64,000 nt of DNA from a plasmid: sequence record NZ_OX291475.1. The stretch is one strand, 5' to 3'. Made by a program: the position numbers and the translations under genes. This document shows positions 1 through 64,000 of this stretch, in pieces (positions within the stretch are counted from its first letter, which is position 1; each line of letters opens with the position of its first letter). The notes under the pieces were generated by a model, which was not told the origin of the DNA, did no database searches, and saw nothing but the letters and a program-made list of their open reading frames with translations.

Positions 1-29
1 CAAAACACAGACGTGCGCAAAGCGGAGAA

Positions 30-180
30 TGCAGGGGCCGTACCGCAGGCCGCAGCGCAAATGACTGACCGCAGGGAGGGAGTGCGAACGGGAGAGGATA
101 CGGGCAACGCGAACCCTTGCAGGCGTAGCGGCACGGCTACGTTCGGGCTACGGCGTAAGCCCAGGCGACGCCATACCCTT
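30..180. repeat. GC-rich noncoding repeat copy A (core GGAGTGCGAACGGGAGAGGATACGGGCAACGCGAACCCTTG at ~78-118)
   Basis: Near-identical ~40-bp core plus flanking similarity shared with 3650-3830 and 4850-4975. No credible ORF. Confidence 0.6.
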
Positions 181-383
181 TTGATCCCCGCCTGCAGGGC
201 GGAAAAAGGGGAGAAAGCACGAAGGTTAATATCAGGGGATCGGTCGCGGCCGGTTCGAGGCCGGCAGTGACCGTTTGGGAGGAAAAAGGAAAATGACAAT
301 GCAGACGGGAGTGCGATGTTTCGGGGCCCCGGCTCTGCCGGGGATCCTTTTCGTGGCCAGCCCTGGCCACCATAAACCCTGTG

Positions 384-941
384 CTAGTTCACGTCGATAT
401 TGACCAGTTGTTCCAGCACCTGCAGCAGCCTGGCACACGGATAACTTGACCAGACCGGCAACAACGTGGCCAGCGTAACAGCCTGGGCGGCCAGCATCAG
501 CCGACGTGGCAAAAGCCCCTGCTCATAGTGCTTGACGGTCCGCAGCGAAACCCCCAGATAATCCGCGGTCTGTTTTTGCGTCCAACCCAGCGAGCCCCGC
601 CAGGCCTTCATACCTGCAGAAGGCATAACAAGCGATATCACGCCCCTGGACTGGGGTGTTGTCTGGTCATGGCGCGTTAGTGCCTGCAGTTGCAAAACAA
701 TTTGCGGTTGGTCCATCCGGAGCAAATCGGGGAGCAGGCGGATCAACATCAGTGTCTGGATCCCCAGACGAGCCGATCGGGACACGCCGCTATTTTCATA
801 GGTTCGGTAAGTCCGTTCTGACACCCCCAGAGCCTGGGCAGCATCCTCTTGCCGCCAATGGCTACCAGGACGTAGCGAACGCGCCTCAGACAGCGTAAAG
901 TATTGACCGGCACGCCATAATCTCAATTCAAAAACATCCAT
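384..941 (-). CDS. Tandem XRE-type helix-turn-helix domain protein
   Basis: Two HTH_XRE-like segments (QEDAAQALGVSERTYRTYE and QKQTADYLGVSLRTVKHYE). 185-aa ORF. Confidence 0.5.
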   Translation of the reverse strand: MDVFELRLWRAGQYFTLSEARSLRPGSHWRQEDAAQALGVSERTYRTYENSGVSRSARLGIQTLMLIRLLPDLLRMDQPQIVLQLQALTRHDQTTPQSRGVISLVMPSAGMKAWRGSLGWTQKQTADYLGVSLRTVKHYEQGLLPRRLMLAAQAVTLATLLPVWSSYPCARLLQVLEQLVNIDVN

Positions 942-1024
942 GCATTGCCATCCCTTCTAAAAAACAGGCAATTTATGCACCCTGAAACGCAATAACAAAC
1001 ACAGTAACCGGCAATAATTGCCCC

Positions 1025-1429
1025 TTAGAGCAATTTACCCAGTTTCTTACGCGCTTCACCAAGGGGAGCCAATTCGCTCGGCTGCTGAACAGGTTCGACC
1101 GGAACCACCGATCGACAATCATCACCGGACAACGCCGTAATCACGTCGCGGATCGCCGCCATTTCGGGTTTCCAGCCGGTTGTCTGGCCGACCAGGTTGA
1201 CCAGCTGCTCGCTGGTCAACTGCCCGTTATACATCGTGGCCAACAACACCGGTAACCGTGGATCGAGCTGATGTAATGCCGCCGTTGTGATGATGGCATT
1301 ACGCAGGAAATCCCCGCGTACTCGCTGCGAAATAGATTCAACCACATCCAGGGCATGGCGGTCAGCTTCGCAGTCCAGCTGCAAATAGCTGGTAAATTTA
1401 CGGCGGGTCTCACTGCTGTTATCGCTCAC
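1025..1429 (-). CDS. parR: ParR/StbB-like plasmid partition adaptor
   Basis: 134-aa ORF immediately downstream of parM in a parC-parM-parR arrangement. 2-bp gap to the parM stop. Confidence 0.55.
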   Translation of the reverse strand: MSDNSSETRRKFTSYLQLDCEADRHALDVVESISQRVRGDFLRNAIITTAALHQLDPRLPVLLATMYNGQLTSEQLVNLVGQTTGWKPEMAAIRDVITALSGDDCRSVVPVEPVQQPSELAPLGEARKKLGKLL

Positions 1430-1431
1430 GG

Positions 1432-2406
1432 TTATCCCTCTTGTTTATACAATGCCATTTCACTCGCCAGCGCCATTTGTGGGCTTTCGACCAACGTTAT
1501 ACGCTCTGCCGGCAGTTTCCAGGCTTTTCTTACCGCAGATTCTATCAGCGGAGCGCCCCCACCGACCAGCCAAACCCGGTTAACGTGGCGGAATCGCGCC
1601 AGTTCGTTCACCACACGATCGCCAAGTCGGGTGATGCCGTGCTCTATCGCTGCGATAACGTCATCAACCCGGGACGCATCATTAACCAGCTGCGACAAAA
1701 AGGCGCGATCATGGCGGCGCTGGATCACCGTATCAGCAACATAGGCGCTCGTATCGCTGTCCGCCATACGCAGCGCCGTCAACGTGGCCTGCGTCACCAT
1801 CGAAACACCAATCGTTGGATTGCCGTGGATTGCCGTCACATCGTCGAACTGCCCGACAATGACTCCGGCATCGAGCGTCGTGCCGCCCAAATCGATAACC
1901 AGGGACGTTTCCAGCGGCCCGACATTCTCCCGCACCAGGGGAGAAAACACTGCAGGCAGGGATTCAGGCATCACTTCAACAGCCTCCACGGTAAAGGCCT
2001 CCCCCTTGTTCAACGTCACAGGTCGAAGCAGGTTGTCGATTTTTCGCTGAATATTAACCGTGTTTTTCTGACAGTCTTCGGTATAAAACTCACTGATCGG
2101 CAATGTGACGGTCAGCTTAACCGCTTGCGGCTCCACACCACTGTTTAGCAAGGCATGATGCACAGCCAGGAGGTTGGTATCACCGTACTGATACTCAATG
2201 TTGGTCGTGCTGATCGCCTGTTGGCTGACATCGTCAAAGGTGTACTTCACGCCATCAACGAGATAGTTGAACGTGCGACGGCTGCCGATACCATCGATTT
2301 TCCATCCCTGACGGAAAGAATTGGGTGACAAGGTCGTGCGTAAATCCCCCTCCACATACCAGGCCAGTTTCACATTGGTAGAACCATCATCACAGCAAAT
2401 ATGCAT
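1432..2406 (-). CDS. parM: ParM/StbA actin-like plasmid segregation ATPase
   Basis: 324 aa. N-terminal DDGSTNVKL and an internal IDLGGTTLD motif typical of the ParM/StbA actin fold. Overall collinear similarity to StbA of R100. Confidence 0.85.
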   Translation of the reverse strand: MHICCDDGSTNVKLAWYVEGDLRTTLSPNSFRQGWKIDGIGSRRTFNYLVDGVKYTFDDVSQQAISTTNIEYQYGDTNLLAVHHALLNSGVEPQAVKLTVTLPISEFYTEDCQKNTVNIQRKIDNLLRPVTLNKGEAFTVEAVEVMPESLPAVFSPLVRENVGPLETSLVIDLGGTTLDAGVIVGQFDDVTAIHGNPTIGVSMVTQATLTALRMADSDTSAYVADTVIQRRHDRAFLSQLVNDASRVDDVIAAIEHGITRLGDRVVNELARFRHVNRVWLVGGGAPLIESAVRKAWKLPAERITLVESPQMALASEMALYKQEG

Positions 2407-2419
2407 TTCACACCCCTTT

Positions 2420-2612
2420 AGTTACTCAATTTGAGTATCATTATAAGAAAAACATAACCCACATCAAGATAAAGTTACTCATATTGAGTAAATAAAAGAA
2501 CTCAATATGAGTTTTTATGTATTCACCCGCATCGTTACGCATCAAACTGAGTTACTTTATGATTGAAGAGCCCCCTACTGGCTCCATTGATACTCAGCAT
2601 GAGTATCAATGG
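2420..2612. promoter_or_regulatory. parC: parC-like centromere/promoter repeats
   Basis: Five copies of a palindromic ACTCA(A/T)NTNGAGT(A/T) unit (2422, 2475, 2499, ~2549, ~2589) directly upstream of parM. Confidence 0.7.
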
Positions 2613-2661
2613 AGCTTTGTCGCGCCGCGGTACTTTCATGAACGCGAACCAGGCGACACTT

Positions 2662-3033
2662 TTAACCCACCGACGTCATACAGAACTCGGTTTGTGTAAT
2701 GAGAAATTCGAGATGACCTTGTTTCTCGAGCAGGTGGTCAAAGGTCGGATCGTCCGACGGGAGGCGCTCCATAAAGTCGTCCCCACCACATAACCGGCAG
2801 GCGTCCTCAAACACGTCACCACTGTCACGGATCGTCGGATCCAACCCTTCCGCATAGGCCAGTAACCGCTTTCCTTTGGTACGCGCTGCCGCCATCAAAT
2901 ACACCCCTTCATCTTTGACCAGCAGCACATCACACCCCTGTTGGCGTGCATGTGTGATCACCTCAAATGTCTTTTTACCTTTGAAACAAATCTTGTTATT
3001 CATAGTGATATCCAATTTTTTAGCAGACGACAT
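2662..3033 (-). CDS. Hypothetical protein (leading-region-like)
   Basis: 123-aa ORF with coding-like composition. Alternative start MNNKICF at 3003. Confidence 0.4.
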   Translation of the reverse strand: MSSAKKLDITMNNKICFKGKKTFEVITHARQQGCDVLLVKDEGVYLMAAARTKGKRLLAYAEGLDPTIRDSGDVFEDACRLCGGDDFMERLPSDDPTFDHLLEKQGHLEFLITQTEFCMTSVG

Positions 3034-3048
3034 TCATCGCCCTGATGA

Positions 3049-3543
3049 TTATTTGTAGACTTCGGCGATGACGGTCGTCAGTGCATTCGGGTTCGACAAC
3101 GGCTCCAGACGGGCACTCAGCAGGACCAGTTCTGTCGCCAGTAATCGGGCCGAAACGCTGAAATGTTGATCATGCTGCTTGCGACTATTGATGTAGGTCA
3201 GAAGTGCGAATGCAGCATCCGGGTGACTTGCCTCCATCGCGGTAAACCCGGTGGTTTCCGCGTCAAAGTGCCCCATCGCTGTCAGTAATACTGCCTGTCG
3301 CCATAACGGAAAATCGTCATAGACACCGGCGGTGTGCAGGTGTTGCCCAAGGTGGTAGAGATCGGCCATCAAATCGGTGAAAACCGTGGTGACATCGCGA
3401 TCATCGCCCGGGCATCGTTCCAGAAACGCCAATACGGCTTCCGCCGCCCCGGAGACGCGGACCAAAGCGGCCTCATCCTGCAGCGCACTGTTCGTCTGGT
3501 TGCTGGCCAGTTCAGCCAGAACCTCTTTCAATGATTTCGTCAT
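3049..3543 (-). CDS. Hypothetical protein
   Basis: ORF 3049..3696 trimmed to the Met at 3543 (MTKSLKEV), because the upstream part lies in the GC-rich repeat. Confidence 0.45.
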   Translation of the reverse strand: MTKSLKEVLAELASNQTNSALQDEAALVRVSGAAEAVLAFLERCPGDDRDVTTVFTDLMADLYHLGQHLHTAGVYDDFPLWRQAVLLTAMGHFDAETTGFTAMEASHPDAAFALLTYINSRKQHDQHFSVSARLLATELVLLSARLEPLSNPNALTTVIAEVYK

Positions 3544-3649
3544 AAACCCTCCCGTTTCGACTTCTTTCTGGTGTATACCCCTTTTGGCTTTTTGCCGGCG
3601 CGGGGTGACTGGCGCCGTGACAACTTGACCGGGACGGGGTATCAGCTGA

Positions 3650-3830
3650 CGATGCAAGGGCGGGACCGCAAGCCGCACGCGCAAGCGAACGACCAACGGG
3701 AGAGAGTGCGAACGGGTGAGGATGCCGGCGAAGCGAACCCTTGTAACGGCAGCGCCCCGGCCCAGGGTCAGTCACGGGGACGGACGCCTTGCGCGTAGCC
3801 AGGGCTAAGGGGATACACCAGAAAGGGCCA
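3650..3830. repeat. GC-rich noncoding repeat copy B (core 3704-3743)
   Basis: GAGTGCGAACGGGTGAGGATGCCGGCGAAGCGAACCCTTG core shared with copies A and C. Confidence 0.6.
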
Positions 3831-3959
3831 GGCTTTTGCCTGGCGGCATCAGCGAACGACCGCACAAGCGGTCGGGCAGTGAAAGCGGCGCCGGCGATTA
3901 GCCGGCTGCAAGCGTTGGGTGCATTGGTTCCTGCCGGCTCAACGCCGGTTGGAACCAAC

Positions 3960-4003
3960 AGGGCAGCAAAAACAGACAGAAAAGGGGCCATGCCCCCTTC
4001 CCC
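3960..4003 (-). terminator. Rho-independent terminator downstream of the methyltransferase gene
   Basis: GGGGCCATGCCCC hairpin followed on the minus strand by a T-rich run (TTTTCTGTCTGTTTTT). Confidence 0.55.
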
Positions 4004-4774
4004 TTAAACAGCGTGGAATAACGTCTTGAATTTCGTGACCATATCAACCATACGAAGTCTTTCGCTCCAGTCGTTGGCGTAATAAATCGGGGTATGCCTG
4101 ACCCGGGACATTTTCATCGTCAATGTATTTCCGGTATAGACCGAGGCCGGTAATCCCAATAGCGCAAGCTGGATAAAACACATATCCGCAGCCAAGGGAT
4201 CGATATCTGTACAACGGATGTAGAGCACTTGTTGCGGGTTATACCCTTTAGAGAGCAGGTGTTCAGCAACGGCGATCACCATGCCGCCCGAACCACTGGC
4301 AGGTTCATCCAACGTGATAAACGGGCGATGCTCCAGCTCTTTAACATGGTCGCCAAGTGTCAGGGCGGCAATGAGTCGTGATACTTCACATGGCGTGAAA
4401 AATTGCCCCATCGATGACGAGCCAAATTCAAGCTCCATAAATATCCCGCCCAACAGGTCATCCATTCCCCCTTCCATCGCGCCGATTAAGAAACAAAAAA
4501 GTTGCTGCATCCTCTGCAGATCAACAGCCTCGTATCGCTTACAAATCTGAACAGCTTCTTCCCTGCCCTCCTCTGACCGTACTCGCGCCAAATCGAGTTC
4601 GTTAGCCGCCAGGCGAATGAAGTCGCGGAAAACATCGAGACGACGGTGATAGGTCGCGATAACAGAGAACGTTTTGATGAATTGCTTCCTGGCTTCGCGT
4701 GGCGTCATATGCGGCGCACATTGAGCCGGGGTTTCAGGGGCTAACAGTGCATCGAAGGAAAGTTGGTTGCTCAT
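4004..4774 (-). CDS. N6-adenine DNA methyltransferase (orphan, no cognate endonuclease seen)
   Basis: Motif LDEPASGSGGM (AdoMet-binding motif I of N6_Mtase / amino-methyltransferase families). 256 aa. Confidence 0.65.
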   Translation of the reverse strand: MSNQLSFDALLAPETPAQCAPHMTPREARKQFIKTFSVIATYHRRLDVFRDFIRLAANELDLARVRSEEGREEAVQICKRYEAVDLQRMQQLFCFLIGAMEGGMDDLLGGIFMELEFGSSSMGQFFTPCEVSRLIAALTLGDHVKELEHRPFITLDEPASGSGGMVIAVAEHLLSKGYNPQQVLYIRCTDIDPLAADMCFIQLALLGLPASVYTGNTLTMKMSRVRHTPIYYANDWSERLRMVDMVTKFKTLFHAV

Positions 4775-4849
4775 GGTGTGTCTCCCTTGGGAGGCAAGAA
4801 CTCATTTTCTCGCCATGGCGCAAAAAAAAGACTCGCCAGTCAGGGATGT

Positions 4850-4975
4850 GGCAGGTACGACGGCCGAAGCCGCATGCGCAAACGAGTGGAACAACGTGAA
4901 AGGAGTGCGAACGGGTGACGCCGACGGCGCCAGCGAATACTTGCCACAGACCAGCGCGAGGCTAGGTTAAGCGCG
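4850..4975. repeat. GC-rich noncoding repeat copy C (core 4903-4943)
   Basis: GAGTGCGAACGGGTGACGCCGACGGCGCCAGCGAATACTTG core. Lies upstream of the minus-strand methyltransferase gene. Confidence 0.55.
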
Positions 4976-5007
4976 GCGAAACATGAGATCTCGCGCACCA
5001 TCAGACA

Positions 5008-5127
5008 ACAATCAAAGTAATATCATTTTAATATCATTACAGTCTCATAAAACAGGCTTGACACACAAACCCAAAAGACTATTATTTAAACCTCATTTCA
5101 CTATCAAAGTAATATTAAAAAAAGGTA
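5008..5127. promoter_or_regulatory. Partition-site/operator repeats upstream of parA (ATCAAAGTAATAT / ATCATTTTAATAT units)
   Basis: Repeated AT-rich motif. Copies also at 5799-5822, 6115-6138 and 6699-6735. Confidence 0.55.
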
Positions 5128-5135
5128 GAAACGAT

Positions 5136-5780
5136 ATGATTATAACAGTAGGTAACACCAAGGGCGGGGTAGGCAAAACCACTTTGGCAGTAAACATCGC
5201 TGCAGCACGAGCACAACAGGGTCGAGATGTATTATTGATAGATGGGGATCGACAAGGCACGGCTCAAATCGCTGTTGGTATAAGGGCAAATGATGATTCT
5301 CTGCCAGGCATCGCCTGTGTGTCTTATCCCGAAGGACCGATCCTTCGTACTCAAGTGCTCCAGCAAAAGATGAAATATGATGACATCATCATTGACGCAG
5401 GCGGCAGAGACTCCACAGCGTTACGTGCTGCTTTAGTGCTATCCGATGCACTGTTGGTTCCATACCGCCCTGGAAGCTTCGATGTTTGGGCTCTTGAAGA
5501 CATATCTGCACTTATCAAGGAAGCGCGGAGTGTGAGAGATGGGTTGAACGTTTTCGCTATTATCAACGCTGCTGACTCCAATCCACACTCGATTGATAAT
5601 CGAGAGGCTGCAGAAGTGATTGCAGACTTCCCAGAACTGACACTAATCCCCAAACATATTGTGGCGCGTAAAGCGTGGTCGAATGGGGCAGCATCAGGGA
5701 AATGTACGCTTGAAATGAAACCAAGAGATCCCAAAGCTGACGCTGATCTGGAAAGATTAATTTCAATCTTATTTTCATAG
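5136..5780 (+). CDS. parA: ParA-family (type Ib, small) partition ATPase
   Basis: Deviant Walker A KGGVGKTT at the N-terminus ([16 protein letters not shown]). ~214 aa after trimming ORF 4983..5780 to the ATG at 5136. Confidence 0.85.
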
Positions 5781-5794
5781 TCATTTAACACTAT

Positions 5795-5822
5795 TTGAAT
5801 ATCAAAGTAATATTAATAAACG
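5795..5822. repeat. Partition-site repeat copy between parA and parG
   Basis: ATATCAAAGTAATATTAATAAAC. Confidence 0.5.
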
Positions 5823-5838
5823 ATTAAAGAGGTAATAA

Positions 5839-6111
5839 ATGGCTATTGTAAGACCCACGAAAAAACACACTACCCCTGCTGAAGACAGCGCAGCAGAAGC
5901 CTTTATAAATTCGGCTCCAGATGGCGCGGCAACGCGAAGAAAGGGCGTAGTAAAGGGCAAACGCCAACAGATCACGTTAACGATAGATCCTGAGATTTTG
6001 GACCGGCTCGATGTAAAAGCCGCTGAAGATGGCGTGTCTCGGGCTGCGCTCATCAACATCGCAATTCGCCAGCTATTGAACCGAGGAGCCACAGTTGGAG
6101 GCGGGAGTTAA
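5839..6111 (+). CDS. parG: ParG-like ribbon-helix-helix centromere-binding protein
   Basis: 90 aa. C-terminal RHH signature (ITLTIDPEILDRLDVKAAEDGVSRAALINIAIRQLL). Immediately downstream of parA. Confidence 0.75.
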   Translation: MAIVRPTKKHTTPAEDSAAEAFINSAPDGAATRRKGVVKGKRQQITLTIDPEILDRLDVKAAEDGVSRAALINIAIRQLLNRGATVGGGS

Positions 6112-6140
6112 TTAACTATCATTTTAATATTAAAACACTA
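6112..6140. repeat. Partition-site repeat copy downstream of parG
   Basis: ACTATCATTTTAATATTAAAACAC. Confidence 0.5.
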
Positions 6141-6194
6141 TGAAAACAGGGTTGTTTGAATTGCATTTTGGATGGTAATTGAGAGGAATAACCA

Positions 6195-6623
6195 ATGATA
6201 CAAGAAGTTATGGAAAAAATCATTGCCCTGGCCGATTACCAAAATATGATTAGCCCTGGGAGCCACCCAGCAAAGGGGCAATTCGTTGTCACCGGCACAA
6301 CCCGCGGCGATAACGCAATACGTTTGGGTTATTGCATTCAGGTTCGAAAAGGCCGCGGTCAATTCGGCTCTGACATGGTTTTTCTGCGCCATCCGGACGG
6401 GACAATAAACACACATGAGAATCAGTTCTATCTCAGCATGACAGACGTACAAATTCAGCTTGCTCGTTCGGTCTTCAGCATCATGCCAGAAGACGAAGAT
6501 GACTCACGGGGCTATTGCTGCTGCGGAAAAATCCGCGAATTCGGGTTCGTTGTCGAAAACTCAGGGACAGTTCCAACACCAGACCACCCGTTTATGATAA
6601 CGGTCTCTAGTGAAAAAGCTTAA
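6195..6623 (+). CDS. Hypothetical protein embedded between par-site repeat clusters
   Basis: 142-aa ORF with an RBS-like GAGAGGAATAACCA upstream. No recognisable motif. Confidence 0.45.
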   Translation: MIQEVMEKIIALADYQNMISPGSHPAKGQFVVTGTTRGDNAIRLGYCIQVRKGRGQFGSDMVFLRHPDGTINTHENQFYLSMTDVQIQLARSVFSIMPEDEDDSRGYCCCGKIREFGFVVENSGTVPTPDHPFMITVSSEKA

Positions 6624-6694
6624 CAGAATAGTTGAGCATATCAATACACTCATCGCCAATCAAAACAGGATTACTACAACATTAATAAGATACA

Positions 6695-6737
6695 TTTTTG
6701 ATATCATTTTAATATTAAAGTGATATCAAAAACACAA
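6695..6737. repeat. Partition-site repeat cluster (two ATCATTTTAATATTAAAG / TGATATCAAAAACAC units)
   Basis: Same AT-rich motif as at 5008-5127. Confidence 0.5.
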
Positions 6738-6738
6738 T

Positions 6739-6987
6739 TCAGCTTTGAACGTGAAGCAATAAAACTTTCTCCGCAAATCCCTCGTCCAGTACATAGAAAT
6801 AACATTCCGGCACGTTGAGTACACGTGCCAGCGCGCACATCGTCGTAAAGGAAGGGGTGTAGGTACCACTCTCGTACTGGGAGATCCGCGAACGGGCGGT
6901 GGCTTCATCAATACCCGCCAGGACACCCAGTTTTTCCTGCGTATAACCAGCCCGGAGGCGGGCGCTTTTCAGTCGTTGGGGAACCAT
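6739..6987 (-). CDS. XRE-family HTH transcriptional regulator
   Basis: N-terminal LKSARLRAGYTQEKLGVLAGIDEATARSRISQYESG is a classic HTH_3 signature. 82 aa. Confidence 0.8.
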   Translation of the reverse strand: MVPQRLKSARLRAGYTQEKLGVLAGIDEATARSRISQYESGTYTPSFTTMCALARVLNVPECYFYVLDEGFAEKVLLLHVQS

Positions 6988-7099
6988 GGTCTGCCGTCAT
7001 AGAAAGGATTGACGACATGTTTAGCATCACTTAACATCAGACTTGTTTAGAGTTACTAAACATCAGAGACACCAACCATGCAGTACGCCAGGAAACACC

Positions 7100-7140
7100 A
7101 GGGAAACAAAAGGCCGGTCACTTGACCGGCCTGCCTTTTA
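7100..7140. terminator. Bidirectional hairpin terminator
   Basis: GGCCGGTCACTTGACCGGCC stem with T-runs on both sides. Confidence 0.55.
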
Positions 7141-7476
7141 TTGGCATTCCACACACCAGTCATTCTCTGAGGATCTTTCAGTATCTCTACCGCGTCCACT
7201 CCAGGCATCGAGAACTGGTCGGGGATATAGTGGAGCAGGACGATCTCTTCCACGAACAGCAGTCCGGGTGACCCCATTTTCGAGTGCAATCCGGCGCAGC
7301 GCCAAGGCTACTGGGTAATCGATATTCACCAGAATCGACGACGGCGCGTTATAGTAGGCCACCGCATGCAGGAACTTGCCAGGAATGATAGGAAAGATCA
7401 CTGATGCTCCTTGAGAAGTACCACGCGAAACTGGTGCCGTAACGCCCCACGGTACGACACCAGTTTTACGCAGCAC
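7138..7476 (-). pseudogene. Truncated tyrosine-recombinase fragment (N-terminal part only)
   Basis: Segment VNIDYPVALALRRIALENG parallels the N-terminus (VSIDYPAALALRQMALVQDE) of the intact recombinase at 9532-10308. The remaining ~200 aa of the fold are absent. Confidence 0.5.
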
Positions 7477-7777
7477 AAACTTTTATGAATTGTACCAATC
7501 CCACAGGAAGATTGCCCCAACGGCCGCATACGTCAGCGCTAACCTCCGACGTGCATGGGTTTGGAAAAATCAGTCGGAAGTGAAAAGTGTCGTAAAAATG
7601 AATAAAAACCACTGTTCATGAACTAATTTTCATTTTCAAAATACCATTTTTTAACAACTCAATATATTGAATAATAATGATATTTTATGTAAATTTTATC
7701 ATTTATAAAGTCACCTGTATCTAGATAAGACGGTTTTTGCTAAGTACAATTCAAAAACGTTATCGAACAGGAGGATT

Positions 7778-7919
7778 TATGAACACTCTCTACTTAGTAA
7801 TTTATCTTTTCATCGAACTTTCAAAAGTTGCGGACAAGCTTATTCCTCTATTTACCAGCGCATCTTTGTTAGTTGCGTTAGTGACTGTGCTGACCCTTTT
7901 GTTCAAAGGAAAAGCGTAA
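7778..7919 (+). CDS. Small hydrophobic membrane peptide (46 aa)
   Basis: Strong RBS AGGAGG 6 nt upstream of the ATG at 7778. Sequence MNTLYLVIYLFIEL...LLVALVTVLTLLF. Stop overlaps the next start (TAATGG). Confidence 0.5.
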
Positions 7920-8620
7920 TGGCGAAAAAACTCTGGATAAAAATGCCCACAAACTGGATTCATAAGGATGGCTTGCGAGAATTTAGTTGGTCAGTCCGTT
8001 CTGTAAAAGTGAGCAATGCACATAAAATCGCGGCGCTGCAATTGTATGTAGCGATAGCTATGACATGTGAGGATATGGAGATAACTAACCAAGAGGGGAC
8101 GTCGCTAACCTGTTTCGCGTCATCACTAACTTACAACAGGCTGCAAGTTATGACAGGACTGAGTAGAGCGTCAGTTGCTGGCGGTCTGTCACTTCTTGAA
8201 AACAACGAAATCATTAAGGTTTTCAGAGAGGGGAGGAAAAATTACTACAGCCCGGCTGACTATAACGGCGTCAGTGGGTGGTGTAAGGTTCCGTATCGCA
8301 GACTACTGAATGACCAGGGTAATGTGACAGCTTTTCACGCATTTAAGTTACGAAGGAAAGCCGAACTGCATGCCCTGAAACTGTATCTGTACCTATGCTA
8401 TGCACGTCCTAACACGTCTCACTTTACGATGGCCTCCTATGAAGCCATCAATAAGGCGACAGGTATTCCTGAAAAATGTATCCCATCGGCATATACCGTT
8501 CTGGTTGGTACGGGACTACTTTCACACATAGATAAAAGTGCCGAGGAAGGTGCCACAAACAAAAGAATGGCAAACTCCTACTACATTACCGGCTATAGGG
8601 ATCTGCTCCAAAATTTTTAA
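7919..8620 (+). CDS. Hypothetical protein with two winged-helix-like repeats
   Basis: 233-aa ORF translationally coupled to the upstream peptide. Internal duplication (KIAALQLYVAIAMTC.. / KLYLYLCYARPNTS..). Preceded by a very AT-rich region. Confidence 0.5.
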   Translation: MAKKLWIKMPTNWIHKDGLREFSWSVRSVKVSNAHKIAALQLYVAIAMTCEDMEITNQEGTSLTCFASSLTYNRLQVMTGLSRASVAGGLSLLENNEIIKVFREGRKNYYSPADYNGVSGWCKVPYRRLLNDQGNVTAFHAFKLRRKAELHALKLYLYLCYARPNTSHFTMASYEAINKATGIPEKCIPSAYTVLVGTGLLSHIDKSAEEGATNKRMANSYYITGYRDLLQNF

Positions 8621-8766
8621 CGTGTGCAATAGAAAGGCCCAGCGTAACTCACTAAGCATCATGATGAGATTACTGTCATGCCGAATACCGTTGGCTAACA
8701 TCAAGTTTAAAAACCCAAAGTTAGGCACGGTTTTGACAGAAAAACACAGAGCAGATACATAGAGGA

Positions 8767-9459
8767 TCAGAGGCTGTCACGCCAGAAATCGGCGCTAAAA
8801 TTATTCAGCCTACCTGTCGTTGTCTGATACGAGTCAGGGATCAATGCACCGTCTCTCCCTTCTCTAAAATATTGCTGCACTGATTGGAGCCCTAGCGATT
8901 TTAGATGCTCCCACTCATGAGATAACTCACTTTGCCTATTTTGCTCTTGTTTAGCCGCACTGAGTTTGCGGGCCGGATGTGGGGATGAATAGTCCGGCCG
9001 CAAGTCAGCATTGTGTAGAAAAGTGATGCAGCTGTATGACCAGTCATCCTCTACAGACTGGCGCCAGTGGTAGCAAACCCTAACCGTCAAACGTTCACTA
9101 AAATGAAGTGGCCATAGAATTTGCTCGTCGATGCCAAAGAGCAGTGCGTCGACTTCTTCCACATCTACCCTCGATTTCATCTGACTTACTGCAAAGGATA
9201 AATTATCGCCAGCTTTACGGGCTGAGTACCCCGTTTCTTCGCGCTTTTTCGCGGATTTAGCCCTGCCATGTGCAGAGACAGCATTTTCAAAGTTTGATAA
9301 TTCTCGGGCCACATACGAACCGCACCTGTAAAGCTGGAGGGTTTGAAGAGGGTAAGTCCTTTCCTCTCTCAGGCTTTGCCTTATTAGCTGATCCAGCAGT
9401 TCAATATCTATCGCTTTAAGGGCATTTTTCACGTCTCGTGGAGTATTTATCTCACTCAT
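8767..9459 (-). CDS. Hypothetical protein (downstream gene of recombinase operon)
   Basis: ORF 8767..9492 trimmed to MSEINTPRD at 9459. Confidence 0.45.
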   Translation of the reverse strand: MSEINTPRDVKNALKAIDIELLDQLIRQSLREERTYPLQTLQLYRCGSYVARELSNFENAVSAHGRAKSAKKREETGYSARKAGDNLSFAVSQMKSRVDVEEVDALLFGIDEQILWPLHFSERLTVRVCYHWRQSVEDDWSYSCITFLHNADLRPDYSSPHPARKLSAAKQEQNRQSELSHEWEHLKSLGLQSVQQYFREGRDGALIPDSYQTTTGRLNNFSADFWRDSL

Positions 9460-9531
9460 CAAATTAATTCCCTTCTTGCTAAGAAGAACCATTGGAGAAC
9501 CTACTCCGCTGGTTTTTAGTTAGTGATGCAA

Positions 9532-10308
9532 TCATGTTCCTTTCAGCATGGCAATGGCGTCAAGTTCCGGCATCGAGAACTGCACCCGATGCCGCGCCGC
9601 CACATCCAGCGCAAACACCTTCGTATAGACCTCCGTGGAGCTGATCGACTTGTGTCCCATCAGCGACTGCAGCACCTTGAGTGGAATTCCGGCATACAGC
9701 ATGTGCATCGCGTAGCTGTGGCGGAAGGTGTGCGGGGTGATAGGCACCGAGAACGTCACACCATCCTGCGCTGCCGCGTCCACGGCCTCGGCCAGCCAGC
9801 TGCGCACCGTTCTGTCAGTGATTGTCCACAGGCGTACTTTCTCCATGCGACCGGTTTTGGGGTCCCGGCGTTCCAGCGGAATTTTCAGCGTGGCCACCAT
9901 GGTCTGCAGCTGTGCAACGTATAACGGATCAGACAGCGGCACCAGGCGGTGTGCCGAGCTGCCGGCCGGGAGCCGGCCTGCGGTTCGCGCGGTTTTCTCT
10001 GCCCGCTGCTTGAGCGTGGCCAACTGCGCGAACGGGTAGGGCGATGCCAGCGAAAAATCCCCCCTTGTCAGCGCCAGCGCTTCGTTAATCCGGGCGCCGG
10101 TATTCCATAGCGTAGCCAGCAACATCTTGCGGTGCAGATCCGGCACATAGTGGAACAGGGCGCTCACCTCCGGAGCCAGCAGGTATTTCGGCAGTTCGTC
10201 CTGTACCAGTGCCATCTGGCGCAGCGCCAGCGCAGCCGGGTAGTCGATGGACACCGGCAGCTGAGCTGCAGTTCCTGGCTGCTGCCCCAGGGTAACGAGC
10301 CCAGCCAT
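9532..10308 (-). CDS. Tyrosine site-specific recombinase (XerC/D-FimB-like, short form)
   Basis: C-terminal catalytic motifs HTFRHSYAMHML ... LMGHKSISSTEVYTKV (R-H-R-Y family). 258 aa. Confidence 0.85.
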   Translation of the reverse strand: MAGLVTLGQQPGTAAQLPVSIDYPAALALRQMALVQDELPKYLLAPEVSALFHYVPDLHRKMLLATLWNTGARINEALALTRGDFSLASPYPFAQLATLKQRAEKTARTAGRLPAGSSAHRLVPLSDPLYVAQLQTMVATLKIPLERRDPKTGRMEKVRLWTITDRTVRSWLAEAVDAAAQDGVTFSVPITPHTFRHSYAMHMLYAGIPLKVLQSLMGHKSISSTEVYTKVFALDVAARHRVQFSMPELDAIAMLKGT

Positions 10309-11126
10309 CAGGATGCCTCTCCGGCTGGAGGTATGTTCAGTGCTGACGCTATAATTTCCCGGTTTTCCTCATTACGCAAGTTACCGAAATAGCCCACTTC
10401 CAGGCGCAGGGACTGGTGTGCCGCCTCTATAAGGTCAGAGACGCTCTGCAGGGCATTCTGTAGCTGCTGCGCGGATATCGCTCTTGGCACATCATGTTCA
10501 TCCACGCCGTTACGGTGTACCAGGTCGTTTCGCCAGTCTGCGATCATGCTCAGCGGCTCAACCGGCCAGATGGGGGGGATGTGCAGCACGGCGCCGAAAT
10601 AGCGCTCAATGGTTTCAACGTTATGAAACGTCATTCGGGAAACAAAATTCTGCGCCGCAGGCCGGAACAGGGACAGATCCATGTCACGGGCAGCATGTTT
10701 TTCCGGATTTTTGATTCGTTTGGACTTCATGTAATACGCATCCCTGAAGCGTTTAAGGGGCCAGTCATGTTCTAGCAGGGCCCTGGCGCAGTACATCAGG
10801 TACGCCTCCATGACAGTCACGGCATGGACGAAAGACATCCTGTACACCAGTTCAGGCTGCTCTTTATCGAGCAGGGCATATAACTTCTTCAGCTCCTGAT
10901 TTGCGTGCAGGTAACGCTGATGAACATTGTTCAGGGAAGCCACAAACAGCCCGTGTTCATGATCCCACTGAGCCTGATCGGCAAGCGCCTCCTGCTCCCA
11001 GTAGTACAAGTTCGCGGCATGCTCCCATTCTTCAGAGTCGGGGACAACATCCGGGTAATTTTCCGCAAGCCATTCATCAAATCGTTCAGCTTCAATATCC
11101 AACATCAGGTCTTTCATGCTTCCCAT
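10308..11126 (-). CDS. Hypothetical protein with HEPN-like RNxxxH motif, first gene of recombinase operon
   Basis: WRNDLVHRNG (R-x4-H). Start MGSMKDL at 11126. Stop overlaps the recombinase start. Confidence 0.45.
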   Translation of the reverse strand: MGSMKDLMLDIEAERFDEWLAENYPDVVPDSEEWEHAANLYYWEQEALADQAQWDHEHGLFVASLNNVHQRYLHANQELKKLYALLDKEQPELVYRMSFVHAVTVMEAYLMYCARALLEHDWPLKRFRDAYYMKSKRIKNPEKHAARDMDLSLFRPAAQNFVSRMTFHNVETIERYFGAVLHIPPIWPVEPLSMIADWRNDLVHRNGVDEHDVPRAISAQQLQNALQSVSDLIEAAHQSLRLEVGYFGNLRNEENREIIASALNIPPAGEAS

Positions 11127-11223
11127 AACACCTGTACCTCTCTGTGTGGTTTTATAAATGAGAAATCCCGACGCTGGCGACGGCGCAGGCATCTCGGGGT
11201 GAACGCCGGCACCACTAAACCGC

Positions 11224-11421
11224 TCATGCGTTATTCCTCTCGGCCAGTCGTTGCTCGTTCCGCGACTTTCGCTCTTTGCGCCAGCATTGCCACAGCGTTT
11301 TCTGCGGAGACCAGCGGTATTTGTCGAGGCGGGAAGAGGGTATGCCGGTGATCTGCGGCCACAGGCCGGCGCTGTCTTTGACGATCTTCACGCCCTCAGT
11401 GGCAATAAACCAGTCACCCAT
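11224..11421 (-). CDS. Small hypothetical protein
   Basis: 65-aa ORF. Confidence 0.3.
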   Translation of the reverse strand: MGDWFIATEGVKIVKDSAGLWPQITGIPSSRLDKYRWSPQKTLWQCWRKERKSRNEQRLAERNNA

Positions 11422-11460
11422 GTGTGTTCCTTATTATTAAGTGCAAAATCACGCCCACCG

Positions 11461-11820
11461 TCAGGGTTGTTCAGCCGCAGCGCTGGCGATCGCATCCACT
11501 GCTTGTTTAACCGAAAAGGACAATCCATCCTTATCTTTCGGTGAAAAATGTACCCAGTAGCACAGATACGTACCGTAGTTCTGGTCGGTATGACGAGTTT
11601 CATAATTTACGCTGAATGCGTAAACCCCCCGGTTGCCCAGGCGATGGTCTGTGATTTCGCAGTAACGCAGATAAAGGTCGCGCAATTCATCAAACAACCC
11701 TCCCTCTTTCAGCGGACCCACTGCTTTGACTGCTTCACGCTGATCCATGAAATAGTCCACGGCGGCTTTTTTGGATTTAAATTCCTTCTGCCCAATCTTC
11801 ACAGGTTTTGAACGTCCCAT
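11461..11820 (-). CDS. Hypothetical protein
   Basis: 119-aa ORF with coding-like composition (MGRSKPVKIGQKEFKSKKAAVDYF..). Confidence 0.45.
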   Translation of the reverse strand: MGRSKPVKIGQKEFKSKKAAVDYFMDQREAVKAVGPLKEGGLFDELRDLYLRYCEITDHRLGNRGVYAFSVNYETRHTDQNYGTYLCYWVHFSPKDKDGLSFSVKQAVDAIASAAAEQP

Positions 11821-12502
11821 CCTGAACCCCTTTTGTTAACAGTGAAATAATCACACCCCGTAATCACCCCATCATCACGCCAGTGATGATGATCGCCCTC
11901 GCAGTTACCCGCCAAAAACATAACCAATATGATAATAAGCAGGAATATAATCACTCAAGTAAATTACAGGATACCCGTCCCGGCATGATCCGATTTTTCT
12001 TCATATAACAACTTTCCGGAAGTCTACCACGCACAGGAAATAAGCAAAGCGGCGTTTTTCGGTGCCGCGCACCGGGTCACAGGGCAGGGCGACAACACAA
12101 CATATAGATGAAAAAGCAGCTGACGATGTGGCACATATTGTGTTTTTCTGCCACTACACGCCGGGCCGGGTGAAGAAGATCCGGGACCACCAGAAATCGG
12201 ATCTGCGTATGAAGAGAATGGAACTACTGCCTCTATGGCAATAAACAACATTTATTATTGCCTTAGTAGCACTGTTGTCATAAATGCAATAATTGAAATA
12301 ATCTATTGCATCATGAGTAACTTCTGAAGCTGTTTGCCGCTCGCTCTCATCCTTAACCTGATTAATGCCGGTCGGGTTCAGATCAAATATTTATTAACCG
12401 GTGATGGAAATAAAATGAAGCCGGAACGGGATCGCCCTACTATGAATAAAATTATACGGCGCCTCCGGGCATTCATCAGCGACTGAATAAAGGTATCAAG
12501 GA

Positions 12503-15124
12503 ATGTATCCCGTATTTGAGAATGGATCCTGCTGGGTCAAGGTGGATTTTCATCTTCATACCCGTGCAGATAAAGAATTTCGCTATGTCGGGGAACCCGA
12601 CAGCTATATTCGTGACTACGTCAGTGCCCTGAAAGCGGCTGATGTGGGAGTAGGCGTGATCACCAATCATAATAAATTCGATCCCGGAGAGTTTAAGGCA
12701 TTACGCAAAGCCGCGCGCCGTGAAGGCACTGAGCTGCTTCCCGGCGTGGAACTCTCTGTCAATGATGGTCAGGCCGGCGTGCACACGCTTGTGGTGTTTG
12801 CCGATGACTGGTTCATCAACCCGCAGCAGACGAATCATATTGAAAGTTTCCTGACGGCCACGTTTGCGGGCGTTGATAATTTTGAGAACGAAAATGCCCG
12901 TTCAATAGAAAATATCACTCAGACCATCCAGCGCCTTGACCGGTATGAACGGGATTACTTCATTGTGTTTGCCCACGTTGAAGCCCCTAACGGGTTATGG
13001 CGCGGGTTCAGCCCTGGCCGGATCGGGGAGCTTTTTGATAATGAGCTTGTCCGCCGGCGCGTGATGGGGTTTCAGAAGGTGATGACCCACGACCTGCGGG
13101 TTAAAATTCACGGCGTTCTTGGTAGGCGCTATCCTGCAGAAGTCCAGGGATGCGATGCCAAAACGCTGGATGACATCGGTGCCAGAAAAGTCGCCAGCTA
13201 TCTGAAGCTGGGTGATTACAGTTTTGACGCTGTCCGATTTGCGCTGCAGGATTTCCCGCACCGCGTCAGCGGGGAAAAACCGGCCCTTATCCACAGCCAT
13301 ATCCGTCAGATAGCATTCGAGGGAGCCGGTTCGCTCGGCGGAACCGTGGTGAAATTATCTCCGGAGCTGAACACCCTGATTGGGATCCGCGGCAGCGGAA
13401 AATCCTCCATACTTGAAGGGATCCGCTATGCCCTGGACATTCCGTTTGGCGAGAAGGCATCTGACCGCGACTACAAAGAAAATCTGATCAGTAATTTACT
13501 CAAAAGCGGGGGGAAAATTACCGTCGACGCCGTGTGCCGTCTCGGGCGGGCATATCAGATAACCCGAATTTTCGGCCAGGAACCGCAGGTCATTTTTGAC
13601 GGCCAGGCCAGGCACGGGGTCGCGCTCCGGGAAACGGTTCTGCACAAGCCAGTGTATTTTGGCCAGAAAGATCTGTCCAATACCGGCGCAGGGTTTGAAC
13701 ACGATCTGATTGAAAAGCTGGTCGGTGAGCGACTGGTTCCCGTGCGAGAAAAAATCCGGCAGCAGAATACAGTCGTGCTCGACAGGTTACGCCTGCTTCG
13801 TCGCCTGAAAAAATCGGGAGAAGCACTCTCAGAATGGCAGGCAAAAAAGGCGGATGCGCAGTTCCGCCTGCGCTTTTATGCCCAGCATGGCATGGAAGAA
13901 AAACTGGAGCGGCAGACCACCTTCGGACGGGACGAGCGCTATCTCAGCAATACCTCTGCCCAGGCAACCCAAGCGCTGGACAGTCTGCAGGACGGTATCA
14001 GGGAGACACTCGACGAGTTGAAGCAGGAGCAGAAACATGAATCAGCGCATAACCAGGCCGAGATCGATGACTATTGTGAGGGATATGATCGCTTCACGAC
14101 CCATCTCAACTCCCTGAACACCATCGTCGACGGCGCCCGCCAGCTCCTCACAGAACTCGATACTAAGCAGCAGGCCTTCCAGCAGAAAAAGCAGGCGCTG
14201 ACGGAGGAATTTGCCGAAATAGAGCGAGGCCTTGCAGAAGAGTTGCGGCGGGCCGGGGTGGAAAAAGCCGATCCGGCCGACTTTCTGAAACTAAAGGCTG
14301 GGCTGGAAACTGCGGAAGAGAAAATAGATGAGTTAACCCGGGCTGAAACCAGTCAAGCGTTACAGGAGAAGAGCCTCACAGAAGCGCTGAGCCGGTTGGC
14401 TGAACTCTGGGGGGAAGAGTATCACGAAATTGAAGCCGTGCTGGCCACCATCAACCAGGCAGATTCGCCCTTGAAGATCGTGCCGGCCTTTGCAAGCGAC
14501 AAAAAAGCCATGCAATCTTTTCTGAAAGAAACGTTTATTGGCAGCCGGTTGCGGGAAAGTACCTACCAGACCGTAGCTGACGGCTTCAGCGATTTTGGCG
14601 AACTCTGGCTGAACAGGGATAAACTCCAGGGGATTATCAACGGCTCTGCTGAGACGTTCGGTGTGTATCTGGAACAGCAGATAGAATCGCTAATCGTCTG
14701 GCAGATCCCGAATACCTACACCATTGAATTCCGCGGAAAACCACTGGAACAACACTCGCTGGGTCAGCGCGCCTCCGCATTAATGCTGTTTGTCCTGAAT
14801 CAGCAGGATAATGATGTGGTGATCATCGATCAGCCCGAAGACGACCTGGACAATCAGACGATTTATGACGACGTGATTAAAATCATCAGGACGATGAAAC
14901 CCCGCACCCAATTTATCTTTGCCACTCACAATGCCAACATTCCGGTTCTGGGTGACGCAGAGAATGTCTGTGCCTGTGAATATTCAGACGGAAAGATCCA
15001 GGCTGCCGGTGGAGGCGTGGATGCACCTCATGTACAACAGCACATTATTTCGGTGATGGAGGGCGGGCGAGAAGCCTTTGAGCGGCGCAGGGAAGTTTAC
15101 GGCTCATGGCTCAGTAAAACCTGA
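12503..15124 (+). CDS. PHP-domain phosphoesterase fused to SMC-like ABC ATPase (Ppl-like anti-phage architecture)
   Basis: N-terminal DFHLHTRAD...ITNHN...HTLVVFADD (PHP metal-binding His/Asp). Walker A GIRGSGKSS. Long coiled-coil. C-terminal LSxGQR signature, Walker B VIIDQPEDDLD and H-loop ATHN. 873 aa. Confidence 0.8.
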   Translation: MYPVFENGSCWVKVDFHLHTRADKEFRYVGEPDSYIRDYVSALKAADVGVGVITNHNKFDPGEFKALRKAARREGTELLPGVELSVNDGQAGVHTLVVFADDWFINPQQTNHIESFLTATFAGVDNFENENARSIENITQTIQRLDRYERDYFIVFAHVEAPNGLWRGFSPGRIGELFDNELVRRRVMGFQKVMTHDLRVKIHGVLGRRYPAEVQGCDAKTLDDIGARKVASYLKLGDYSFDAVRFALQDFPHRVSGEKPALIHSHIRQIAFEGAGSLGGTVVKLSPELNTLIGIRGSGKSSILEGIRYALDIPFGEKASDRDYKENLISNLLKSGGKITVDAVCRLGRAYQITRIFGQEPQVIFDGQARHGVALRETVLHKPVYFGQKDLSNTGAGFEHDLIEKLVGERLVPVREKIRQQNTVVLDRLRLLRRLKKSGEALSEWQAKKADAQFRLRFYAQHGMEEKLERQTTFGRDERYLSNTSAQATQALDSLQDGIRETLDELKQEQKHESAHNQAEIDDYCEGYDRFTTHLNSLNTIVDGARQLLTELDTKQQAFQQKKQALTEEFAEIERGLAEELRRAGVEKADPADFLKLKAGLETAEEKIDELTRAETSQALQEKSLTEALSRLAELWGEEYHEIEAVLATINQADSPLKIVPAFASDKKAMQSFLKETFIGSRLRESTYQTVADGFSDFGELWLNRDKLQGIINGSAETFGVYLEQQIESLIVWQIPNTYTIEFRGKPLEQHSLGQRASALMLFVLNQQDNDVVIIDQPEDDLDNQTIYDDVIKIIRTMKPRTQFIFATHNANIPVLGDAENVCACEYSDGKIQAAGGGVDAPHVQQHIISVMEGGREAFERRREVYGSWLSKT

Positions 15125-15299
15125 TGCCATCAGGTTCACTGAGCATCCAGAAAAAGCCGCAAATGCGGCTTTTTCTGTTTCCGATTATTGGGGTTTTACC
15201 GAATCTCATGGTGGTATGTGTGATCCACCGTGGACGCACTCTACAGATATCATTATATTAGTCAGTAAAAATAGACAAACCGCAAGGGATGGGATTTAC

Positions 15300-15614
15300 A
15301 TGACACAGCTTGAATATAATGAGTTACTCGCCTTATACCGCGCCCGTCTGGATATTGCCTCACAAAGAGGTACCTACGCCTCGATGCTGCAAAGTATCCT
15401 TCGAGACATCAGTAATAAGGTCAAACGTGGCGAACTGACAAAAGAGCAAGGTCTCTCGCTGGCGAAAATACTGTTCAATATTTCCGTAGAACAGTACCAC
15501 ATTGATGGTGTTGAGTCTCTCAATGAGGAAATCAGAAAGGGGTCTCTTGATATTTCTTACGATGCCGCTGACGCTATGGCTGAAAAAATAGCCGCCATGA
15601 AGGCAAATAGATAA
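15300..15614 (+). CDS. Small helical hypothetical protein downstream of the PHP-ATPase
   Basis: ORF 15078..15614 trimmed to MTQLEYNELL at 15300 (the upstream part overlaps the ATPase gene). Stop overlaps the next ATG. Confidence 0.45.
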   Translation: MTQLEYNELLALYRARLDIASQRGTYASMLQSILRDISNKVKRGELTKEQGLSLAKILFNISVEQYHIDGVESLNEEIRKGSLDISYDAADAMAEKIAAMKANR

Positions 15615-16141
15615 TGGCCGATCTCACAACTATCGAATCAGCAGCATCCGCAGTCTGGTCAACACGTGATTATCTTTATACTGCAGGCGTTTTTGTGGCC
15701 GTCATTTCAGCGTGGATTGCAGGTTATAGCGCATATAAAACTGGGAGGCGTGACCTGAATTCATTAGGGGATTCGGAAATCAAGACGTTTGAAATGATTG
15801 CAAAAGCTGAAAAGGATTTTGCTGAGTTCAATGCACGTCTTACAGATAAAATTGATTTATTTGATGCTGATCCTGCGAACAAAGGTAAAGAGTATCCCCT
15901 CACTGGTGCGGAAACAGGACTGAGTGATTTCTACACACAAAGCGTGTTGAATGCCTATGAAATTGCCTGCCAACGTTACTTGGACAAAAAACTCGATGGC
16001 GAGAGATTTAAAAAAACATATCGAACGAGGCTTAATAAGATTTGTTCCTCACGAGCATATAACCCCATAATTGATGATGGGAGCCATAACTACGCAGCAT
16101 TGAAAAAAGTAAACGACATCTTTAACAATCCTGAAAAGTAA
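15614..16141 (+). CDS. Membrane-anchored hypothetical protein
   Basis: N-terminal hydrophobic helix (LYTAGVFVAVISAWIAGYSAY). 175 aa. Translationally coupled (TAATGG). Confidence 0.5.
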   Translation: MADLTTIESAASAVWSTRDYLYTAGVFVAVISAWIAGYSAYKTGRRDLNSLGDSEIKTFEMIAKAEKDFAEFNARLTDKIDLFDADPANKGKEYPLTGAETGLSDFYTQSVLNAYEIACQRYLDKKLDGERFKKTYRTRLNKICSSRAYNPIIDDGSHNYAALKKVNDIFNNPEK

Positions 16142-16147
16142 ATTTAA

Positions 16148-16186
16148 AGAGCCTGCCAAACACGCAGGCTCTTTAAAAAAAGACAT
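16148..16186. terminator. Bidirectional terminator between convergent genes
   Basis: AAAGAGCCTGCCAAACACGCAGGCTCTTTAAAAAAAG hairpin. Confidence 0.65.
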
Positions 16187-16442
16187 CAATACTTTTTTGC
16201 CACATTCCGTAAGGAGTGACAACGTCGTTAAATAGCCTTTCATGAATAAAATCGGTGATAAGTAAGAGAATATCGGACAGAACGCTAAAGAATCAACAGG
16301 AAAGGGAAAGTGTAAGGCGGTCAGTAACGCCCATTTACAGCTGTTAGCCCCATATACAGGCGTGGACGGTTGATAACCAAGAGATAAAATCGGTACAAAG
16401 TGGTCTACATGGAGTAAACCACTTCAAGAGGGGTTCCTAAGG

Positions 16443-17117
16443 CTAAAGAAAGATAAATCCCTTCGTAGTAAGCAATGGCCGGGTTCCTAAAGGTACCGTG
16501 AGGTTATATTTTCCAATATTATTTTCCTCATCGTAAGTATCGCCTAATCCTAAAATAACTTCCCTGTTACATAACTCAGGAATATCACGACAAAGACTGG
16601 CGATAATATTGGTTAAATTATAAATAGATGTATATAAATCAAATCCTCCTGAATATAATTCACCCTTATGCAGGATTTGAGGATCATTCGCGAACCCGTC
16701 TAAATTATCAAAAACAAAACTCAAGTCTTGGCAATATGTAATCAGTGAATTTTTTTCTTCTAACTTCCAGGGTTGTGATTTTCCAGACATAAAAGCACGC
16801 AAAGCCTTCGCAACTATATGGATAGGGATAATTATCATTTCATTATGACTAAGTAACATATTTTCATGATTAAAGACAACACGGATCTCATCAATATCAC
16901 CTTGGTGATGATAATAGTTTCTTAAATGCTTGAGGATTTTGAACTCAGGATAACTCATTAAGTCAGTATCAAAATCTTGCTTCAACCTGTCATTTAAAGA
17001 ATGCAAACTATTTAAAAACGTATAAAGTGTTCTACCATTTCTTTTATGGGCACAAGTCACATCCATTAGCTCGAAGCTGCTTTCAAAAAATCTGTCAATG
17101 TACTTTAAATTATCCAT
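16443..17117 (-). CDS. AT-rich hypothetical protein with HEPN-like LRNYYHH motif (Abi-like)
   Basis: 224 aa, ~33% GC. Contains ILKHLRNYYHHQGD (R-x4-H). Confidence 0.5.
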   Translation of the reverse strand: MDNLKYIDRFFESSFELMDVTCAHKRNGRTLYTFLNSLHSLNDRLKQDFDTDLMSYPEFKILKHLRNYYHHQGDIDEIRVVFNHENMLLSHNEMIIIPIHIVAKALRAFMSGKSQPWKLEEKNSLITYCQDLSFVFDNLDGFANDPQILHKGELYSGGFDLYTSIYNLTNIIASLCRDIPELCNREVILGLGDTYDEENNIGKYNLTVPLGTRPLLTTKGFIFL

Positions 17118-17464
17118 CTTCTCTCTCTGCTCTGGTTCGGACAGTTAACCGTCTACGTATCGCTTTCAGGCCATTGATGTTGCATCGGGTCACCTCACAT
17201 TATCAGGGGCTGATAATATCTACTTATTGATATTTTGCAGCCATAGCAAGAGGATTACCAGGCTAATCGGTAAAAGAGGTGATTACCTAATCAAGATACG
17301 AAACTTCTAACAAAATTCACAGAACCGCTCGGCGAGGTATGGAACACGCCGGGCGTCCAGGTTCATACGCGATTCGAAACATGCGCTGTGAAGGGAAACT
17401 GGCCGCTCCCCGAGAGGGATATAGCTGACCGATGCTTCCGATGAAAAGGTAGGTCACCGAGGGT

Positions 17465-18202
17465 TCATTGTAAGGGGCGGTGTTTATTCTTATGATATTC
17501 CTGCACGGTGGAATTTATCGCTTCCACATATCGCGAGATTTCATCCACAGCGAAATTCAGGAAATTATTCTTGAGCAGGACTGTATTGAAGCAAGTGACC
17601 GAAATTGCCTCGCTTGCCTTGCTAATAGCGCGCAACTGTCTTTTCTCGCTGTCTTTTTTTGCACGTGTCATTTTCAGCAGCTGATGATACTCGTGAGCAA
17701 CACCGTCGGCATGTGCCATTATATTCCTGATGATAGTCAGGTGATCAACATCGGCAATATCCTTCTTTCCGTAGATGGTGGTCAGCATGTCGTGGGTTTT
17801 TTCAATCATTCCCCCCTTGAGTATTTCCGTATGCCCAGAAAGGCGAATCATCAATTCCAGGCAATTACTCATACGTTGCTCGAACAGGCCAAATATTGTC
17901 AAAAATGCAGAGCGCCGTGTCAGTTGGGTAATTAAATTAACGTACTGTAATTTGACTTCCTCGACATCGTTACCTACACACGACCCGCAGGAGTAATAGG
18001 TATACCATACCTGTCTGTAAGATCCATCCTCATTCTCCAGGTAGTCCTCAATTATATCTTCCGTGATAAAATCAGGCTCATCCACTGCTTTAACTTCGCG
18101 AATGATATTAGCTTCAGCCTGTTGAGCAAGCATCTTCATGACAGAAATTGACGAAGACGCTTCCCATAAAGGAACACTAAACAGACACTCTAGTTTTGCC
18201 AC
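17465..18202 (-). CDS. Hypothetical protein with HEPN-like IIRNIMAHADG motif
   Basis: 245 aa. RNIMAH matches Rx4H. Confidence 0.5.
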   Translation of the reverse strand: MAKLECLFSVPLWEASSSISVMKMLAQQAEANIIREVKAVDEPDFITEDIIEDYLENEDGSYRQVWYTYYSCGSCVGNDVEEVKLQYVNLITQLTRRSAFLTIFGLFEQRMSNCLELMIRLSGHTEILKGGMIEKTHDMLTTIYGKKDIADVDHLTIIRNIMAHADGVAHEYHQLLKMTRAKKDSEKRQLRAISKASEAISVTCFNTVLLKNNFLNFAVDEISRYVEAINSTVQEYHKNKHRPLQ

Positions 18203-18325
18203 GACATCATCCTAATTTTCAAAAATTAAACTGCTCAACAGTATGACGGCTTGTGCTTGTTTCATCCTGCTCTGGATGGGCGTCTTTACCCTCACTGCCC
18301 ATTCAGAGCAAAAGCTGATTTACTA

Positions 18326-19396
18326 TCAGGCCTTTTTAACAGCAGTGGCTATTGGCTGACCACCTTGTTGCGTACTCTGCTCCGGCTCAAATGTAACCCT
18401 GTCATGCACCGCATAAGCGTTCATGCCCCCCACAAAGGCACCGGCAAAGGCAGTAAAGGTCTTTTTGTCCTTTTCGCTTTGAATCATCACTATCTGGCTT
18501 GCCACGTTAATATTAACAACAACGCCAGTATGACGGGTTTCCAGCAGTGTATTTCCCAGCCACTGTTCACCACTAATAATGTCAAGTTCGGAAAGGCCGG
18601 CTGGCAGTCTCTTGTTTTTCCACAACGAGTGCGGACTGCATAGCTCGTTTACATTTTGGGTGTTTTCAATAATGCTCAACAATTTTAGATTAGACGGGTT
18701 GATCCATCGAATCACCTCGATACAGCGATGATATTCACGGGCAACTTTATTAATGGCCTGTTCGACAGAGTAGGTTTTATCAGAACGCCATAATGGCTCG
18801 TGATGGGATATTCTGTTACGTAACGTATTTATATCCCGGAGATCTGCACCAATTCTGTTTATTGATAATGCTTTGCCATTTTTATTGGCATGGGGAAAAA
18901 CGCGTGAAGTCAAGTCCGGCCATAAAGAAAGATAGTTGCAATAATTGGCATGAGTACGATCATATTTCTTGTCGACCAATGACACCCAAAATCCGAGTGT
19001 TAACTTTGAGATGAGATTTTCTGTTGTGTGCGGCTTTCCATCTTTATTAAGTTGACCTTTTGCCGCCGCGATAGCTTTAAACGATGTATTGTTGTTTGCC
19101 TGCGTCATTACAGTTACAAACCACTTATCATCGATATTCCCTTTCTTCTGCGCCCAGGTTGGTTGAGGATGGAGCCGTTTTATTTCATCTTCTTCGAAAG
19201 CCTGTTTGGCCCCGCAAATGGCATTCCTTAATGAGACCTCGATCACCTGCAGTGCGGGAAGGAATGCGCCGGCGAGCTGTTTATTCCATAGATAAATGCC
19301 CAGGCACTCTTCTGGTGTGGCGCCGTTGAAAACGGAAGATTGGTAGGTTGCAAATCGGTGCTGTGATATAGAGCTTAAAATAGCCGCAATCGTCAT
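18326..19396 (-). CDS. Abi_2 (AbiD/AbiF)-like abortive-infection protein with C-terminal extension
   Basis: 356 aa. TLRNRISHHEPLW resembles the conserved Abi_2/HEPN motif. Has an extra ~100-aa C-terminal domain. Confidence 0.55.
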   Translation of the reverse strand: MTIAAILSSISQHRFATYQSSVFNGATPEECLGIYLWNKQLAGAFLPALQVIEVSLRNAICGAKQAFEEDEIKRLHPQPTWAQKKGNIDDKWFVTVMTQANNNTSFKAIAAAKGQLNKDGKPHTTENLISKLTLGFWVSLVDKKYDRTHANYCNYLSLWPDLTSRVFPHANKNGKALSINRIGADLRDINTLRNRISHHEPLWRSDKTYSVEQAINKVAREYHRCIEVIRWINPSNLKLLSIIENTQNVNELCSPHSLWKNKRLPAGLSELDIISGEQWLGNTLLETRHTGVVVNINVASQIVMIQSEKDKKTFTAFAGAFVGGMNAYAVHDRVTFEPEQSTQQGGQPIATAVKKA

Positions 19397-19780
19397 AATA
19401 TCTCCTTGATGTCCGATGAGTATATCAAAGCGCTTGACGTGAGCAAAAATTTGAAGGATGATGTGCCCCAGAGACAGGATCTCTAACTGTGTGAGCGACT
19501 ATGCCGGTGATAAATCACCCGCTAGGTTGCGAAATTTTCAAAGAAGGCTTCCTCCGGGGAGCCTTTTTTGATTGTGTCGATCAATGCACTAGCCAGCATT
19601 CTCCACTCACCTTCACCATATTCATCCGTATTTCAATCAAGCCCGTCACTCAGCCTACAAGTTCCGAAGAATTAGTTTGCCTAGACACGCCTGTGAATAA
19701 CGCTTTGTTCGAAATCCCGCACCACCACTGAAGCTATAGCTATACTTTGGCCATGTCGACACAAAAGGATCACCTGCCTA

Positions 19781-20466
19781 TGTGTGGCCGTTTTGCCCAG
19801 TTCCATAGCCGAGAGGAATTTATCACCGCCCTGCGATCCGAAACGCCAATGATCACCACCGGTGACTGGCATGCACGGTATAACGTTGCCCCTGGCACGC
19901 CGGTACCGCTGTTCCATCATCATGATGATCAGCTGCAGCTAACACCGGTTGACTGGGGCTATGCGCCGATATGGTGGCGAGAGCAGGGAAAACCGCCACT
20001 CATCAACGCCCGCGTCGAAACCGCCGCAAGCAGCCGGATGTTCACGCCGCTCTGGAAACATGGCCGTGCGTTGGTACCGGCATCAGGTTGGTACGAATGG
20101 AAAAAGTCCCCGGACAATCCGAAACTGAAGCAACCGTATTTCATCTATCCCGCCGATCGCAGCCCGCTGTTCTTCGCCGCGTTGTGCTCCACTGATCCGG
20201 AAGAAGCTGGCAGCTTCGTCATCATCACGGCCGCCAGTCATGACGGTCTGGCGGATATTCATGATCGGCGCCCACTGGCGCTGCCGGCAGCCGCCGCACG
20301 CGACTGGCTCGATAGCCGGTTGACCCCGCCGCCAGGCGACATGTTGGCCGACGTTTATAGCCTGCAGGCGGATGATTTCAACTGGCAACCGGTCTCGCCG
20401 GCGGTAGGTGCCGTTCGCAATGACAATCCCTCACTCATCCTTGCCATCGATACACCAACGGTCTGA
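19781..20466 (+). CDS. SOS-response-associated peptidase (SRAP/YedK-like abasic-site processing protein)
   Basis: Begins MCGRF (catalytic Cys2). Conserved SRAP layout. ORF 19747..20466 trimmed to the ATG at 19781. Confidence 0.8.
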
Positions 20467-20628
20467 GCAGCGCGTTATCCACAGTTTTGGTGGATATCAT
20501 GTGTGCAAACACACATGAAAGACGCCAAAAGCTGCAGAGAAAATCACTCGGAAAATTATTATATTACGTCGGATCGCGCTACGCGACCCGGTTTCAGGCT
20601 TGCGTGTATGCACGTTTCGTTTATGATT

Positions 20629-20648
20629 TACTGTATATATATACAGAT
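20629..20648. promoter_or_regulatory. LexA (SOS) box upstream of umuD
   Basis: TACTGTATATATATACAGAT = CTG-N10-CAG consensus, ~15 bp upstream of umuD. Confidence 0.85.
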
Positions 20649-20662
20649 AAATTATACTTATT

Positions 20663-21079
20663 ATGAACACTAGAGAATTGTACTTTTTTTCACCAGGTCA
20701 GCCGGTAAAACTCCCACTCTACGGGACACCATGTCCGGCAGGCTTCCCCAGCCCTGCCGACGATTACATTGAACAATCCATTGATTTAAATGATTTTATC
20801 CGACATCCGGCCGCCACGTATTTTATCCGCGCATCGGGAGAGTCAATGAGTGAGGGCGGCATACTGTCAGGAGATTTGCTGATTGTCGATCGGGCTGAAA
20901 AACCCGTGCATGGTAGCATCGTGATCGCCGCGGTCGACGGCGAGTTTACTGTCAAGCGGCTGCTGCTGACACCCAGGGTTTGTCTGGCGCCGATGAATCC
21001 TGCCTACAGTCCTATTTATCCCGAAACGCTGGAAATTTTCGGGGTGGTGATCCACGCCCTGCACTCATTTGGAAGGTGA
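20663..21079 (+). CDS. umuD: UmuD-like translesion polymerase accessory subunit (LexA-like S24 peptidase)
   Basis: 138 aa. Ser/Lys dyad context ([11 protein letters not shown] ... FTVKRL). Immediately precedes umuC. Confidence 0.85.
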
Positions 21080-21081
21080 TC

Positions 21082-22016
21082 ATGTTTATGCTGGCTGACG
21101 TCAATTCGATGTACTGTGCCTGCGAACAGGTCTTCCGGCCGGATCTGAAAGGCCGTCCGGTGGCCGTGCTTTCGAATAACGACGGTGCCCTGGTGGCGAT
21201 CAACCGGGAGGGAAAACAACTCGGTCTTAAACGCGGCATGCCATTTTTTCAGGCCAAAGAAATCATTAAAAATCAAAATGTCACTGTTTTCTCTAGCAAT
21301 TATTCTTTGTACGGCGACATGTCGGCGCGCTGCATGACGATTTTAGAATCTCTCGCGCCGGCGATTACGATCTACAGCATCGACGAGGCATTCCTTCACG
21401 TTGCCGGCATCGATGCCACAGAGTCATTCGAAGACTATGGCCGGCGCGTTCGCGATACCGTTTTACAGCAGACGGGACTCACCTGCGGGATCGGTGTCGC
21501 CCAGACGATGACGCTTGCCAAACTCGCGAATCACGCTGCGAAAACCTGGCCGGCCACCGGTGGGGTTGTCGATCTGACGAACCGCGATCGACAACGCAAA
21601 TTGATGGGGCTGCTGCCAGTCAACGAAGTTTGGGGATGTGGGCGCCAGTTGACTAAAAAGCTGGCTGCGATGGGGATCACCACAGCACTGCAGCTGGCCG
21701 ACAGCAACCAGGCGTTGATCCGCAGGACGTTCGGGGTTGTGCTCGAGCGCACCGTGCGTGAACTGAACGGTGTGCCATGTATCTCAATCGATGCGCTGCC
21801 GGCAAAGCAGCAGATCATCGTCAGCCGGTCATTTGGCCAGCGCGTTACGCAGCTGCAGGACATGCGCCAGGCGGTGTGCCAGTACGCCGAGCGGGCCGCC
21901 GAAAAACTTCGCCGAGAGAAGCAATATTGCCGGCACATTTCGGTGTTCGCGCGAACCAGCCCATTTTCGCCTCATGATCCCTATTACGCGAACAGCAACA
22001 GCGTGCGGCTCATGCT
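21082..22016 (+). pseudogene. umuC: umuC 5' portion, interrupted by transposon insertion
   Basis: Collinear with E. coli UmuC up to ..YYANSNSVRLML. The frame then runs into the transposon IR. Confidence 0.85.
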
Positions 22017-22038
22017 GGGGTCAGTTTGGATATCGAAA

Positions 22039-23419
22039 ATTATTGTACTATAAGGGCTTCCCCGGCATGTCAACGCCGGTGTTTACGGTTTCTGTCTGCA
22101 CTATAGTAAAAAAATAAAGGGGAGAGACTGCGGTACTATAAACGGTCATGATGAATCGTCATCGATTCGGACCCTGATGAAAGACGCTCGTGAGGCTCTA
22201 GTTCGTTAGTCGGGTACACTTGCCCTGTACAATAAGCAGATATACCTCACGGGGTCTAACCCTTTATCATCAACGAGTTGCAGAACAGATGGTCATACAG
22301 CTTTGTACTTTAGCTGGCTGAGTACAACCTGAAATCATCACCGTAATGCAATGATGCCCAGCACAGTCTTGCATTTTTGGCAGCGATGGCAACAACAGCG
22401 CGCCAGTATCCTCTGCGTTCGACCAGTGAGCAGACCCAACGACTGAATAAATCAGTCCTTTTCTCCGCCCCGATCAGTACCGAGCGGGCACCCTGAACCA
22501 GAAGTGTTCTCAGATACGAATCGCCAGCTTTCGTTATCCTGCCAAGCTTCGACTTTCCGCCGCTGCTGTACTGCGATGGTGTCAGTCCCAGCCAGGCTGC
22601 CAGCTGGCGCCCATTCTTAAAATCATGTGCATTACCGATACTGGCGACCAGCGCACAGGCCGTTGTGGGGCCAACGCCCTTCAATTCCATCAGCCGCTGA
22701 CTGCGATGATCTGTTTTGGCCATGCGGGACAAAATTCGGTCATATTCAGCGATGTTATCTTCAATGCGAGCAACGTGCTCCAGCAAATCATCAACACATT
22801 GCTGAACCTGAAGTGGTAAAGAATTCTTCTGCTCAAAAACTATGTGGCGCAGGGCATCTGTACTTTGTGGGGCGATAACGCCGAATTCAGATATCAACCC
22901 CCGGAGACGATTATATGTTGCTGTTTTCTCTTCGATAAAACCCTGTCGGGTACGATGCAGACACTGCATTGCCTGCTGGCTCTCATCCTTAACCGGCACA
23001 AACCGCATATGTGGGCGACGAACCGCCTCGCAGATAGCCTGAGCATCAGCTGCATCATTTTTCCCTGATTTACCAGCCATGCGGTAAGGCGATACAAATT
23101 TAGCGGCCATCAGACGCGGCTCATGACCATACTGCCGAAACAGTCTTGCCCAGTAATGAGCCCCGGAGCACGCCTCCATCCCGATAACACAGGGCGGCAA
23201 ACCAGCAATCAGCCCGGGAAGAGCTGCGCGGGTTACTCTGGATTTAACCAGAACGGTTTTGCCATTCTGGTCAACGCAATGAACAGCGAACACATTTTTA
23301 GCAAGATCGATACCGACAGTAGTAATGGTCATAACGAATCCCTCCGGGGTTGTGTTTACCCCATGATTGCACAAGAGTTAATCAGGCACATAATCAGGGG
23401 AAGTCCCTTCCATTCGTTA
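22039..23419 (-). mobile_element. IS110-family (IS1111-group-like) insertion sequence, copy 1 (1381 bp), inside the left IR of the outer transposon
   Basis: Identical to the 39131-40511 copy. Splits the IR into a 22-nt outer part and a 16-nt inner part (AGGTTATTTTTTGACC at 23420-23435). Confidence 0.7.
22310..23374 (-). CDS. IS110-family transposase (DEDD)
   Basis: 354 aa. N-terminal VGIDLAKNVFAV plus C-terminal DDFKNGRQLAAWLGLTPSQYSSGGKSKLGRITKAGDSYLR, typical of IS110/IS1111 transposases. Confidence 0.85.
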   Translation of the reverse strand: MCNHGVNTTPEGFVMTITTVGIDLAKNVFAVHCVDQNGKTVLVKSRVTRAALPGLIAGLPPCVIGMEACSGAHYWARLFRQYGHEPRLMAAKFVSPYRMAGKSGKNDAADAQAICEAVRRPHMRFVPVKDESQQAMQCLHRTRQGFIEEKTATYNRLRGLISEFGVIAPQSTDALRHIVFEQKNSLPLQVQQCVDDLLEHVARIEDNIAEYDRILSRMAKTDHRSQRLMELKGVGPTTACALVASIGNAHDFKNGRQLAAWLGLTPSQYSSGGKSKLGRITKAGDSYLRTLLVQGARSVLIGAEKRTDLFSRWVCSLVERRGYWRAVVAIAAKNARLCWASLHYGDDFRLYSAS

Positions 23420-25958
23420 AGGTTATTTTTTGACCTGCCTAATTTAGCTGGCCTCAGCCGACGAAACTTACCGGCTGACGGTATCCGGTTGCTTTTCCAT
23501 ATATAATCGCCTGTCAGATTGATGTGTTCCCAGCCTAGCGGGGACAAATGCGACAGCAGTTGCTCGTTGATCTTCACTCCCTTACGCTTCAGAGCATCGA
23601 CAGCTCTTTCCATATAGACGGTATTCCACAGGGATATGGCAGCTGTCAGGAGCGTCAGTCCACTGGCGCGATAGCTCTGATTTTCCGGTTTTCGGTCCCT
23701 GATTTCTCCCAGCCGGTGCATAAATACCGCTCGCGCCAGCGCGTTACGGGCTTCACCTTTATTCAGCCCCGCCTGTACCCGCCGACGCAGTGCAGGATCG
23801 CGGAACCAGTCGAGCATAAACAGAGTTCGTTCAATACGGCCAATTTCTCTCAGTGCTTTGGCCAGCCCGTTTTGCTTGGGGTAGCTGGCAAGCTTTTTCA
23901 GCATCAGGGATGCCGTCACGGTTCCCTGCTTTATCGAGGTTGCCAGACGCAGCACTTCACGCCAGTGAATTTCGATCTCTTTCAGATTCAGGCTGGTTGT
24001 TGATATCAGTGACTGAAGCGCCGGGTACTGGCCTGCTTTCCCTTTGATAAATAGCTTCTTGTCGTGGAGATCCCTGATTCGCGGACAGAACGCAAATCCC
24101 AGCAGATGCATCAGGGCAAAGACATGATCGGTGAAACCCGCTGTATCGGTGTAATGCTCCCTGATTTCCAGGTCGCTTTCGTGGTACAGCAAGCCATCGA
24201 GCACATGGGTTGAATCTCTGACCCGACTGATTATGCAGGTGTAAAACGGGCTGTATTGATCCGAAATATGGGTATAAAACTGACGTCCGGGCTCCTGCCC
24301 GTATTTCGGGTTAACCTGCCCTGCGTAGCGGCCTGATCTGCCTGTTCTGAAATTCTGTCCATCTGATGATGATGTTGTCCCGTCTCCCCAGAATGCCGCC
24401 AGCGGCCTTTTCCCCTGCGCGTTTACCAGCTCTGCAAGGGCTGCTGAATAGGTTTCGTCGCGGATGTACCATGCCTGAATATCTTCGAGTGATGATTTGG
24501 TGCTACCGGGGCAGGCTTCCGCCATTTTGGTCAGGCCAAGATTGATGCCATCCGCAAGAATGGTGGTGAGAAGCAGGCGGATATCGGGACGGGTAATGTC
24601 AGTTTTTATATGCGAAAAATGTCGGGTAAACGTCGTCCAGCTGTTTACCTCATCGAGAATTTCCGTGATTTTAGGGCGCGGTAGCATGCTGTAAACCAGC
24701 TCTGCCAGCGGTGAAACCTGCACCGGAACGCTGTTATCCAGCGGAGAGACTTTTACGCCCCTGTAAGATATTTCCACATCGGGCAGTTCACCAAGGGCAG
24801 CCATGGCATTGACCTCTTCAAGCCTGGACTGAAGCAGGGTCATACGGCTGGTAATGTACTCATGATAATCAGCAGATACGGGAAGTGGCAGCGCCGGTGT
24901 GAGTTTGTCAAAGTCCTTTTCGGGAATGAGGTAATCATCAAAATTTTTGTAGCGGCGTGAGCCTTTAACCCAGATGTCCCCGGAACGCAACGCCCCCTTA
25001 AGCTCGCTGAGCGCACAAAATTCATAGTACTGCCGGTCAATACCCGCAGGTGTAATTACCACCTTGCGCCAACTTTCTGGGACAAACTCAAGCGGCGCGG
25101 TGGCCGGAACTTTACGTGACTGCTTCCGGTACATATCCTTGATCACAACCAGCGCATCAGCCAGAGGTTGCGCTGCCGGAGTTGCGATTAACTGTAAAGC
25201 TGACAACATGCGCGGGGCATATTTCCGTAATGTGCTGTATTTCTCGGTAATAATATGCAGCGGGTCAAAATTATTTTTTCTGGCGAGATGGCGTGTTTCC
25301 TCCAGACTGGCGACAAATTCAGGCCATGGGAGTATGTTTTCTATTGCGAGCCATGGATCTCCCCCGGAATCACGGGCATCAGACAGCGCCTGACCGACAT
25401 TGATGTACTGCCTCAGTTTTGACTGGATCAGCTTTCCGGTCTGCTGAAGGCGCTCAGCCTGTGTTCTTTTGGCTTTGCTGAAAAGGCTGTTCAGCATTCG
25501 CTCATGCAACTCAATCACTTCGTCTGTCAGTGTGGCTCTGGCTTCTTCCAGCACGCACACCAGGATCGCATGACGCCGGGCTGCTGAAAATCGGGTCAAA
25601 TCCCGGCTGCTCATCTTTCGGCCTTCCCGCGCCAGTTTCAGCAACCGGTTCTGGTGAATGGTACGATCTATACCTTCCGGTAATGCCAGCGATTCAATGC
25701 TACTGAGCCGATCAAGGTGTTGCAGCACGTTCTTACCATTGATTTTACCCGGAGGTTGCAGAAGCCATGTCAGCCTGGAAGACTGATTATCCGATGACTC
25801 AAGTAAACAATCCAGAGCATCCCTGTGAGCCGGAGTTAACGGGGCATTCAGGGTCTGAAACACGATTTTATCGCCGCCTGCCATGGCCTCAGCACAGGAA
25901 CGCTCCACGACATCAATCGAGGGGATTATCACGTTGTTCTGCCGGAGCCAGACCAGTA
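23420..25958 (-). pseudogene. tnpA: Tn3-family transposase tnpA of the outer transposon, C-terminal ~860 codons (split by nested transposon)
   Basis: Collinear with the intact TnpA at 30509-33475 from about residue 130 onward. Native C-terminus ..KFRRLRPAKLGRSKNNL runs into the IR/IS junction. Confidence 0.75.
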
Positions 25959-25980
25959 GGGGTCGTCTCAGAAAACGGAA

Positions 25981-27307
25981 TCTATGGTCACTCCCGTTTT
26001 TGCAACACCGATTTTGACGACAAGTTGGCTTGCTTGAATCTATCCGGCGTCTGAATGGGATTTTATTCCCGCGCCTTGATGAGTTCCGCGCCTGATGAAC
26101 CTCCAGAAAATATACGGCTTCAATGAGCCTTTCCGTTTTACAGGTTCCTCAACAGGCCGGTGGGCCGTTAGTATCATCAATATCAGTATTCGCAAAACCA
26201 GATCAGTAATTCTTTAAACCGGTGTATTTCTGCCGTTATGCTACATAAGTTTGCTGTCGTGCCGTTAGGGCCCAGGCTATTCTGGCCAGCTTGTTTGCCA
26301 GAGCACAAGTGACGACAAAGTTGCTTTTCCGGCACAGTAAATCCCTGACCCAATCGGCCAATTTGCCAGACTGGTGTTCCAGTTTTTGTATGAATACCCT
26401 GGCACATTGAACCAACAAAGTTCGGATCTTTTTATTACCTCGCTTACTAATTCCCAGCAATGTCGTCCTACCTCCCGTGCTGTACTGCCGAGGTACAAGC
26501 CCTGTTGCCGCCGCAAAGTCACGGCTGCTGGCGTACTGCTTCCCGTCGCCAATCTCAGTTGAAATAGTACTCGCTGTCAGTGTTCCGACGCAGGGAATGC
26601 TCAGCAAGCGCTGTCCAACCTCATCTTCGTCCAACTTTCGTTTCAACTGGGATTCCAAATCTTTAATCTGCTCAACAAGATAGTGATAATGCTGTTGTAA
26701 TTTCAGCAATAACTGGCTGAGGTAAAGAGGCAAACTATTATCCTCAAGAATGGTACTCAGTCGGCTAATAACGGCAGCTCCTCGGGGAACGCTAATGCCA
26801 AATTCCAGCAGAAAAGCATGCATTTGATTGGTTGTTTTTACCTTATCCTGAACCAGGGATTCACGGACACGATGCAGAGCCCGCATTGCCTGCTGAGATT
26901 CCGTTCTGGGCTGCACAAAACGCATAGACGGACGCGATGCAGCTTCACAAATAGCTTCGGCGTCGACAAAGTCGTTTTTATTGCTTTTAACGAACGGGCG
27001 GACAAATTGTGGTGATATCAGCTTTGGGGAATGCCCCAACTCTTCCAACTTGCGTGCCATAAAGTGAGAACCGCCACAGGCTTCCATTGCGATGGTTGTA
27101 GCGGGGCATGTCGCCAAAAATTCGATCAACTTTGGCCGGGTAAATTTTTTACGGTAAACAGCCTTCCCGCGACGATCCTGGCAATGAATATGGAAAGAGT
27201 TTTTACCCAGATCGATACCAATGAGCGCAATGTTTTCCATGATAGTTCTCCGAATGAAAGCCTGTCCTCAGCATAGTACCGGGAAGGAGGGAGTGACCAT
27301 CTCATTA
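25981..27307 (-). mobile_element. IS5075/IS4321-like IS110-family element, copy A (1327 bp)
   Basis: Inserted at position 22|23 of a Tn21-type IR, the canonical target of IS4321/IS5075. Termini TCTATGGTCACTCCC ... GGGAGTGACCATCTCATTA. Confidence 0.8.
26236..27240 (-). CDS. IS5075-like IS110-family transposase
   Basis: 334 aa, MENIALIGIDLGKNSFHIHC... Identical copy at 33554-34558. Confidence 0.85.
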   Translation of the reverse strand: MENIALIGIDLGKNSFHIHCQDRRGKAVYRKKFTRPKLIEFLATCPATTIAMEACGGSHFMARKLEELGHSPKLISPQFVRPFVKSNKNDFVDAEAICEAASRPSMRFVQPRTESQQAMRALHRVRESLVQDKVKTTNQMHAFLLEFGISVPRGAAVISRLSTILEDNSLPLYLSQLLLKLQQHYHYLVEQIKDLESQLKRKLDEDEVGQRLLSIPCVGTLTASTISTEIGDGKQYASSRDFAAATGLVPRQYSTGGRTTLLGISKRGNKKIRTLLVQCARVFIQKLEHQSGKLADWVRDLLCRKSNFVVTCALANKLARIAWALTARQQTYVA

Positions 27308-27318
27308 AATAAAGCACG

Positions 27319-27876
27319 CTAAGCGTGCGTGGAGGCTGGCACCCAGCGGTACAGCGTCGGAATGGACACGCCGAGGTTCTTGGCCACGTCCTTGGGCGGC
27401 ACCCCGCTGGCCAGCAGCTTCTTGGCCGACTCGATCTTGCTGTCGGTCATCTTCGGCTTGCGGCCGCCTTTGCGGCCGAGCTGCTTGGCGACTTCCAGCC
27501 CGGCGCGGGTGCGCTCGACGGTCAGCTCGCGCTCCATTTCGGCAAGGCTCGCCATGACGTGGAAGAAGAACCGCCCGGATGGTGTGCCGGTGTCGATGGA
27601 GTCGGTGAGGCTCCTGAACTGGACACCGTGCTTGTGCAGATCGCCGACCAGATCGACCAGTTGCTTGACCGACCGGCCCAGCCGGTCGAGCTTCCAGACG
27701 ACCAAAGTATCGCCTTCGCGCAGCATTTCGAGCGTCTTGGCCAAGCCAGGCCGGTCTGCCCGCGTGCCACTCACCTTGTCCTCGAAGACCTTTTTACATC
27801 CGGCCTTGCTCAAGGCTTCGCGTTGCAGCTCCAGGTTCTGATCCTGCGTCGAGACGCGCGCATAGCCAATCAACAT
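27319..27876 (-). CDS. tnpR: Serine recombinase/resolvase TnpR of nested transposon
   Basis: MLIGYARVSTQDQNLELQ (catalytic Ser in the RVST motif) with a C-terminal HTH. Stop codon lies inside the IR (CTAAG). Confidence 0.85.
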   Translation of the reverse strand: MLIGYARVSTQDQNLELQREALSKAGCKKVFEDKVSGTRADRPGLAKTLEMLREGDTLVVWKLDRLGRSVKQLVDLVGDLHKHGVQFRSLTDSIDTGTPSGRFFFHVMASLAEMERELTVERTRAGLEVAKQLGRKGGRKPKMTDSKIESAKKLLASGVPPKDVAKNLGVSIPTLYRWVPASTHA

Positions 27877-28241
27877 GGCTTGTCTCGCGCCCGGTCGATG
27901 CGTTCCTGCATCGCCTGCATCACTTCTTCGTGGGTGTACGATCTGGCGTTGGCGTCGGTGGCTTGCCGCAGGGCTTCCTCAACCTCGCGCGTCATCCGCT
28001 CGTAATCCTCCGGCCACAGCGCTTGCTCCATGCGCAGCGACGCCTGACCCAGCAGGTGCAGCAGGCTGAACAGCCGCATGTCGTTGGTGGCGACGATGCG
28101 CTCCCGAATCTGCTCCTGAATAGCTTCGCTAGCCCGATGCGCTTGTGGTGTGGCAGTCCCCTCGTAGTCAGCGGGGAATTCCGCTTCCTCGGCAATCCTT
28201 GCCCAGGCGCTGGCCAGCGCCTCGATGGTTGACGTGCTCAT
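27870..28241 (-). CDS. Hypothetical protein (possible TnpM-like/res-overlapping ORF)
   Basis: ORF 27870..28430 trimmed to MSTSTIEALAS at 28241. GC-rich context, so it could be spurious and instead overlap the res site. Confidence 0.3.
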   Translation of the reverse strand: MSTSTIEALASAWARIAEEAEFPADYEGTATPQAHRASEAIQEQIRERIVATNDMRLFSLLHLLGQASLRMEQALWPEDYERMTREVEEALRQATDANARSYTHEEVMQAMQERIDRARDKPC

Positions 28242-28750
28242 TTCCGCCGCTCCTGTGCTCTTTGGCGAATCAACCGGCCAAGGGGCCTCGACGCGAAAAC
28301 CAGCAGCATCACGCCTATCGGATACCAGGTCGAGAAGACCACCAAGGCATCGAAGGCTGGCCGTCCGGTGTTGGTAGGCAGTACGGCGGTCACAGCCATC
28401 AACCCGCCGACCGTCCAGATGATGCGCCACACGTAGGGCATCACGCGGGGCACGTAGCCGTCATCGAAAGCGGTCTGGTAGTAGCGGCGCAGGCCGCGCT
28501 CGGCAAGCGCCTGGCGCTGCCGCTCCGACAGCGCATCCGTCCGGCCATACCAGCGCCGGAATGGTGGACAGCGCAGCAGCAAAGGGGTGAAGAGGATCAT
28601 CACCGCCACGATCGCGACACCCCACGCCATGACGGCGCCGGCATCGGGCCGCTTGGCGTTCTCGATCACGGGCGCGAAGACGCCCGGAGCACCGATCATC
28701 CAGAACAGCGCAATGTGCTGATGGAAGGAGAGCTTCATTTGCTCATCCAC
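28238..28750 (-). CDS. Integral membrane hypothetical protein
   Basis: 170 aa with ~4 hydrophobic segments. Confidence 0.45.
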   Translation of the reverse strand: MDEQMKLSFHQHIALFWMIGAPGVFAPVIENAKRPDAGAVMAWGVAIVAVMILFTPLLLRCPPFRRWYGRTDALSERQRQALAERGLRRYYQTAFDDGYVPRVMPYVWRIIWTVGGLMAVTAVLPTNTGRPAFDALVVFSTWYPIGVMLLVFASRPLGRLIRQRAQERRK

Positions 28751-29061
28751 TTGCGCAGCAGGCGCTTTTTCAGGGAGGCGCGTTCTTGCGGGTTGCGTCC
28801 CTTGTGATTGGCGATGCGATCCGCCGTGGCGGCCTGGCGCTTGACGGGCCAGTAGGAGCGGCCATCCTTGCCCATCGACCAGACGCTGCTGGCCTGGTTT
28901 TCCAGCAGGGGCAGATGGGCGCTCAGGGCTTCGGGCGACGCGCTGGTCAGCGCCGTGCGCTCACGGGTGCGCCAGCGCTGATGCCAGAGCTTCTTGTCCT
29001 CGCGCTCGCTGCCGCAGGTCGTGTGCCCGACGATGGGTGTTTTGCGGCGGCTGCGGCTCAT
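28735..29061 (-). CDS. Basic small hypothetical protein
   Basis: 108-aa ORF, Arg/Lys rich. Confidence 0.3.
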   Translation of the reverse strand: MSRSRRKTPIVGHTTCGSEREDKKLWHQRWRTRERTALTSASPEALSAHLPLLENQASSVWSMGKDGRSYWPVKRQAATADRIANHKGRNPQERASLKKRLLRKWMSK

Positions 29062-29315
29062 AACGTAGTGGTCTCCAAGAACATTCAGGACTGATCCCAG
29101 GCGTCGATGGTCAAGACCTGATCGGCAGGACAGGCGGCTACGCGGTCGGGAACTGGATGGTGTTCAGTCTCATGCCGACCCCATTCGATTGATCGCGTCG
29201 CTTGCGGCACGCTGCGACGCAAGGAGGTTTGCGACCTGGTTTAGCAGCCGTGTCCGCTGCATGTCTGTTACCTATCTCCCCGACCGCTCATTGGACCAAC
29301 TCCAGAGATTGGGCT

Positions 29316-29672
29316 CTATCGCTCAGCCAATACGAAACCGGCATTGGCTGATGCCACAACCGAGACTAACACAAATGGCTCGGTACCTGTATTTCGCGCC
29401 CCGTGCACTTGGCCCGGTCTTGCCACGGCTATCTCACCTTCCCTGAGGGCACGAACAATCCCATTGCCCTGAAAGTAATCAGCCATTCCCGACAAAACAG
29501 TCCACGTGTCTTGGCCGTGAGGATGAATGTGAGCCGCAATTTCCTGCCCGGGATGGACATGCCAAACCACGATAATTGAGTCTCGGGTTTCAAGCACAAC
29601 GGAACGAATAGGCTCGCCTTCGGACGGCTGAACATACTCGGCTACAGAAAATATTCTCGATTCAACAGTCAT
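29316..29672 (-). CDS. Cupin-domain protein
   Basis: HVHPGQEIAAHIHPHGQDTW...GEIAVARPGQVHGARN (two cupin His motifs). Start MTVESRIF at 29672 with an AAAGAGGGA RBS. Confidence 0.65.
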   Translation of the reverse strand: MTVESRIFSVAEYVQPSEGEPIRSVVLETRDSIIVVWHVHPGQEIAAHIHPHGQDTWTVLSGMADYFQGNGIVRALREGEIAVARPGQVHGARNTGTEPFVLVSVVASANAGFVLAER

Positions 29673-30063
29673 CGGAGATCCCTCTTTCACAGTTGTCGTT
29701 ACGGTCTTCATCGTCGGCATCCTGACGCACGGCGGGCAATTGCTGGAGCAACGCCGGCAGCCATTCCTGTACCGTCTCCCACACCACATCGAGGTTGATG
29801 TCGAAATAGCCGTGAGCCATGCGATTACGCATATTGCGCATGCTGCGCCACGGCACGTCGGCATGCGCCTGGGTGAACTCGACGTAGCCATCCATCACCT
29901 TTGTGGCCGCCTCGCCGATGACGATCAGGCTCATGATGACGGCCTGCTGGGTGCGCTTGTCGGCCAAGAAGTCGTCCTTGGCCATCCCTTCCACGAAGCT
30001 GCGCGCATCGGTTGCGGCCTGCTGAATGTGGTCGAGGTAATCGGGCAGGCGGTTCTCGCTCAT
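29662..30063 (-). CDS. hepT: HepT-like HEPN ribonuclease toxin (DUF86)
   Basis: RNRMAHGY (Rx4HxY motif). 133 aa. Overlaps the mntA stop. Confidence 0.8.
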   Translation of the reverse strand: MSENRLPDYLDHIQQAATDARSFVEGMAKDDFLADKRTQQAVIMSLIVIGEAATKVMDGYVEFTQAHADVPWRSMRNMRNRMAHGYFDINLDVVWETVQEWLPALLQQLPAVRQDADDEDRNDNCERGISDDC

Positions 30064-30356
30064 ATCGGTTGCGCCTCCGCGAGCACCTTGGCCCGGAACT
30101 TCGGCGGCAGGTCGCCGGGAGTCAGCAGATCGACGTCAACGCCGAGCAGCGATTTCAGTTCTTCTTCCAAATCGCCCAAGTCCAACAACGTGGCACCGGG
30201 CAGCGCATCGACCAACAGGTCGAGGTCGCTGCCATCCCGGTCGGTGCCATGCAGCACCGAGCCGAAGACGCGCGGGTTCGCGGCGCGAAAGCGGCCTACC
30301 GCTTCACGCACTGCGCTTCGCTTCATGTCAAGCACAACAGACGGTCGCATGCGCAT
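30060..30356 (-). CDS. mntA: MntA-like minimal nucleotidyltransferase antitoxin
   Basis: GSVLHGTDRDGSDLDLLVD (GSx10DxD NTase motif). 98 aa. Confidence 0.8.
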   Translation of the reverse strand: MRMRPSVVLDMKRSAVREAVGRFRAANPRVFGSVLHGTDRDGSDLDLLVDALPGATLLDLGDLEEELKSLLGVDVDLLTPGDLPPKFRAKVLAEAQPI

Positions 30357-30508
30357 CCTTTCTTATCGAAACTCGTTGAGATGATATGCAATCAAGAATA
30401 GAATTTCAAGAACTATTTTCGAGAATCGCAATGCCTTGATTCCCGTGCCGCGCCGGTTGCCTTGGCGGGCTTGTCACAAACCTACGTTTTCAAGAAGAAG
30501 GAAACCGC

Positions 30509-33475
30509 ATGCCCCGCCGTTCGATCCTCTCCGCCGCCGAGCGCGAAAGCCTGCTGGCGTTGCCGGACACCAAGGATGAGTTGATCCGTCACTACACGTT
30601 CAGCGAAAGCGACCTCTCCATCATCCGGCAGCGGCGCGGCCCGGCCAATCGGCTGGGCTTCGCGGTGCAGCTCTGCTACCTGCGCTTTCCCGGCGTCATC
30701 CTTGGCGCTGATGAGCCACCGTTCCCGCCATTGCTGAGACTGGTCGCCAACCAGCTCAAGGTCGGCATCGAAAGCTGGGACGAGTACGGGCAGCGTGAGC
30801 AGACCCGACGCGAGCACCTGGTCGAGCTGCAAACGGTGTTCGGCTTCCAGCCGTTCACGATTGGCCACTACCGGCAGGCTGTCCAGTTGCTGACCGAGCT
30901 GGCCATGCAAACCGACAAGGGCATCGTGCTGGCCAGAGCCTTGATCGAGCACCTGCGGCGGCAGTCGGTCATTGTGCCCGCCCTCAACGCCGTCGAGCGG
31001 GCGAGCGCCGAAGCGATTACCCGCGCCAACCGGCGTCTCTACGACGCCTTGGCTGAGCCGCTGACGGACGTGCATCGCCGTCGCCTCGACGATCTGCTCA
31101 AGCGCCGCGACAACGGCAAGACGACGTGGCTGGCCTGGCTGCGGCAATCCCCGGTCAAACCGAACTCGCGGCACATGCTGGAACACATCGAACGCCTCAA
31201 GGCGTGGCAGGCGCTCGACCTGCCCTCCGGCATCGAGCGGCTGGTTCACCAGAACCGGCTGCTCAAGATCGCCCGCGAGGGCGGCCAGATGACGCCCGCC
31301 GACCTGGCGAAGTTCGAGCCGCAGCGGCGTTACGCGACCCTGGTGGCGCTCGCCATCGAGGGCATGGCCACCGTCACCGACGAAATCATCGACCTGCATG
31401 ACCGCATCCTGGGCAAGCTGTTCAATGCCGCCAAGAACAAGCATCAGCAGCAGTTCCAGGCATCCGGCAAGGCGATCAATGCCAAGGTGCGGCTGTTCGG
31501 GCGCATCGGCCAGGCGCTGATCGAGGCCAAGCAAGCGGGCCGCGATCCGTTCGCCGCCATCGAGGCCGTCATGTCCTGGGATGCTTTCGCCGAGAGCGTC
31601 ACCGAAGCGCAGCGGCTCGCGCAACCCGAGGACTTCGATTTCCTGCACCGCATCGGCGAGAGCTACGCCACGCTGCGCCGCTACGCGCCGGAATTTCTCG
31701 ACGTGCTCAAGTTGCGGGCCGCGCCCGCCGCCAAGGACGTACTCGACGCCATCGAGGTGCTGCGCAGCATGAACAGCGACAACGCCCGCAAGGTGCCCAC
31801 CGACGCGCCGACCGAGTTCATCAAGCCGCGCTGGCAGAAGCTGGTGATGACCGACACCGGCATCGACCGGCGCTACTACGAACTGTGCGCGCTGTCGGAG
31901 CTGAAGAACGCGCTGCGCTCCGGCGACATCTGGGTGCAAGGCTCGCGCCAGTTCAAGGACTTCGAGGACTACCTGGTGCCGCCCGCGAAATTCGCCAGCC
32001 TCAAGCAGGCCAGCGAATTGCCGCTGGCCGTGGCCACCGATTGCGACCAGTACCTGCATGACCGGCTGACGCTGCTGGAAACGCAGCTCGCCACCGTCAA
32101 CCGCATGGCGCTGGCCAACGAGCTGCCGGACGCCATCATCACGGAGTCGGGCCTGAAGATCACGCCGCTCGATGCGGCGGTGCCCGATACCGCACAGGCC
32201 CTGATCGACCAGACGGCGATGATCCTACCGCACGTCAAGATCACCGAATTGCTGCTGGAGGTAGACGAATGGACGGGCTTCACCCGGCACTTCGCCCACC
32301 TGAAGTCAGGCGACCTGGCCAAGGACAAAAACCTGTTGCTGACCACGATCCTCGCCGACGCGATCAACCTGGGCCTGACCAAGATGGCGGAATCGTGCCC
32401 CGGCACGACCTACGCCAAGCTGGCCTGGCTGCAAGCCTGGCACATCCGCGACGAAACCTACGGGGCGGCACTGGCCGAGCTGGTCAACGCGCAGTTCCGA
32501 CATCCCTTCGCCGGGCATTGGGGCGACGGCACCACGTCATCGTCGGACGGCCAGAACTTCCGCACCGGCAGCAAGGCCGAGAGCACCGGCCACATCAATC
32601 CGAAATACGGCAGCAGCCCAGGGCGGACGTTCTACACCCATATCTCCGACCAGTACGCGCCGTTCCACACCAAGGTCGTGAACGTCGGCGTGCGCGACTC
32701 GACCTACGTGCTCGACGGCCTGCTGTATCACGAATCCGACCTGCGGATCGAGGAGCACTACACCGACACGGCAGGGTTCACGGACCACGTCTTCGCGTTG
32801 ATGCACCTGCTGGGCTTCCGCTTCGCCCCGCGCATTCGTGACCTGGGCGACACCAAGCTCTACATCCCGAAGGGCGATGCCACCTACGAGGCGTTGAAAC
32901 CGATGATCGGCGGCACGCTCAACATCAAGCACGTCCGCGCCCATTGGGATGAAATCCTGCGGATGGCCACCTCGATCAAGCAGGGCACGGCGACGGCCTC
33001 GCTGATGCTCAGGAAGCTTGGCAGCTACCCGCGCCAGAACGGCCTGGCCGTCGCCCTGCGTGAGCTGGGACGCATCGAGCGCACACTGTTCATCCTGGAC
33101 TGGCTGCAAAGCGTCGAGCTGCGCCGCCGCGTGCATGCCGGGCTGAACAAAGGCGAGGCGCGCAACGCGCTGGCCCGCGCCGTGTTCTTCAACCGCCTGG
33201 GGGAAATCCGCGACCGCAGCTTCGAGCAGCAGCGCTACCGGGCCAGCGGCCTCAACCTGGTGACGGCGGCCATCGTGCTATGGAACACGGTCTATCTGGA
33301 GCGGGCCGCGAACGCCTTGCGTGGCCACGGTCAAGCCGTCGATGACGGCCTGTTGCAGTACCTGTCGCCGCTCGGCTGGGAGCACATCAACCTGACCGGC
33401 GATTACCTCTGGCGCAGCAGCGCCAAGATCGGCGCGGGCAAGTTCAGGCCGCTACGGCCGCTGCAACCGGCTTAG
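30509..33475 (+). CDS. tnpA: Tn3-family transposase TnpA (intact) of nested transposon
   Basis: 988 aa with DDE-region motifs. Stop TAG lies inside the IR, as in Tn21-subfamily elements. Confidence 0.9.
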
Positions 33476-33486
33476 CGTGCTTTATT

Positions 33487-34813
33487 TAATGAGATGGTCA
33501 CTCCCTCCTTCCCGGTACTATGCTGAGGACAGGCTTTCATTCGGAGAACTATCATGGAAAACATTGCGCTCATTGGTATCGATCTGGGTAAAAACTCTTT
33601 CCATATTCATTGCCAGGATCGTCGCGGGAAGGCTGTTTACCGTAAAAAATTTACCCGGCCAAAGTTGATCGAATTTTTGGCGACATGCCCCGCTACAACC
33701 ATCGCAATGGAAGCCTGTGGCGGTTCTCACTTTATGGCACGCAAGTTGGAAGAGTTGGGGCATTCCCCAAAGCTGATATCACCACAATTTGTCCGCCCGT
33801 TCGTTAAAAGCAATAAAAACGACTTTGTCGACGCCGAAGCTATTTGTGAAGCTGCATCGCGTCCGTCTATGCGTTTTGTGCAGCCCAGAACGGAATCTCA
33901 GCAGGCAATGCGGGCTCTGCATCGTGTCCGTGAATCCCTGGTTCAGGATAAGGTAAAAACAACCAATCAAATGCATGCTTTTCTGCTGGAATTTGGCATT
34001 AGCGTTCCCCGAGGAGCTGCCGTTATTAGCCGACTGAGTACCATTCTTGAGGATAATAGTTTGCCTCTTTACCTCAGCCAGTTATTGCTGAAATTACAAC
34101 AGCATTATCACTATCTTGTTGAGCAGATTAAAGATTTGGAATCCCAGTTGAAACGAAAGTTGGACGAAGATGAGGTTGGACAGCGCTTGCTGAGCATTCC
34201 CTGCGTCGGAACACTGACAGCGAGTACTATTTCAACTGAGATTGGCGACGGGAAGCAGTACGCCAGCAGCCGTGACTTTGCGGCGGCAACAGGGCTTGTA
34301 CCTCGGCAGTACAGCACGGGAGGTAGGACGACATTGCTGGGAATTAGTAAGCGAGGTAATAAAAAGATCCGAACTTTGTTGGTTCAATGTGCCAGGGTAT
34401 TCATACAAAAACTGGAACACCAGTCTGGCAAATTGGCCGATTGGGTCAGGGATTTACTGTGCCGGAAAAGCAACTTTGTCGTCACTTGTGCTCTGGCAAA
34501 CAAGCTGGCCAGAATAGCCTGGGCCCTAACGGCACGACAGCAAACTTATGTAGCATAACGGCAGAAATACACCGGTTTAAAGAATTACTGATCTGGTTTT
34601 GCGAATACTGATATTGATGATACTAACGGCCCACCGGCCTGTTGAGGAACCTGTAAAACGGAAAGGCTCATTGAAGCCGTATATTTTCTGGAGGTTCATC
34701 AGGCGCGGAACTCATCAAGGCGCGGGAATAAAATCCCATTCAGACGCCGGATAGATTCAAGCAAGCCAACTTGTCGTCAAAATCGGTGTTGCAAAAACGG
34801 GAGTGACCATAGA
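33487..34813 (+). mobile_element. IS5075/IS4321-like element, copy B (1327 bp), in the right IR of the nested transposon
   Basis: Same IR position as copy A, inverted orientation. Identical transposase at 33554..34558. Confidence 0.8.
33554..34558 (+). CDS. IS5075-like IS110-family transposase
   Basis: Identical to 26236..27240. Confidence 0.85.
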   Translation: MENIALIGIDLGKNSFHIHCQDRRGKAVYRKKFTRPKLIEFLATCPATTIAMEACGGSHFMARKLEELGHSPKLISPQFVRPFVKSNKNDFVDAEAICEAASRPSMRFVQPRTESQQAMRALHRVRESLVQDKVKTTNQMHAFLLEFGISVPRGAAVISRLSTILEDNSLPLYLSQLLLKLQQHYHYLVEQIKDLESQLKRKLDEDEVGQRLLSIPCVGTLTASTISTEIGDGKQYASSRDFAAATGLVPRQYSTGGRTTLLGISKRGNKKIRTLLVQCARVFIQKLEHQSGKLADWVRDLLCRKSNFVVTCALANKLARIAWALTARQQTYVA

Positions 34814-34835
34814 TTCCGTTTTCTGAGACGACCCC

Positions 34836-35276
34836 CAGTAGTTCTTCGGCCAGGAGAATACCTTTATCGGTGCGCGTCGCCATCGGCAGCAGGTGTGTAA
34901 TACAGTCCTGCTGTATTTTGCCGGTGAACGCTTTTAAGCCAAGATAGCGGTACAGTTCGGTTAAATGTTCGCGTCGCGTGGTTTCCCTGCCGGAAAGGTA
35001 AGCTGGCCAGAGATCCCCGGTAAGTTTTAGCCTGCTGGCGATATGCTTCAGCAGCGCATCAGAGGGAGGGATTTTTTTATCCGGGGTAAAGCCGACATTT
35101 TTCAGATAGCAAAGAAGGACGGCAAAACCAAAACGGCTGGCAGGTTTACGGTGGGCACTGATAAGTGCCAGATCATGTTCACTGAAATACGCCATCCGGG
35201 TCAGCGTTAACTCTTCGTCCGGTAATGCCAGTAATGATTCTCTTTCCGACAGAGAAAGAATCTGCCTCCTTGCCAT
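34836..35276 (-). pseudogene. tnpA: tnpA of the outer transposon, N-terminal ~147 codons
   Basis: [22 protein letters not shown].. parallels the N-terminus [20 protein letters not shown] of the intact TnpA. The ORF reads through into the nested IR. Confidence 0.75.
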
Positions 35277-35289
35277 ATAGTTTCCCTCG

Positions 35290-35440
35290 TAAATTATCCG
35301 ATGCGGTATTTTTAACAGAAATGCTTATCGCATAAGGGTACACCCTGACGCCATATTCAAAACGTGACGGCACACGATGAATGACATAACCTATATGCGA
35401 TAGATTAAATGCAATAACTTAAATGCGATAACGTGGTGGA
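35290..35440. promoter_or_regulatory. res site of the outer transposon (between divergent tnpA and tnpR)
   Basis: Three imperfect palindromic TGCGATA / TATCGCA subsites (TTATCGCATAAG, TATGCGATAGA, AATGCGATAACG). Confidence 0.55.
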
Positions 35441-35443
35441 AAA

Positions 35444-36079
35444 ATGTTCATCAGAGCTTATTTAAGGGCATCGACGGAAGATCAGTTCGCCGATCGGGCA
35501 AAAGAGATGCTGGAGCAGTTTGTTCAGGAGCGGGGACATAAAATAGCCAGTTACTACCGGGAGAACATCAGCGGTACAAAACTTGACCGCCCGGAACTGG
35601 GGCGCTTACTGATGGACAGTCACCGCAATGATATTTTACTGGTCGAGCAGATAGACCGTCTGACCCGTCTGAGCAACAGCGACTGGATGACGCTGAAAAA
35701 GCAAATCGAGCAACACGAGCTGCGGATTGTCAGCCTCGATGTACCCACCTCATGGCAGGCGCTGTCAGATAAAGATCCTTCGCAGGCTGACCCAATCACC
35801 CGCGCCGTGATAACCGCCATCAATAATATGCTTATCGACCTGATGGCCTCGATGTCGCATAAGGACTGGCTGAGCCGCCGCCATCGGCAGAAGCAGGGAA
35901 TTGAACGGGCACATACGCTGGGAAAATACCGGGGCAAACAGGCCGATCAGGAACGACATAAGAAAGTTCTGTATTACCGACAGGTCAAGAAACTGAGCAT
36001 AAGAGAAACTGCTGAAGCCACCGGTTACAGCACATCTCAGGTCTGCAGGATTCAGGCCCTGTTCAGGCCTGAAAATTAA
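35444..36079 (+). CDS. tnpR: Serine resolvase TnpR of the outer transposon
   Basis: MFIRAYLRASTEDQ catalytic motif, C-terminal HTH (LSIRETAEATGYSTSQVCRI). 211 aa. Confidence 0.8.
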   Translation: MFIRAYLRASTEDQFADRAKEMLEQFVQERGHKIASYYRENISGTKLDRPELGRLLMDSHRNDILLVEQIDRLTRLSNSDWMTLKKQIEQHELRIVSLDVPTSWQALSDKDPSQADPITRAVITAINNMLIDLMASMSHKDWLSRRHRQKQGIERAHTLGKYRGKQADQERHKKVLYYRQVKKLSIRETAEATGYSTSQVCRIQALFRPEN

Positions 36080-36106
36080 GCACATTTTCTGAGGCTGGAA
36101 ATCAAC

Positions 36107-36958
36107 TCATGCTGACAGCCTGAGCCTGTTGGCATGGTAAGCAATGTGCTCACCAATAAAGCTGGAAATGAAATAATAGCTGTGGTCGTAACCAGTATGA
36201 TATCGGAATGATGTGTTGATGTTCATCTCGTTGCACACTCTTTCAAGACTTTTAGTGCGTAACTGATCTTCATAAAAGGCGTCACTTAATCCCTGGTCAA
36301 TAAAAATTTCTGGTAATTTCGCACCCTGTAAAATGAGACTGACGGGATCGTAGTGCTCCCACGTTTTTTTATTTTCACCCAGGTACGCGGTGAATGCCTG
36401 TTGTCCCCATGGCACCTGAGAAGGTGACACTATTGGTGAAAATGCCGATACACTCACATATTCATCAGGATTTCGCAGCGACAGAACCAGCGCTCCCAGC
36501 CCCCCCATGGAGTGACCGGATATTGATTTCCTTGATGTTACAGGTAAATGCTCCATGACAACATCCGGAAGCTCATGGAGAATATAGTCATACATCCTGT
36601 AATGCGTGTTCCACGGATGTTCCGTCGCGTTCAGATAAAATCCGGCACCCTGGCCCAGATCGTAGCTGTCAGCATCTGCGACATGCTCTCCACGGGGACT
36701 GGTATCAGGAACAACGACGATGATGTTGTTCCTGGCGGCATAATGCTGCATACCCGATTTGGTGATGAAATTCTGCTCCGTACAGGTCAGACCCGAGAGC
36801 CAGTACAGGACCGGCAGTTTTTCTGTTGCTGCTTTGGGGGGAAGATAAACACCGAAATTCATCCCACAATTAAGTGTTTGTGAATTATGGCGGTATACGT
36901 TTTGCCAGCCGCCAGCGCTGGCATGCTGCTCGATGAGTTCCATCAGCCTCTGTCTCAT
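36107..36958 (-). CDS. frmB: S-formylglutathione hydrolase (esterase D family)
   Basis: 283 aa. GHSMGG nucleophile elbow. Collinear with FrmB/YeiG. Confidence 0.8.
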   Translation of the reverse strand: MRQRLMELIEQHASAGGWQNVYRHNSQTLNCGMNFGVYLPPKAATEKLPVLYWLSGLTCTEQNFITKSGMQHYAARNNIIVVVPDTSPRGEHVADADSYDLGQGAGFYLNATEHPWNTHYRMYDYILHELPDVVMEHLPVTSRKSISGHSMGGLGALVLSLRNPDEYVSVSAFSPIVSPSQVPWGQQAFTAYLGENKKTWEHYDPVSLILQGAKLPEIFIDQGLSDAFYEDQLRTKSLERVCNEMNINTSFRYHTGYDHSYYFISSFIGEHIAYHANRLRLSA

Positions 36959-37008
36959 GGTTATTTCCCCTGACAGGGAGTCAGGGGAAGTCTCTTTATA
37001 GCCGGACG

Positions 37009-37407
37009 TCAGATGAACGTATAAGCCGTGATTTTGTTACCCGCAGGGTCTCGCAGGTAGGCTGCATAGGCTCCAGGGAGATGGCTGCGCGGGCCAGGCT
37101 GACCTTCATCTTTCCCTCCGGCGGCAAGGCCCGCGGCGTGGAAAGCATCAACTTCTTCCGGACTTGCAGCTGCAAAGCCGACAGTAACGCCGTTGGCCGA
37201 TGGCGCTTCACCGTTGCCCGGATGTGCAATAATAAAGGCTGGCTTTTCGCGACCATAAAGTACCCAGCCATTGCCAAACGGGCCGAGGTTATTGATGCCA
37301 AGCGTACCGAGGACAGCATCGTAAAAATCAGCGGATTTTTCAACATCGGATGCACCGATGAAGACGTGGGAAAAAACGTCATTACCAGAAATTACAGGTG
37401 TTGCCAT
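37009..37407 (-). CDS. VOC (glyoxalase/bleomycin-resistance fold) family protein
   Basis: 132-aa ORF in the frm operon. Composition and size fit the VOC family. Weak call. Confidence 0.45.
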   Translation of the reverse strand: MATPVISGNDVFSHVFIGASDVEKSADFYDAVLGTLGINNLGPFGNGWVLYGREKPAFIIAHPGNGEAPSANGVTVGFAAASPEEVDAFHAAGLAAGGKDEGQPGPRSHLPGAYAAYLRDPAGNKITAYTFI

Positions 37408-37448
37408 GATCCATTTCCTTCAGTTGGTTTGACTCAGTTAAGACGCTA

Positions 37449-38588
<1,140 letters not shown>

Positions 38589-38864
38589 CTATTTAAGATA
38601 GGCGCGAACCAGTTCAATCGTATCGTCAACGGATTTACTGATTTCATGGCTGTAGCTGTCATTCTGGTCAAAGGTTTCCCGTATGTGGCTCTCGAGCACC
38701 TCTGCCATAAGACCGTTAGCTGCTCCGCGAACGGCAGCTATCTGCTGAAGAATGGAACGGCATTCAGCACCATTTTCCAGCGCTCTTTCCAGAGCATCAA
38801 TCTGACCCCGAATGCGGCGAACACGGGTAAGGACCTTTTTTTTCTCTTCAGGAGTACTGGGCAT
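38589..38864 (-). CDS. frmR: FrmR formaldehyde-responsive repressor (CsoR/RcnR family)
   Basis: 91 aa. [14 protein letters not shown] four-helix-bundle signature. Begins [11 protein letters not shown]. Confidence 0.85.
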
Positions 38865-38887
38865 TATTTACCTCACCATTTTTGATT

Positions 38888-38940
38888 TTATATACTATAG
38901 TGGAGTATATAATTATCGTCAATGCATACTCCACTATAGT
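38888..38940. promoter_or_regulatory. frm promoter/operator with two inverted ATACTATAGTGGAGTAT elements
   Basis: TATACTATAGTGGAGTATATA and ATACTCCACTATAGTATA palindromic pair immediately upstream of frmR. Confidence 0.6.
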
Positions 38941-39130
38941 ATAACTAAGAATAAACATAACTACCTTTATTTACGATATAAATCATATATTTATATTATT
39001 TTTGGCTGTGATACTGTCGGAAGGAAAGTTACTACAAAAATGATATCTACCGATACGGGATTTGGGGCATAGGCGGTTCTGTTAAATTTCGCCAGATATT
39101 GGCTCATCATTGATGGTCAAAAAATGAGCC

Positions 39131-40511
39131 TAACGAATGGAAGGGACTTCCCCTGATTATGTGCCTGATTAACTCTTGTGCAATCATGGGGTAAACACAA
39201 CCCCGGAGGGATTCGTTATGACCATTACTACTGTCGGTATCGATCTTGCTAAAAATGTGTTCGCTGTTCATTGCGTTGACCAGAATGGCAAAACCGTTCT
39301 GGTTAAATCCAGAGTAACCCGCGCAGCTCTTCCCGGGCTGATTGCTGGTTTGCCGCCCTGTGTTATCGGGATGGAGGCGTGCTCCGGGGCTCATTACTGG
39401 GCAAGACTGTTTCGGCAGTATGGTCATGAGCCGCGTCTGATGGCCGCTAAATTTGTATCGCCTTACCGCATGGCTGGTAAATCAGGGAAAAATGATGCAG
39501 CTGATGCTCAGGCTATCTGCGAGGCGGTTCGTCGCCCACATATGCGGTTTGTGCCGGTTAAGGATGAGAGCCAGCAGGCAATGCAGTGTCTGCATCGTAC
39601 CCGACAGGGTTTTATCGAAGAGAAAACAGCAACATATAATCGTCTCCGGGGGTTGATATCTGAATTCGGCGTTATCGCCCCACAAAGTACAGATGCCCTG
39701 CGCCACATAGTTTTTGAGCAGAAGAATTCTTTACCACTTCAGGTTCAGCAATGTGTTGATGATTTGCTGGAGCACGTTGCTCGCATTGAAGATAACATCG
39801 CTGAATATGACCGAATTTTGTCCCGCATGGCCAAAACAGATCATCGCAGTCAGCGGCTGATGGAATTGAAGGGCGTTGGCCCCACAACGGCCTGTGCGCT
39901 GGTCGCCAGTATCGGTAATGCACATGATTTTAAGAATGGGCGCCAGCTGGCAGCCTGGCTGGGACTGACACCATCGCAGTACAGCAGCGGCGGAAAGTCG
40001 AAGCTTGGCAGGATAACGAAAGCTGGCGATTCGTATCTGAGAACACTTCTGGTTCAGGGTGCCCGCTCGGTACTGATCGGGGCGGAGAAAAGGACTGATT
40101 TATTCAGTCGTTGGGTCTGCTCACTGGTCGAACGCAGAGGATACTGGCGCGCTGTTGTTGCCATCGCTGCCAAAAATGCAAGACTGTGCTGGGCATCATT
40201 GCATTACGGTGATGATTTCAGGTTGTACTCAGCCAGCTAAAGTACAAAGCTGTATGACCATCTGTTCTGCAACTCGTTGATGATAAAGGGTTAGACCCCG
40301 TGAGGTATATCTGCTTATTGTACAGGGCAAGTGTACCCGACTAACGAACTAGAGCCTCACGAGCGTCTTTCATCAGGGTCCGAATCGATGACGATTCATC
40401 ATGACCGTTTATAGTACCGCAGTCTCTCCCCTTTATTTTTTTACTATAGTGCAGACAGAAACCGTAAACACCGGCGTTGACATGCCGGGGAAGCCCTTAT
40501 AGTACAATAAT
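39131..40511 (+). mobile_element. IS110-family IS, copy 2 (1381 bp), inside the right IR of the outer transposon
   Basis: Identical to copy 1. Inner IR remnant GGTCAAAAAATGAGCC (39115-39130) and outer 22 nt at 40512-40533. Transposase at 39176..40240 (TTG start). Confidence 0.7.
39176..40240 (+). CDS. IS110-family transposase (identical to 22310..23374)
   Basis: 354 aa identical protein. Confidence 0.85.
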   Translation: MCNHGVNTTPEGFVMTITTVGIDLAKNVFAVHCVDQNGKTVLVKSRVTRAALPGLIAGLPPCVIGMEACSGAHYWARLFRQYGHEPRLMAAKFVSPYRMAGKSGKNDAADAQAICEAVRRPHMRFVPVKDESQQAMQCLHRTRQGFIEEKTATYNRLRGLISEFGVIAPQSTDALRHIVFEQKNSLPLQVQQCVDDLLEHVARIEDNIAEYDRILSRMAKTDHRSQRLMELKGVGPTTACALVASIGNAHDFKNGRQLAAWLGLTPSQYSSGGKSKLGRITKAGDSYLRTLLVQGARSVLIGAEKRTDLFSRWVCSLVERRGYWRAVVAIAAKNARLCWASLHYGDDFRLYSAS

Positions 40512-40533
40512 TTTCGATATCCAAACTGACCCC

Positions 40534-40866
40534 ATGCTGGCCACGCAAGATACCCGCGACATCGTTGCGGCGGCTGAGAAAGCCCTCGATGCCATCTGGC
40601 GTGACGGTTTTCGCTATCAGAAAGCGGGCATTATGCTGAACGATTTCTGCGACAAGTCAGGCCAGATCGACCTATTCGACGAACAGCCACCGCGCGCCGG
40701 CAGTGAACAGCTGATGAAGGTTATCGATGGCATAAACCAGTCCGGGTTGGGGAAAGTTTGGTTTGCTGGCCAAGGGATCAATAAAGCCTGGACAATGCGT
40801 CGCGAACTGTTATCCCCTTGTTACACAACGCGCCTGCAAGATATACCGGTAGCAAGGTTGGCTTAA
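40534..40866 (+). pseudogene. umuC: umuC 3' portion
   Basis: ..ATQDTRDIVAAAEKALDAIWRDGFRYQKAGIMLNDF...LSPCYTTRLQDI is collinear with the E. coli UmuC C-terminus. Continues the frame of 21082-22016 across the transposon. Confidence 0.85.
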
Positions 40867-40939
40867 AATATGGGATGGTTATGAACGACGTTGGTCCGAA
40901 CGCCAAATGAAAGGATCCATTAGGATCCTCTGCCTCCCT

Positions 40940-41010
40940 CCACCCTGCTAAGACTGGTCTTTTTTCGAAGCTAGACGCACCACATCAGCTTAGATCGCAA
41001 CGAGCCGTTG
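40940..41010. repeat. ~65-bp element (CCTGCTAAGACTGGTCTTTTTTCG ... TAGATCGCAACGAGCCGTTGCGA), copy 1
   Basis: Second copy at 43455-43530. Contains an 8-bp-stem hairpin TCGCAACG-NGC-CGTTGCGA. Confidence 0.5.
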
Positions 41011-41282
41011 CGATACCCATCTTATAGACAAAAGAGCTACCTTAGCTTTTGACCTGATGACTAACGACCCTAGTGCTTCATTTTTTACGTCGGGACCCGC
41101 CGGGAACCCGGTGGGGGCTACTGCAGTTTGTATCGCATAAACTTTAGGTGTTTCCCATAATTGAGTTATCCACATATCTACAGGATTGTTTTTTAAATCC
41201 TTTTTTTTGTTTTTTAAAACATTTTAAAAGCTTTTTAGACAACACGTGAGCCCTTTCTTGGTGCGGCCTTCAGCCCTGTCAA

Positions 41283-41430
41283 TATGGGATATACCAAAAC
41301 TAACTATGGGCGAAACCTAAAGTTACTATGGGTAATGCCCCAAGTTGTTATGGGAAATAGCTAAAGAACGTATGGGAAATAGCTAAAGTTAGTTCTTTCT
41401 GTGAACCCGTATGGGAAACAACATAAGTTT
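41283..41430. repeat. Iterons (~21-22-bp spacing, core CTATGGG(A/T/C)AA) upstream of the Rep_3 rep gene
   Basis: At least 7 direct repeats of TATGGGAAA-type units, plus an isolated inverted copy at ~41150. Confidence 0.75.
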
Positions 41431-41495
41431 GCCTTGACCACATCATCTAGCTGATGCAACTATGGGTACATTACAAACAACCCATAGATAGTTAT

Positions 41496-42209
41496 ATGAA
41501 TGAAAATAAAGGGATTGTTAAAACAAGTCGCCCAGCTATAGCACAATCGAATGAACTCACCGAGGCAGCTTACTATCTCTCGCTGCAGGCAAAGCGAGTA
41601 CTGTGGTTATGCCTCATGGAAACCTATCGGCAAGAAGACCATCCGGGTACGTTTACAGTGCGGGTTGCGGATTACCAGCGATTGTTCAAGGTGAGTCAAG
41701 CTACGGCCAGTACAGATGTCAGGAAGGGCATTGATGCCCTGTCAAACAGCTCTGTTACCTTCTTTCCATCTGATGGGGAGTATGAGGAACGGAAACGCCC
41801 TTGGCTGGCAGAAGCTGGTTTAAAACGTGGCAGAGGTTCATGGAACATTGAATTCAATAATAAAGTGATGCCCTACCTTCTTGATCTTAGTAGTCAATTC
41901 ACTACTTATAATCTATATGATTGTGGCCGCATTAACAGCGTTAGAGCTATCCGCCTTTACGAAAGCCTTTGTCAGTTTAGAAAATCTGGCATATGGATCA
42001 CAACACCAAATTGGTTAGCTGAGCGTTACCAACTCCCACAATCGCAACGAGATAATTTTGCTGAGATGAAACGGACGTTCATCAAGCCGGCTCTGGATAA
42101 GATCAGTAAAGAAACCCCTTTAACGGCTTCGATGTCAGAGACCGAAGACGGCAAACTAATTTTTACCATCATAACTAAAAACCCAGAACCAACCTTACCT
42201 AACATTTGA
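41496..42209 (+). CDS. repA: Rep_3-family replication initiator (RepFIB/RepE-like)
   Basis: MNENKGIVKTSRPAIAQSNELTEAAYYLSLQAKRVLWLCL is the classic Rep_3 N-terminus. Flanked by iterons. Confidence 0.85.
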   Translation: MNENKGIVKTSRPAIAQSNELTEAAYYLSLQAKRVLWLCLMETYRQEDHPGTFTVRVADYQRLFKVSQATASTDVRKGIDALSNSSVTFFPSDGEYEERKRPWLAEAGLKRGRGSWNIEFNNKVMPYLLDLSSQFTTYNLYDCGRINSVRAIRLYESLCQFRKSGIWITTPNWLAERYQLPQSQRDNFAEMKRTFIKPALDKISKETPLTASMSETEDGKLIFTIITKNPEPTLPNI

Positions 42210-42214
42210 ACTTT

Positions 42215-42345
42215 AGCTTTTTCCCATAGTTTACCCGATTATGCCTAGCGAACTTGTGCTGTCTCCCATACTCGTTGGGCTAATCCTTTTATTGCACTGT
42301 TCTCCATGCAAAAACGGCTTTGACTTTGGCTGTTTCCCATAACCT
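42215..42345. repeat. Inverted iteron copies (TTCCCATAG / TCTCCCATA / TTTCCCATA) downstream of rep
   Basis: Reverse-complement iteron cores at ~42221, 42262 and 42333. Confidence 0.6.
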
Positions 42346-42351
42346 AACCTT

Positions 42352-43227
42352 TCAAGGCATCCCAATTGTCTTTTTCTTCAGTTTCAATTCTATTTCGTCG
42401 ATCATCATCTGCATCATTTTCACCAGGTCTATCGTCAACTGTTCTGCTGCTTCAAAACTGAGTTTAAGAATGTTGATTTGCCCTTCACCTAGAACATTTT
42501 GCAGAGTGACCCGTTTAAACCCATCCAGGTGACGCCTTTCTTTCAGTAACTGAGTAATACGCTTGGTGATGATCTTAGCTATGTCAGGATACTCAGGGCT
42601 TTCGAAAACGTGCTGATGGCTTTTGACCAAAGGCTCCCAAGAAAACAGGATGTCATATCGTGTAACAAAACGAGCCTGTTTGGGTGGAAAGTGCCACAAC
42701 ACAATAAACGGCATGCTATTTCTCATGCACAGCTCAAAATGGTGCTGCCAGACATTAGGAATCGCCCTTCCTTCACACAACAGATAATAATCGGAAGGCT
42801 TAAGCGTTGGGACACTCACGGGCATCGGATCAGACAAAACGGTACCTATCCGGGTTTGCCAATGTTCGCGCAATGCTTCGTTCATTGGAGGGATCGTAAT
42901 ACATAACCAACTGAGAGGGATGTACACAGCTATAGAAGGGTCAACAGCCCCTTCTTCTGAACGTAGGTATACCTTACAGCTATCAACTATTTCGACAGCT
43001 CGAGGGTTGTCTTTGTGCGTTTCTAGCCAAGCGACAAATGGGCTCGGTACAACATGGCACAAATTTCCCCAGCTACGACCATATTTATAGAGCTCCCAAC
43101 CAGTCTGTCGGATGTAGTGATGCTGCACGTATCGCACTAATTGCTGAATCAAATCATCCTGAGAGGTTGTTTTGAGCCGGAATCTTTTACGCGGTTTGAT
43201 AAGTAAATCAATAAACAACGTCGCCAT
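42352..43227 (-). CDS. Hypothetical protein between the two replicons
   Basis: 291-aa ORF with coding-like composition. No recognisable motif. Confidence 0.45.
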   Translation of the reverse strand: MATLFIDLLIKPRKRFRLKTTSQDDLIQQLVRYVQHHYIRQTGWELYKYGRSWGNLCHVVPSPFVAWLETHKDNPRAVEIVDSCKVYLRSEEGAVDPSIAVYIPLSWLCITIPPMNEALREHWQTRIGTVLSDPMPVSVPTLKPSDYYLLCEGRAIPNVWQHHFELCMRNSMPFIVLWHFPPKQARFVTRYDILFSWEPLVKSHQHVFESPEYPDIAKIITKRITQLLKERRHLDGFKRVTLQNVLGEGQINILKLSFEAAEQLTIDLVKMMQMMIDEIELKLKKKTIGMP

Positions 43228-43454
43228 AAATGCCTATCAGTCTGTATACCGTGACTAAACCTATAATCTTACTCAAGATTTCCGTGAATAGCATCCCAAA
43301 CCACGAGTTCTATTCGCCGTAAAACCCTACTTTATGCACGCTTTAATATTGATTGATCAGTAATCGTTCAATGGATTTGTTCAATATTTATAGGACAACT
43401 ATTCCTTCTGTGGATTCATTCGCAATTATTGTCCACAGCTACCCCAAACGGCCC

Positions 43455-43530
43455 CCCATCCTGCTAAGCCGGTCTTTTTCGGTGATTAAAAGATTTACTG
43501 CAGCGTAGATCGCAACGTGCCGTTGCGAAG
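43455..43530. repeat. ~65-bp element copy 2 (CCTGCTAAGCCGGTCTTTTTCGG ... TAGATCGCAACGTGCCGTTGCGA)
   Basis: See 40940-41010. Confidence 0.5.
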
Positions 43531-43990
43531 CTGTACTTTGCAGTTGGTGAGCTAACTTGGAGGCGAAGCCGACTTTGGTGGGTGAACATTGTAACTTGAA
43601 GAAGCGATTGAACTAGGATTTTTCTGGTTATCGAGGTTTTGTGCTCTATGCGATGCAGTGTTGTTGCCCGAAGCAAAGCGGAGGGAGCTATTTTCGAGAG
43701 CCTGGCTTTAGCCGGCACGAAATATACTCCCCTTTTTTGGGGCTTGTTTTGTTCAGAAATAACCTTCGAAATTAGCTATTTTTTGGTGAGATCGTTCGAA
43801 GTTAACTGAATGATATTTCATCAACTGTTTGAGTTGACGGTCGGAGACCATGAACTACGACTAATTTCTCGTTCCAGGAGGCACTTTTGAATGGAACCTT
43901 AAACATATACAAGAGGGTTTTTAGCTCTTACACGCAGCACAAAACCCGCGCAAGGGCACGTGTCATTGTGTTGAACGGTGAAAATAATGC

Positions 43991-45037
43991 TTAGTGGAGT
44001 ACGCCGGCGCGTTCCAGCAACAGCCGGTAATACTGTTCAGGATCATCCCGCTCTAAAGACGGGTGTTCATCAGTTAGAACACGCTTGAGCTGCATAATCT
44101 TTATTGGGTGAGCCTCAGCACTAGTAGACCAACGAACCCAGGTCATTTGATACCTGTTCACTATTTTTCCATTGCGCGTTCGCATTTTAGACGCCAGTTC
44201 ATCTAGCTCTTTCCCTAGATCTTCAACAATCGCCTTCTTCTCTTGCAGCAGATCGGGACTTACGACCCACCTCTTAATCTGACGCAGGCGGTTTTTTAGC
44301 GAATGGTGTGAATCAATATCAATACCAAGGCGGGCCATGCGTAGTTGATGACGTTCGTGCTTCTTACGCAGTGATTCAGTGAGGCCATTGACTATCGCCC
44401 ACTGGCGATACCCGTGAAGCCATAAGCGAATTTCCTCAACAGATATCCCGCGGCTAGTAAAAAAGCGTTCCGTCAAAAAAATACGCATCGCTTTATATTG
44501 GCCAGCATCAGCATCCCAAGCCCGATGCACAACCAGGTAATCCAACTCCTCCATCACATCCCTAGCATGGGTAGCCACATCACAAGATTTACGGCCACTC
44601 TCATAAATATGCAGCACGCCGATGGCGCGAGCGATTTCCTCGAACGGAGCAATAATCTCAAACGGGTAATCAGCATCCGGGTTATAGTCACAGTTGGCTG
44701 CTAATGCTAAGGAAAGTGCGGTCAATGCACGCCGGCTTTCTTCACGTGTGCTCACTCGCATAGGTTTCGGGGTATAACTTGGATCGTTTCGACGTCGATA
44801 TGGGATATATCCACGTTGACGCAAAGCAACCAACGCAGAATTCCGGTTCCAGTCATGCTGACGAATACGAGCAACGACTTTAGCAGCTGCACCACGCGGT
44901 ACGGTACCGGAGAACACCGCTTCATGGCGACAGTGGATTTTTGGTAGTCCTTTCCGTAAACGGTTTGATTCACCGCGACGGGTTGGACAATAGACAGGTT
45001 CAGGGCGAACCTGATAGTTGATTGCTTGCTCAGTCAC
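43991..45037 (-). CDS. repA1: IncFII-type RepA1 replication initiator
   Basis: Region ..REESRRALTALSLALAANCDYNPDADYPFEIIAPFEEIARAIG.. and upstream ..YQVRPEPVYCPTRRGE.. are collinear with R100/R1 RepA1. Start uncertain: probably GTG at 45037, alternative ATG at 44761. Confidence 0.7.
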   Translation of the reverse strand: MTEQAINYQVRPEPVYCPTRRGESNRLRKGLPKIHCRHEAVFSGTVPRGAAAKVVARIRQHDWNRNSALVALRQRGYIPYRRRNDPSYTPKPMRVSTREESRRALTALSLALAANCDYNPDADYPFEIIAPFEEIARAIGVLHIYESGRKSCDVATHARDVMEELDYLVVHRAWDADAGQYKAMRIFLTERFFTSRGISVEEIRLWLHGYRQWAIVNGLTESLRKKHERHQLRMARLGIDIDSHHSLKNRLRQIKRWVVSPDLLQEKKAIVEDLGKELDELASKMRTRNGKIVNRYQMTWVRWSTSAEAHPIKIMQLKRVLTDEHPSLERDDPEQYYRLLLERAGVLH

Positions 45038-45039
45038 CC

Positions 45040-45330
45040 TGTCCTGATCTAATGGCGGACAGGTATTGTTTTCTAAATAGCATGCGTTATAATCTCTGCA
45101 GGCCAGCGCCTGCTTTTGACCCCCTGATATCTGACTCTTCCGCCAAGTTGATGACAGATTTCGGGGGGTTTTTGCATTCAAGGCCAGTACATTCCAAGCC
45201 TTGTTCCTTAGACATTTAGGATATGCCCTATCCACCACAGTCTGTAATTTTCGTTACACACTGTTCGAATTACGTCGACTGCTCAGGTACTCAATACCTT
45301 AAAAGAACAGCATAAATCACTGCAAATACT
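45040..45330. promoter_or_regulatory. Probable IncFII copy-control region (leader/antisense RNA target) upstream of repA1
   Basis: By position relative to repA1 only. No CopA/CopB sequence was positively recognised. Confidence 0.25.
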
Positions 45331-46081
45331 ACCCGATTTTCGCTTCCTTGCAACAAAAGGATCTCTGGCGATCTTTTTTTGTGCAGTTCACCTACATTTC
45401 TGATGATTGACCGGCACGGCACAACTAGCCAGGTATTCCCGCAAGAACCTCCCTAATCGAAAGGTCGCCTGAGTGATTTTCATACCACAATAGAGCTGCC
45501 ACCTATCTAGCAATCTCAATTCAATAAGAATCCACCTAAATAATCATATGGAAATTACTTTTTTACGGAAAATTGTTCAAAAAGCAAGCAAACGGATAAT
45601 TGATTAATATAGTTAATTATTCTGTTTTGATAGTTATGTCGATCTAATGATCTGAAAAAAGGATCTTTTCTAGATCATTGATTCAAAAAATTGAGTTATA
45701 CAGGATTTTAGCTCTGTTTATAGTGTGTTTCACAGCATTTCAGATCGTCAAAAAAACCGTTTACACAATTTAACTTTGCAAATACACTTCGCGGCATACT
45801 TAAGCACAGGTTTCACTGGATCGCCAGTCCGCCAACTAGTAACTCATTGAACCTTGCCATCAAGCTTTAGCCTGGACTGCGCCTGATTACACCTAATCGG
45901 GCACCTCCCTGCCTCAGGTGTCGGGTGCAGTCCAGGCTAAAGCGCAGTCGGGAGAAACCGCGATGTCCGCTTCCTCTTACAGCAGCAATTGCCAATCACC
46001 CAGTATGGGGACGGTTTTGGCGGAGCCTGCCTGACACACTGCGCCTTATCATTTTTCTACCGCTCATCAACGGGGAATGTC

Positions 46082-46564
46082 ATGGAACGCTGGTATCTCG
46101 CCTGCCATAAAGCGGGTAAAGACAATGTCTTTAAAGCCCAAATGACGTTAGAACGCATGAATATCATGGCATTCAGCCCAGTTATGCGTACTTACCGTCC
46201 CCGTTCCGATCGACCAGGCCAGTTCCGTCCAGTGATCGAACAAATGTTTCCTGGCTATTTCTTTGTATTCTTTGATACCGAAATCCATCATTCATCAAAA
46301 ATCGAACTCTGCCCTGGGGTAAGTCACCTTGTCCGTTTTGCCGGCGAAATCACCCCAATTCGGGATGCTGTTGTTGATGACGTAATGCAGCTACCTGTTT
46401 GTGTGCAAGCCTTTTCCCGTAAGAACCCAGGCAAACGGCGTTGGGATAAAGGGGCAACACCTCTCAATCAGCAACAGCGCCAACAAATTCAGGCGTTGGT
46501 TGATACAAATGATGGCGACACCCGCAGCGCCCTATTCTTTGCCTTCATAGAAGCCCTGCGCTAA
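46082..46564 (+). CDS. NusG/RfaH-family transcription antiterminator (TraB-like regulator of IncI transfer genes)
   Basis: MERWYLACHKAGKDNVFKAQMTLERMNIMAFSP...FPGYFFVFFD parallels the RfaH N-terminal NGN domain. ORF 45989..46564 trimmed to the ATG at 46082. Confidence 0.7.
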   Translation: MERWYLACHKAGKDNVFKAQMTLERMNIMAFSPVMRTYRPRSDRPGQFRPVIEQMFPGYFFVFFDTEIHHSSKIELCPGVSHLVRFAGEITPIRDAVVDDVMQLPVCVQAFSRKNPGKRRWDKGATPLNQQQRQQIQALVDTNDGDTRSALFFAFIEALR

Positions 46565-46676
46565 CCGCTCCCTTCGCTTTATTTGATTAACACCCCTTTG
46601 GCTGCCCGGTTCCCCGGGCGGTCTTTTTTTCATTGATTACGTGCTTACGTTTCGACGTAACCGAGGTGATAAACAT

Positions 46677-46910
46677 ATGACACAACGAAAAAACTACTCA
46701 TTGAATGCCAAACATAATCAAATGCTTAATGAGCAAGCTGTAAATTTGACGGGGATCCTCAGTCGTCCAGTGGCTTGTCGTGATGTGCTTGAGGCCATTT
46801 TGGACCTGACCTCAACGCTGGATAATAACGCCCTGGCACAGCGAGTTCTTGATCGAGCCAATGAACCAAAGCGAGGTCGACGCCCCGGCCCGAGGAAAAA
46901 TCGCCTATGA
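46677..46910 (+). CDS. Small hypothetical protein at the head of the pil operon
   Basis: ORF 46641..46910 trimmed to MTQRKNYSL. Basic C-terminus. Confidence 0.35.
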   Translation: MTQRKNYSLNAKHNQMLNEQAVNLTGILSRPVACRDVLEAILDLTSTLDNNALAQRVLDRANEPKRGRRPGPRKNRL

Positions 46911-47935
46911 AATCATTCCTCCCCGTCGCTCTCGCTCCGGTGGTGTTGACTGGGTGTGCTCTTAATACCCACACACCGCCGACAGTACCGGCACAGCAGT
47001 TTGTCACTACGCTGATCCAAGAACAGATACCCCTAATCCAACAGGCACAGGCAGAACTCGCTAAAGCCAGCCGTGTACATCTCTCACCGGGCACGCCATT
47101 ACCTTTACCTGCTTCATCAAAAGCCCTGCTGGCAAAACATGCAACGGAGACACCTGCACTGGCGGGTCAGGCTGTTCCCACATTGCATGCTATTCGTTAT
47201 CTCGGGGAGCGTGTTGGGACGCCTGCGCTGGCGGGTGCAGGCAAATCCCAGACACTTCGTCAGGCTTTGCGCCAGATAGTGCCGGCAGGGTGGCAAGTTG
47301 CTTTCTCGCAAGAACTTAAGCCGGATATTCGCGAAACACTGCAATGGACCGGTAATGACCAATGGCCATTCGTTTTAGACGACATCTTGCAGCGACAGAA
47401 CAAGGTGGCGTTGCTCGATTGGCAAGCTCAGCGCGTTTCCGTTGCGGCCAAATCAGCAGCATTTAAACCAGGAACGGCAGTAACACAACCACAAATCAAA
47501 ACGCCAGGATCTGCACCTACAACCCCAGCGAGCACCAGTAAACAAAGTGTGGTTGCATCTGGTCGCAATCCATTCGATGGAAAATTTCCGACGCCACGTC
47601 CTGCTGCAGCTGTTAAAACCACTGCATTTGTGGCCTTGCCTAAAACAGTTATTAAGCCAAAGGTATGGCGGATAGAAGCCGGTAGCACGCTGAAAGACAC
47701 CCTGTTTAATTGGGCTGCAAGTGAAACCTGCTCTACTCCGGGAGTCGCTAATTGGACTGTGGCGTGGCTGACACAAGCCAACTATCGTATCGATGCTCCG
47801 TTGCAGTTTGAGGGGAGTTTCAGAGATGCGCTGAACGGATTGTTCACGCTATACGGTACGGCAAAAGTGCCACTGTATGCAGGTATGCGTAACGAACAAT
47901 GCGTCATATCGGTGGACGATAAGGAGATCCACTGA
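46907..47935 (+). CDS. pilL: PilL-like lipoprotein (thin-pilus/type IVb pilus biogenesis)
   Basis: Lipobox LTGC. Position and size match R64 PilL. Stop overlaps the next start. Confidence 0.6.
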   Translation: MKSFLPVALAPVVLTGCALNTHTPPTVPAQQFVTTLIQEQIPLIQQAQAELAKASRVHLSPGTPLPLPASSKALLAKHATETPALAGQAVPTLHAIRYLGERVGTPALAGAGKSQTLRQALRQIVPAGWQVAFSQELKPDIRETLQWTGNDQWPFVLDDILQRQNKVALLDWQAQRVSVAAKSAAFKPGTAVTQPQIKTPGSAPTTPASTSKQSVVASGRNPFDGKFPTPRPAAAVKTTAFVALPKTVIKPKVWRIEAGSTLKDTLFNWAASETCSTPGVANWTVAWLTQANYRIDAPLQFEGSFRDALNGLFTLYGTAKVPLYAGMRNEQCVISVDDKEIH

Positions 47936-48360
47936 TGGTCTATTGGCTGTTATCGGTGTTTATAGGTTTCCTCGTCTGGTCAAACATATCACCCCATGAC
48001 CAAACGGGCTCACAGCTGCAGGATAGCACGCTGAGTCAGCGCGCTATTCAAACCGTCCGTTATATCAATGATATCAATGACTGGCGCTATAACAATCCTG
48101 CGCAAAAAGACGGTGTAATCCCGGACAGCGCCTTCGGCTGGTCATCCCTTCCTGCGTTACATAATGTACTGCAGGCTGACCGTGTCTATGTCTACCAACC
48201 TGACCAACCCGGACTGATGTCTGCGCTGTTAGCACAAAGTCAGCACTCAGCCTTAGTTGGAAAAGTTGTTGCGAGACGCCTGTTGGACAGTTTTGGCAAC
48301 GACATGCAGGTAAATGTGCCGGATAGCATTACTGACGGCAGCCTGGTGTATCTCAACTAA
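47935..48360 (+). CDS. pilM: PilM-like protein
   Basis: 141 aa with an N-terminal hydrophobic segment. Gene order matches the R64 pil operon. Confidence 0.5.
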   Translation: MVYWLLSVFIGFLVWSNISPHDQTGSQLQDSTLSQRAIQTVRYINDINDWRYNNPAQKDGVIPDSAFGWSSLPALHNVLQADRVYVYQPDQPGLMSALLAQSQHSALVGKVVARRLLDSFGNDMQVNVPDSITDGSLVYLN

Positions 48361-48383
48361 TCCCTCTCCTCCCAAGGTTAAAA

Positions 48384-50018
48384 ATGAAAAAGCACCTCCC
48401 CTTAACCGGGTTGGCGGCGACATTATGTTTGCTGCTTTCCGGCTGTGCACCACTTGAACGTATCGACAAAATAGACAACACCGTCTCACAGAATGAAAAG
48501 CAAGCCGATAAACACCTGCATGCGATAAAAAATGGCGCTGTCGTTCGTGATCTGACATCACAATGGATCAACCCCTATCCATTAAATGCCCAGTCCGGAA
48601 GTAATAGTTTACTCCCGCCCTGCGCTGTAGCCATCAACCGCCCTGGTAGCATTACCCTGGCAGAAGTCAGCGCCTTCATCAGTAAACGCTGCCGACTGCC
48701 TGTCGTCGTCACACCTGATGCACAAGCCATACTCGCACCAACAGGGGGTGGGAAGACTGAACAACTCAGTGGTCCTATTCCCGCGCCAGATCCTAATGGA
48801 ATGGTGGCTCTGGCAGCGTTAGGTGGTACGCCTACCCGCACAGCTCCAGCCGTGAGCGGTGGCTCTGCCCTCAGAGGATTGTTCTGGCAAGGAGAGTTAG
48901 GGGGGCTACTCGACAATGTCACCACACGCCTGGGATTGTCATGGCGTTATGAGCAAGGCCGGATCGCCATTTTCTACCTCGATACACGCACCTTCCCAGT
49001 CATGTTTATGGACAGTAAAGCGAGCTTTGGCTCCAAAACCGTGAGTGGCACCACCTCCTCGATGGGGGCTACGGGCGACAGCAGCGGCGGTGGGCTCAGT
49101 GGAGACTCCAATACCTCACAGGCGACTGAGATGGAAATAAAGTCCAGCCTTTATGAGGACGTCACCAATACCATCAAGTCAATGTTGACGCCGGGCACCG
49201 GCCGCATGAATTTATCCGCCGGCGTGCTGACCGTCACGGATACGCCACGTGTACTCGAACAGATAGGCCGCTATTTGGATGACCGCAACAATGAGCTCAA
49301 TCGTCAAGTGGTGCTCAACGTACAGGTCTATAGCGTGGAAAAACGCACGCAGGATCAGTACGGCATTGACTGGAACGCCGTATTCAACAGTGGCAGCGTC
49401 GGTTTGTCCCTGACCAACGCGTTTACCGGCGCGGCTTCCGATGCGTTGAATGGTGGGGTTTCTATCCTTGATGGCAAAGGGGCAGGCACCAAAGCCTTTA
49501 TCAAAGCCCTGTCGGAACAGGCGAATGTCAGCGTGATGACAGAGGCCTCGAGCATGACCACTAACCTGTCAGCGGTGCCGATCCAAGTTGCACTGCAGCA
49601 AGACTATGCCTCCAACGTGACTACGGAGAACACAGCTAACGTCGGCTCATCGAGCAGCATCACCAAATCAACCATCACGACGGGCTTCAATATGACTGTG
49701 CTGCCGTTCCTGATGCCCCAGTCGCCAAAAATGCAGCTGCAGTTTGCAATCAATATGTCGGATGACCCGACGATGCGCACGTTCACCAGTGACAACACCT
49801 CGGTCGAACTCATGAAAACGCGACTCAAGACGTTTACGCAGCGCGTCATTATGCAATCCGGCCAGACGTTGGTGCTGAGTGGTTATCAGTCTCTTAATAA
49901 TACCGCCAACCGCCAGGGTGTCGGCACTTTCCGCTTCTTCGGACTCGGTGGCGGTGCCAACGGTGAAAACAACAAAACCATGCTGGTCATTCTTATCACT
50001 CCGGTCATTTTGGGATAA
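48384..50018 (+). CDS. pilN: PilN secretin lipoprotein
   Basis: Lipobox LSGC. C-terminal secretin domain (..VLSGYQS..GVGTFRFFGLGG..MLVILITP). Confidence 0.8.
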   Translation: MKKHLPLTGLAATLCLLLSGCAPLERIDKIDNTVSQNEKQADKHLHAIKNGAVVRDLTSQWINPYPLNAQSGSNSLLPPCAVAINRPGSITLAEVSAFISKRCRLPVVVTPDAQAILAPTGGGKTEQLSGPIPAPDPNGMVALAALGGTPTRTAPAVSGGSALRGLFWQGELGGLLDNVTTRLGLSWRYEQGRIAIFYLDTRTFPVMFMDSKASFGSKTVSGTTSSMGATGDSSGGGLSGDSNTSQATEMEIKSSLYEDVTNTIKSMLTPGTGRMNLSAGVLTVTDTPRVLEQIGRYLDDRNNELNRQVVLNVQVYSVEKRTQDQYGIDWNAVFNSGSVGLSLTNAFTGAASDALNGGVSILDGKGAGTKAFIKALSEQANVSVMTEASSMTTNLSAVPIQVALQQDYASNVTTENTANVGSSSSITKSTITTGFNMTVLPFLMPQSPKMQLQFAINMSDDPTMRTFTSDNTSVELMKTRLKTFTQRVIMQSGQTLVLSGYQSLNNTANRQGVGTFRFFGLGGGANGENNKTMLVILITPVILG

Positions 50019-50021
50019 GCC

Positions 50022-51326
50022 ATGAAACAACAGACTACCTATACGTTGCAGAATGGGAGTGCCTGGCTGGTTGCCGGATTGCACTGGCAGTATCTGCCGC
50101 TACGTGGGCGCCGTAGCATGCGATTACGTGCTAAAGAAGCCCATGCCACACATTGGGCGGCGTTACCTACCGGCGATGGCCAGGCGCAAGGCACTTTGCT
50201 GGGCACCGTCACCCTGTCGGACAAAACACGCCGAAAAGGCGGTCGACATACATTGGCATCAATGGCGTTAGCCGTCCTGCCGGCATTACCGGAGGCCTGT
50301 TACGGTGTTTTCCCGTTACCGGATGGCCAATACTGGTTTGTGGCTGTCAGCGACGGCATGTTGTCCCCGTTTGGCGATATCGTGGGTGATGACGCGGCCA
50401 TACGAATAGCAGTGTCCAATTTTCTGCAAATCACCTCTGCGCCGGTGACGGGTTGGACCATATATGCCCCAAACGGCTTTTTCCCCGAACAAGGCACCGA
50501 AGATAAGGCGCTCTCGACACTGACCGACAATAAGATCGGTTTGCGACGAGCCCGCCTGAGTAAAACCCATAATCCGCAGATGCTGTGGTTGTGGGGGATT
50601 GCGGTGGTGGCGTTGGGCGTAGGGTATACCGGCTATTCGGCATGGCAGGCGCATCAGGAAGAAGTGCGTATTGCCGCTGCTCAGGCGGCGCTGATGGCCA
50701 GGCAACAATTGGAACAACAGGCTCCGGCCGACAATCTGAAGCCCTGGGCAACGCAACCGCGATTCCCGCCGATGCTCAGCGCCTGCAGTAGCGTGTGGAA
50801 AGATGCGCAGATATCTATTGCCGGCTGGGTATTCAATACGGCGACGTGTGATGCTCACGGCACGATCACGCTGCACTACACCTTGCCGAACGGGGGCACC
50901 GTGGGGGACTTTGCCTTGCGGTTACCCGTTATCTATGGCTCAGATATTCAACCGGTGTTCAATATTCCCGGCAGCGCGGATGACGCTTCCTTTGCGTTAC
51001 CGGTGTCGATTTCCCCTCCTGAACACCCCGAAGCACTGCTCCCGGGCAGCCAGCAAATCCAGCATCTGACCAGCTATGCCCAGCGTATCAATGCCCGTTT
51101 GCGCCTTAGCGAAATGGACGCGAGTTCCCAATTAACGCAGGGTGACGTACAAAACCTGCCTTGGCGCACCTACAGCTTTACGTTCATTACCGACATTCCG
51201 CCCGATCGGTTGTTTGCGCCAACGCGCTTCAACAGCAGCGGGATAAGGGCGTCCAGTATCACGACGACGCTCAAGAACAACCGTCTGGAATACACCATTG
51301 AGGGACTTCTGTATGCCAACCGTTAA
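50022..51326 (+). CDS. pilO: PilO-like pilus assembly protein
   Basis: 434 aa. Position after the secretin. Confidence 0.5.
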   Translation: MKQQTTYTLQNGSAWLVAGLHWQYLPLRGRRSMRLRAKEAHATHWAALPTGDGQAQGTLLGTVTLSDKTRRKGGRHTLASMALAVLPALPEACYGVFPLPDGQYWFVAVSDGMLSPFGDIVGDDAAIRIAVSNFLQITSAPVTGWTIYAPNGFFPEQGTEDKALSTLTDNKIGLRRARLSKTHNPQMLWLWGIAVVALGVGYTGYSAWQAHQEEVRIAAAQAALMARQQLEQQAPADNLKPWATQPRFPPMLSACSSVWKDAQISIAGWVFNTATCDAHGTITLHYTLPNGGTVGDFALRLPVIYGSDIQPVFNIPGSADDASFALPVSISPPEHPEALLPGSQQIQHLTSYAQRINARLRLSEMDASSQLTQGDVQNLPWRTYSFTFITDIPPDRLFAPTRFNSSGIRASSITTTLKNNRLEYTIEGLLYANR

Positions 51327-51897
51327 ATCATGGGTAACACCCTGGGCATTGTGCCTGGTGTTGACCGCACCCGGTGTATTCGCCGCGCCTGTCGCTGACA
51401 TACCGGCGGCTCCCCCTGCTACACCTTCGGCTGAAAAGTTGGTGAAGCCGCCAACGTCAGCAGAGATTTCCCTGCCAACCACGTTCACCCGCACCGAGGC
51501 TGGGCGAGCGTTAAATCTGGGTCAGTTGGAAGCCATACAGGCTGAGACGGTGCTGTATGAAGCTCAGCTTGCCAGGGCAAAGGCGTTGAATGAACTGCAA
51601 AAGAACGGCTATGACCGTGCCTTGGATCAGCCTTTTAATCCGGCGCCGCCTTCTCAGGACAATAAGGCGGAGGTCAAGGGGGCGGCTCAAGATGCTGTTC
51701 CGCCACAAATCGTGGAGATCACCGGTACCGGCAAGGGGTTTACGGCCGTGCTGGCTCTCAGCAACGGCAATCAGGTCACTGTGCAGTCAGGGAACCGCAT
51801 TCCGGGTACGGAATACGTCGTTAAACGGATCAATCTCAATGAGGTCGTTGTCGCCGGGAAGAACCAAACGCTGGTATCTCTTTCCTTTGCGGGGTAA
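51313..51897 (+). CDS. pilP: PilP-like protein
   Basis: Signal peptide. Pro/Ala-rich linker. ~195 aa. Confidence 0.5.
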   Translation: MPTVKSWVTPWALCLVLTAPGVFAAPVADIPAAPPATPSAEKLVKPPTSAEISLPTTFTRTEAGRALNLGQLEAIQAETVLYEAQLARAKALNELQKNGYDRALDQPFNPAPPSQDNKAEVKGAAQDAVPPQIVEITGTGKGFTAVLALSNGNQVTVQSGNRIPGTEYVVKRINLNEVVVAGKNQTLVSLSFAG

Positions 51898-51902
51898 CCG
51901 AT

Positions 51903-53393
51903 ATGTATGAGAAACGTGGTTCAACCTATATCCATTTAGATTTGGCCAATTCTGACGCCCCAACGCTGTATGTGTCTGACGCGCACAATAACAGTCTGGC
52001 CGTCACGTCAGAGATTGCCGGCGCGTATAAGAAATACCCCAGACTGCAGGTTAAGCGGGTTCAGCTCGACAAGCTGAAAGAGTTGCAGCAAAGCCAGGTA
52101 ACCGACAATCCCGCGGCTAACGATTATTCCGCTCAACAGGCGAAAATCATCGGGTTTTTTCGGGAAGCCAAGAAGAAAGGCGCCAGTGATATTCATCTGC
52201 TGATCGGGATGAATAATGTGACTGTGGTGCAATTTCGTGTGCACGGCGACCTTGAAACGTTGACGCAGCTGGATCGCGCCGAAGGAATGACGCTGGCGTC
52301 GACGATTGTGATGTCCATGTGCGATGTGGCCGAGAAAAGCTTTAATCCCAATCGCGCTCAAGATGGGCGGGTGCGCAAAGAGTTTCTGCAGGGGCTTAAG
52401 TTATTCGGCGCACGTTATGCGCACACGCCGGCAGAATTTGGGTTGTATGTGGTGATGCGCATTTTGCCTGATGAAGGAAAGGCCCCCCCCACGCTGGACG
52501 AACTGGGTTTTTTACCGGAACAGCAAACGCTCATTCGTCGCATGCTGGCGCGGCCTGAAGGCGTCATTATCCTCTCCGGGCCGACCGGCTCCGGGAAAAG
52601 TACCTCCCTGCGTACATTCAGCGAGATGTACCTGTCTTTTACCGGTCACCGCAAACGCTTGATGACGCTGGAAGATCCGCCAGAGGGGTTGATTCTAGGG
52701 GCAGTTCAGACCCCCATCATTGCCGATAAAAACGATCCGGATGCCGTTAGTCGTGCCTGGGTTAGGTCTATTTCTGCCGCGTTGCGCTTGGATCCTGATG
52801 CCATGGTCGTCGGCGAAATTCGTGATGCCAACTCGGTTAAATCTGCACTGACGGCGGCCAAGTCCGGCCACCTGGTGGAAACCACGCTGCATGCGAATGA
52901 CGCTGTCGGCATTCTTGACCGTCTGACAGACACGTTGGGCATCCCTATGGGACAGGTGGCCGATCCTCAAGTCATGATCGGTTTAATCGCTCAACGACTG
53001 GTACAGCTGCTGTGTCCGCACTGCAAGAAAAGCTGGAGTGACGTCAGTGACGGCCTGGAAGACGAGAAAAAAGCGTTACTTGAGCGCTTTTGCCGCGTGG
53101 AGACGTTGGCCTTTCGCCATCCTGAGGGATGTGAGCACTGTTATAAGGGTGTGACGGGCCGGCGTGTCATTGCTGAAGTTATTCGTCCCGACGCCAAATT
53201 CATGGAGCTGTTTCGTCATGAGGGCAAGCTGGCCGCGCGCAGTTATTGGGTGAATGTGCTGTGCGGCATTACCCGCGGTCAGCACCTATTGCGTTATCTC
53301 GATGCCGGGCTGGTCGACCCGATTGATGCGGATTACATCAGTCCGCTTGACGAGGACAGTCTGACCTTGCTACCCCCGGAGGTCATATCATGA
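51903..53393 (+). CDS. pilQ: PilQ type IV pilus assembly ATPase (GspE/PilB family)
   Basis: Walker A GPTGSGKST. Tetracysteine CPHC...CEHC. 496 aa. Confidence 0.85.
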   Translation: MYEKRGSTYIHLDLANSDAPTLYVSDAHNNSLAVTSEIAGAYKKYPRLQVKRVQLDKLKELQQSQVTDNPAANDYSAQQAKIIGFFREAKKKGASDIHLLIGMNNVTVVQFRVHGDLETLTQLDRAEGMTLASTIVMSMCDVAEKSFNPNRAQDGRVRKEFLQGLKLFGARYAHTPAEFGLYVVMRILPDEGKAPPTLDELGFLPEQQTLIRRMLARPEGVIILSGPTGSGKSTSLRTFSEMYLSFTGHRKRLMTLEDPPEGLILGAVQTPIIADKNDPDAVSRAWVRSISAALRLDPDAMVVGEIRDANSVKSALTAAKSGHLVETTLHANDAVGILDRLTDTLGIPMGQVADPQVMIGLIAQRLVQLLCPHCKKSWSDVSDGLEDEKKALLERFCRVETLAFRHPEGCEHCYKGVTGRRVIAEVIRPDAKFMELFRHEGKLAARSYWVNVLCGITRGQHLLRYLDAGLVDPIDADYISPLDEDSLTLLPPEVIS

Positions 53394-54505
53394 TTTCCCG
53401 CTTGCGTGAACGTCTGACGGCATTGCGGGGCAATATGCCGTCATCGGAAAAAATGAATGAGGGCTTAGGCCGTTGGTTGGCGCAGAAAACCTTCTCTACG
53501 GCCGACCGCCTGACGCTCTATGAAGACCTGGCTTTCCTGCTCGACAATAACCTTAAAGTAGAAAAAGCCATCAATTCAATGATAGGGAGCTACGGGAACA
53601 AGCGCCCCCCGGTGGTCTATTGTCTGGAGGATATGCTCAGTGCATTGCGTCAGGGCAGATCAGTCGATCAGGGATTGGCGCCATGGATACCCCGACAGGA
53701 AGCCGCCATCCTCAGCTCCGGTGTTCAGGACGGTAACCTGGCTGCCGCCTTATATCGGGCGATCACCGTGGTTCAGGGGATGTCGGATATGAAATCAGCG
53801 CTGGTTTCCACACTGGCTTACCCGACGCTGCTGATGGCAACCACGTTCGCCATGATGAAGATGGTGACTGTCTATTTTTTGCCCCGCCTGGTGTCATTAT
53901 CCTCCCGAGAAAACTGGGCAGGAGGGCTGTGGTGGCTCAGTGCCATCTCAGAATTCTTTGTCAATAATGCCGTAGTTCTCAGTGGGCTGATGATCTTGTT
54001 AATTGGGTTCGTTGTTTGGTCAATGCCCAATCTGATTGGGAAAATACGACAGCATGTTTTGGACCGTTTATTGCCCTGGAGTGTGTATCGCGACGTACTT
54101 GGCGTAGGCTTCCTGCTGAATTTCAGTGCGTTGATGCGTGCTCAGGTGAAGACGGAAGACGCCATCGAGATGCTGAGTCGCTATGCGCCGCCCTGGTTGT
54201 ATGAACGATTGGCCGCCACTCAGCGTCAGGTTAAACAAGGTGACCACCTGGGGCTGGCATTACGCAATGCCGGCTACGGATTTCCCTCCCCACGCGCTAT
54301 CGACAAGTTGGTCCTGCTAACCGATGGCGATAACGCTGAAATCATAATTGAAAATTTTGCACGGGCCTGGCTTGTGCAAACCGTAGCCCGGATCAAGCGG
54401 ACGGCATCTTTGCTTTCTTACATCGCATTGAGCACCAACGCTGGCTACATGATCCTGATCCTCCTGGCCACACAAAACCTCAATGACCTCGTGGGTGCAC
54501 GTTAG
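53390..54505 (+). CDS. pilR: PilR inner-membrane platform protein (GspF/PilC family)
   Basis: 371 aa, polytopic, coupled to pilQ. Confidence 0.7.
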   Translation: MISRLRERLTALRGNMPSSEKMNEGLGRWLAQKTFSTADRLTLYEDLAFLLDNNLKVEKAINSMIGSYGNKRPPVVYCLEDMLSALRQGRSVDQGLAPWIPRQEAAILSSGVQDGNLAAALYRAITVVQGMSDMKSALVSTLAYPTLLMATTFAMMKMVTVYFLPRLVSLSSRENWAGGLWWLSAISEFFVNNAVVLSGLMILLIGFVVWSMPNLIGKIRQHVLDRLLPWSVYRDVLGVGFLLNFSALMRAQVKTEDAIEMLSRYAPPWLYERLAATQRQVKQGDHLGLALRNAGYGFPSPRAIDKLVLLTDGDNAEIIIENFARAWLVQTVARIKRTASLLSYIALSTNAGYMILILLATQNLNDLVGAR

Positions 54506-54540
54506 CCCCCCACTCTTTTAAAAACCTAAAGGAAACAGTA

Positions 54541-55131
54541 ATGGAACTGACACAAACCCCTCACTCGGCCGTCAACCGTGGAGCTCTCAACCTGCTTGAA
54601 GCGGCCATTTTTTTTGTTCTTGTACTCCTGGTCTTAGCTCTAGCCATTACCCAAGGAGGCGCTTTATTTAATCGTAACGACGCCAGCACTGAGTACGCCA
54701 ATGCTGCAGAACTTATGACCAATACTCGGACCATGTTGAAAACCTCGGGTACTTATAACTTTGCTGCAGCTGATGCCATGACGGGTGCACTGATCCAGTT
54801 TGGTGGGGCTCCTGCCAACATGACAGTAGTAGGCACAAAGTCATCCGGGTCCGCGAAATTACAAAACCTGTGGGGCGGCGCGGTCACAGTGCAACCTGTT
54901 GCCACTGCAGGCGGTCAAAAATCCACATTCTCACTGACCTACGCGGCAATCCCTCAGGAAGCCTGTATTACCCTAGCGACCAAACTGAGTGCGGCACCGA
55001 GTGTTGTGACCACTATGGTAAACGGCACATCGACTAATGGCGCGATCGCTGCCAGCGCCATTGGCGCGCAGTGCACTGCAGATAAAGGCTCCGTTGGTCA
55101 AAACACCCTCACTTTCACCAGCAACACCTGA
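54541..55131 (+). CDS. pilS: PilS type IVb prepilin (major pilin)
   Basis: Long leader ending NRG, followed by a hydrophobic N-terminal helix ALNLLEAAIFFVLVLLVLALAI. Confidence 0.75.
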   Translation: MELTQTPHSAVNRGALNLLEAAIFFVLVLLVLALAITQGGALFNRNDASTEYANAAELMTNTRTMLKTSGTYNFAAADAMTGALIQFGGAPANMTVVGTKSSGSAKLQNLWGGAVTVQPVATAGGQKSTFSLTYAAIPQEACITLATKLSAAPSVVTTMVNGTSTNGAIAASAIGAQCTADKGSVGQNTLTFTSNT

Positions 55132-55185
55132 TGCCCATCCCGCCGGTAACGTCCTGTTGCCGGCCTCCTTCTGGAGTGCATTCTT

Positions 55186-55671
55186 ATGTTGTTTTCATTT
55201 CAACGTGCCTTGTCCTGCCTGGTGCTGGGCGGGGCGTTATTATTATCGCTGCCGGCACAGGCGTTCTGTTTTAACGAGGCGGGCGCCCGCTATAAAGTCG
55301 ACCCCTTATTACTGCGTTCAATGGCCACCGTTGAAAGCAGTCTTAACCCACGTGCTATCGGCAATAATCGCGATAAAAAAGGACGGGTCACCAGCCGAGA
55401 CTTCGGGCTGATGCAGATTAATGACCGACACATACCCCAGCTGCGTGCGCTGGGCATTATTCAAAGTGAGCAGGACCTGCTGACAAATACGTGTCTCAAC
55501 GTACAGATAGGGGCCTGGATACTGGCAAAACATCTCAAGCAATGCGGCGTCAATTGGCAATGCCTCGGTTCCTACAATGCCGGGTTTGCTGACAACAACG
55601 GTCCGCGGCGCATGATATATGCGCGGAAAGTGTATGCGATGTACATGAAACTTAAGGGCGGTGCAGCCTGA
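55186..55671 (+). CDS. pilT: PilT-like lytic transglycosylase (SLT domain)
   Basis: SLT catalytic region ..MATVESSLNPRAIGNN....GLMQIN.. Confidence 0.75.
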   Translation: MLFSFQRALSCLVLGGALLLSLPAQAFCFNEAGARYKVDPLLLRSMATVESSLNPRAIGNNRDKKGRVTSRDFGLMQINDRHIPQLRALGIIQSEQDLLTNTCLNVQIGAWILAKHLKQCGVNWQCLGSYNAGFADNNGPRRMIYARKVYAMYMKLKGGAA

Positions 55672-56339
55672 TGACCCTGTATCTCCTGAAGTTCTCGTTA
55701 CTGATGGCCTTCGCCAGCGCCACTTTGTGCATTGGTGCCCAACCGTTGGTTCACGGGGCGAAACAATTCTTGCGGAAGCATGATGGTCCGCCACTCACCC
55801 GGCTGCAGGTCAGAGGCGTCACAATCGTTTTCGCCGGTACCGGTACTGTCCTGATCGCAACAACAGCACTCGCGGGTTTCCCCTGGTTAGGAACGGTCAA
55901 AATTCTGGGGCTGTTTGCGTGTGCTATTCCCATGGTGCTGCTTGATATGCGCAATTACTGGCTCCCGCTGCGTTATACCTCCGTTTTTTGGCTGACAGGT
56001 CTGCTGTTTACCTGTTTGCCTGGGAGCACACTCACCCTGACGGAGGCGCTCACAGGCAGTATCGGTATGTTTATGTTCCTCTATGCCTTTCACTACGGCG
56101 CCAAACGCCTGCGGGGTGAAGAAGGGTTTGGTCTGGGCGATGTGCATTTGATTGCCGCGCTGTGTGCCTGGTTTCCCTGGCGATTGGCTAGCGTGCTGAG
56201 TGGATGTGCCTTCTTGCTGTTTATCGTCGGCGCGTTGCTGACGAAAAAAACGGTTCAACCTTATGCCCCCTGGCTGTTCGCCTTACTGGCGATTTTGGCC
56301 GGAAGCTTCCCTCAACTGACCCTATCAGGTGCCTTATGA
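55671..56339 (+). CDS. pilU: PilU prepilin peptidase (A24 family)
   Basis: Polytopic. GLGDVHLIAAL motif typical of the A24 aspartic peptidase. Confidence 0.7.
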   Translation: MTLYLLKFSLLMAFASATLCIGAQPLVHGAKQFLRKHDGPPLTRLQVRGVTIVFAGTGTVLIATTALAGFPWLGTVKILGLFACAIPMVLLDMRNYWLPLRYTSVFWLTGLLFTCLPGSTLTLTEALTGSIGMFMFLYAFHYGAKRLRGEEGFGLGDVHLIAALCAWFPWRLASVLSGCAFLLFIVGALLTKKTVQPYAPWLFALLAILAGSFPQLTLSGAL

Positions 56340-57721
56340 CTGCTGAAATTGCCAACCCTCGTATCAACCGGGGGATGTCGTTGATCTCAATGGCCATCGT
56401 GCTTGGGATTGTGTTGATTGCCGCCCCTATCGGGCTGGAAAGATATTCCAACTATATAGAGGAACAAACCTGGGTCGTGACAGCCACACACCTGAGCACG
56501 GTGAGCCAGGGTGCACGCCGATACGTCAAAGATAACTATGATGCCTTGCTGAATCAGGTTAAAGGGGGTGGAAACGTCACGGTAACCGGACAGACTCTGC
56601 GCGATAAAGGGTATTTACCGGCGGGCTTTTCTCTGACCAACAATAACGCCCAAACCTATATTCTTGCCGTGACACGCAATCCTGCGCAAACCGACAAACT
56701 GGTCGCCTTTGTTTTGACCGCTGGCGGTCAGAACATTGCGTTCAAGGGCCAACGCTATATTGCTCAGAATACTTCTGGCTTGGGGGGTTATATCGAACCC
56801 GTTAATGTGGCCAACGGCGCCGGCGGTGGCTGGCAGGTCAACCTATCGAATTTGGGGCTCAGCGGGCAGAGTGGTCACTTGGCAGCCTATCTGACGTCTG
56901 ATGTATTGGCTGGAGGAGCGGAAGAAAGTGATCGCCTGTATCGTTTCCAGGTTAACGGTCGTCCCGACCTCAACAAAATGCATACTGCGATCGATATGGG
57001 GGCCAATGACCTGCATAACGCAAATATTGTTGATGCAAATACGGGTAACTTCAAGCAAAACGTCAACGGGCAGAATGTCTATGCGAGTGCGGATATGTCG
57101 GCAAATCGTATTTCATCCAACACTTCGGTTTGGGCCGGGGGCTGGATTGGGGCTGTCGGGGATGTCCGGAGTGATACTGGTTGGCTCATCAGTAAACACG
57201 GGAAAGGCTGGCTCAATGAAGATCACGGTGGCGGATTTTATATGGATGATAATGACTGGATCCGCTCGGTTAATAACAAAGGTATATATACAGGAGGGCA
57301 GCTAAAAGGCGGAACTGTTAGGGCCGACGGGCGAGCTTCCGTTGGTGAATATTTGCAACTTGATGGTACAGCCAACGCAGGGTGGGGATGTAGTCCAAAT
57401 GGACTCGTAGGAAGAACGCCCGAAGGTATTCTACTTTCTTGCCAGAACGGAATTTGGAAATCATTAGGTGCGCTAGATACATTTAATGTAACTAGCGATG
57501 AGCAATGTCAAAATCTCAAAGAAGCGAGAGCCTATTGCCCCGCGGGAACAAAATTAGTGTCTGGAGGATATCGACTGTCTCGTTGGACGGCTAGTGATGC
57601 AGCACATAACTCTCCTGACGCTGCTTATCCTGATATCTTTTCAAATAGCTGGATTGTGGTTACACCTAATAATGAATGGCGCACGACGTGCTTTCAGGCT
57701 ATTGCTATTTGTACTAAATGA
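56336..57721 (+). CDS. pilV: PilV minor pilin/adhesin (type IVb prepilin N-terminus, low-GC variable C-terminus)
   Basis: Leader ..NPRINRG followed by MSLISMAIVLGIVLIAAP. The last ~130 codons drop sharply in GC. Confidence 0.7.
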   Translation: MTAEIANPRINRGMSLISMAIVLGIVLIAAPIGLERYSNYIEEQTWVVTATHLSTVSQGARRYVKDNYDALLNQVKGGGNVTVTGQTLRDKGYLPAGFSLTNNNAQTYILAVTRNPAQTDKLVAFVLTAGGQNIAFKGQRYIAQNTSGLGGYIEPVNVANGAGGGWQVNLSNLGLSGQSGHLAAYLTSDVLAGGAEESDRLYRFQVNGRPDLNKMHTAIDMGANDLHNANIVDANTGNFKQNVNGQNVYASADMSANRISSNTSVWAGGWIGAVGDVRSDTGWLISKHGKGWLNEDHGGGFYMDDNDWIRSVNNKGIYTGGQLKGGTVRADGRASVGEYLQLDGTANAGWGCSPNGLVGRTPEGILLSCQNGIWKSLGALDTFNVTSDEQCQNLKEARAYCPAGTKLVSGGYRLSRWTASDAAHNSPDAAYPDIFSNSWIVVTPNNEWRTTCFQAIAICTK

Positions 57722-57800
57722 CATAAGGATATTGAGAGTGGAGTTTCATAACTCAATGTAATATAATTTATTTTTAATTCATTCAATTTTAAGAACTTTT

Positions 57801-58877
57801 ATGAAAAATGATAAATTGGCAAGCATTCAAGTACTGAGAGGACTTGCAGCGCTTGCTGTTATGCTATTTCACTTCCGCTGGAATATAAATCTGTCCTATC
57901 CTAAATTGGGCGATCAGTTATTCGGATGGGGGGCAATTGGTGTTGATATGTTTTTCATAATCAGTGGGTTTGTTATCACGCTTTCAGCAAAGAAACTAAC
58001 ACCAGGACTATCGGCGGTAGGGATGTTTTTGAAACACCGCGCAAGGCGAATACTACCGACCTACTTTATTATCCTGCTAATTACTTTCCTTTTGTCTGGG
58101 GCCATGAGTACGTTCCATTATCCAGAGAAAGTGAGTAATTTTGCGAGCGCACTCACTTTCTCACCAATCGATGCCAATAACGCTCCATTCTATGTTGATG
58201 ATGGCGGTGTCTATGGTATTCGATGGACATTGAACTACGAAGTTTTTTTCTACTTGGCAATGGCAATTTGTCTTATATCAAAATATCGATGGCCACTGTT
58301 GCTTGGTGTGTTTTCGTTAAGCCTGGTTGTTTTACCTATGTTGGCTGGGCAATCACCAACCTTGGCGGTTAGTGGCTATCAATTTCATTCAGCTTACTTA
58401 AATTTAATGACTAATCCCATCATATGGCAGTTTTTGGTTGGTGTTGGGTTTGGACTTATCTATCCCTATGCAAAAAAATTAAATAGTCAATTATGTTTAG
58501 CAATGCTAGCTGTGGCAATAGTTGTTACTGGGTACTGCATTCTATTTACATCATCACTGGGTCATGGGTTAATGATGTCAGGATGGTATCTGTCAATTTT
58601 GTTTATTGCTGTAATTTTAAATGACGAACTTATAGCGAAATACACGCCAAGATTTTTAGTCACTTTTGGAGAAATATCATTCTCTCTCTATCTCATACAC
58701 ACGCTAATGAATGGTGGGATAGGAAATCGTCTTGAAAATCTTGGTGTACCCGATGGCACCCCAAGATTTATTTGGTCATGCGTCATTTCCATAGGATTAG
58801 CCTACTTGTCGCATAGGTTTATTGAAAAACCTATGCGTTGGGGAAAAATAAAAGCTGTAAAGATTCAGGAAGCGTAG
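57801..58877 (+). CDS. Acyltransferase family 3 (OafA/YrhL-like) membrane protein
   Basis: VLRGLAALAVMLFHF at the N-terminus. ~10 TM segments. AT-rich (~35% GC) relative to flanking DNA. Confidence 0.75.
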   Translation: MKNDKLASIQVLRGLAALAVMLFHFRWNINLSYPKLGDQLFGWGAIGVDMFFIISGFVITLSAKKLTPGLSAVGMFLKHRARRILPTYFIILLITFLLSGAMSTFHYPEKVSNFASALTFSPIDANNAPFYVDDGGVYGIRWTLNYEVFFYLAMAICLISKYRWPLLLGVFSLSLVVLPMLAGQSPTLAVSGYQFHSAYLNLMTNPIIWQFLVGVGFGLIYPYAKKLNSQLCLAMLAVAIVVTGYCILFTSSLGHGLMMSGWYLSILFIAVILNDELIAKYTPRFLVTFGEISFSLYLIHTLMNGGIGNRLENLGVPDGTPRFIWSCVISIGLAYLSHRFIEKPMRWGKIKAVKIQEA

Positions 58878-58879
58878 TT

Positions 58880-58912
58880 AAAAAAAGGGGGGAAGCCCCC
58901 TTTTCCATATTC
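58880..58912 (+). terminator. Rho-independent terminator
   Basis: AAAAAGGGGGGAAGCCCCCTTTTCC. Confidence 0.65.
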
Positions 58913-58977
58913 CCTACCATGCCCATAGCTAAATCTCTCATAATTGCAAAAACCTCGAATATATAGGATAAAGAAAC

Positions 58978-59442
58978 ATGAAAATTTCTTGCATGTTATT
59001 CTTTTTGCCTGTGGTGCTTAGTGGATGTCAACTCCCAGCTAAAAGCACTACAGTCATGCCGCTTCAAAATACGGACATTCAATATGATACTCAGGAAATT
59101 CAAAACACACAGAATACTTTGTATTTTTCTGGAGTTATAAATCAAAAAAAAACCACCTTATTTACACCAGGAATTAGTGCTAACTCTCAGCGAGTTTCGG
59201 TAGATTGGGATGGAGATGCTATCGAACTGCTCAGTCAGTTAGCGCATCAACGCGGTTTGTCCTTTGCCTATACGGGCGTTCGCCTGCCCCTGCCCCTGAC
59301 AATCCATGTACAGGCCGCAACCTTTGAACAGGTTCTGCGTTTGGTTCGCGCCCAGATCGATTGGCGAGCTCAGTTGGATCAGCAGCCAACAGAGCTACGG
59401 CTCTATTTCATGTTGCCCCTGAAAAAAGGAAAACTGGCATGA
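58978..59442 (+). CDS. traH: DotD/TraH-like T4bSS outer-membrane lipoprotein
   Basis: Lipobox LSGC. Followed by DotC- and DotB-like genes in the conserved IncI/Dot order. Confidence 0.5.
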   Translation: MKISCMLFFLPVVLSGCQLPAKSTTVMPLQNTDIQYDTQEIQNTQNTLYFSGVINQKKTTLFTPGISANSQRVSVDWDGDAIELLSQLAHQRGLSFAYTGVRLPLPLTIHVQAATFEQVLRLVRAQIDWRAQLDQQPTELRLYFMLPLKKGKLA

Positions 59443-60227
59443 CACGAAAAGCCCTGGCCCTGTGCCTGGCACTTGTCACGGTGCCGGCTATCGGGGCTAC
59501 AACTGAATCATCCCCGCCACCAAGTATTGATGCCTATTTGTCACCCAAGACAATAGACAAACATGGCCTTAACGACACGCTCTGGCAGCTACTAAATGAT
59601 GCAGGTCAAACCGTTGGTTTTCGTGGGGGAAAGGCTCAACGCGCCTGGGAGCTTCAACAGGCTCTGAATGGTCAGAACGATGCGCTTAATCGCCTATATA
59701 CGTTCGCCCCCCTCATCAGCAGACAAGGTTGGTTACCTCCGGTGATCGTAGCATCTGAATCTCTGGCCCACATTACCGATAGTCAGATCCGCACAGCTAA
59801 CAAGGTCTACAACATTCTCGTTCCCGAGCGATTTGTCAGTAACCCGCCGACCTGGCGCCAATATTTGCTGGCTGGCTTGGGCATCAACACAGACATTCCA
59901 ACGGAAATCCGTCCTAAAAATGGAGATGAGGAAAAAGTCTGGAGGGCAGCCATAGAGAAAGGGTGGCAGGAAGGGCGAGAAAGTGCCGACCGAACCCTAG
60001 AAAGTAATTTTGGACGACTGACCCGGGATTACACAGGAATGGTGCGTTATTCCACCCTTGTACAACAGGGCATGATCACACCACCAGTGGTCAGCGAACA
60101 ACTGCAGTCTGTCACCGGTTCGAAAGACAAGCTGATGCTGGGCGATAAAGTCCGTGACCTGAAACAACGTGCCGGCTTCGAGCTGGATAAAAAACGCTGG
60201 AAGCCCACGATAAACACCCAACAGTAA
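59439..60227 (+). CDS. traI: DotC/TraI-like T4bSS lipoprotein
   Basis: Signal peptide (MTRKALALCLALVTVPAIGA). Position in the conserved cluster. Confidence 0.5.
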   Translation: MTRKALALCLALVTVPAIGATTESSPPPSIDAYLSPKTIDKHGLNDTLWQLLNDAGQTVGFRGGKAQRAWELQQALNGQNDALNRLYTFAPLISRQGWLPPVIVASESLAHITDSQIRTANKVYNILVPERFVSNPPTWRQYLLAGLGINTDIPTEIRPKNGDEEKVWRAAIEKGWQEGRESADRTLESNFGRLTRDYTGMVRYSTLVQQGMITPPVVSEQLQSVTGSKDKLMLGDKVRDLKQRAGFELDKKRWKPTINTQQ

Positions 60228-60257
60228 TCAACATCACACTCAGCAAGGAGTGTCGAC

Positions 60258-61415
60258 ATGACGGATCTAGACAGTTTTGATTTCAGGGGCGGTCTTACCG
60301 CTGACAAACTCCGAGAATTCTTCGTTCACTGCTACCGCCACAACGTATCGGATATTCATCTGCAAAGTGGCAGTCCCATCGTTGTCGATCATCATGGTCG
60401 TAAGGTGGTCGCCGGTCAGTTCCCTCTGGAGCATGCCAATTTGGTTCGCCTGATTGATGAGGTATATACCCCGGATATCAAATCCCTCGTTCAGGGGGGG
60501 CAAGGGGCCGATCGTCCCCTGCAGTTAGAAGGTGACAATAATGGCCGTTTTGGGCTCGAACGCGGTGAGCGTGTCAGATTTCGGACCAACTTCATCCAGG
60601 CGACGATCGGTGCACTCAATACCGCCATTGCCATGACTCTGCGTATCATCCCGTCGAACATCCCCATCCTTGAGGATATGGGGATAGAAGAGGATTTGTT
60701 CCGCAGCTTTTTACCGATGGATGGCATGGGGTTGGTCTGCGGCCCAACGGGTTCGGGAAAGTCCACGCTTCTGGCCTCTGTATACCAGCATTACGGAGAA
60801 ACAAACCCTAACGGCAAATTGGTGACCTATGAGGATCCTGTCGAGTATTTGTTAAATAGCCCCCGATTGTTGCTGCGACCGCAGCAGTCTGAAATAGGAC
60901 GCGATGTACCCAGTTTTGCCCACGGCTTGCGTCTGGCTTTACGTCGGGCACCCCATATTATCGGCATCGGTGAAATCCGTGACCTTGAGACGCTCCAGGC
61001 TGCAGTCGCTTGCGCCCAGTCCGGACACTTAACGTTAGGTACACTTCACGCCTTCTCACCCGGGCATGCGTTTTCACGCTGTGTCTTAATGGCGCCCAAC
61101 GACTCACGTGAACAAATCGCCTTCGACCTTCTGGATGCCATGCGCTTTGTCGTTGTGCAACACCTGTTGCCGACGATCGATGGCAGACGCCAGGCCGTCA
61201 GGGAATATGTGCTGTTTGATGACGACTGGCGCCACCGGCTTGGACTCGAACACTACTCACGCTGGCCAGACATGATCAACGCAACGCTACGGGAAAAACA
61301 AAGTCGGATCGCAGATCAAGCCTGGACGATGTTTGTTGAAGGCCGCATCGATAGCCGTGTCGCAGAAAGAGTGATCGGTTGGCGGGAGTTCACCGATAAA
61401 CAACGGAGGCATTGA
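60258..61415 (+). CDS. traJ: DotB/TraJ-like T4SS ATPase (PilT/VirB11 family)
   Basis: Walker A GPTGSGKST. 385 aa. Confidence 0.8.
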   Translation: MTDLDSFDFRGGLTADKLREFFVHCYRHNVSDIHLQSGSPIVVDHHGRKVVAGQFPLEHANLVRLIDEVYTPDIKSLVQGGQGADRPLQLEGDNNGRFGLERGERVRFRTNFIQATIGALNTAIAMTLRIIPSNIPILEDMGIEEDLFRSFLPMDGMGLVCGPTGSGKSTLLASVYQHYGETNPNGKLVTYEDPVEYLLNSPRLLLRPQQSEIGRDVPSFAHGLRLALRRAPHIIGIGEIRDLETLQAAVACAQSGHLTLGTLHAFSPGHAFSRCVLMAPNDSREQIAFDLLDAMRFVVVQHLLPTIDGRRQAVREYVLFDDDWRHRLGLEHYSRWPDMINATLREKQSRIADQAWTMFVEGRIDSRVAERVIGWREFTDKQRRH

Positions 61416-61681
61416 TGGATAACGACTATTCCCCCTGGCTAGACAGTGGGCGGCCCGCCACCTTCTGGGGCATTCCCGTATTGGTTTATCTGGTGTTTCT
61501 TATCTGGGTCATTAGGCCAAGTCTGCCTATGTTCATATTTTGCATCGCCTTACTGATTTTTTACAAGGTGCTGGCCATCTTCGGTTACACGCTAACGGTG
61601 CTATTGCAACGCCTGCTGCACCGGCTGCGAGGAAACATCATTACCGGGCGACCTTGGTGGTATCGAAAATTTTTTGAATAG
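61412..61681 (+). CDS. traK: Small inner-membrane protein (TraK-like)
   Basis: 89 aa with two TM helices. Coupled to traJ. Confidence 0.45.
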   Translation: MMDNDYSPWLDSGRPATFWGIPVLVYLVFLIWVIRPSLPMFIFCIALLIFYKVLAIFGYTLTVLLQRLLHRLRGNIITGRPWWYRKFFE

Positions 61682-61824
61682 GAGCTGTGATGAAAGAACA
61701 ATATGCAAAATCTGACACGCCATTGCTGGCCGGCTATTTACTCCAATCCCTGATATACCGCCCTACTCGCATTTGGATTGGTATCTATTCGGGTAATGTC
61801 GACGAACTGGGCTGGGAGGGGATA

Positions 61825-64000
61825 TGAAAGTCACCGAACCGACTTACTTGGTGATCCCGTTTGAGCAACTTAAAGAAGCCAAGCGCCAGGCAGGCAAACT
61901 TGAAAATGGCCAGAATGCCCTTGAGTTCGATGCAGATAAAAAATTGTGGTTCGCCAGACCCGGTGCTGACCTCAGTAAGTTGTCGCAATGGCGTACCGAC
62001 ACTGCTCTGGTGATGTCTGCACAGGGCGATCCGCAACAAGAATTTGGCGACTTTATCCGCGTCCTTGGGGGAAAACTCAGCGGGCCTCCTGAAATGGATG
62101 GAAAAGCTCACCGTATCGCAATGGATGATGATAAACCCGGGAAACAGTCAGGGGTTTATGTAGGCCATAAGGATGGCTTTGCCAACGGCTGGTTCACCGA
62201 CCATCGCGCGGGAGATCACCGTAACGTTTGGTCATCAGCCTCTGTCCGGCCAGATCCTACTGTTATTGCTCACCAAAAGGCGATAGCCGCTCAGGAGCAA
62301 CATCGGCGTGAACAACGCAAGATAAAGGAACACAATCAGGTCGCACAGGCATCCGCCTCTCGTTACGCCCCCCTCAATCAGGCTGGCCATAATCATGCTT
62401 ACCTGAACAAAAAAGGAGTCAAAGCCGCAAAAGGTCTCCGCTCAGAACGAGAAAATCTGGTCATTCCGCTCAGCAATGCGGCCGGGGATATCCGTACACT
62501 GCAAACCATCGCCCCCGATGGCAGTAAACGCCTCAGTAAAGGTGGCCAAAAGGAGGGTAGTTTCTTTGTCGTCGGTGGATCATTGAAAAACGGCAATCCC
62601 ATCGTCTTTGCCGAGGGGTACGCGACTGCATCCAGTGCGGCAATGGCCCTTCAGCATCCCGTCGTCATGACAGTTGACTCCGGCAACCTGGTAAAAGTGG
62701 CGAAAGCCCTGCATGAACACTATCCCGACAGCCCTAAGCTGTTTTTGGGTGATGACGACCTGCCAAAACCTAAACGCCCTGGTAACCCAGGCAAAGAGAA
62801 AGCAGAAGAAGCCGCCAACGCCACGGGCGGCACGGTAATACTGCCAACGTTTACGCAGTCAGAACGCCAACAAGGCCTCACCGATTTTAACGATTTTCAC
62901 CAGGCCCGGGGGTTAGAAGCATTAACGCAATTCCTGGCACCAACATTTGCCGCATTGAATGTCACTCAAGTGGAGCACACCGTGGAAAATACCCCCGTCG
63001 CTGAACCGGCACAGGCACCGGTAGACGATATGCCACCTCCGTCCATACCGGAACCAACCGAACCGAAAATCAGTACCAACGACGCTAAGATGGCAGCGTC
63101 ATCCGATCCTGAGCCAGCTGTCACGGTCGCAGCATCTGCTGAACCTTCGCTGCCCGTCCAGGAGGACTATGCCGACTACAGCCATATTATTGCAGAACTG
63201 GATGAACAGGAGACCCTGGAGTATTCACCGACAGTCCCTGCCCCAGCATCCATAAAGGATGAGCAGGAAACTGATGAAGCTAAATTATTAGATAAACAGG
63301 CAAAAACTGCACCCAAAGAATTAACATCACTTACCACGGCAGCGGATCATGTCGAAGACGTTAATGAGCCTGTTTCATTTGCCCGTCGGCTAACACCCGC
63401 ACCGAATCCAGACCCCGTAAAGGAAACAACCAATACATCTCCAACTAAACCGCGGGCTTCCGACATTGAGCCCGAAGTTGACGGTATACGGATAGAAATG
63501 CCAGACGGCAAACAAACTCGCCAGGTAATCCCTCTTGATCTGGATGCATTAATGCAACAGATCACTCATGAAATTGCAGCGGATGGCCGTTCTGTAAAGT
63601 ATTTGTTCTCCGGTGAGCCGGCTTTTGTTGACCACGGTGACCGACTCACGATGGCCAATGCCACGGCGAGCCAAAACGATGCCATGATCTTGACTGCCCT
63701 GCTGGTTGCCCGTGAGCAATATCGGGGACGTATTGAATTGACCGGAAGCGATGAGTTTAAACAGCGTGCTGTGACGTTGATCGCCGAGTACAACCTCGAT
63801 GTCAAAATGAAGAACCCACAACAACAGTTGATGCTGGATGAAGCGCGCAAGGCATTAAGCAATGAACCCGCACCGGGAGACACCCCAACGCCGGTCGGAA
63901 CGCCTGCGGCGGCGATTGTGCCAGAACGAGAGTCAACATCACCTTCTGTTGCCCTCTCAGAAAAAAACAGTCTCCCGCCGGAACTGAGACCGACGGTATT
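61825..64000 (+). CDS. Conjugative DNA primase (TOPRIM domain), 5' partial. Open to the window end.
   Basis: The frame starting at the ATG at 61825 shows no stop before the window end. Contains TOPRIM motifs ..VFAEGYATASS.. and ..LFLGDDDLP.. Not in the ORF track because no stop lies in the window. Confidence 0.6.

Follow-up and report, generated by a model that had tools for sequence, protein, structure and literature searches.

The large gene of the plasmid region considered here is, on the strength of its sequence, a genuine nuclease–ATPase of Ppl-like type that belongs to TrlF, a family already named, and is the sole gene of its system at this place, on a conjugative plasmid of Serratia. 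I consider it quite probable that this gene and the two small genes beyond it make up two unrelated, self-contained cassettes that lie side by side, with TrlF a likely stand-alone immune nuclease. The window (the whole stretch of 64,000 nt that was analyzed) is 100% identical to AP028558.1, typed as conjugative (MOBP), and is the same sequence as Serratia marcescens plasmid pQC08_2. Both cassettes are found in an accessory region that adjoins the resD resolvase and is rich in defense and addiction genes; neighboring genes in the window encode a PD-T4-5-like Abi_2 protein, a HEPN-like protein, and a DUF3223 protein. The features of the first cassette, with residue numbers referring to the TrlF protein, are as follows:

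12197..12502, plus strand: conserved non-coding upstream region, where the shared unit begins on the left (blastn, four-plasmid alignment)
12275-12302, plus strand: sigma-70-like site before TrlF, TTGTCA-16-AATAAT, with TG (promoter scan)
12416..12487, plus strand: small upstream ORF, 23 codons from a conserved ATG (sequence, alignment)
12503..15124, plus strand: gene of the TrlF-family protein, 873 aa (ORF, profile match, alignment, structure model)
PHP phosphoesterase domain: residues 1-260, the end approximate
ABC ATPase head, N-lobe: residues 266-397, with Walker A at 297-302 and Q388
Coiled-coil arm: residues 398-652, about 255 aa in helices (AF2 model)
ABC ATPase head, C-lobe: residues 653-873, with the signature at 752-756, Walker B at 772-779, and H809
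15148..15178, plus strand: intrinsic terminator of TrlF, CAGAAAAAGCCGC-AAAU-GCGGCUUUUUCUG then UUU (fold, alignment, blastn ends)

The initial annotation had described a protein of 873 amino acids in which a PHP domain is fused to an SMC-like ABC ATPase interrupted by a long coiled coil, and this is right on both counts: the ORF list contains its gene (plus strand, 12503-15124), and the architecture, with an SMC/Rad50-like ATPase head, is borne out by motifs, structure model, and fold comparison. The PHP motifs DFHLHTRAD (residues 15-23), ITNHN (53-57), and VVFADD (97-102) are found in the translation, as are the ATPase motifs GSGKSS (297-302), LGQR (753-756), and IIDQPEDDLD (774-783), and the protein possesses all of the metal-binding residues of the PHP domain and the Walker A, Q-loop, signature, Walker B, and H-loop of the ATPase. 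Across 39 aligned full-length relatives, the PHP residues H17, H19, E83, H94, H158, and D218 and the ATPase residues G297/K300, Q388, S752/G754/Q755/R756, D776-E779, and H809 are invariant or nearly so. The AF2 model of the entire protein has a mean pLDDT of 88.5. Foldseek places its ATPase part closest to the heads of MukB, Smc, JetC, Rad50, and RecF (E-values 1e-12 to 1e-6), with RecN also among the closest structural matches, and its N-terminal domain closest to the PHP-fold enzymes PfuEndoQ (5zb8, E = 1.3e-6) and BAD_1165 (3o0f, E = 2e-6).

The protein scores 539.3 bits against the NCBIfam profile for TrlF (NF045780, 'TrlF family AAA-like ATPase'; cut-off 350, E = 2.8e-161), and the match runs end to end, residues 7-867 lying on profile positions 1-944 of 944. 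Close relatives bear the same label in RefSeq, and 591 representatives of clusters at 50% identity match the protein at E <= 1e-30. Against the profile for Ppl (Ppl_antiphage, NF042955), the score of 163.9 bits (E = 4.5e-48) does not reach the threshold of 1000. Since the TrlF cut-off is surpassed and the Ppl cut-off is missed by far, the protein is a remote relative of Ppl with like architecture and not Ppl, which was considered as its identity and rejected. The description of the protein as Ppl-like therefore holds as to relatedness and architecture (the PADLOC model of Ppl, PDLC02208, matches with E = 1.1e-37) and does not hold as to Ppl proper. A gene annotated as ppl, from a Pantoea plasmid, aligns to residues 8-311 only, with 28% identity.

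Ppl, a single-gene anti-phage protein of E. coli, shares with TrlF of the window the order of domains, PHP first and then an ABC/SMC-like ATPase interrupted by a coiled coil, as well as about equal length, detectable homology, and organization as a single gene. The window's protein differs in lying far under the Ppl cut-off and in aligning only over its N-terminal third at about 28% identity, so any transfer of the mechanism of Ppl is an extrapolation. That mechanism comes from Xu et al. in Mol Cell (2026), cited in PMC13434339 and recapitulated in PMC12904381: Ppl is reported to be an NTP-inhibited exonuclease that acts 3'-5' on ssDNA and is triggered by 3'-OH overhangs. TrlF of Photorhabdus laumondii (operon trlR-trlF-trlG, NF045780) is colinear kin over the full length, its PHP domain, ABC ATPase, and coiled coil following one another in like order. 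The TRL locus of Photorhabdus, however, is chromosomal and includes TrlG and the HTH protein TrlR, whereas TrlF of the window is plasmid-borne, lacks both, and has its own terminator. PDC-M49A, itself only a candidate defense protein of PADLOC, matches the N-terminal PHP region (E = 2.2e-15; canonical TrlF matches over residues 10-305), but the match is partial and the profile shorter (674-681 positions). SbcCD/Mre11-Rad50, OLD/Gabija GajA, PARIS AriA, Lamassu LmuB, and Wadjet JetC likewise couple an ABC head with coiled coil to a nuclease, and TrlF has profile and fold matches to Rad50, SMC, JetC, and AriA. The similarity to these ATPase–nuclease systems is limited to ATPase motifs: the nuclease of TrlF is a fused PHP domain rather than Mre11, Toprim, or Cap4, and its arm is much shorter than that of SMC proteins.

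The TrlF gene is present with 87-96% nucleotide identity in 147 plasmids (about 146 besides this one) and in 125 E. coli genomes. Similarity of the window to other plasmids, as judged by blastn, extends only from about 12197-12323 to 15175-15197, the match to S. marcescens p14BL03_1 beginning at 12197. The terminator, a hairpin of 13 perfect base pairs followed by a U-tract, starts 24 nt past the stop codon and folds with -23.9 kcal/mol (z = -4.2; 0 of 200 shuffled sequences are as stable). It is kept in all homologous plasmids compared, and directly after it the sequences diverge. Within the upstream region, the 14-codon uORF noted by the initial annotation is present, but in three homologous plasmids ATA stands in place of its ATG at 12443. 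Most substitutions inside the 23-codon version alter the peptide in the four-plasmid alignment, and the alignment of the uORF gives no sign of a functional leader peptide; whether the upstream ORF has any significance is doubtful.

All four of the TrlF orthologues compared retain 873 codons in an intact frame, and dN/dS with respect to three plasmid orthologues is 0.11-0.15 (about 0.12) at dS up to 0.40. The solo plasmid TrlF is under purifying selection. It is spread over plasmids of Escherichia, Salmonella, Klebsiella, Citrobacter, Serratia, and Edwardsiella, and it is accessory, with patchy presence and variable cargo on its flanks.

In the wider family, a TrlG-type gene (about 385 aa, with SLFN_AlbA_2 and HATPase_c_4 domains) is directly 3' of TrlF in 59 of 80 loci, or in 59 of the 69 (86%) that are informative in that TrlF is full-length and the sequence beyond it long enough. 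In 44 of those 59, the start of TrlG overlaps the stop of TrlF by 4 nt. This layout matches that of the trlR-trlF-trlG operon of Photorhabdus (PMC7554251) and is seen also in plasmid relatives of TrlF at 47-57% identity. The 64,000-nt window contains no TrlG-like sequence anywhere, and between 11820 and 12503 on the plus strand there is no ORF of at least 40 amino acids for a small HTH regulator of the TrlR kind; at some other TrlF loci, HTH_3 genes sit 14-23 nt upstream. About ten other full-length TrlF loci are likewise without TrlG. The norm of the family is a TrlF translationally coupled to a Schlafen-like TrlG, from which the clade on enterobacterial plasmids departs, having lost TrlG and kept an intact, selected TrlF. 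That the solo protein is instead left over from a TrlF-TrlG system and inactive, no longer able to work without its partner, is the least probable of the readings I weighed. It could draw on the high retention of TrlG at informative loci and on the sole phenotype known for the trl operon, a temperature restriction that in Photorhabdus maps to trlG only, no trlF mutants having been recovered (PMC7554251), but it is at odds with the intact frame and low dN/dS, with the retention of every catalytic residue, and with the wide distribution of solo TrlF and the other loci that lack TrlG.

A different function for solo TrlF, service to the plasmid itself, seems unlikely to me. The protein might process or repair DNA ends in the manner of SbcCD/Mre11-Rad50, say when a plasmid enters by conjugation or its multimers are resolved, or exclude competing plasmids as Wadjet does, and one may point to the structural matches of its ATPase (MukB, Smc, JetC, Rad50, RecF, RecN), to its closeness to resD and partition genes on many conjugative plasmids, and to the 226 plasmids typed conjugative among the 335 with a TrlF homologue. 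Yet the gene comes and goes amid variable cargo, its nearest characterized relative is an anti-phage protein, and its neighbors are not genes of replication or repair: orthologues elsewhere adjoin pifA, genes of an Abi protein and a restriction enzyme, and the toxin-antitoxin genes ccdAB/vapBC.

I favor, then, a stand-alone immune nuclease, encoded by a cassette (about 12197-15197) that would comprise the upstream region, the TrlF gene, and its own terminator. By analogy to the remote homologue Ppl, TrlF is most likely a DNA nuclease under nucleotide control that works by itself. Its ATPase heads and coiled coil would dimerize, sensing DNA ends or structures and nucleotide levels, after which incoming phage DNA, possibly also foreign plasmid DNA, would be digested from 3' ends by the PHP domain. 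I infer both the nuclease activity and the anti-phage role from this kinship, and an anti-phage function for the solo protein is plausible.

The second cassette has these features:

15231..15259, plus strand: promoter-like site TGGACG-17-TATATT, 9/12, only a weak match to consensus (promoter scan)
15300..15614, plus strand: gene 1 of the cassette, encoding a soluble 104-aa protein (ATG 15300, stop 15612-15614; homologues)
15614..16141, plus strand: gene 2 of the cassette, encoding a 175-aa protein (ORF list, relatives, hydrophobicity)
16143..16177, no strand assigned: 14-bp hairpin, end of the cassette (terminator scan)

Both small genes are real, as first annotated, and overlap by 1 nt (start on stop); they are conserved as a pair elsewhere. 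The N-terminal part of the 104-aa protein is variable, and its C-terminal motif ISFDxADxLAxxIAALR, here ISYDAADAMAEKIAAMK, is conserved. A longer reading of gene 1, with 178 amino acids from a TTG at 15078, was rejected: it crosses the terminator of TrlF and is without support from homologues. The 175-aa protein is predicted, in agreement with the initial annotation, to be anchored in the membrane by a hydrophobic N-terminal helix (about residues 21-43), and it has an all-helical domain with the invariant motifs RDLNSLGDSE and VLNAYEIACQRYLDxKLD. The hairpin at the end had been taken for a strong bidirectional terminator; the scan scores it as one for the minus strand (good T-tract), and on the plus strand it is followed only by TTT and then an A-run.

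The three genes had also been placed in one transcription unit, with the small proteins as partners of TrlF. The sequence speaks against the first claim, and the second does not survive. The strong conserved terminator at 15148-15178 stands between TrlF and the pair, with the promoter-like site at 15231-15259 beyond it, and from these elements I infer separate transcription of TrlF and the pair. Intrinsic terminators can be leaky, and there may be some read-through from TrlF into the small genes. The pair is present in only one of the 147 plasmids with a close TrlF gene, and homologues of the small genes are found at none of the 80 more distant TrlF loci. TrlF is next to the 175-aa gene in only 1 of the 31 plasmids that have that gene, and about ten further settings, among ICEs, IncX1 plasmids, transposon cargo, and chromosomes, have the pair with no PHP-ATPase at all.

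The small genes and the large one are not conserved together, and a partnership with TrlF fails for that reason, by a test that the initial annotation itself had set. For the same reason, I give very little credence to a single operon and system in which the two small proteins serve a Ppl-like enzyme, one as helical adaptor and the other as membrane anchor or effector. Its attractions are that the three genes are neighbors on the same strand of this plasmid, only 175 nt separating TrlF from the pair, that translational coupling links the two small genes, that a hairpin follows the third gene, and that the canonical TrlG is missing here, so that something else could in principle have replaced it; against these stand the terminator at the boundary, the near-complete absence of the pair from TrlF loci, and its autonomy elsewhere. 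The small genes are, as far as their sequences and distribution indicate, a separate mobile two-gene cassette and not partners of TrlF. This second cassette (about 15231-16177) would be an independently mobile, translationally coupled pair, one product small and soluble and the other helical and membrane-anchored, plausibly a membrane-acting defense or addiction module in its own right.

I would put forward only tentatively the joint proposition that solo TrlF is a stand-alone Ppl-like immune nuclease that does without TrlG and that the pair is a new, rare, and autonomous membrane-associated defense or addiction module of Enterobacterales mobile elements. In such a module, the conserved C-terminal helix of the 104-aa protein would restrain the membrane protein. 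If all this is true, then TrlF-TrlG would be a widespread and unrecognized two-gene defense system, and TrlF would be sufficient for sensing and killing. Pfam family DUF4760 combines a hydrophobic N-terminal helix with a helical domain, as does the 175-aa protein, which scores 15.3 bits against this family and does not reach the gathering threshold of 25; a weak colinear match to DUF4760 is found in 7 of 20 relatives of the protein, the best with E = 0.0023.

The ORF listing contains one open reading frame of 873 amino acids at 12503-15124 (+ strand), as the initial annotation had it, and all the motifs quoted there are found in its translation. Pfam sees the ATPase ends alone (AAA_21 and SMC_N) and, at E < 0.1, no PHP domain; that domain was established through conserved residues, an NCBIfam CehA/McbA match and a fold search. 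The columns that are invariant or nearly so in an alignment of 39 family sequences include H17, H19, E83, H94, H158 and D218 of the PHP domain and G297/K300, Q388, S752/G754/Q755/R756, D776-E779 and H809 of the ABC ATPase. While a phmmer search of the single sequence against PDB sequences returned zero matches, the family profile found SMC5/6, SMC3, Rad50 and AriA across positions 270-816 and the PHP protein TM0559 (2anu) across positions 7-89, and the structure model also matched. In that AF2 model (mean pLDDT 88.5) the N-terminal domain is alpha/beta, the ATPase head is split, and residues 398-652 form a helical arm. Foldseek relates the model to the heads of MukB, Smc, JetC, Rad50, RecF and RecN (E 1e-12 to 1e-6), and its N-terminal domain to the PHP-fold proteins PfuEndoQ (5zb8, E 1.3e-6) and BAD_1165 (3o0f, E 2e-6). 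Profiles, conserved residues, model and fold search therefore bear out the original description of a PHP domain joined to an SMC-like ATPase with a coiled coil.

The protein is a member of an already named family. It matches the NCBIfam model "TrlF family AAA-like ATPase" (NF045780) from end to end, with a score of 539 bits (E 2.8e-161) where the cut-off is 350, and RefSeq annotates close relatives as TrlF. The label "Ppl-like" first given to it is right as regards architecture and superfamily, since the PHP-ATPase design is common to Ppl and the TrlF family, but the protein is not Ppl proper: the NCBIfam Ppl model scores 164 bits against a cut-off of 1000, and an annotated Ppl is only about 28% identical to the TrlF of the window, over residues 8-311. 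In PADLOC the Ppl model matches with E 1.1e-37 and the candidate PDC-M49A with E 2e-15. An exhaustive HMMER search yielded 7245 relatives with E <= 0.001, of which 591 reach E <= 1e-30 (counted as representatives of 50%-identity clusters), most of them colinear and about 860-900 amino acids long. The family is thus large, with hundreds of such clusters sharing the design of the anti-phage nuclease Ppl.

TrlF is named after the temperature-restriction locus trlR-trlF-trlG of Photorhabdus laumondii (PMC7554251), and a full-text literature search found the name in that paper alone. Spontaneous temperature-tolerant mutants of Photorhabdus map to trlG and none to trlF, and the trlG product is an AlbA_2/Schlafen plus HATPase_c_4 protein (PMC7554251). 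I surveyed 80 TrlF loci, one genome per species. A gene encoding about 385 amino acids lies directly downstream on the same strand in 59 of them, overlapping the TrlF stop by 4 nt in 44 of the 59, and the three downstream members that were scanned all carry SLFN_AlbA_2 plus HATPase_c_4. The Schlafen part of TrlG resembles the N-terminal region of the PADLOC pAgo model (E 1.5e-16). Among the 21 loci that lack a TrlG-type gene, nine have too little downstream sequence and two a truncated TrlF; with these set aside, 59 of 69 informative loci show the pairing. The coupling spans bacterial phyla (loci L014-L092; e.g., L014:6001-9752 and L016:2971-6719). Small HTH_3 genes lie just upstream of TrlF in some loci, and in 12 an upstream neighbor belongs to a cluster whose one scanned member is a large DNA methylase. 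From this survey, TrlF-TrlG emerges as the canonical unit, with TrlR as an optional member, and it looks like an unrecognized two-gene defense candidate.

TrlG-like sequence is absent from the whole window, which is 100% identical to plasmid pQC08_2 of Serratia marcescens QC08 (AP028558.1; 93.9 kb, typed as conjugative, MOBP/MPF_I). The features surrounding TrlF are as follows:

9532-10308, - strand: resD resolvase (resD-type tyrosine recombinase), adjoined by accessory genes
10308-11192, - strand: HEPN-like protein, 294 aa, with a weak RiboL-PSP-HEPN match; overlaps the resD start
11461-11820, - strand: DUF3223 (HamC-like) protein, 119 aa
15148-15178: terminator hairpin, perfect 13 bp plus U-tract, 24 nt after the TrlF stop
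16443-17117, - strand: ORF of 224 aa, between the small-gene pair and the Abi_2 gene
17465-18202, - strand: ORF of 245 aa, between the small-gene pair and the Abi_2 gene
18326-19396, - strand: Abi_2 protein, 356 aa (PADLOC PD-T4-5, E 1e-31; AbiD weakly)
19747-20466, + strand: SRAP/YedK family SOS-response-associated peptidase (E 2.5e-53)

Megablast places this TrlF gene on 147 plasmids of Escherichia, Serratia, Citrobacter, Klebsiella, Salmonella, Shigella, Cronobacter and Edwardsiella at 87-96% nucleotide identity, and within the same range in 125 complete E. coli genomes, where it is always plasmid-borne. Similarity to the closest relative begins at 12197, and similarity to other TrlF plasmids ends at 15175-15197 in all the matches listed. 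The terminator hairpin (-23.9 kcal/mol, z = -4.2; none of 200 shuffles folds as well) is kept in all four aligned plasmids, the sequences of which are unrelated a few bases beyond. What follows TrlF depends on the plasmid, with vapBC remnants, a korC-region gene and a hypothetical gene in the opposite orientation among the neighbors. Plasmid relatives at 47-57% identity (in Yersinia ruckeri, Pseudomonas and E. coli NC_019045) carry an overlapping TrlG, annotated there as "RNA-binding domain-containing protein". Paired TrlF genes 57% identical to the solo one occur on Yersinia ruckeri pYR3 and in Pseudoalteromonas. A modest new point, then, is that coupling to the Schlafen-like TrlG is the norm for TrlF, and that TrlG has been lost from a clade widespread on enterobacterial plasmids. 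Two forms of the family exist, one paired with TrlG and the other solo on common enterobacterial conjugative plasmids, among them F-type plasmids of clinical E. coli.

Four solo orthologues that were compared all retain 873 codons, with dN/dS of 0.11-0.15 at dS of 0.12-0.40; solo TrlF is therefore maintained by selection. A copy on the chromosome of Klebsiella sp. I138, 91% identical to the TrlF of the window, matches residues 1-552 only and is apparently truncated or interrupted.

In solo TrlF a PHP phosphoesterase is fused to an SMC-like ATPase, all catalytic residues are intact, and the gene forms a self-contained, selected single-gene unit. For Ppl, Xu et al. (Mol Cell 2026, as cited in PMC13434339 and summarized in PMC12904381) describe a trigger that combines depleted NTPs with 3'-OH overhangs. 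By analogy, solo TrlF would most likely act in a Ppl-like manner against incoming phage DNA or foreign DNA; the main rival is a role in processing of plasmid DNA or in anti-plasmid exclusion. The solo form bears on whether such plasmids confer Ppl-like phage resistance, and on what TrlG contributes.

The initial annotation had joined TrlF and the two small genes that follow it into one unit. The small genes are indeed a coupled pair: one ORF begins at ATG 15300 and ends at 15614 (104 amino acids), the other runs from 15614 to 16141 (175 amino acids), and at every locus examined a small gene precedes the 175-aa gene, its stop overlapping the start of the latter. A promoter-like site lies ahead of the pair at 15231-15259. 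A reading of the first gene as 178 amino acids, from TTG 15078, was rejected: it crosses the conserved TrlF terminator, and homologues start at ATG. Only 26 clusters among 5.8 billion proteins contain relatives of the 175-aa protein; every one comes from Enterobacterales or Aeromonas, and none has a Pfam domain. Their loci are varied: the backbone of an ICE, between DUF2857-region genes and acaB; E. coli islands beside an ABC-three-component system; the Aeromonas chromosome by glyQS; a Pectobacterium chromosome; Yersinia; plasmids by resolvase, Abi_2, DpnII-like and NACHT genes; a site between two integrase genes; and the cargo of a Tn7-like transposon. None of these other pair loci has a PHP-ATPase. 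Among 31 plasmids encoding the 175-aa protein, the source plasmid alone has it beside TrlF, and tblastn against the 80 TrlF loci turned up homologues of neither small protein (all E-values above 1). The pair, therefore, does not track PHP-ATPase genes, and the three-gene unit is refuted by the very criterion that the initial annotation had set; the locus gives no grounds for claiming a new system. The initial observation was largely correct. The pair is instead a rare autonomous cassette beside TrlF, itself a modest new point. I considered it as a functional replacement for TrlG and rejected the idea: no other solo TrlF plasmid carries it, and it is found widely without TrlF.

A sequence search with the 104-aa protein returned identical sequences only, so relatives were drawn from the loci of the 175-aa family (the window together with L002, L004, L009 and L093-L099). 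They range from 66 to 114 amino acids, with an N-terminus that varies from absent to about 80 residues, and all ten sequences compared keep the C-terminal motif ISFDxADxLAxxIAALR (about 25 amino acids; 15540-15611 in the window), which suggests a helix docking onto the membrane protein. At its N-terminus the 175-aa protein bears a hydrophobic helix, and two of its motifs, RDLNSLGDSE and VLNAYEIACQRYLDxKLD, are invariant. Its AF2 model (pLDDT 77) is all-helical and has no specific match in the PDB. Its only family hint is a sub-threshold match to DUF4760, on whose function a literature search found no paper. Neither small protein had a significant match in PADLOC, PHROGs or NCBIfam. Rare, well conserved and traveling on ICEs, plasmids and transposons, the pair could reasonably, if speculatively, be put forward as a new defense or addiction module.

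Upstream of TrlF, a uORF had been proposed from ATG 12443. That codon reads ATA in three other aligned plasmids; an in-frame ATG at 12416 (23 codons) is conserved, and most substitutions in the frame alter the amino acid. The plasmid alignment thus gives no sign of a functional leader peptide from either start. Rfam found nothing above gathering scores in 11500-16600, its two weak matches being the terminator hairpins. An inverted repeat, GGCAATAA...TTATTGCC, lies at 12236-12262, upstream of the promoter-like site of TrlF; its arms are conserved and its center variable in four plasmids. The repeat may serve as an operator or may terminate the divergent unit upstream.

Solo TrlF orthologues on other plasmids adjoin pifA, an Abi protein and a restriction enzyme, or ccdAB. 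Together with the accessory genes by resD, these neighbors fit a variable plasmid hotspot for defense and addiction genes. Pieces of 9532-11820 reappear upstream of TrlF on other plasmids. The Abi_2 protein, 2 kb from the locus of TrlF and the small pair, is likely a single-gene abortive-infection protein. The 224-aa and 245-aa ORFs, with zero Pfam or PADLOC matches, sit in a low-GC stretch (36% at 16001-17000). Elsewhere the G+C content is about 45-55%, but at 27000-33000 it rises to 58-66%, suggesting that this block has a different origin; farther along, the annotated record has frmRAB and a Tn3-type transposase.

What the first reader, a model, noticed from the sequence alone, without database searches (positions are those of the whole stretch)
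16443..19396. Tandem array of three divergent HEPN-motif (RNxxxH) genes: candidate abortive-infection island
Three consecutive minus-strand genes of 224, 245 and 356 aa each contain an R-N-x3-H(H) motif in a predicted helical context (LRNYYHH, IIRNIMAH, LRNRISHH). This is the HEPN RNase signature, and the third gene looks like Abi_2/AbiD-AbiF. GC content falls stepwise from ~42% to ~33%, which suggests separate acquisitions stacked at one site. Each gene has its own upstream gap. The first two have no family I can name.
Basis: partly seen in the sequence, partly recalled or inferred. Interest (0 to 1): 0.7.

Follow-up and report, generated by a model that had tools for sequence, protein, structure and literature searches.

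The report
Three stacked solo HEPN defence genes
A Serratia conjugative plasmid carries three adjacent but unrelated genes that each carry the HEPN ribonuclease signature: one belongs to a known anti-phage family, and two belong to uncatalogued families that most likely act as stand-alone "suicide on infection" RNases.

Summary
Three minus-strand genes (224, 245 and 356 aa) each carry R-N-x3-H, and the motif is invariant across each gene's homologues. The window is Serratia marcescens plasmid pQC08_2.

- **Gene 3** is a clear Abi_2 (AbiD/AbiF) protein of the PD-T4-5 type. PD-T4-5 is an experimentally shown abortive-infection gene. Gene 3 has an extra, weakly cold-shock-like C-terminal domain.

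The three families show no detectable similarity to one another. Each turns up elsewhere alone, in prophage accessory slots, ICEs, islands and plasmids, with changing neighbours. They are therefore independent single-gene cassettes stacked in a variable cargo region beside SRAP-umuDC, not a paralogous array or an obligate operon.

The GC claim is only partly right: 44.9%, 43.6%, then 33.3%, which is one step.

RNase activity and phage defence are inferred for genes 1 and 2, not shown. Verdict: two new families of a known kind (solo HEPN Abi). Moderate interest.

The parts
18326..19396 (-). g3: 356-aa Abi_2 (AbiD/AbiF-like) protein of the PD-T4-5 type. HEPN core in aa ~4-257, plus a C-terminal extension.
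   Evidence: Pfam Abi_2 E=5.1e-10, 40.4 bits against GA 25.6. PADLOC PD-T4-5 E=9.9e-32 over aa 4-257, and AbiD 6.5e-6. 102 homologues, most annotated 'Abi family protein'. A 78%-identical orthologue sits next to SRAP-umuDC on related Serratia plasmids.
18800..18820 (-). g3 HEPN motif R193-N194-R195-I-S-H198-H199.
   Evidence: R193, N194, R195, H198, H199 and E200 are invariant in 33 homologues down to 25% identity.
19223..19240 (-). g3 N-terminal conserved E53-x2-L56-R57-N58 motif of the Abi_2 family.
   Evidence: Invariant columns E53, L56, R57, N58. This stretch aligns weakly to the solved 'Abi family protein' 8vz6.
18329..18544 (-). g3 C-terminal ~70-aa domain (aa ~285-355), possibly cold-shock/OB-like (RNA-binding). 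Boundaries are approximate.
   Evidence: The family profile weakly matches Unr cold-shock domains 6y6m, 4qqb and 1wfq (E=0.007-0.1). The PADLOC PD-T4-5 profile stops matching at aa 257. No Pfam hit. Tentative.
17465..18202 (-). g2: 245-aa protein of an uncatalogued HEPN-like family (PHROG 21382, unknown function). Layout: long N-terminal helix, beta-hairpin insert with conserved Cys pair C72/C75, then a helical bundle that carries the motif.
17711..17728 (-). g2 HEPN motif R159-N160-I-M-A-H164.
   Evidence: N160 and H164 are invariant. R159 is at least 90% conserved among 43 homologues down to 36% identity; at least one shown sequence has a deletion spanning that position. The motif lies in model helix 153-164.
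16443..17117 (-). g1: 224-aa protein of a rare, uncatalogued HEPN-like family. N-terminal helical bundle with the motif, plus a mixed alpha/beta C-terminal half. GC is only 33%.
16905..16922 (-). g1 HEPN motif R66-N67-Y-Y-H70-H71.
   Evidence: R66, N67, H70 and H71, with H39 and D43 of the preceding helix, are the only invariant columns across 26 sequences down to ~20% identity. The motif lies in model helix 57-72.
17118..17464 (.). 347-bp spacer between g2 and g1 (GC 0.487). Unique to this plasmid.
   Evidence: Similarity to the Kacie_13 g1 copy begins only 4 bp upstream of the g1 ATG and ends 54 bp after its stop. No tandem repeats and no Rfam match inside this spacer (the two weak Rfam matches in the region scanned lie at 16114-16175 and 19541-19575), so no type III antitoxin-like RNA.
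18203..18325 (.). 123-bp spacer between g3 and g2. No terminator-like site predicted.
   Evidence: One search finds no terminator here. Read-through from g3 into g2 cannot be excluded.
16143..16177 (-). Strong terminator-like hairpin (14-bp stem plus T-run) 266 bp downstream of g1. It also sits just after the convergent + strand ORF 15614-16141.
19747..20466 (+). Flank: SRAP (YedK-like) gene, divergent from g3 and followed by umuD/umuC. It is the conserved anchor of the variable cargo region.
   Evidence: Pfam SRAP 2.5e-53. In related Serratia plasmids, different cargo occupies the site next to SRAP-umuDC: Abi_2+TIR, a RiboL-PSP-like HEPN gene, or hypothetical genes plus a colicin.
12503..15124 (+). 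Flank: TrlF-family AAA-like ATPase (Ppl-like), followed by two small ORFs (15078/15300-15614 and 15614-16141). It marks the other side of the island.
   Evidence: NCBIfam TrlF_fam_ATP 2.8e-161 and Ppl_antiphage 4.5e-48, the latter below its cut-off. PADLOC Ppl 1.1e-37.

Best explanation
The locus is a small defence island on the conjugative Serratia marcescens plasmid pQC08_2. It consists of three independently acquired, single-gene HEPN-type abortive-infection cassettes. They are stacked in the variable cargo region between a TrlF/Ppl-like ATPase gene and the SRAP-umuDC block.

Shown here:
- Each protein carries a strictly conserved R-N-x3-H motif on a helix.
- g3 is a member of Abi_2/PD-T4-5.
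- g1 and g2 found two families with no curated model. Their predicted folds resemble HEPN domains most closely.
- Each family occurs elsewhere without the other two and without a conserved partner.

Inferred mechanism, by analogy with HEPN RNases in general and with the solo HEPN defence protein HepS and PD-T4-5 in particular:
1. Each protein is made constitutively as an inactive oligomer.
2. A phage-derived cue is sensed by the non-HEPN parts. Candidates are the beta-hairpin/Cys insert in g2, the alpha/beta C-terminal half in g1, and the cold-shock-like C-terminal domain in g3.
3. Sensing brings two Rx4H motifs together into a composite, metal-independent RNase site.
4. The active site cleaves tRNA, rRNA or mRNA. 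Translation stops and the infection is aborted before progeny are released.

Three unrelated HEPN families would be expected to have different triggers and/or RNA targets. That would widen the phage range protected and make escape by a single phage mutation or inhibitor harder.
For: - **Genes and motifs:**
- **Identity of the replicon:** 100% match to AP028558.1, conjugative MOBP/MPF_I.
- **g3:** Pfam Abi_2 above the gathering score and PADLOC PD-T4-5 at 1e-31. PD-T4-5 was isolated as a plasmid-borne gene that gives Abi-type defence and is a distant AbiF/D relative (PMC9519451).
- **Motif invariance:** g1; g2; g3.
- **Models:** pLDDT 87.5 and 93.4.
- **Sub-threshold Pfam hits fall in the HEPN clan:** Ribonuc_2-5A for g1 relatives, covering the motif helix; HEPN_RiboL-PSP and HEPN_Swt1 for g2 relatives.
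- **Calibration:** bona fide Abi_2 proteins cross-hit the same two models at the same level.
- **Independence:** no profile similarity among the three families.
 - A g1 homologue at 82% identity lies on another plasmid without g2 or g3.
 - g1 relatives lie at prophage ends beside tail-fibre and integrase genes and next to Gabija-like or GmrSD/HEPN genes, and in islands with RES and CbtA/CbeA toxins.
 - g2 relatives lie in ICEs, islands, 248 PLSDB plasmids and pHCM2-type replicons, with changing neighbours.
- **No partner-type elements:** no MNT, no small antitoxin-like ORF conserved next to them, no tandem-repeat RNA.
Against: - I could not inspect the structural superpositions, so it is not shown that the RNxxxH of g1 and g2 superimposes on the catalytic motif of the HEPN templates.
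- No curated HEPN model reaches its threshold for g1 or g2.
- No PADLOC defence model matches g1 or g2.
- Neither gene is found in the INPHARED phage collection.
- No terminator is predicted between g3, g2 and g1, and no consensus promoter is found in the spacers. Co-transcription is therefore possible.
- In several places a g2 relative lies close behind another gene: a trypsin-like protease, an HTH protein, a GIY-YIG nuclease. This leaves room for partner dependence.
- Nothing here measures RNase activity, toxicity or phage resistance.
Confidence: 0.65

Rival explanations
1. The genes, or some of them, are toxins of plasmid-addiction (toxin-antitoxin) modules. On this reading their role is post-segregational killing and plasmid maintenance rather than phage defence. 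The antitoxin would be an unrecognised small ORF or RNA, or an intramolecular domain.
Against: There is no MNT or other conserved small neighbour next to g1, g2 or g3, either here or in about 8-10 other contexts each. No tandem repeats or antitoxin RNA were found. Many relatives lie in prophage accessory slots and chromosomal islands, where addiction makes less sense. The two roles are not mutually exclusive.
Confidence: 0.12
2. g3-g2-g1 (or g3-g2) form one co-transcribed, cooperating system, possibly together with the neighbouring TrlF/Ppl-like ATPase. On this reading the HEPN proteins work as hetero-oligomers, or one regulates another.
For: All three lie on the same strand. No terminator is predicted in the 123-bp and 347-bp spacers, and a strong terminator appears only after g1. 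HEPN RNases act as dimers. g2 relatives often sit just downstream of another gene. HEPN nuclease + ATPase systems exist, for example RemAIN, mentioned in PMC13043305.
Against: The trio is found only in this plasmid within PLSDB. Each family occurs without the others. The g3 orthologue in sister plasmids is followed by a TIR gene instead. TrlF-family genes occur on more than 100 E. coli plasmids, but no E. coli record matched the g1-g3 part of the query at the >=85% DNA identity that the search detects. g1 has a sharply different GC content, and its similarity to the Kacie_13 copy ends at the gene borders.
Confidence: 0.1
3. g1 and/or g2 are not catalytic HEPN RNases. They would be helical-bundle proteins in which the conserved R-N-x3-H serves another role, such as ligand, nucleotide or protein binding. 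Possible functions include regulation, anti-defence, or another conflict function such as exclusion of competing plasmids.
Confidence: 0.13

Closest known systems
PD-T4-5 / AbiD-AbiF (Pfam Abi_2, PF07751)
   Same: g3 matches the PD-T4-5 model at 1e-31 and Abi_2 above the gathering score. It is plasmid-borne and single-gene, and it has the conserved E..LRN and RNxxHH motifs. PD-T4-5 was selected experimentally for Abi-type defence against T4.
   Different: g3 has a ~100-aa C-terminal region that the PD-T4-5 profile does not cover. That region is weakly cold-shock-domain-like. g1 and g2 show no profile similarity to this family.
HepS, the 'HEPN solo' abortive-infection protein of Salmonella prophage Gifsy-1 (PDB 9oik)
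   Different: There is no detectable sequence similarity (PDB profile searches). g1 and g2 have different insertions. Trigger, oligomeric state and RNA target are unknown here.
HepT/DUF86-type HEPN toxins of HEPN-MNT toxin-antitoxin systems (PDB 7ae2, 8xdj, 5yep, 1ylm)
   Same: They are the best structural matches for both models. For g2, 119-127 of 130-141 template residues align. They share the Rx4H motif on a helix of a helical bundle.
   Different: There is no MNT (nucleotidyltransferase) antitoxin gene next to g1 or g2, here or elsewhere. g1 and g2 are about 100 aa longer, with extra beta elements. The HepT RX4HXY tyrosine is not evident in the g1 or g2 motif. No sequence-level match.
RiboL-PSP HEPN (PF18735) and Swt1-like HEPN (PF18731)
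   Same: Four and two g2-family members give sub-threshold matches (best E=6.7e-4).
   Different: g2 itself does not match, and no member is reported above threshold. Bona fide Abi_2 proteins cross-hit these models equally. The hits therefore indicate superfamily kinship, not family membership.
KEN/RNase L-Ire1 ribonuclease domain (Pfam Ribonuc_2-5A, PF06479; HEPN clan)
   Same: Three g1-family members match the profile segment 38-82/127 with their motif helix (E=0.003-0.04). The R-N-x3-H form of the motif is shared (my knowledge of Ire1/RNase L).
   Different: The match is below threshold (18 bits against 23.3), short, and absent for g1 itself. There is no kinase or ankyrin context.

Membership tests
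HEPN superfamily (g1) | Conserved Rx4-6H motif, typically with a polar residue (N/H/D) after R | tested here: met
   R66, N67, H70 and H71 are invariant in 21 close homologues and in 26 sequences down to ~20% identity.
HEPN superfamily (g1) | All-alpha up-down helical bundle fold carrying the motif on a core helix | tested here: inconclusive
HEPN superfamily (g2) | Conserved Rx4-6H motif with a polar residue after R | tested here: met
   N160 and H164 are invariant, and R159 is at least 90% conserved in 43 homologues.
HEPN superfamily (g2) | Helical bundle fold matching HEPN structures | tested here: met
HEPN superfamily (g1, g2, g3) | Dimerisation that forms a composite active site, and metal-independent RNase activity | not testable with these tools
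   This needs biochemistry or multimer modelling.
Abi_2 / AbiD-AbiF / PD-T4-5 (g3) | Match to the family profile above its curated threshold | tested here: met
   Pfam Abi_2 40.4 bits against 25.6. PADLOC PD-T4-5 108 bits, E=9.9e-32. All 33 aligned homologues hit Abi_2.
Abi_2 / AbiD-AbiF / PD-T4-5 (g3) | Abortive-infection phenotype against phage | not testable with these tools
   This is known for the PD-T4-5 prototype (PMC9519451) but not for this gene.
Abi_2 / PD-T4-5 (g1, g2) | Sequence or profile similarity to the family | tested here: not met
   No Pfam or PADLOC hit. hhalign probability against the g3 family alignment is 0.2% or lower.
HEPN_RiboL-PSP (g2) | Profile match above the gathering score | tested here: not met
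   g2 has no hit. Four of 43 relatives are sub-threshold (best E=6.7e-4). Abi_2 proteins show the same level of cross-hit.
HEPN-MNT type II/VII toxin-antitoxin (g1, g2) | Adjacent MNT nucleotidyltransferase antitoxin gene | tested here: not met
   No such neighbour was found in the window or in any examined context.
Type III toxin-antitoxin / Abi with RNA antitoxin | Tandem repeat array encoding an antitoxic RNA upstream of the toxin gene | tested here: not met
   TRF finds only a 19-bp, 2-copy match inside g2. Rfam gives no relevant hit.
HepS family | Sequence homology to HepS (PDB 9oik) | tested here: not met

The most novel reading that the evidence does not exclude
g1 and g2 are founding members of two previously undescribed solo-HEPN anti-phage families. 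Each would have its own built-in trigger sensor: the beta-hairpin with the conserved Cys pair, together with the QLTRRS patch, in g2, and the alpha/beta C-terminal half in g1.

The g2 family would then be a widespread unrecognised defence or conflict gene of clinically important replicons. It occurs on 248 PLSDB plasmids, including S. Typhi pHCM2 and Klebsiella virulence plasmids.

Stacking three unrelated HEPN RNases would give layered immunity that is robust to escape.
Probability: 0.45. Interest if true: 0.55.

Novelty: new member of a known kind. Interest (0 to 1): 0.42.

Why it matters
- **Two testable candidates.** If g1 and g2 are confirmed, two more single-protein HEPN immune sensors would join HepS and PD-T4-5. 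Each is a compact system in which one ~230-aa polypeptide must both sense infection and kill. That makes them tractable for working out how HEPN RNases are kept silent and then switched on.
- **Reach of the g2 family.** Every listed copy is annotated only as 'hypothetical protein'. It sits on hundreds of Enterobacterales plasmids, including S. Typhi pHCM2 and Klebsiella virulence plasmids, so a function there would bear on phage therapy and plasmid ecology.
- **A cargo hotspot.** The region next to SRAP-umuDC on Serratia plasmids appears to exchange defence genes.
- **Limits.** Uncharacterised HEPN families in defence islands are expected. The finding extends a known theme rather than opening a new one.

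Tried and rejected
1. **Paralogous tandem array.** Rejected. hhalign between the three family alignments gives probabilities of 0.2% or lower.
2. **Conserved partner genes.**
 - The gene upstream of the Kacie_13 g1 copy is unrelated to g2.
 - The ~216-232-aa genes downstream of three g1 relatives are unrelated to each other.
 - Trypsin-like proteases precede one g1 relative and one g2 relative. The two proteases are not similar to each other, and the pairing is absent elsewhere, so I treat it as defence-island co-location.
3. **RNA antitoxin or tandem repeats.** None found. The weak OrzO-P match (29.9 bits against 60) coincides with the terminator hairpin and is taken as chance.
4. **Sequence links to solved structures.** None for g1 or g2.
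5. **Foldseek against the PDB for g1.** No significant match.
6. **AFDB Foldseek search.** The library was unavailable.
7. **Extending g1 with an exhaustive profile search.** This added a distant ~200-aa tier, but those proteins also lack any Pfam family. No bridge to a named HEPN family was obtained.
8. **Phage genomes (INPHARED).** No g1 or g2 homologues by tblastn.
9. **Literature search by protein accessions and PHROG id.** Nothing found.
10. **Promoter scan.** No more sites than in shuffled sequence, and none in the spacers. Transcription units remain undefined.
Full report
**Where we are.** Window 15000-20000 is 100% identical to Serratia marcescens QC08 plasmid pQC08_2. This is AP028558.1, 93.9 kb, conjugative, MOBP/MPF_I. 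All genes of the region are annotated there as 'hypothetical protein'.

**The observation.** The ORF list shows three consecutive minus-strand genes:
- g1: 16443-17117, 224 aa.
- g2: 17465-18202, 245 aa, GTG start. Homologues begin with the same MAKL... N-terminus.
- g3: 18326-19396, 356 aa.

Each has one R-N-x3-H: RNYYHH at 66-71, RNIMAH at 159-164, RNRISHH at 193-199. In the whole 64-kb window only 4 of 64 ORFs of >=150 aa contain RN...H. Three are these neighbours. The fourth (10308-11192) itself gives a sub-threshold HEPN_RiboL-PSP match. The clustering is therefore not a chance pattern.

The upstream gaps are 350, 123 and 347 bp. GC is 0.449 (g3), 0.436 (g2) and 0.333 (g1), against 0.513 for the window. 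All three are below the plasmid average, but there is a single sharp drop at g1, not a staircase.

**g3.**
- It passes Pfam Abi_2 (40.4 bits, gathering score 25.6).
- It matches the PADLOC PD-T4-5 model at 9.9e-32 over aa 4-257, and AbiD at 6.5e-6.
- In 33 homologues down to 25% identity, the invariant columns include E53, L56, R57, N58 and R193, N194, R195, H198, H199, E200.
- PD-T4-5 was recovered in a functional selection as a plasmid-borne gene that gives Abi-type defence. It is described as a distant relative of AbiF/D (PMC9519451).
- The last ~100 aa of g3 are not covered by the PD-T4-5 profile. The family profile weakly matches Unr cold-shock domains there (E=0.007-0.1). This suggests a fused OB/CSD-like RNA-binding or sensing domain, but the evidence is tentative.
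- A 78%-identical orthologue sits in the same position, divergent from SRAP-umuDC, on several Serratia plasmids. There it is followed by a TIR-domain gene rather than by g2 and g1.

**g2.**
- It has no Pfam, NCBIfam or PADLOC match. It matches phrog_21382, of unknown function, at 4.4e-71.
- There are 92 homologue clusters across Enterobacterales, Aeromonas, Pseudomonas and Shewanella.
- It occurs on 248 PLSDB plasmids, including S. Typhi pHCM2 and Klebsiella virulence plasmids. Every copy listed is annotated 'hypothetical'.
- N160 and H164 are invariant and R159 is near-invariant. Further conserved patches are Y70-x-C72-x-S74-C75-x-G77, Q93-x-T95-R96-R97-S98, and C114.
- The AlphaFold model is confident (pLDDT 93.4). 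It has a long N-terminal helix, a beta-hairpin and a helical bundle, with the motif in helix 153-164.
- Four relatives give sub-threshold HEPN_RiboL-PSP hits (best 6.7e-4) and two give HEPN_Swt1 hits. As a calibration, bona fide Abi_2 proteins cross-hit exactly these two models at the same level.

**g1.**
- It has no hit in any of the four HMM libraries.
- The family is rare: 22 clusters in the word-indexed search, and 14 PLSDB plasmids.
- An exhaustive profile search of 1.84 billion representatives gave 17 hits at E<1e-30, some of them fragments. It also found a distant tier of ~200-aa proteins that match the N-terminal half. That tier also lacks any Pfam family.
- Across 26 sequences down to ~20% identity, the only invariant columns are H39, D43, R66, N67, H70 and H71.
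- The model has pLDDT 87.5, with the motif in helix 57-72 and a mixed alpha/beta C-terminal half.
- Three relatives give short sub-threshold hits to Ribonuc_2-5A, the KEN domain of RNase L/Ire1 and a HEPN-clan RNase. The hits cover the motif helix.
- I rate the HEPN assignment at about 0.8 for g2 and about 0.7 for g1.

**Are they one system?**
- Profile-profile comparisons find no similarity among the three families.
- The exact trio is unique to this plasmid in PLSDB.
- A g1 copy at 82% protein identity lies on the Kacie_13 plasmid between unrelated genes. DNA similarity stops 4 bp before its ATG and 54 bp after its stop.
- Other g1 relatives lie in three kinds of place. Some are at prophage ends, between tail-fibre genes and the integrase or recombinase, beside variable Gabija-like or GmrSD/HEPN genes. 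Some are on a small plasmid next to SIR2/DUF87 genes. Others are in islands with RES, SymE and CbtA/CbeA toxins.
- g2 relatives lie alone inside an ICE transfer region, in chromosomal islets, near retron-type RT and Tn3 elements, and on phage-plasmid-like replicons.
- g2 relatives also sit directly after a trypsin-like protease, an HTH protein or a GIY-YIG nuclease.
- No neighbour is conserved.
- No tandem-repeat or Rfam antitoxin-like RNA is present.
- The simplest reading is three autonomous single-gene cassettes. Co-transcription cannot be excluded, because no terminator is predicted until the strong hairpin at 16143-16177 and no consensus promoter is seen in the spacers.

**Setting.**
- The island is bounded on one side by a TrlF-family AAA-like ATPase, which is Ppl-like (NCBIfam 2.8e-161; PADLOC Ppl 1.1e-37), plus two small ORFs.
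- On the other side is SRAP-umuD-umuC.
- In sister Serratia plasmids, the site next to SRAP-umuDC carries other cargo: Abi_2+TIR, a RiboL-PSP-like HEPN gene, or hypothetical genes plus a colicin. It behaves as a cargo and defence hotspot.

**Mechanism (inferred).** HEPN RNases act as dimers that juxtapose two Rx4-6H motifs into one active site. In the solo HEPN protein HepS, an inactive tetramer is switched on by a phage tail-tip protein. It then cuts tRNA anticodon loops and causes abortive infection (PMC13043305).

By analogy, I propose the following for each of g1, g2 and g3:
1. The protein is made in a latent oligomeric form.
2. It senses a phage cue through its family-specific non-HEPN parts.
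3. It then cleaves cellular RNA and aborts the infection.

Three unrelated families would broaden the range of triggers and targets. Shown: genes, motifs, conservation, predicted folds, family membership of g3, and independent mobility. Inferred: RNase activity, triggers, the Abi outcome for g1 and g2, and the benefit of stacking.

**Rivals.**
- Plasmid-addiction toxins: about 0.12.
- One cooperating operon, possibly with TrlF: about 0.10.
- Non-catalytic helical proteins with another role: about 0.13.

**Novelty and interest.** g3 is a member of a known family. g1 and g2 are new families within a known superfamily, of a known kind of system (solo HEPN Abi). That makes them useful, testable candidates. 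g2 is notable for its spread on clinically relevant plasmids, but nothing here is conceptually surprising. Interest is about 0.4.

Noticed in passing
window 10308-11192 (-): This is a fourth RN...H protein (294 aa, RNDLVH). It gives a full-length but sub-threshold Pfam HEPN_RiboL-PSP match (E=2.7e-4, 21.4 bits against 28.4). It lies directly upstream of the resD resolvase gene. It is probably another HEPN gene on the same plasmid.
   Followed up: partly
window ~29514-30202 (+) (L001 26515-27203): An annotated nucleotidyltransferase + DUF86 pair, which is a classical MNT-HepT (HEPN) toxin-antitoxin module, lies next to a Tn3-family transposase. This brings the plasmid to five candidate HEPN genes.
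   Followed up: no
window 12503-16141 (+): A TrlF-family AAA-like ATPase (873 aa) has a PHP-like N-terminus and an ABC/SMC-type ATPase. It resembles the anti-phage protein Ppl but falls below its NCBIfam cut-off. Two small ORFs of unknown function follow it, and the second gives a weak DUF4760 hit. This may be a separate defence module.
   Followed up: partly
window 20980-23374: The umuC ORF here is 357 aa, against 420 aa in sister plasmids. An IS110-family transposase gene (22310-23374) follows it. umuC looks C-terminally truncated or altered, possibly through events linked to this IS.
   Followed up: no
L007-L010 4510-6729; L002 8034-9560: A trypsin-like protease gene lies immediately upstream of a g2 relative on Serratia plasmids (476 aa, PADLOC RT-protease/LmuA-like hits). 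Another lies upstream of the g1 relative on the Kacie_13 plasmid (254 aa, Trypsin_2). The two proteases are not similar to each other, and the pairing is absent in other contexts.
   Followed up: partly
window 18329-18544 (-), g3 aa ~285-355: The C-terminal domain of this Abi_2 subfamily weakly resembles the cold-shock domains of Unr (E=0.007-0.1). The PD-T4-5 profile does not cover it. It may be an RNA-binding or sensor module fused to the HEPN core.
   Followed up: partly
window 17465-18202 (-), g2 aa 70-114: The g2 family has a conserved Y-x-C-G-S-C-x-G beta-hairpin (C72, C75), an invariant C114 and a near-invariant H154. It also has an invariant R96-R97-S98 patch. These may form a metal site or a second functional surface. 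Model coordinates could not be inspected.
   Followed up: no
L024 (S. Typhi pHCM2), L025 (K. pneumoniae pKP114-Vir): g2-family genes (44-50% identity) occur on 248 PLSDB plasmids, mostly in Klebsiella (154) and Salmonella (40). Every copy listed is annotated 'hypothetical protein'. On the Klebsiella virulence plasmid the gene follows a GIY-YIG nuclease gene by 17 bp.
   Followed up: partly
L007-L010, L008, L028 (Serratia plasmids): The site beside the SRAP-umuD-umuC block carries different cargo in different Serratia plasmids. Examples are Abi_2+TIR, a RiboL-PSP-like HEPN gene, DUF4145 proteins, a colicin locus, or the trio described here. This suggests a recombination or cargo hotspot.
   Followed up: partly
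window 16114-16175 (+): A sub-threshold Rfam OrzO-P antitoxin RNA match (29.9 bits against 60, E=0.07) coincides with the bidirectional terminator hairpin between ORF 15614-16141 and g1. It is most likely a chance match to a hairpin.
   Followed up: no

Follow-up and report, generated by a model that had tools for sequence, protein, structure and literature searches.

The homing of IS1111-group elements to transposon ends is already known from IS4321 and IS5075. These two members of the group are reportedly treated by Partridge & Hall in 2003 (J Bacteriol 185:6371). The seekRNA of IS1111 elements follows the transposase gene, and its match to the top strand is 5' of its match to the bottom strand (PMC11187229), and bridge RNAs have been predicted in 93% of IS1111 elements (PMC11208160). 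Transposon Tn6901 of plasmid Rts1 is the same as Tn6399a, and Tn6399b is Tn6399a::IS1618; IS1618-type insertions at a Tn6901 end were recorded earlier, in Tn6399b and in pBK31551 (PMC6339943, PMC4551976). The frm cargo of these elements is predicted to confer formaldehyde resistance (bioRxiv 10.1101/2022.09.12.507718). The literature searched, which excluded Partridge & Hall 2003 and a 2018 Clin Microbiol Rev review, contains annotations only and states no targeting of terminal inverted repeats (IRs) by the IS1618 clade; RNA or activity data for this clade were likewise not found in it.

We analysed positions 22017-40533 (18,517 bp) of a 64,000-nt stretch of DNA, the window, taken from sequence record NZ_OX291475.1, a Serratia-type plasmid. 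Its sequence identifies this segment as Tn6901/Tn6399, the Tn3-family transposon with frm formaldehyde-resistance genes that is known from Rts1. It holds two nested transposons, both already catalogued, each with a small site-specific IS in both ends, and its length adds up as 6901 + 8877 + 5 + 2x1367 = 18,517. We consider it very probable that Tn6901/Tn6399 lies in umuC, that an ISPa38-type transposon lies in its tnpA, and that the four IRs were invaded by IS1111-group elements through what appears to be an RNA-guided mechanism. Tn6901/Tn6399 would first have transposed into the plasmid umuC gene with a 5-bp duplication, and the ISPa38-type transposon, of the Tn21 subfamily, would later have split the Tn6901 tnpA, again with a 5-bp duplication. 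The four terminal IRs would then each have been invaded, the inner ones by an IS4321/IS5075-type element at 22|16 and the outer ones by a 1367-bp IS1618-clade element at 32|6.

The outer element has the hallmarks of the Tn3 family, with GGGG-started terminal IRs of ~38 bp and a Tn3-type TnpA (NF033527), together with a serine resolvase, frmR-frmA-VOC-fghA cargo and a 5-bp duplication, ATGCT. The left copy of this duplication (22012..22016) is repeated at 40534-40538, and the flanking ORFs match UmuC, which identifies umuC as the insertion site. At the tnpA end, IR positions 1-32 (22017..22048, plus strand) are identical to the contiguous IRs of Rts1 Tn6901 and pQC08_2, and positions 33-38, GTTAAG, follow at 23416..23421 (plus). 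The C-terminal portion of tnpA (23422..25958, minus; NF033527) is 99.76% identical to Rts1 Tn6901. The remainder of Tn6901 (34841..39128, minus, following the Rts1 annotation) is 99.65% identical, so that both parts are at 99.7%. It contains the N-terminal part of tnpA, the resolvase (35444-36079, plus), fghA/frmB (36107-36958), the VOC gene (36996-37382), frmA (37449-38558) and frmR (38589-38864). At the frm end, IR positions 38-33 (39129..39134, minus) read GTTAGG on the minus strand, and positions 32-1 with the ATGCT duplication occupy 40502..40538 (minus). Because tnpA is interrupted, autonomy has been lost; the IS also alters the C-terminal tail, since the native stop of tnpA falls within the IR. 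The window element differs from Tn6901/Tn6399a, Tn6399b and the Tn7489/TnEc1 lineage in having both ends occupied and its tnpA also split by a second transposon. Two records were considered as outer-IS-free nested copies and rejected: NZ_CP023917.1 is annotated with an intact Tn6901 beside an ISPa38-type element, not nested, and CP067618.1 has another arrangement.

The outer tnpA is split by the ISPa38-type transposon, which is flanked by the 5-bp duplication CAGTA. The inner pair of inverted-repeat arms spans 25952-27324 and 33470-34842. Reading from left to right, the duplication (25954-25958) is followed by inner IR positions 1-22 (25959..25980, plus), IS copy A (25981..27307, minus; tnp 26236-27240, NF033542), the Tn21-subfamily body (27308..33486, plus, with IR positions 23-38 at its start and 38-23 at its end), the identical IS copy B (33487..34813, plus), and IR positions 22-1 with the second CAGTA (34814..34840, minus; duplication at 34836-34840). 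The body encodes a resolvase (27319-27876, minus), a HepT/MntA-like pair (29662-30356, minus) and tnpA (30509-33475, plus). The IR GGGGTCGTCTCAGAAAACGGAA|AATAAAGCACGCTAAG is split at 25980|25981, 27307|27308, 33486|33487 and 34813|34814, with a 1-nt A ambiguity. This boundary reconstruction bears out the first-pass annotation, which had described identical 1327-bp, IS5075-like copies at 22|16 in both inner IRs. The inner IS is of the IS4321/IS5075 type by its length of 1327 bp, its typical ends (TAATGAG.../...AGA, with 12-bp subterminal repeats) and its 22|16 position in a Tn21-type IR, and it shares with IS4321/IS5075 a single orientation and duplication-free insertion. Its transposase is identical to the IS4321 protein at 331 of 334 positions (sequence from the supplement of PMC11187229).

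The outer pair of inverted-repeat arms spans 22016-23435 and 39115-40534. Within them lie IS copy A (22049..23415, minus) and the identical copy B (39135..40501, plus; tnp 39218-40240), with boundaries taken from IS-free sites and independent insertions. The IS-free IRs read GGGGTCAGTTTGGATATCGAAAATTATTGTAC|GTTAAG and ...|GTTAGG, both in Rts1 and in pQC08_2, whose copy of the transposon lies at exactly this point of umuC, between the same 5-bp repeats. Because these IRs are contiguous, the outer IS must be 1367 bp long and sit at 32|6, just before the conserved GTTAAG box, with a 1-nt G ambiguity (31|7) like that described for IS4321. The empty Rts1 and pQC08_2 sites differ from the occupied ones by exactly 1367 bp; insertion was precise and made no target duplication. 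In both IS types, the transposase reads towards the IR tip, and insertion is in a single orientation, precise and duplication-free.

The transposase of outer copy A (22310..23332, minus) is of the DEDD type, matches NF033542 (E 1.9e-105; 352.8 bits, cutoff 140) and aligns GLTPSQYSSG with the C-terminal GL-P----S/T-G motif. It probably starts at the ATG at 23332, as RefSeq annotates its relatives, giving 340 aa. The IS ends are GAATGG(A)+AAGGGACTTCCCC on the left and GGGGAAGCCCTT+ATA on the right, so the subterminal inverted repeats carry extensions of 6-7 nt and 3 nt, as in IS1111 elements (6-7 and 3-4 nt). There are 261 non-coding nt downstream of the transposase versus 83 upstream of the ATG. 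A protein cluster look-up returned just 'IS110 family transposase'; the exact protein occurs on at least 1000 contigs, and copies of the IS at >= 99% identity are found mostly on Citrobacter and Klebsiella plasmids.

These boundaries change part of what the first-pass annotation had proposed. It had correctly taken the outer repeat for a real IS110-family IS in identical copies, and the IS ends are indeed constant across independent insertions in many genera, but its length of 1381 bp must be reduced to 1367 bp. The 354-aa transposase that it gave depends on an upstream TTG start, where 340 aa is the likely size, and the two IS that it called unrelated have transposases that are 39% identical. 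The inner flanks of the outer copies, AGGTTA... and GGCTCA..., are similar and not identical, as it had observed, yet they are not the remaining 16 nt of an IR split at 22|16 in the manner of IS4321/IS5075. They belong to a longer, imperfect terminal repeat, in which they take up positions 37-52, and the 38-bp IR itself is split at 32|6. When the 22+16 reconstruction was aligned to IS-free transposons, it fitted only if a gap of 14 nt was opened (record 137 nt, query 123 nt), and IS-free frm transposons with contiguous IRs do exist in Rts1 and pQC08_2. The repeats and the inner geometry were thus confirmed, while the outer boundaries and their 22|16 position were not. At the level of interpretation, IS-free and independent insertion sites agree that a second IS1111-group lineage targets the IRs of another Tn3-family lineage, and the IS-free controls decide against the same geometry, the position of the 5-bp duplications against a composite.

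By nucleotide identity, the outer IS can be assigned to the catalogued IS1618/IS5708/ISCfr26/ISLad6 clade. It is 88.8% identical to IS1618 of Y. pestis pMT1 and 78% to IS5708, and is none of the relatives compared with it. The ISfinder group of IS1618, IS5708, ISEc76, ISSm1, ISCfr26 and ISLad6 shares at least 85% amino acid identity (supplement, PMC11187229). Its members have left-end terminal 20 nt and right-end ~15 nt identical or nearly so to those of the outer IS, and the same target position, although their guide 2 (described below) is CUUAAC where the window copy has ACUAAC. In five relatives (IS1618 of pMT1, IS5708 and three others at 86-90% nt identity), the arrangement ...TAC|IS|GTTA... 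was found in GGGG-type IRs of varied sequence. The 20-nt left end, used as query against 185,579 species genomes, gave 49 loci. Among the 59 tabulated left-end copies, including the window and the five PLSDB relatives, the left flank ends in CTTA(A/G/C)C in 48. The IS lies 32 nt from a CCC-ending tip in 22 of the 24 complete copies with enough flank. In all complete copies the right end adjoins the outer part of the IR in the same orientation, and in 21 of the 24 the DNA beyond the tip differs. One locus (L011) is a misfit whose right flank resembles another IS end, and a few left-end matches, on beta-proteobacterial and other contigs, have unrelated flanks. Approximately 1 in 6 Tn6901-type ends in PLSDB are occupied.

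A structured, seekRNA/bridge-RNA-like non-coding RNA is predicted downstream of the outer transposase (22096..22283, minus). Its consensus fold, built from 20 relatives, has two internal-loop domains and 53 pairs, and compensatory changes occur in 5 of these (including 77/127, 54/210 and 41/224); the single-sequence MFE of the window copy is -50.4 kcal/mol (z -2.1). In the predicted target-binding domain (22189..22251, minus), guide 1, a hairpin and guide 2 follow one another inside the stem CGUGAGG/CCUCACG. Guide 1, UUAUUGUAC (22227-22235, minus), equals IR positions 24-32, and guide 2, ACUAACGAA (22202-22210, minus), is the complement of IR positions 33-38 plus the first 3 nt of the IS left end. 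A donor-binding domain (22130..22187, minus) is tentatively predicted from the consensus fold by analogy. On the 3' side of its loop, UUUAUAGUAC is identical to the right end of the IS and the first 4 target nucleotides; the 5' side needs two G-U pairs if it is to pair with the left end. The inner IS is laid out in the same way, with AAAACGGAAA and UAUUUUC on either side of a hairpin.

The outer IS is therefore a candidate for seekRNA or bridge-RNA guidance. Like the seekRNAs of ISEc11, ISKpn4 and ISPa11 and the bridge RNA of IS621, its predicted RNA lies in the non-coding region downstream of tnp and has a two-guide internal loop, with the top-strand-pairing guide 5' of the other. As in IS621 and the seekRNA systems, the second loop matches the IS ends, and the junction-crossing extensions resemble handshake guides. 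Those systems target linear chromosomal sites, attC sites or REP elements, whereas the target here is a transposon IR. In the mechanism that we propose, the IS would be excised as a circle, and the joining of right and left ends (predicted junction CCCTTATA|GAATGG; longer form ...GGGGAAGCCCTTATA|GAATGGAAGGG) would build a promoter, TTGACA-17 nt-TAGAAT, predicted from sequence. The region downstream of the transposase would yield the RNA, whose first internal loop would contribute UUAUUGUAC for pairing with the outer half of the IR and CUUAAC/CUAAC-GAA for pairing with the inner half, GTTAAG, and whose second loop would match the IS ends.

Three guide variants track three IR variants, namely ATTGTAC, ATCCTAC and AAACGTAC. 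Guide TATTGTAC occurs with target ..ATTGTAC|, and the IS5708-type guide TATCCTAC accompanies ..ATCCTAC| at 4 loci. An Erwinia oleae element combines guide AAAACGTAC with target ..AAAACGTAC| in a Tn1000-like IR, and its guide 2, CTTAGC, with CTTAGC|. Guide 1 and target match at 129 of 144 positions (reached by 2 of 20,000 permutations) and guide 2 and target at 77 of 96 (382 of 20,000), figures that overstate independence, with the co-variation coming from about three lineages. At one misfit locus, L017, an IS5708-type guide stands beside an ATTGTAC flank. For the window copy, the 9-nt guide 1 match alone was reached by 60 of 3000 shuffles, guide 2 matches over only 5-6 nt, and matches to the target top strand were not above chance, with 2352 of 3000 shuffles reaching the longest. 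An Rfam E-value scan of 21500-41000 returned a chance snoRNA match only and no bridge or seek RNA family.

There is virtually no chance that the 1.4-kb inverted repeats are native long terminal regions of the transposon with no independent IS. They are identical, inverted and start near the tips, and the outermost 40 nt after insertion still resemble a native IR (38/40). This explanation is nevertheless already refuted by Rts1 Tn6901 and the pQC08_2 copy, which lack the repeats and have contiguous IRs, and the same 1367-bp unit with its own transposase is found in the IRs of unrelated transposons in many genera. The first-pass annotation had rightly noted that all four IRs are interrupted and had called the structure composite-like, and identical IS pairs do bracket cargo at two nested levels, as if paired copies mobilised the DNA between them. 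We regard such a composite transposon as exceedingly improbable, given that the ATGCT and CAGTA duplications are found directly beside the Tn3-type IR tips and not beside the IS copies. The copies themselves lie 32 or 22 nt inside the tips and have no duplications of their own, which is not the arrangement of a composite. Site-specific recombination moves IS1111 elements as individual circles (PMC11187229), and the same transposon is present without the outer IS at this site in pQC08_2.

Insertions in IRs might also have spread mostly by homologous recombination or gene conversion among transposon copies rather than by repeated targeted insertion. The mixed flanks at L017 suggest recombination between IS copies, and plasmids with one end occupied often have both occupied. 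This is very improbable as the main route, as near-identical IS are found in IRs of differing sequence in different transposons, the outer contexts differ in 21 of 24 cases, and the empty and occupied forms of one site differ exactly by the IS. Recognition of the IR by the transposase protein alone, with the non-coding matches coincidental or serving another purpose, is improbable too. It would be compatible with the shortness of the matches and the imperfect guide 2 of the window copy, and RNA guidance is here a prediction from sequence. On the other hand, the three guide variants follow the three target variants, and the guides fall in an internal loop within the conserved fold. The inner IS, though only distantly related, shares this layout and is programmed for the IR that it enters, and relatives have been found by experiment to need their seekRNA (PMC11187229).

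The outer IS resembles IS4321/IS5075 in its IR-specific, precise and oriented insertion, and differs in its clade, in the Tn3-family IR lineage that it enters and in its position (32|6 versus 22|16). Its own right end supplies TATAAG at insertion before the GTTAAG box, which leaves the outermost 38 nt of the capped end as a near-native IR (36/38 with TAAG kept; 38/40 by BLAST). IS4321 does not restore this TAAG box. We tentatively suggest, as a possibility rather than a probability, that the IS1618 clade is an RNA-guided hitch-hiker that preserves its vehicle, so that a capped Tn6901-type end would stay a TnpA substrate with the IS as cargo. It is an equally speculative part of this suggestion that the guide RNAs have drifted after IR variants of the Tn6901/TnEc1, ATCCTAC and Tn1000-like types. 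If true, the clade would contrast with IS4321/IS5075, which split the IR mid-way. At this locus, a second, distantly related IS1111-group clade homes to another Tn3-family lineage at another IR position. The gain is incremental, as this is a second clade of a known kind with all parts catalogued. The natural guide changes that track IR variants offer a ready natural series for tests of seekRNA or bridge-RNA reprogramming. The result also corrects how Tn6901/Tn6399 derivatives are annotated, since their records often have the IS 'interrupting tnpA'. Where inverted IS pairs flank resistance regions, they can invert these as well. The outer copies form inverted 1.37-kb repeats, so the interior between them can flip by homologous recombination, and such an event probably took place here, where the interior of the window element is inverted relative to that of the sister plasmid pQC08_2.

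Between 22016 and 40534 the window contains long inverted repeats in two pairs, one nested inside the other, with outer arms at 22016-23435 and 39115-40534 and inner arms at 25952-27324 and 33470-34842. Every arm encodes a transposase of the IS110 family (NF033542, E 1.9e-105 and 7.5e-102), and the genes between them include Tn3-family transposases. The inner IS was confirmed as annotated, with identical 1327-bp copies splitting the terminal inverted repeat (IR) at 25980/27308 and 33486/34814, so that the interrupted IR reads GGGGTCGTCTCAGAAAACGGAA/AATAAAGCACGCTAAG (here and below, a slash within an IR marks an IS junction). Its ends, (T)AATGAG... and ...AGA(T), carry 12-bp subterminal repeats, and its transposase is identical to the IS4321 protein at 331/334 positions (supplement of PMC11187229). 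On this basis the inner half of the first observation holds, and the element's behaviour agrees with published IS4321/IS5075.

The first-pass annotation had described the outer IS as a 1381-bp element placed, like the inner one, between 22 and 16 nt of an IR. An IR rebuilt from those 22 and 16 nt, together with the neighbouring interior, was used as a PLSDB query; IS-free transposons aligned to it only when a 14-nt gap was allowed (123 nt of query against 137 nt of record). IS-free forms of the transposon occur in Rts1 and the Serratia marcescens plasmid pQC08_2 (AP028558.1), both with contiguous outer IRs. The Rts1 element reads GGGGTCAGTTTGGATATCGAAAATTATTGTACGTTAAG at its tnpA end and ...TTGTACGTTAGG at its frm end, while the window reads ...TTGTAC/TATAAGGGC...CCATTC/GTTAAG at the outer junctions. 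This comparison gives an outer IS of 1367 bp, not 1381 bp, at 22049-23415 with a mirror copy at 39135-40501, separating IR positions 32 and 33, with a 1-nt ambiguity. The "16 nt" taken for the rest of the IR belong to an extended, imperfect terminal repeat, in which they occupy positions 37-52; IRs of this lineage have been described as 47 bp (bioRxiv 10.1101/2022.09.12.507718). What survives of the earlier proposal is that a second IS lineage targets another IR family, but not its outer boundaries or the geometry shared with the inner IS.

The outer transposon is Tn6901, later named Tn6399a (PMC6339943, PMC4551976), a 6901-bp frmR-frmA-VOC-fghA transposon from Rts1 (PMC6339943, PMC4551976) whose frm cargo is predicted to give formaldehyde resistance (bioRxiv 10.1101/2022.09.12.507718). 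Its two parts in the window each share 99.7% identity with the Rts1 copy. The transposon interrupts a umuC gene, where it is flanked by the 5-bp duplication ATGCT, and its own tnpA is broken by an insert of 8877 bp whose duplication is CAGTA; the lengths sum exactly (6901 + 8877 + 5 + 2x1367 = 18,517). The insert is an ISPa38-type Tn21-subfamily transposon containing a resolvase, a HepT/MntA-like pair, tnpA and two IS copies. The HepT/MntA-like (HEPN/nucleotidyltransferase) toxin-antitoxin pair, at 29662-30356, adjoins the inner tnpA and scores below curated cut-offs. A Y-family polymerase (umuC-type) gene was also hit by Tn6901 in Rts1 (window 20980-22016 and 40534-40866; Rts1 locus L001 1-227). 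The umuC-type flanks and duplications differ between the two, so these are separate insertions.

The window sequences on either side of the outer transposon are 100% and 99.9% identical to pQC08_2, in which the transposon has the identical umuC position and duplication. The occupied sites of the window and the empty sites of pQC08_2 differ exactly by the 1367-bp IS, so insertion of the outer IS was precise and without duplication. Relative to the identical flanks, the transposon interior is inverted between the plasmids: the 5' part of umuC adjoins the tnpA end in the window and the frm end in pQC08_2. The outer IS pair forms a 1.37-kb inverted repeat, and we infer homologous inversion between its copies as the simplest reading of the flip. 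Overall, the difference between the plasmids suggests inversion between inverted IS copies or precise IS loss. The interior in pQC08_2 (L058, 50500-71500) also differs in content: its tnpA is an intact 94.7% variant, its inner transposon is truncated, and it has a single IS4321-type copy.

At the nucleotide level, the outer IS shares 88.8% identity with IS1618 of Y. pestis pMT1 and 78% with IS5708. These belong to an ISfinder group of at least 85% amino acid identity (IS5708, ISEc76, ISSm1, ISCfr26, IS1618, ISLad6), which is about 37% identical to IS4321/IS5075 (supplement of PMC11187229); the outer and inner transposases in the window are 39% identical. All 5/5 plasmid relatives read ...TAC, the IS, then GTTA(A/G)G..., inside GGGG-type IRs differing in sequence. 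When a single genome of each species was scanned for the clade's invariant 20-nt left end, 49 loci were returned, predominantly from Enterobacterales genera plus a few other contigs. With the window and the five PLSDB relatives included, the left flank ended in CTTA(A/G/C)C in 48/59 copies. Among the 24 complete copies with enough flank, the end was 32 nt from a CCC-ending tip in 22, and the DNA beyond the tip was different in 21. Orientation relative to the IR was constant among the copies examined. The expectation that ends and IR position would recur in independent insertions was borne out in both the plasmid relatives and the genome scan; L040, a locus where the IS is of the same type as in the window but the IR variant is another, is one such independent insertion. 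Across PLSDB, 1064 records had an empty tnpA-end junction and 210 an occupied one; for the frm-end junction the counts were 222 empty and 48 occupied. One locus, L004 (NZ_CP026211.1, 3001-5750), has an 87%-related IS in two tandem copies separated by 20 bp; the second is placed after ...TGTTTTTTGTAC/ and followed by GTTAAGGCT again, which may be a secondary GTAC site or a rearrangement. Some assemblies under the names Nanosynbacter, Veillonella, Chryseobacterium and Brevibacterium also contain clade copies (L025, L037, L027/L045/L052 and L012/L015), apparently because enterobacterial plasmid DNA was mis-binned or came in as contamination; the L025 and L037 flanks are identical, including an IS26 end.

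Judged by sequence, the outer IS has the hallmarks of the IS1111 group in its ends (left, GAATGG(A)+AAGGGACTTCCCC; right, GGGGAAGCCCTT+ATA), 261 nt of non-coding sequence downstream of its transposase gene, and a GL-P----SG transposase motif. A junction of right and left ends would carry a predicted promoter, TTGACA-17 nt-TAGAAT, resembling that reported for ISEc11 (PMC11187229). A consensus fold common to 20 distinct non-coding regions has a long outer stem around two internal-loop domains. Pairs 77/127, 54/210 and 41/224 show compensatory changes, and the single-sequence fold of the window copy is consistent with this structure. In the first domain, the 5' side (guide 1) reads UUAUUGUAC, the sequence of IR positions 24-32, ending at the junction; after a hairpin, the 3' side (guide 2) reads CUUAAC (ACUAAC in the window) then GAA, which complements IR positions 38-33 and continues with the first 3 nt of the IS. 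This order, with the top-strand-pairing segment first, is that of IS1111 seekRNAs (PMC11187229). The second domain reads UUUAUAGUAC on its 3' side, matching the IS right end and the first 4 nt of the target, a cross-junction extension resembling the handshake guides of IS621. Its 5' side pairs with left-end positions 3-10 only given two G-U pairs, which makes this donor-side assignment tentative. The first domain would thus pair with both strands of the target IR, and the second would match the IS ends. This layout recurs in the inner IS4321-type element, there suited to that element's own IR (AAAACGGAAA, hairpin, UAUUUUC).

Predicted guide and target change together in the IS1618 clade, which is natural reprogramming as read from sequence comparison. 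IS5708-type elements (L005, L015, L026, L048) have the guide UAUCCUAC and the site ...TTATCCTAC/ in a different, GGGGTCCGC-type IR. The Erwinia oleae element L036 (NZ_JNVB01000101.1, 305-1669) has guides AAAACGUAC and CUUAGC at the site GGGGTTTGAGGGCCAATGGAACGAAAACGTAC/GCTAAG, in an IR resembling that of Tn1000, and L033 has UUACC with flank CTTACC/. Several other clade copies occur in Erwinia oleae (L011, L013, L041, L054). Over 16 distinct guide/target combinations, 129/144 guide 1 positions match (reached by 2/20,000 permutations) and 77/96 guide 2 positions match (382/20,000), figures that overstate independence because few lineages are represented. For the window copy alone, 60/3000 shuffles reach the 9-nt guide 1 match, and the match to the target's top strand was not above chance by shuffling. 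Exceptions to the fit were L011, with an odd right flank, and L017, with mixed flanks. In L017 (Candidatus Pantoea alvi PQJV01000046.1, 144-1506), the left flank of an IS5708-type element is of that element's usual target type, preceded by an IS26 end, and the right flank is an ATTGTAC-type IR, probably from recombination between IS copies in different IRs.

IS1111-group elements homing to Tn3-family IRs are already known as a kind, and the parts here (Tn6901/Tn6399, the IS1618 group, IS4321) are already catalogued; Tn6399b is one named insertion of this kind, described as a tnpA interruption (PMC6339943). The searched literature, which left the 2003 IS4321/IS5075 paper and ISfinder outside, held no statement of clade-wide targeting between IR positions 32 and 33 or of guide co-variation in the IS1618 clade, so the clade's target may have been described earlier.

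With four IRs interrupted and the outer tnpA broken, neither transposon in the window would be likely to move by itself. The capped outer termini (22017-22056 and 40494-40533) consist of IR positions 1-32 plus TATAAGG, the reverse complement of the outer IS right end, in place of the native GTTAAGG. They match the native IR at 38/40 positions (BLAST) and retain the conserved TAAG box, so an IS-capped Tn6901 end might stay usable by TnpA. The box is restored by the outer IS right end, whereas IS4321 does not restore it. The native stop codon of tnpA falls within the IR (positions 24-26, counted from the tip, in Rts1; compare window 23356-23415), so an IS between positions 32 and 33 replaces the final codons and the reading frame runs on into the IS. 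RefSeq annotates TnpA as 1012 aa in the IS-capped copy L057 versus 995 aa in Rts1.
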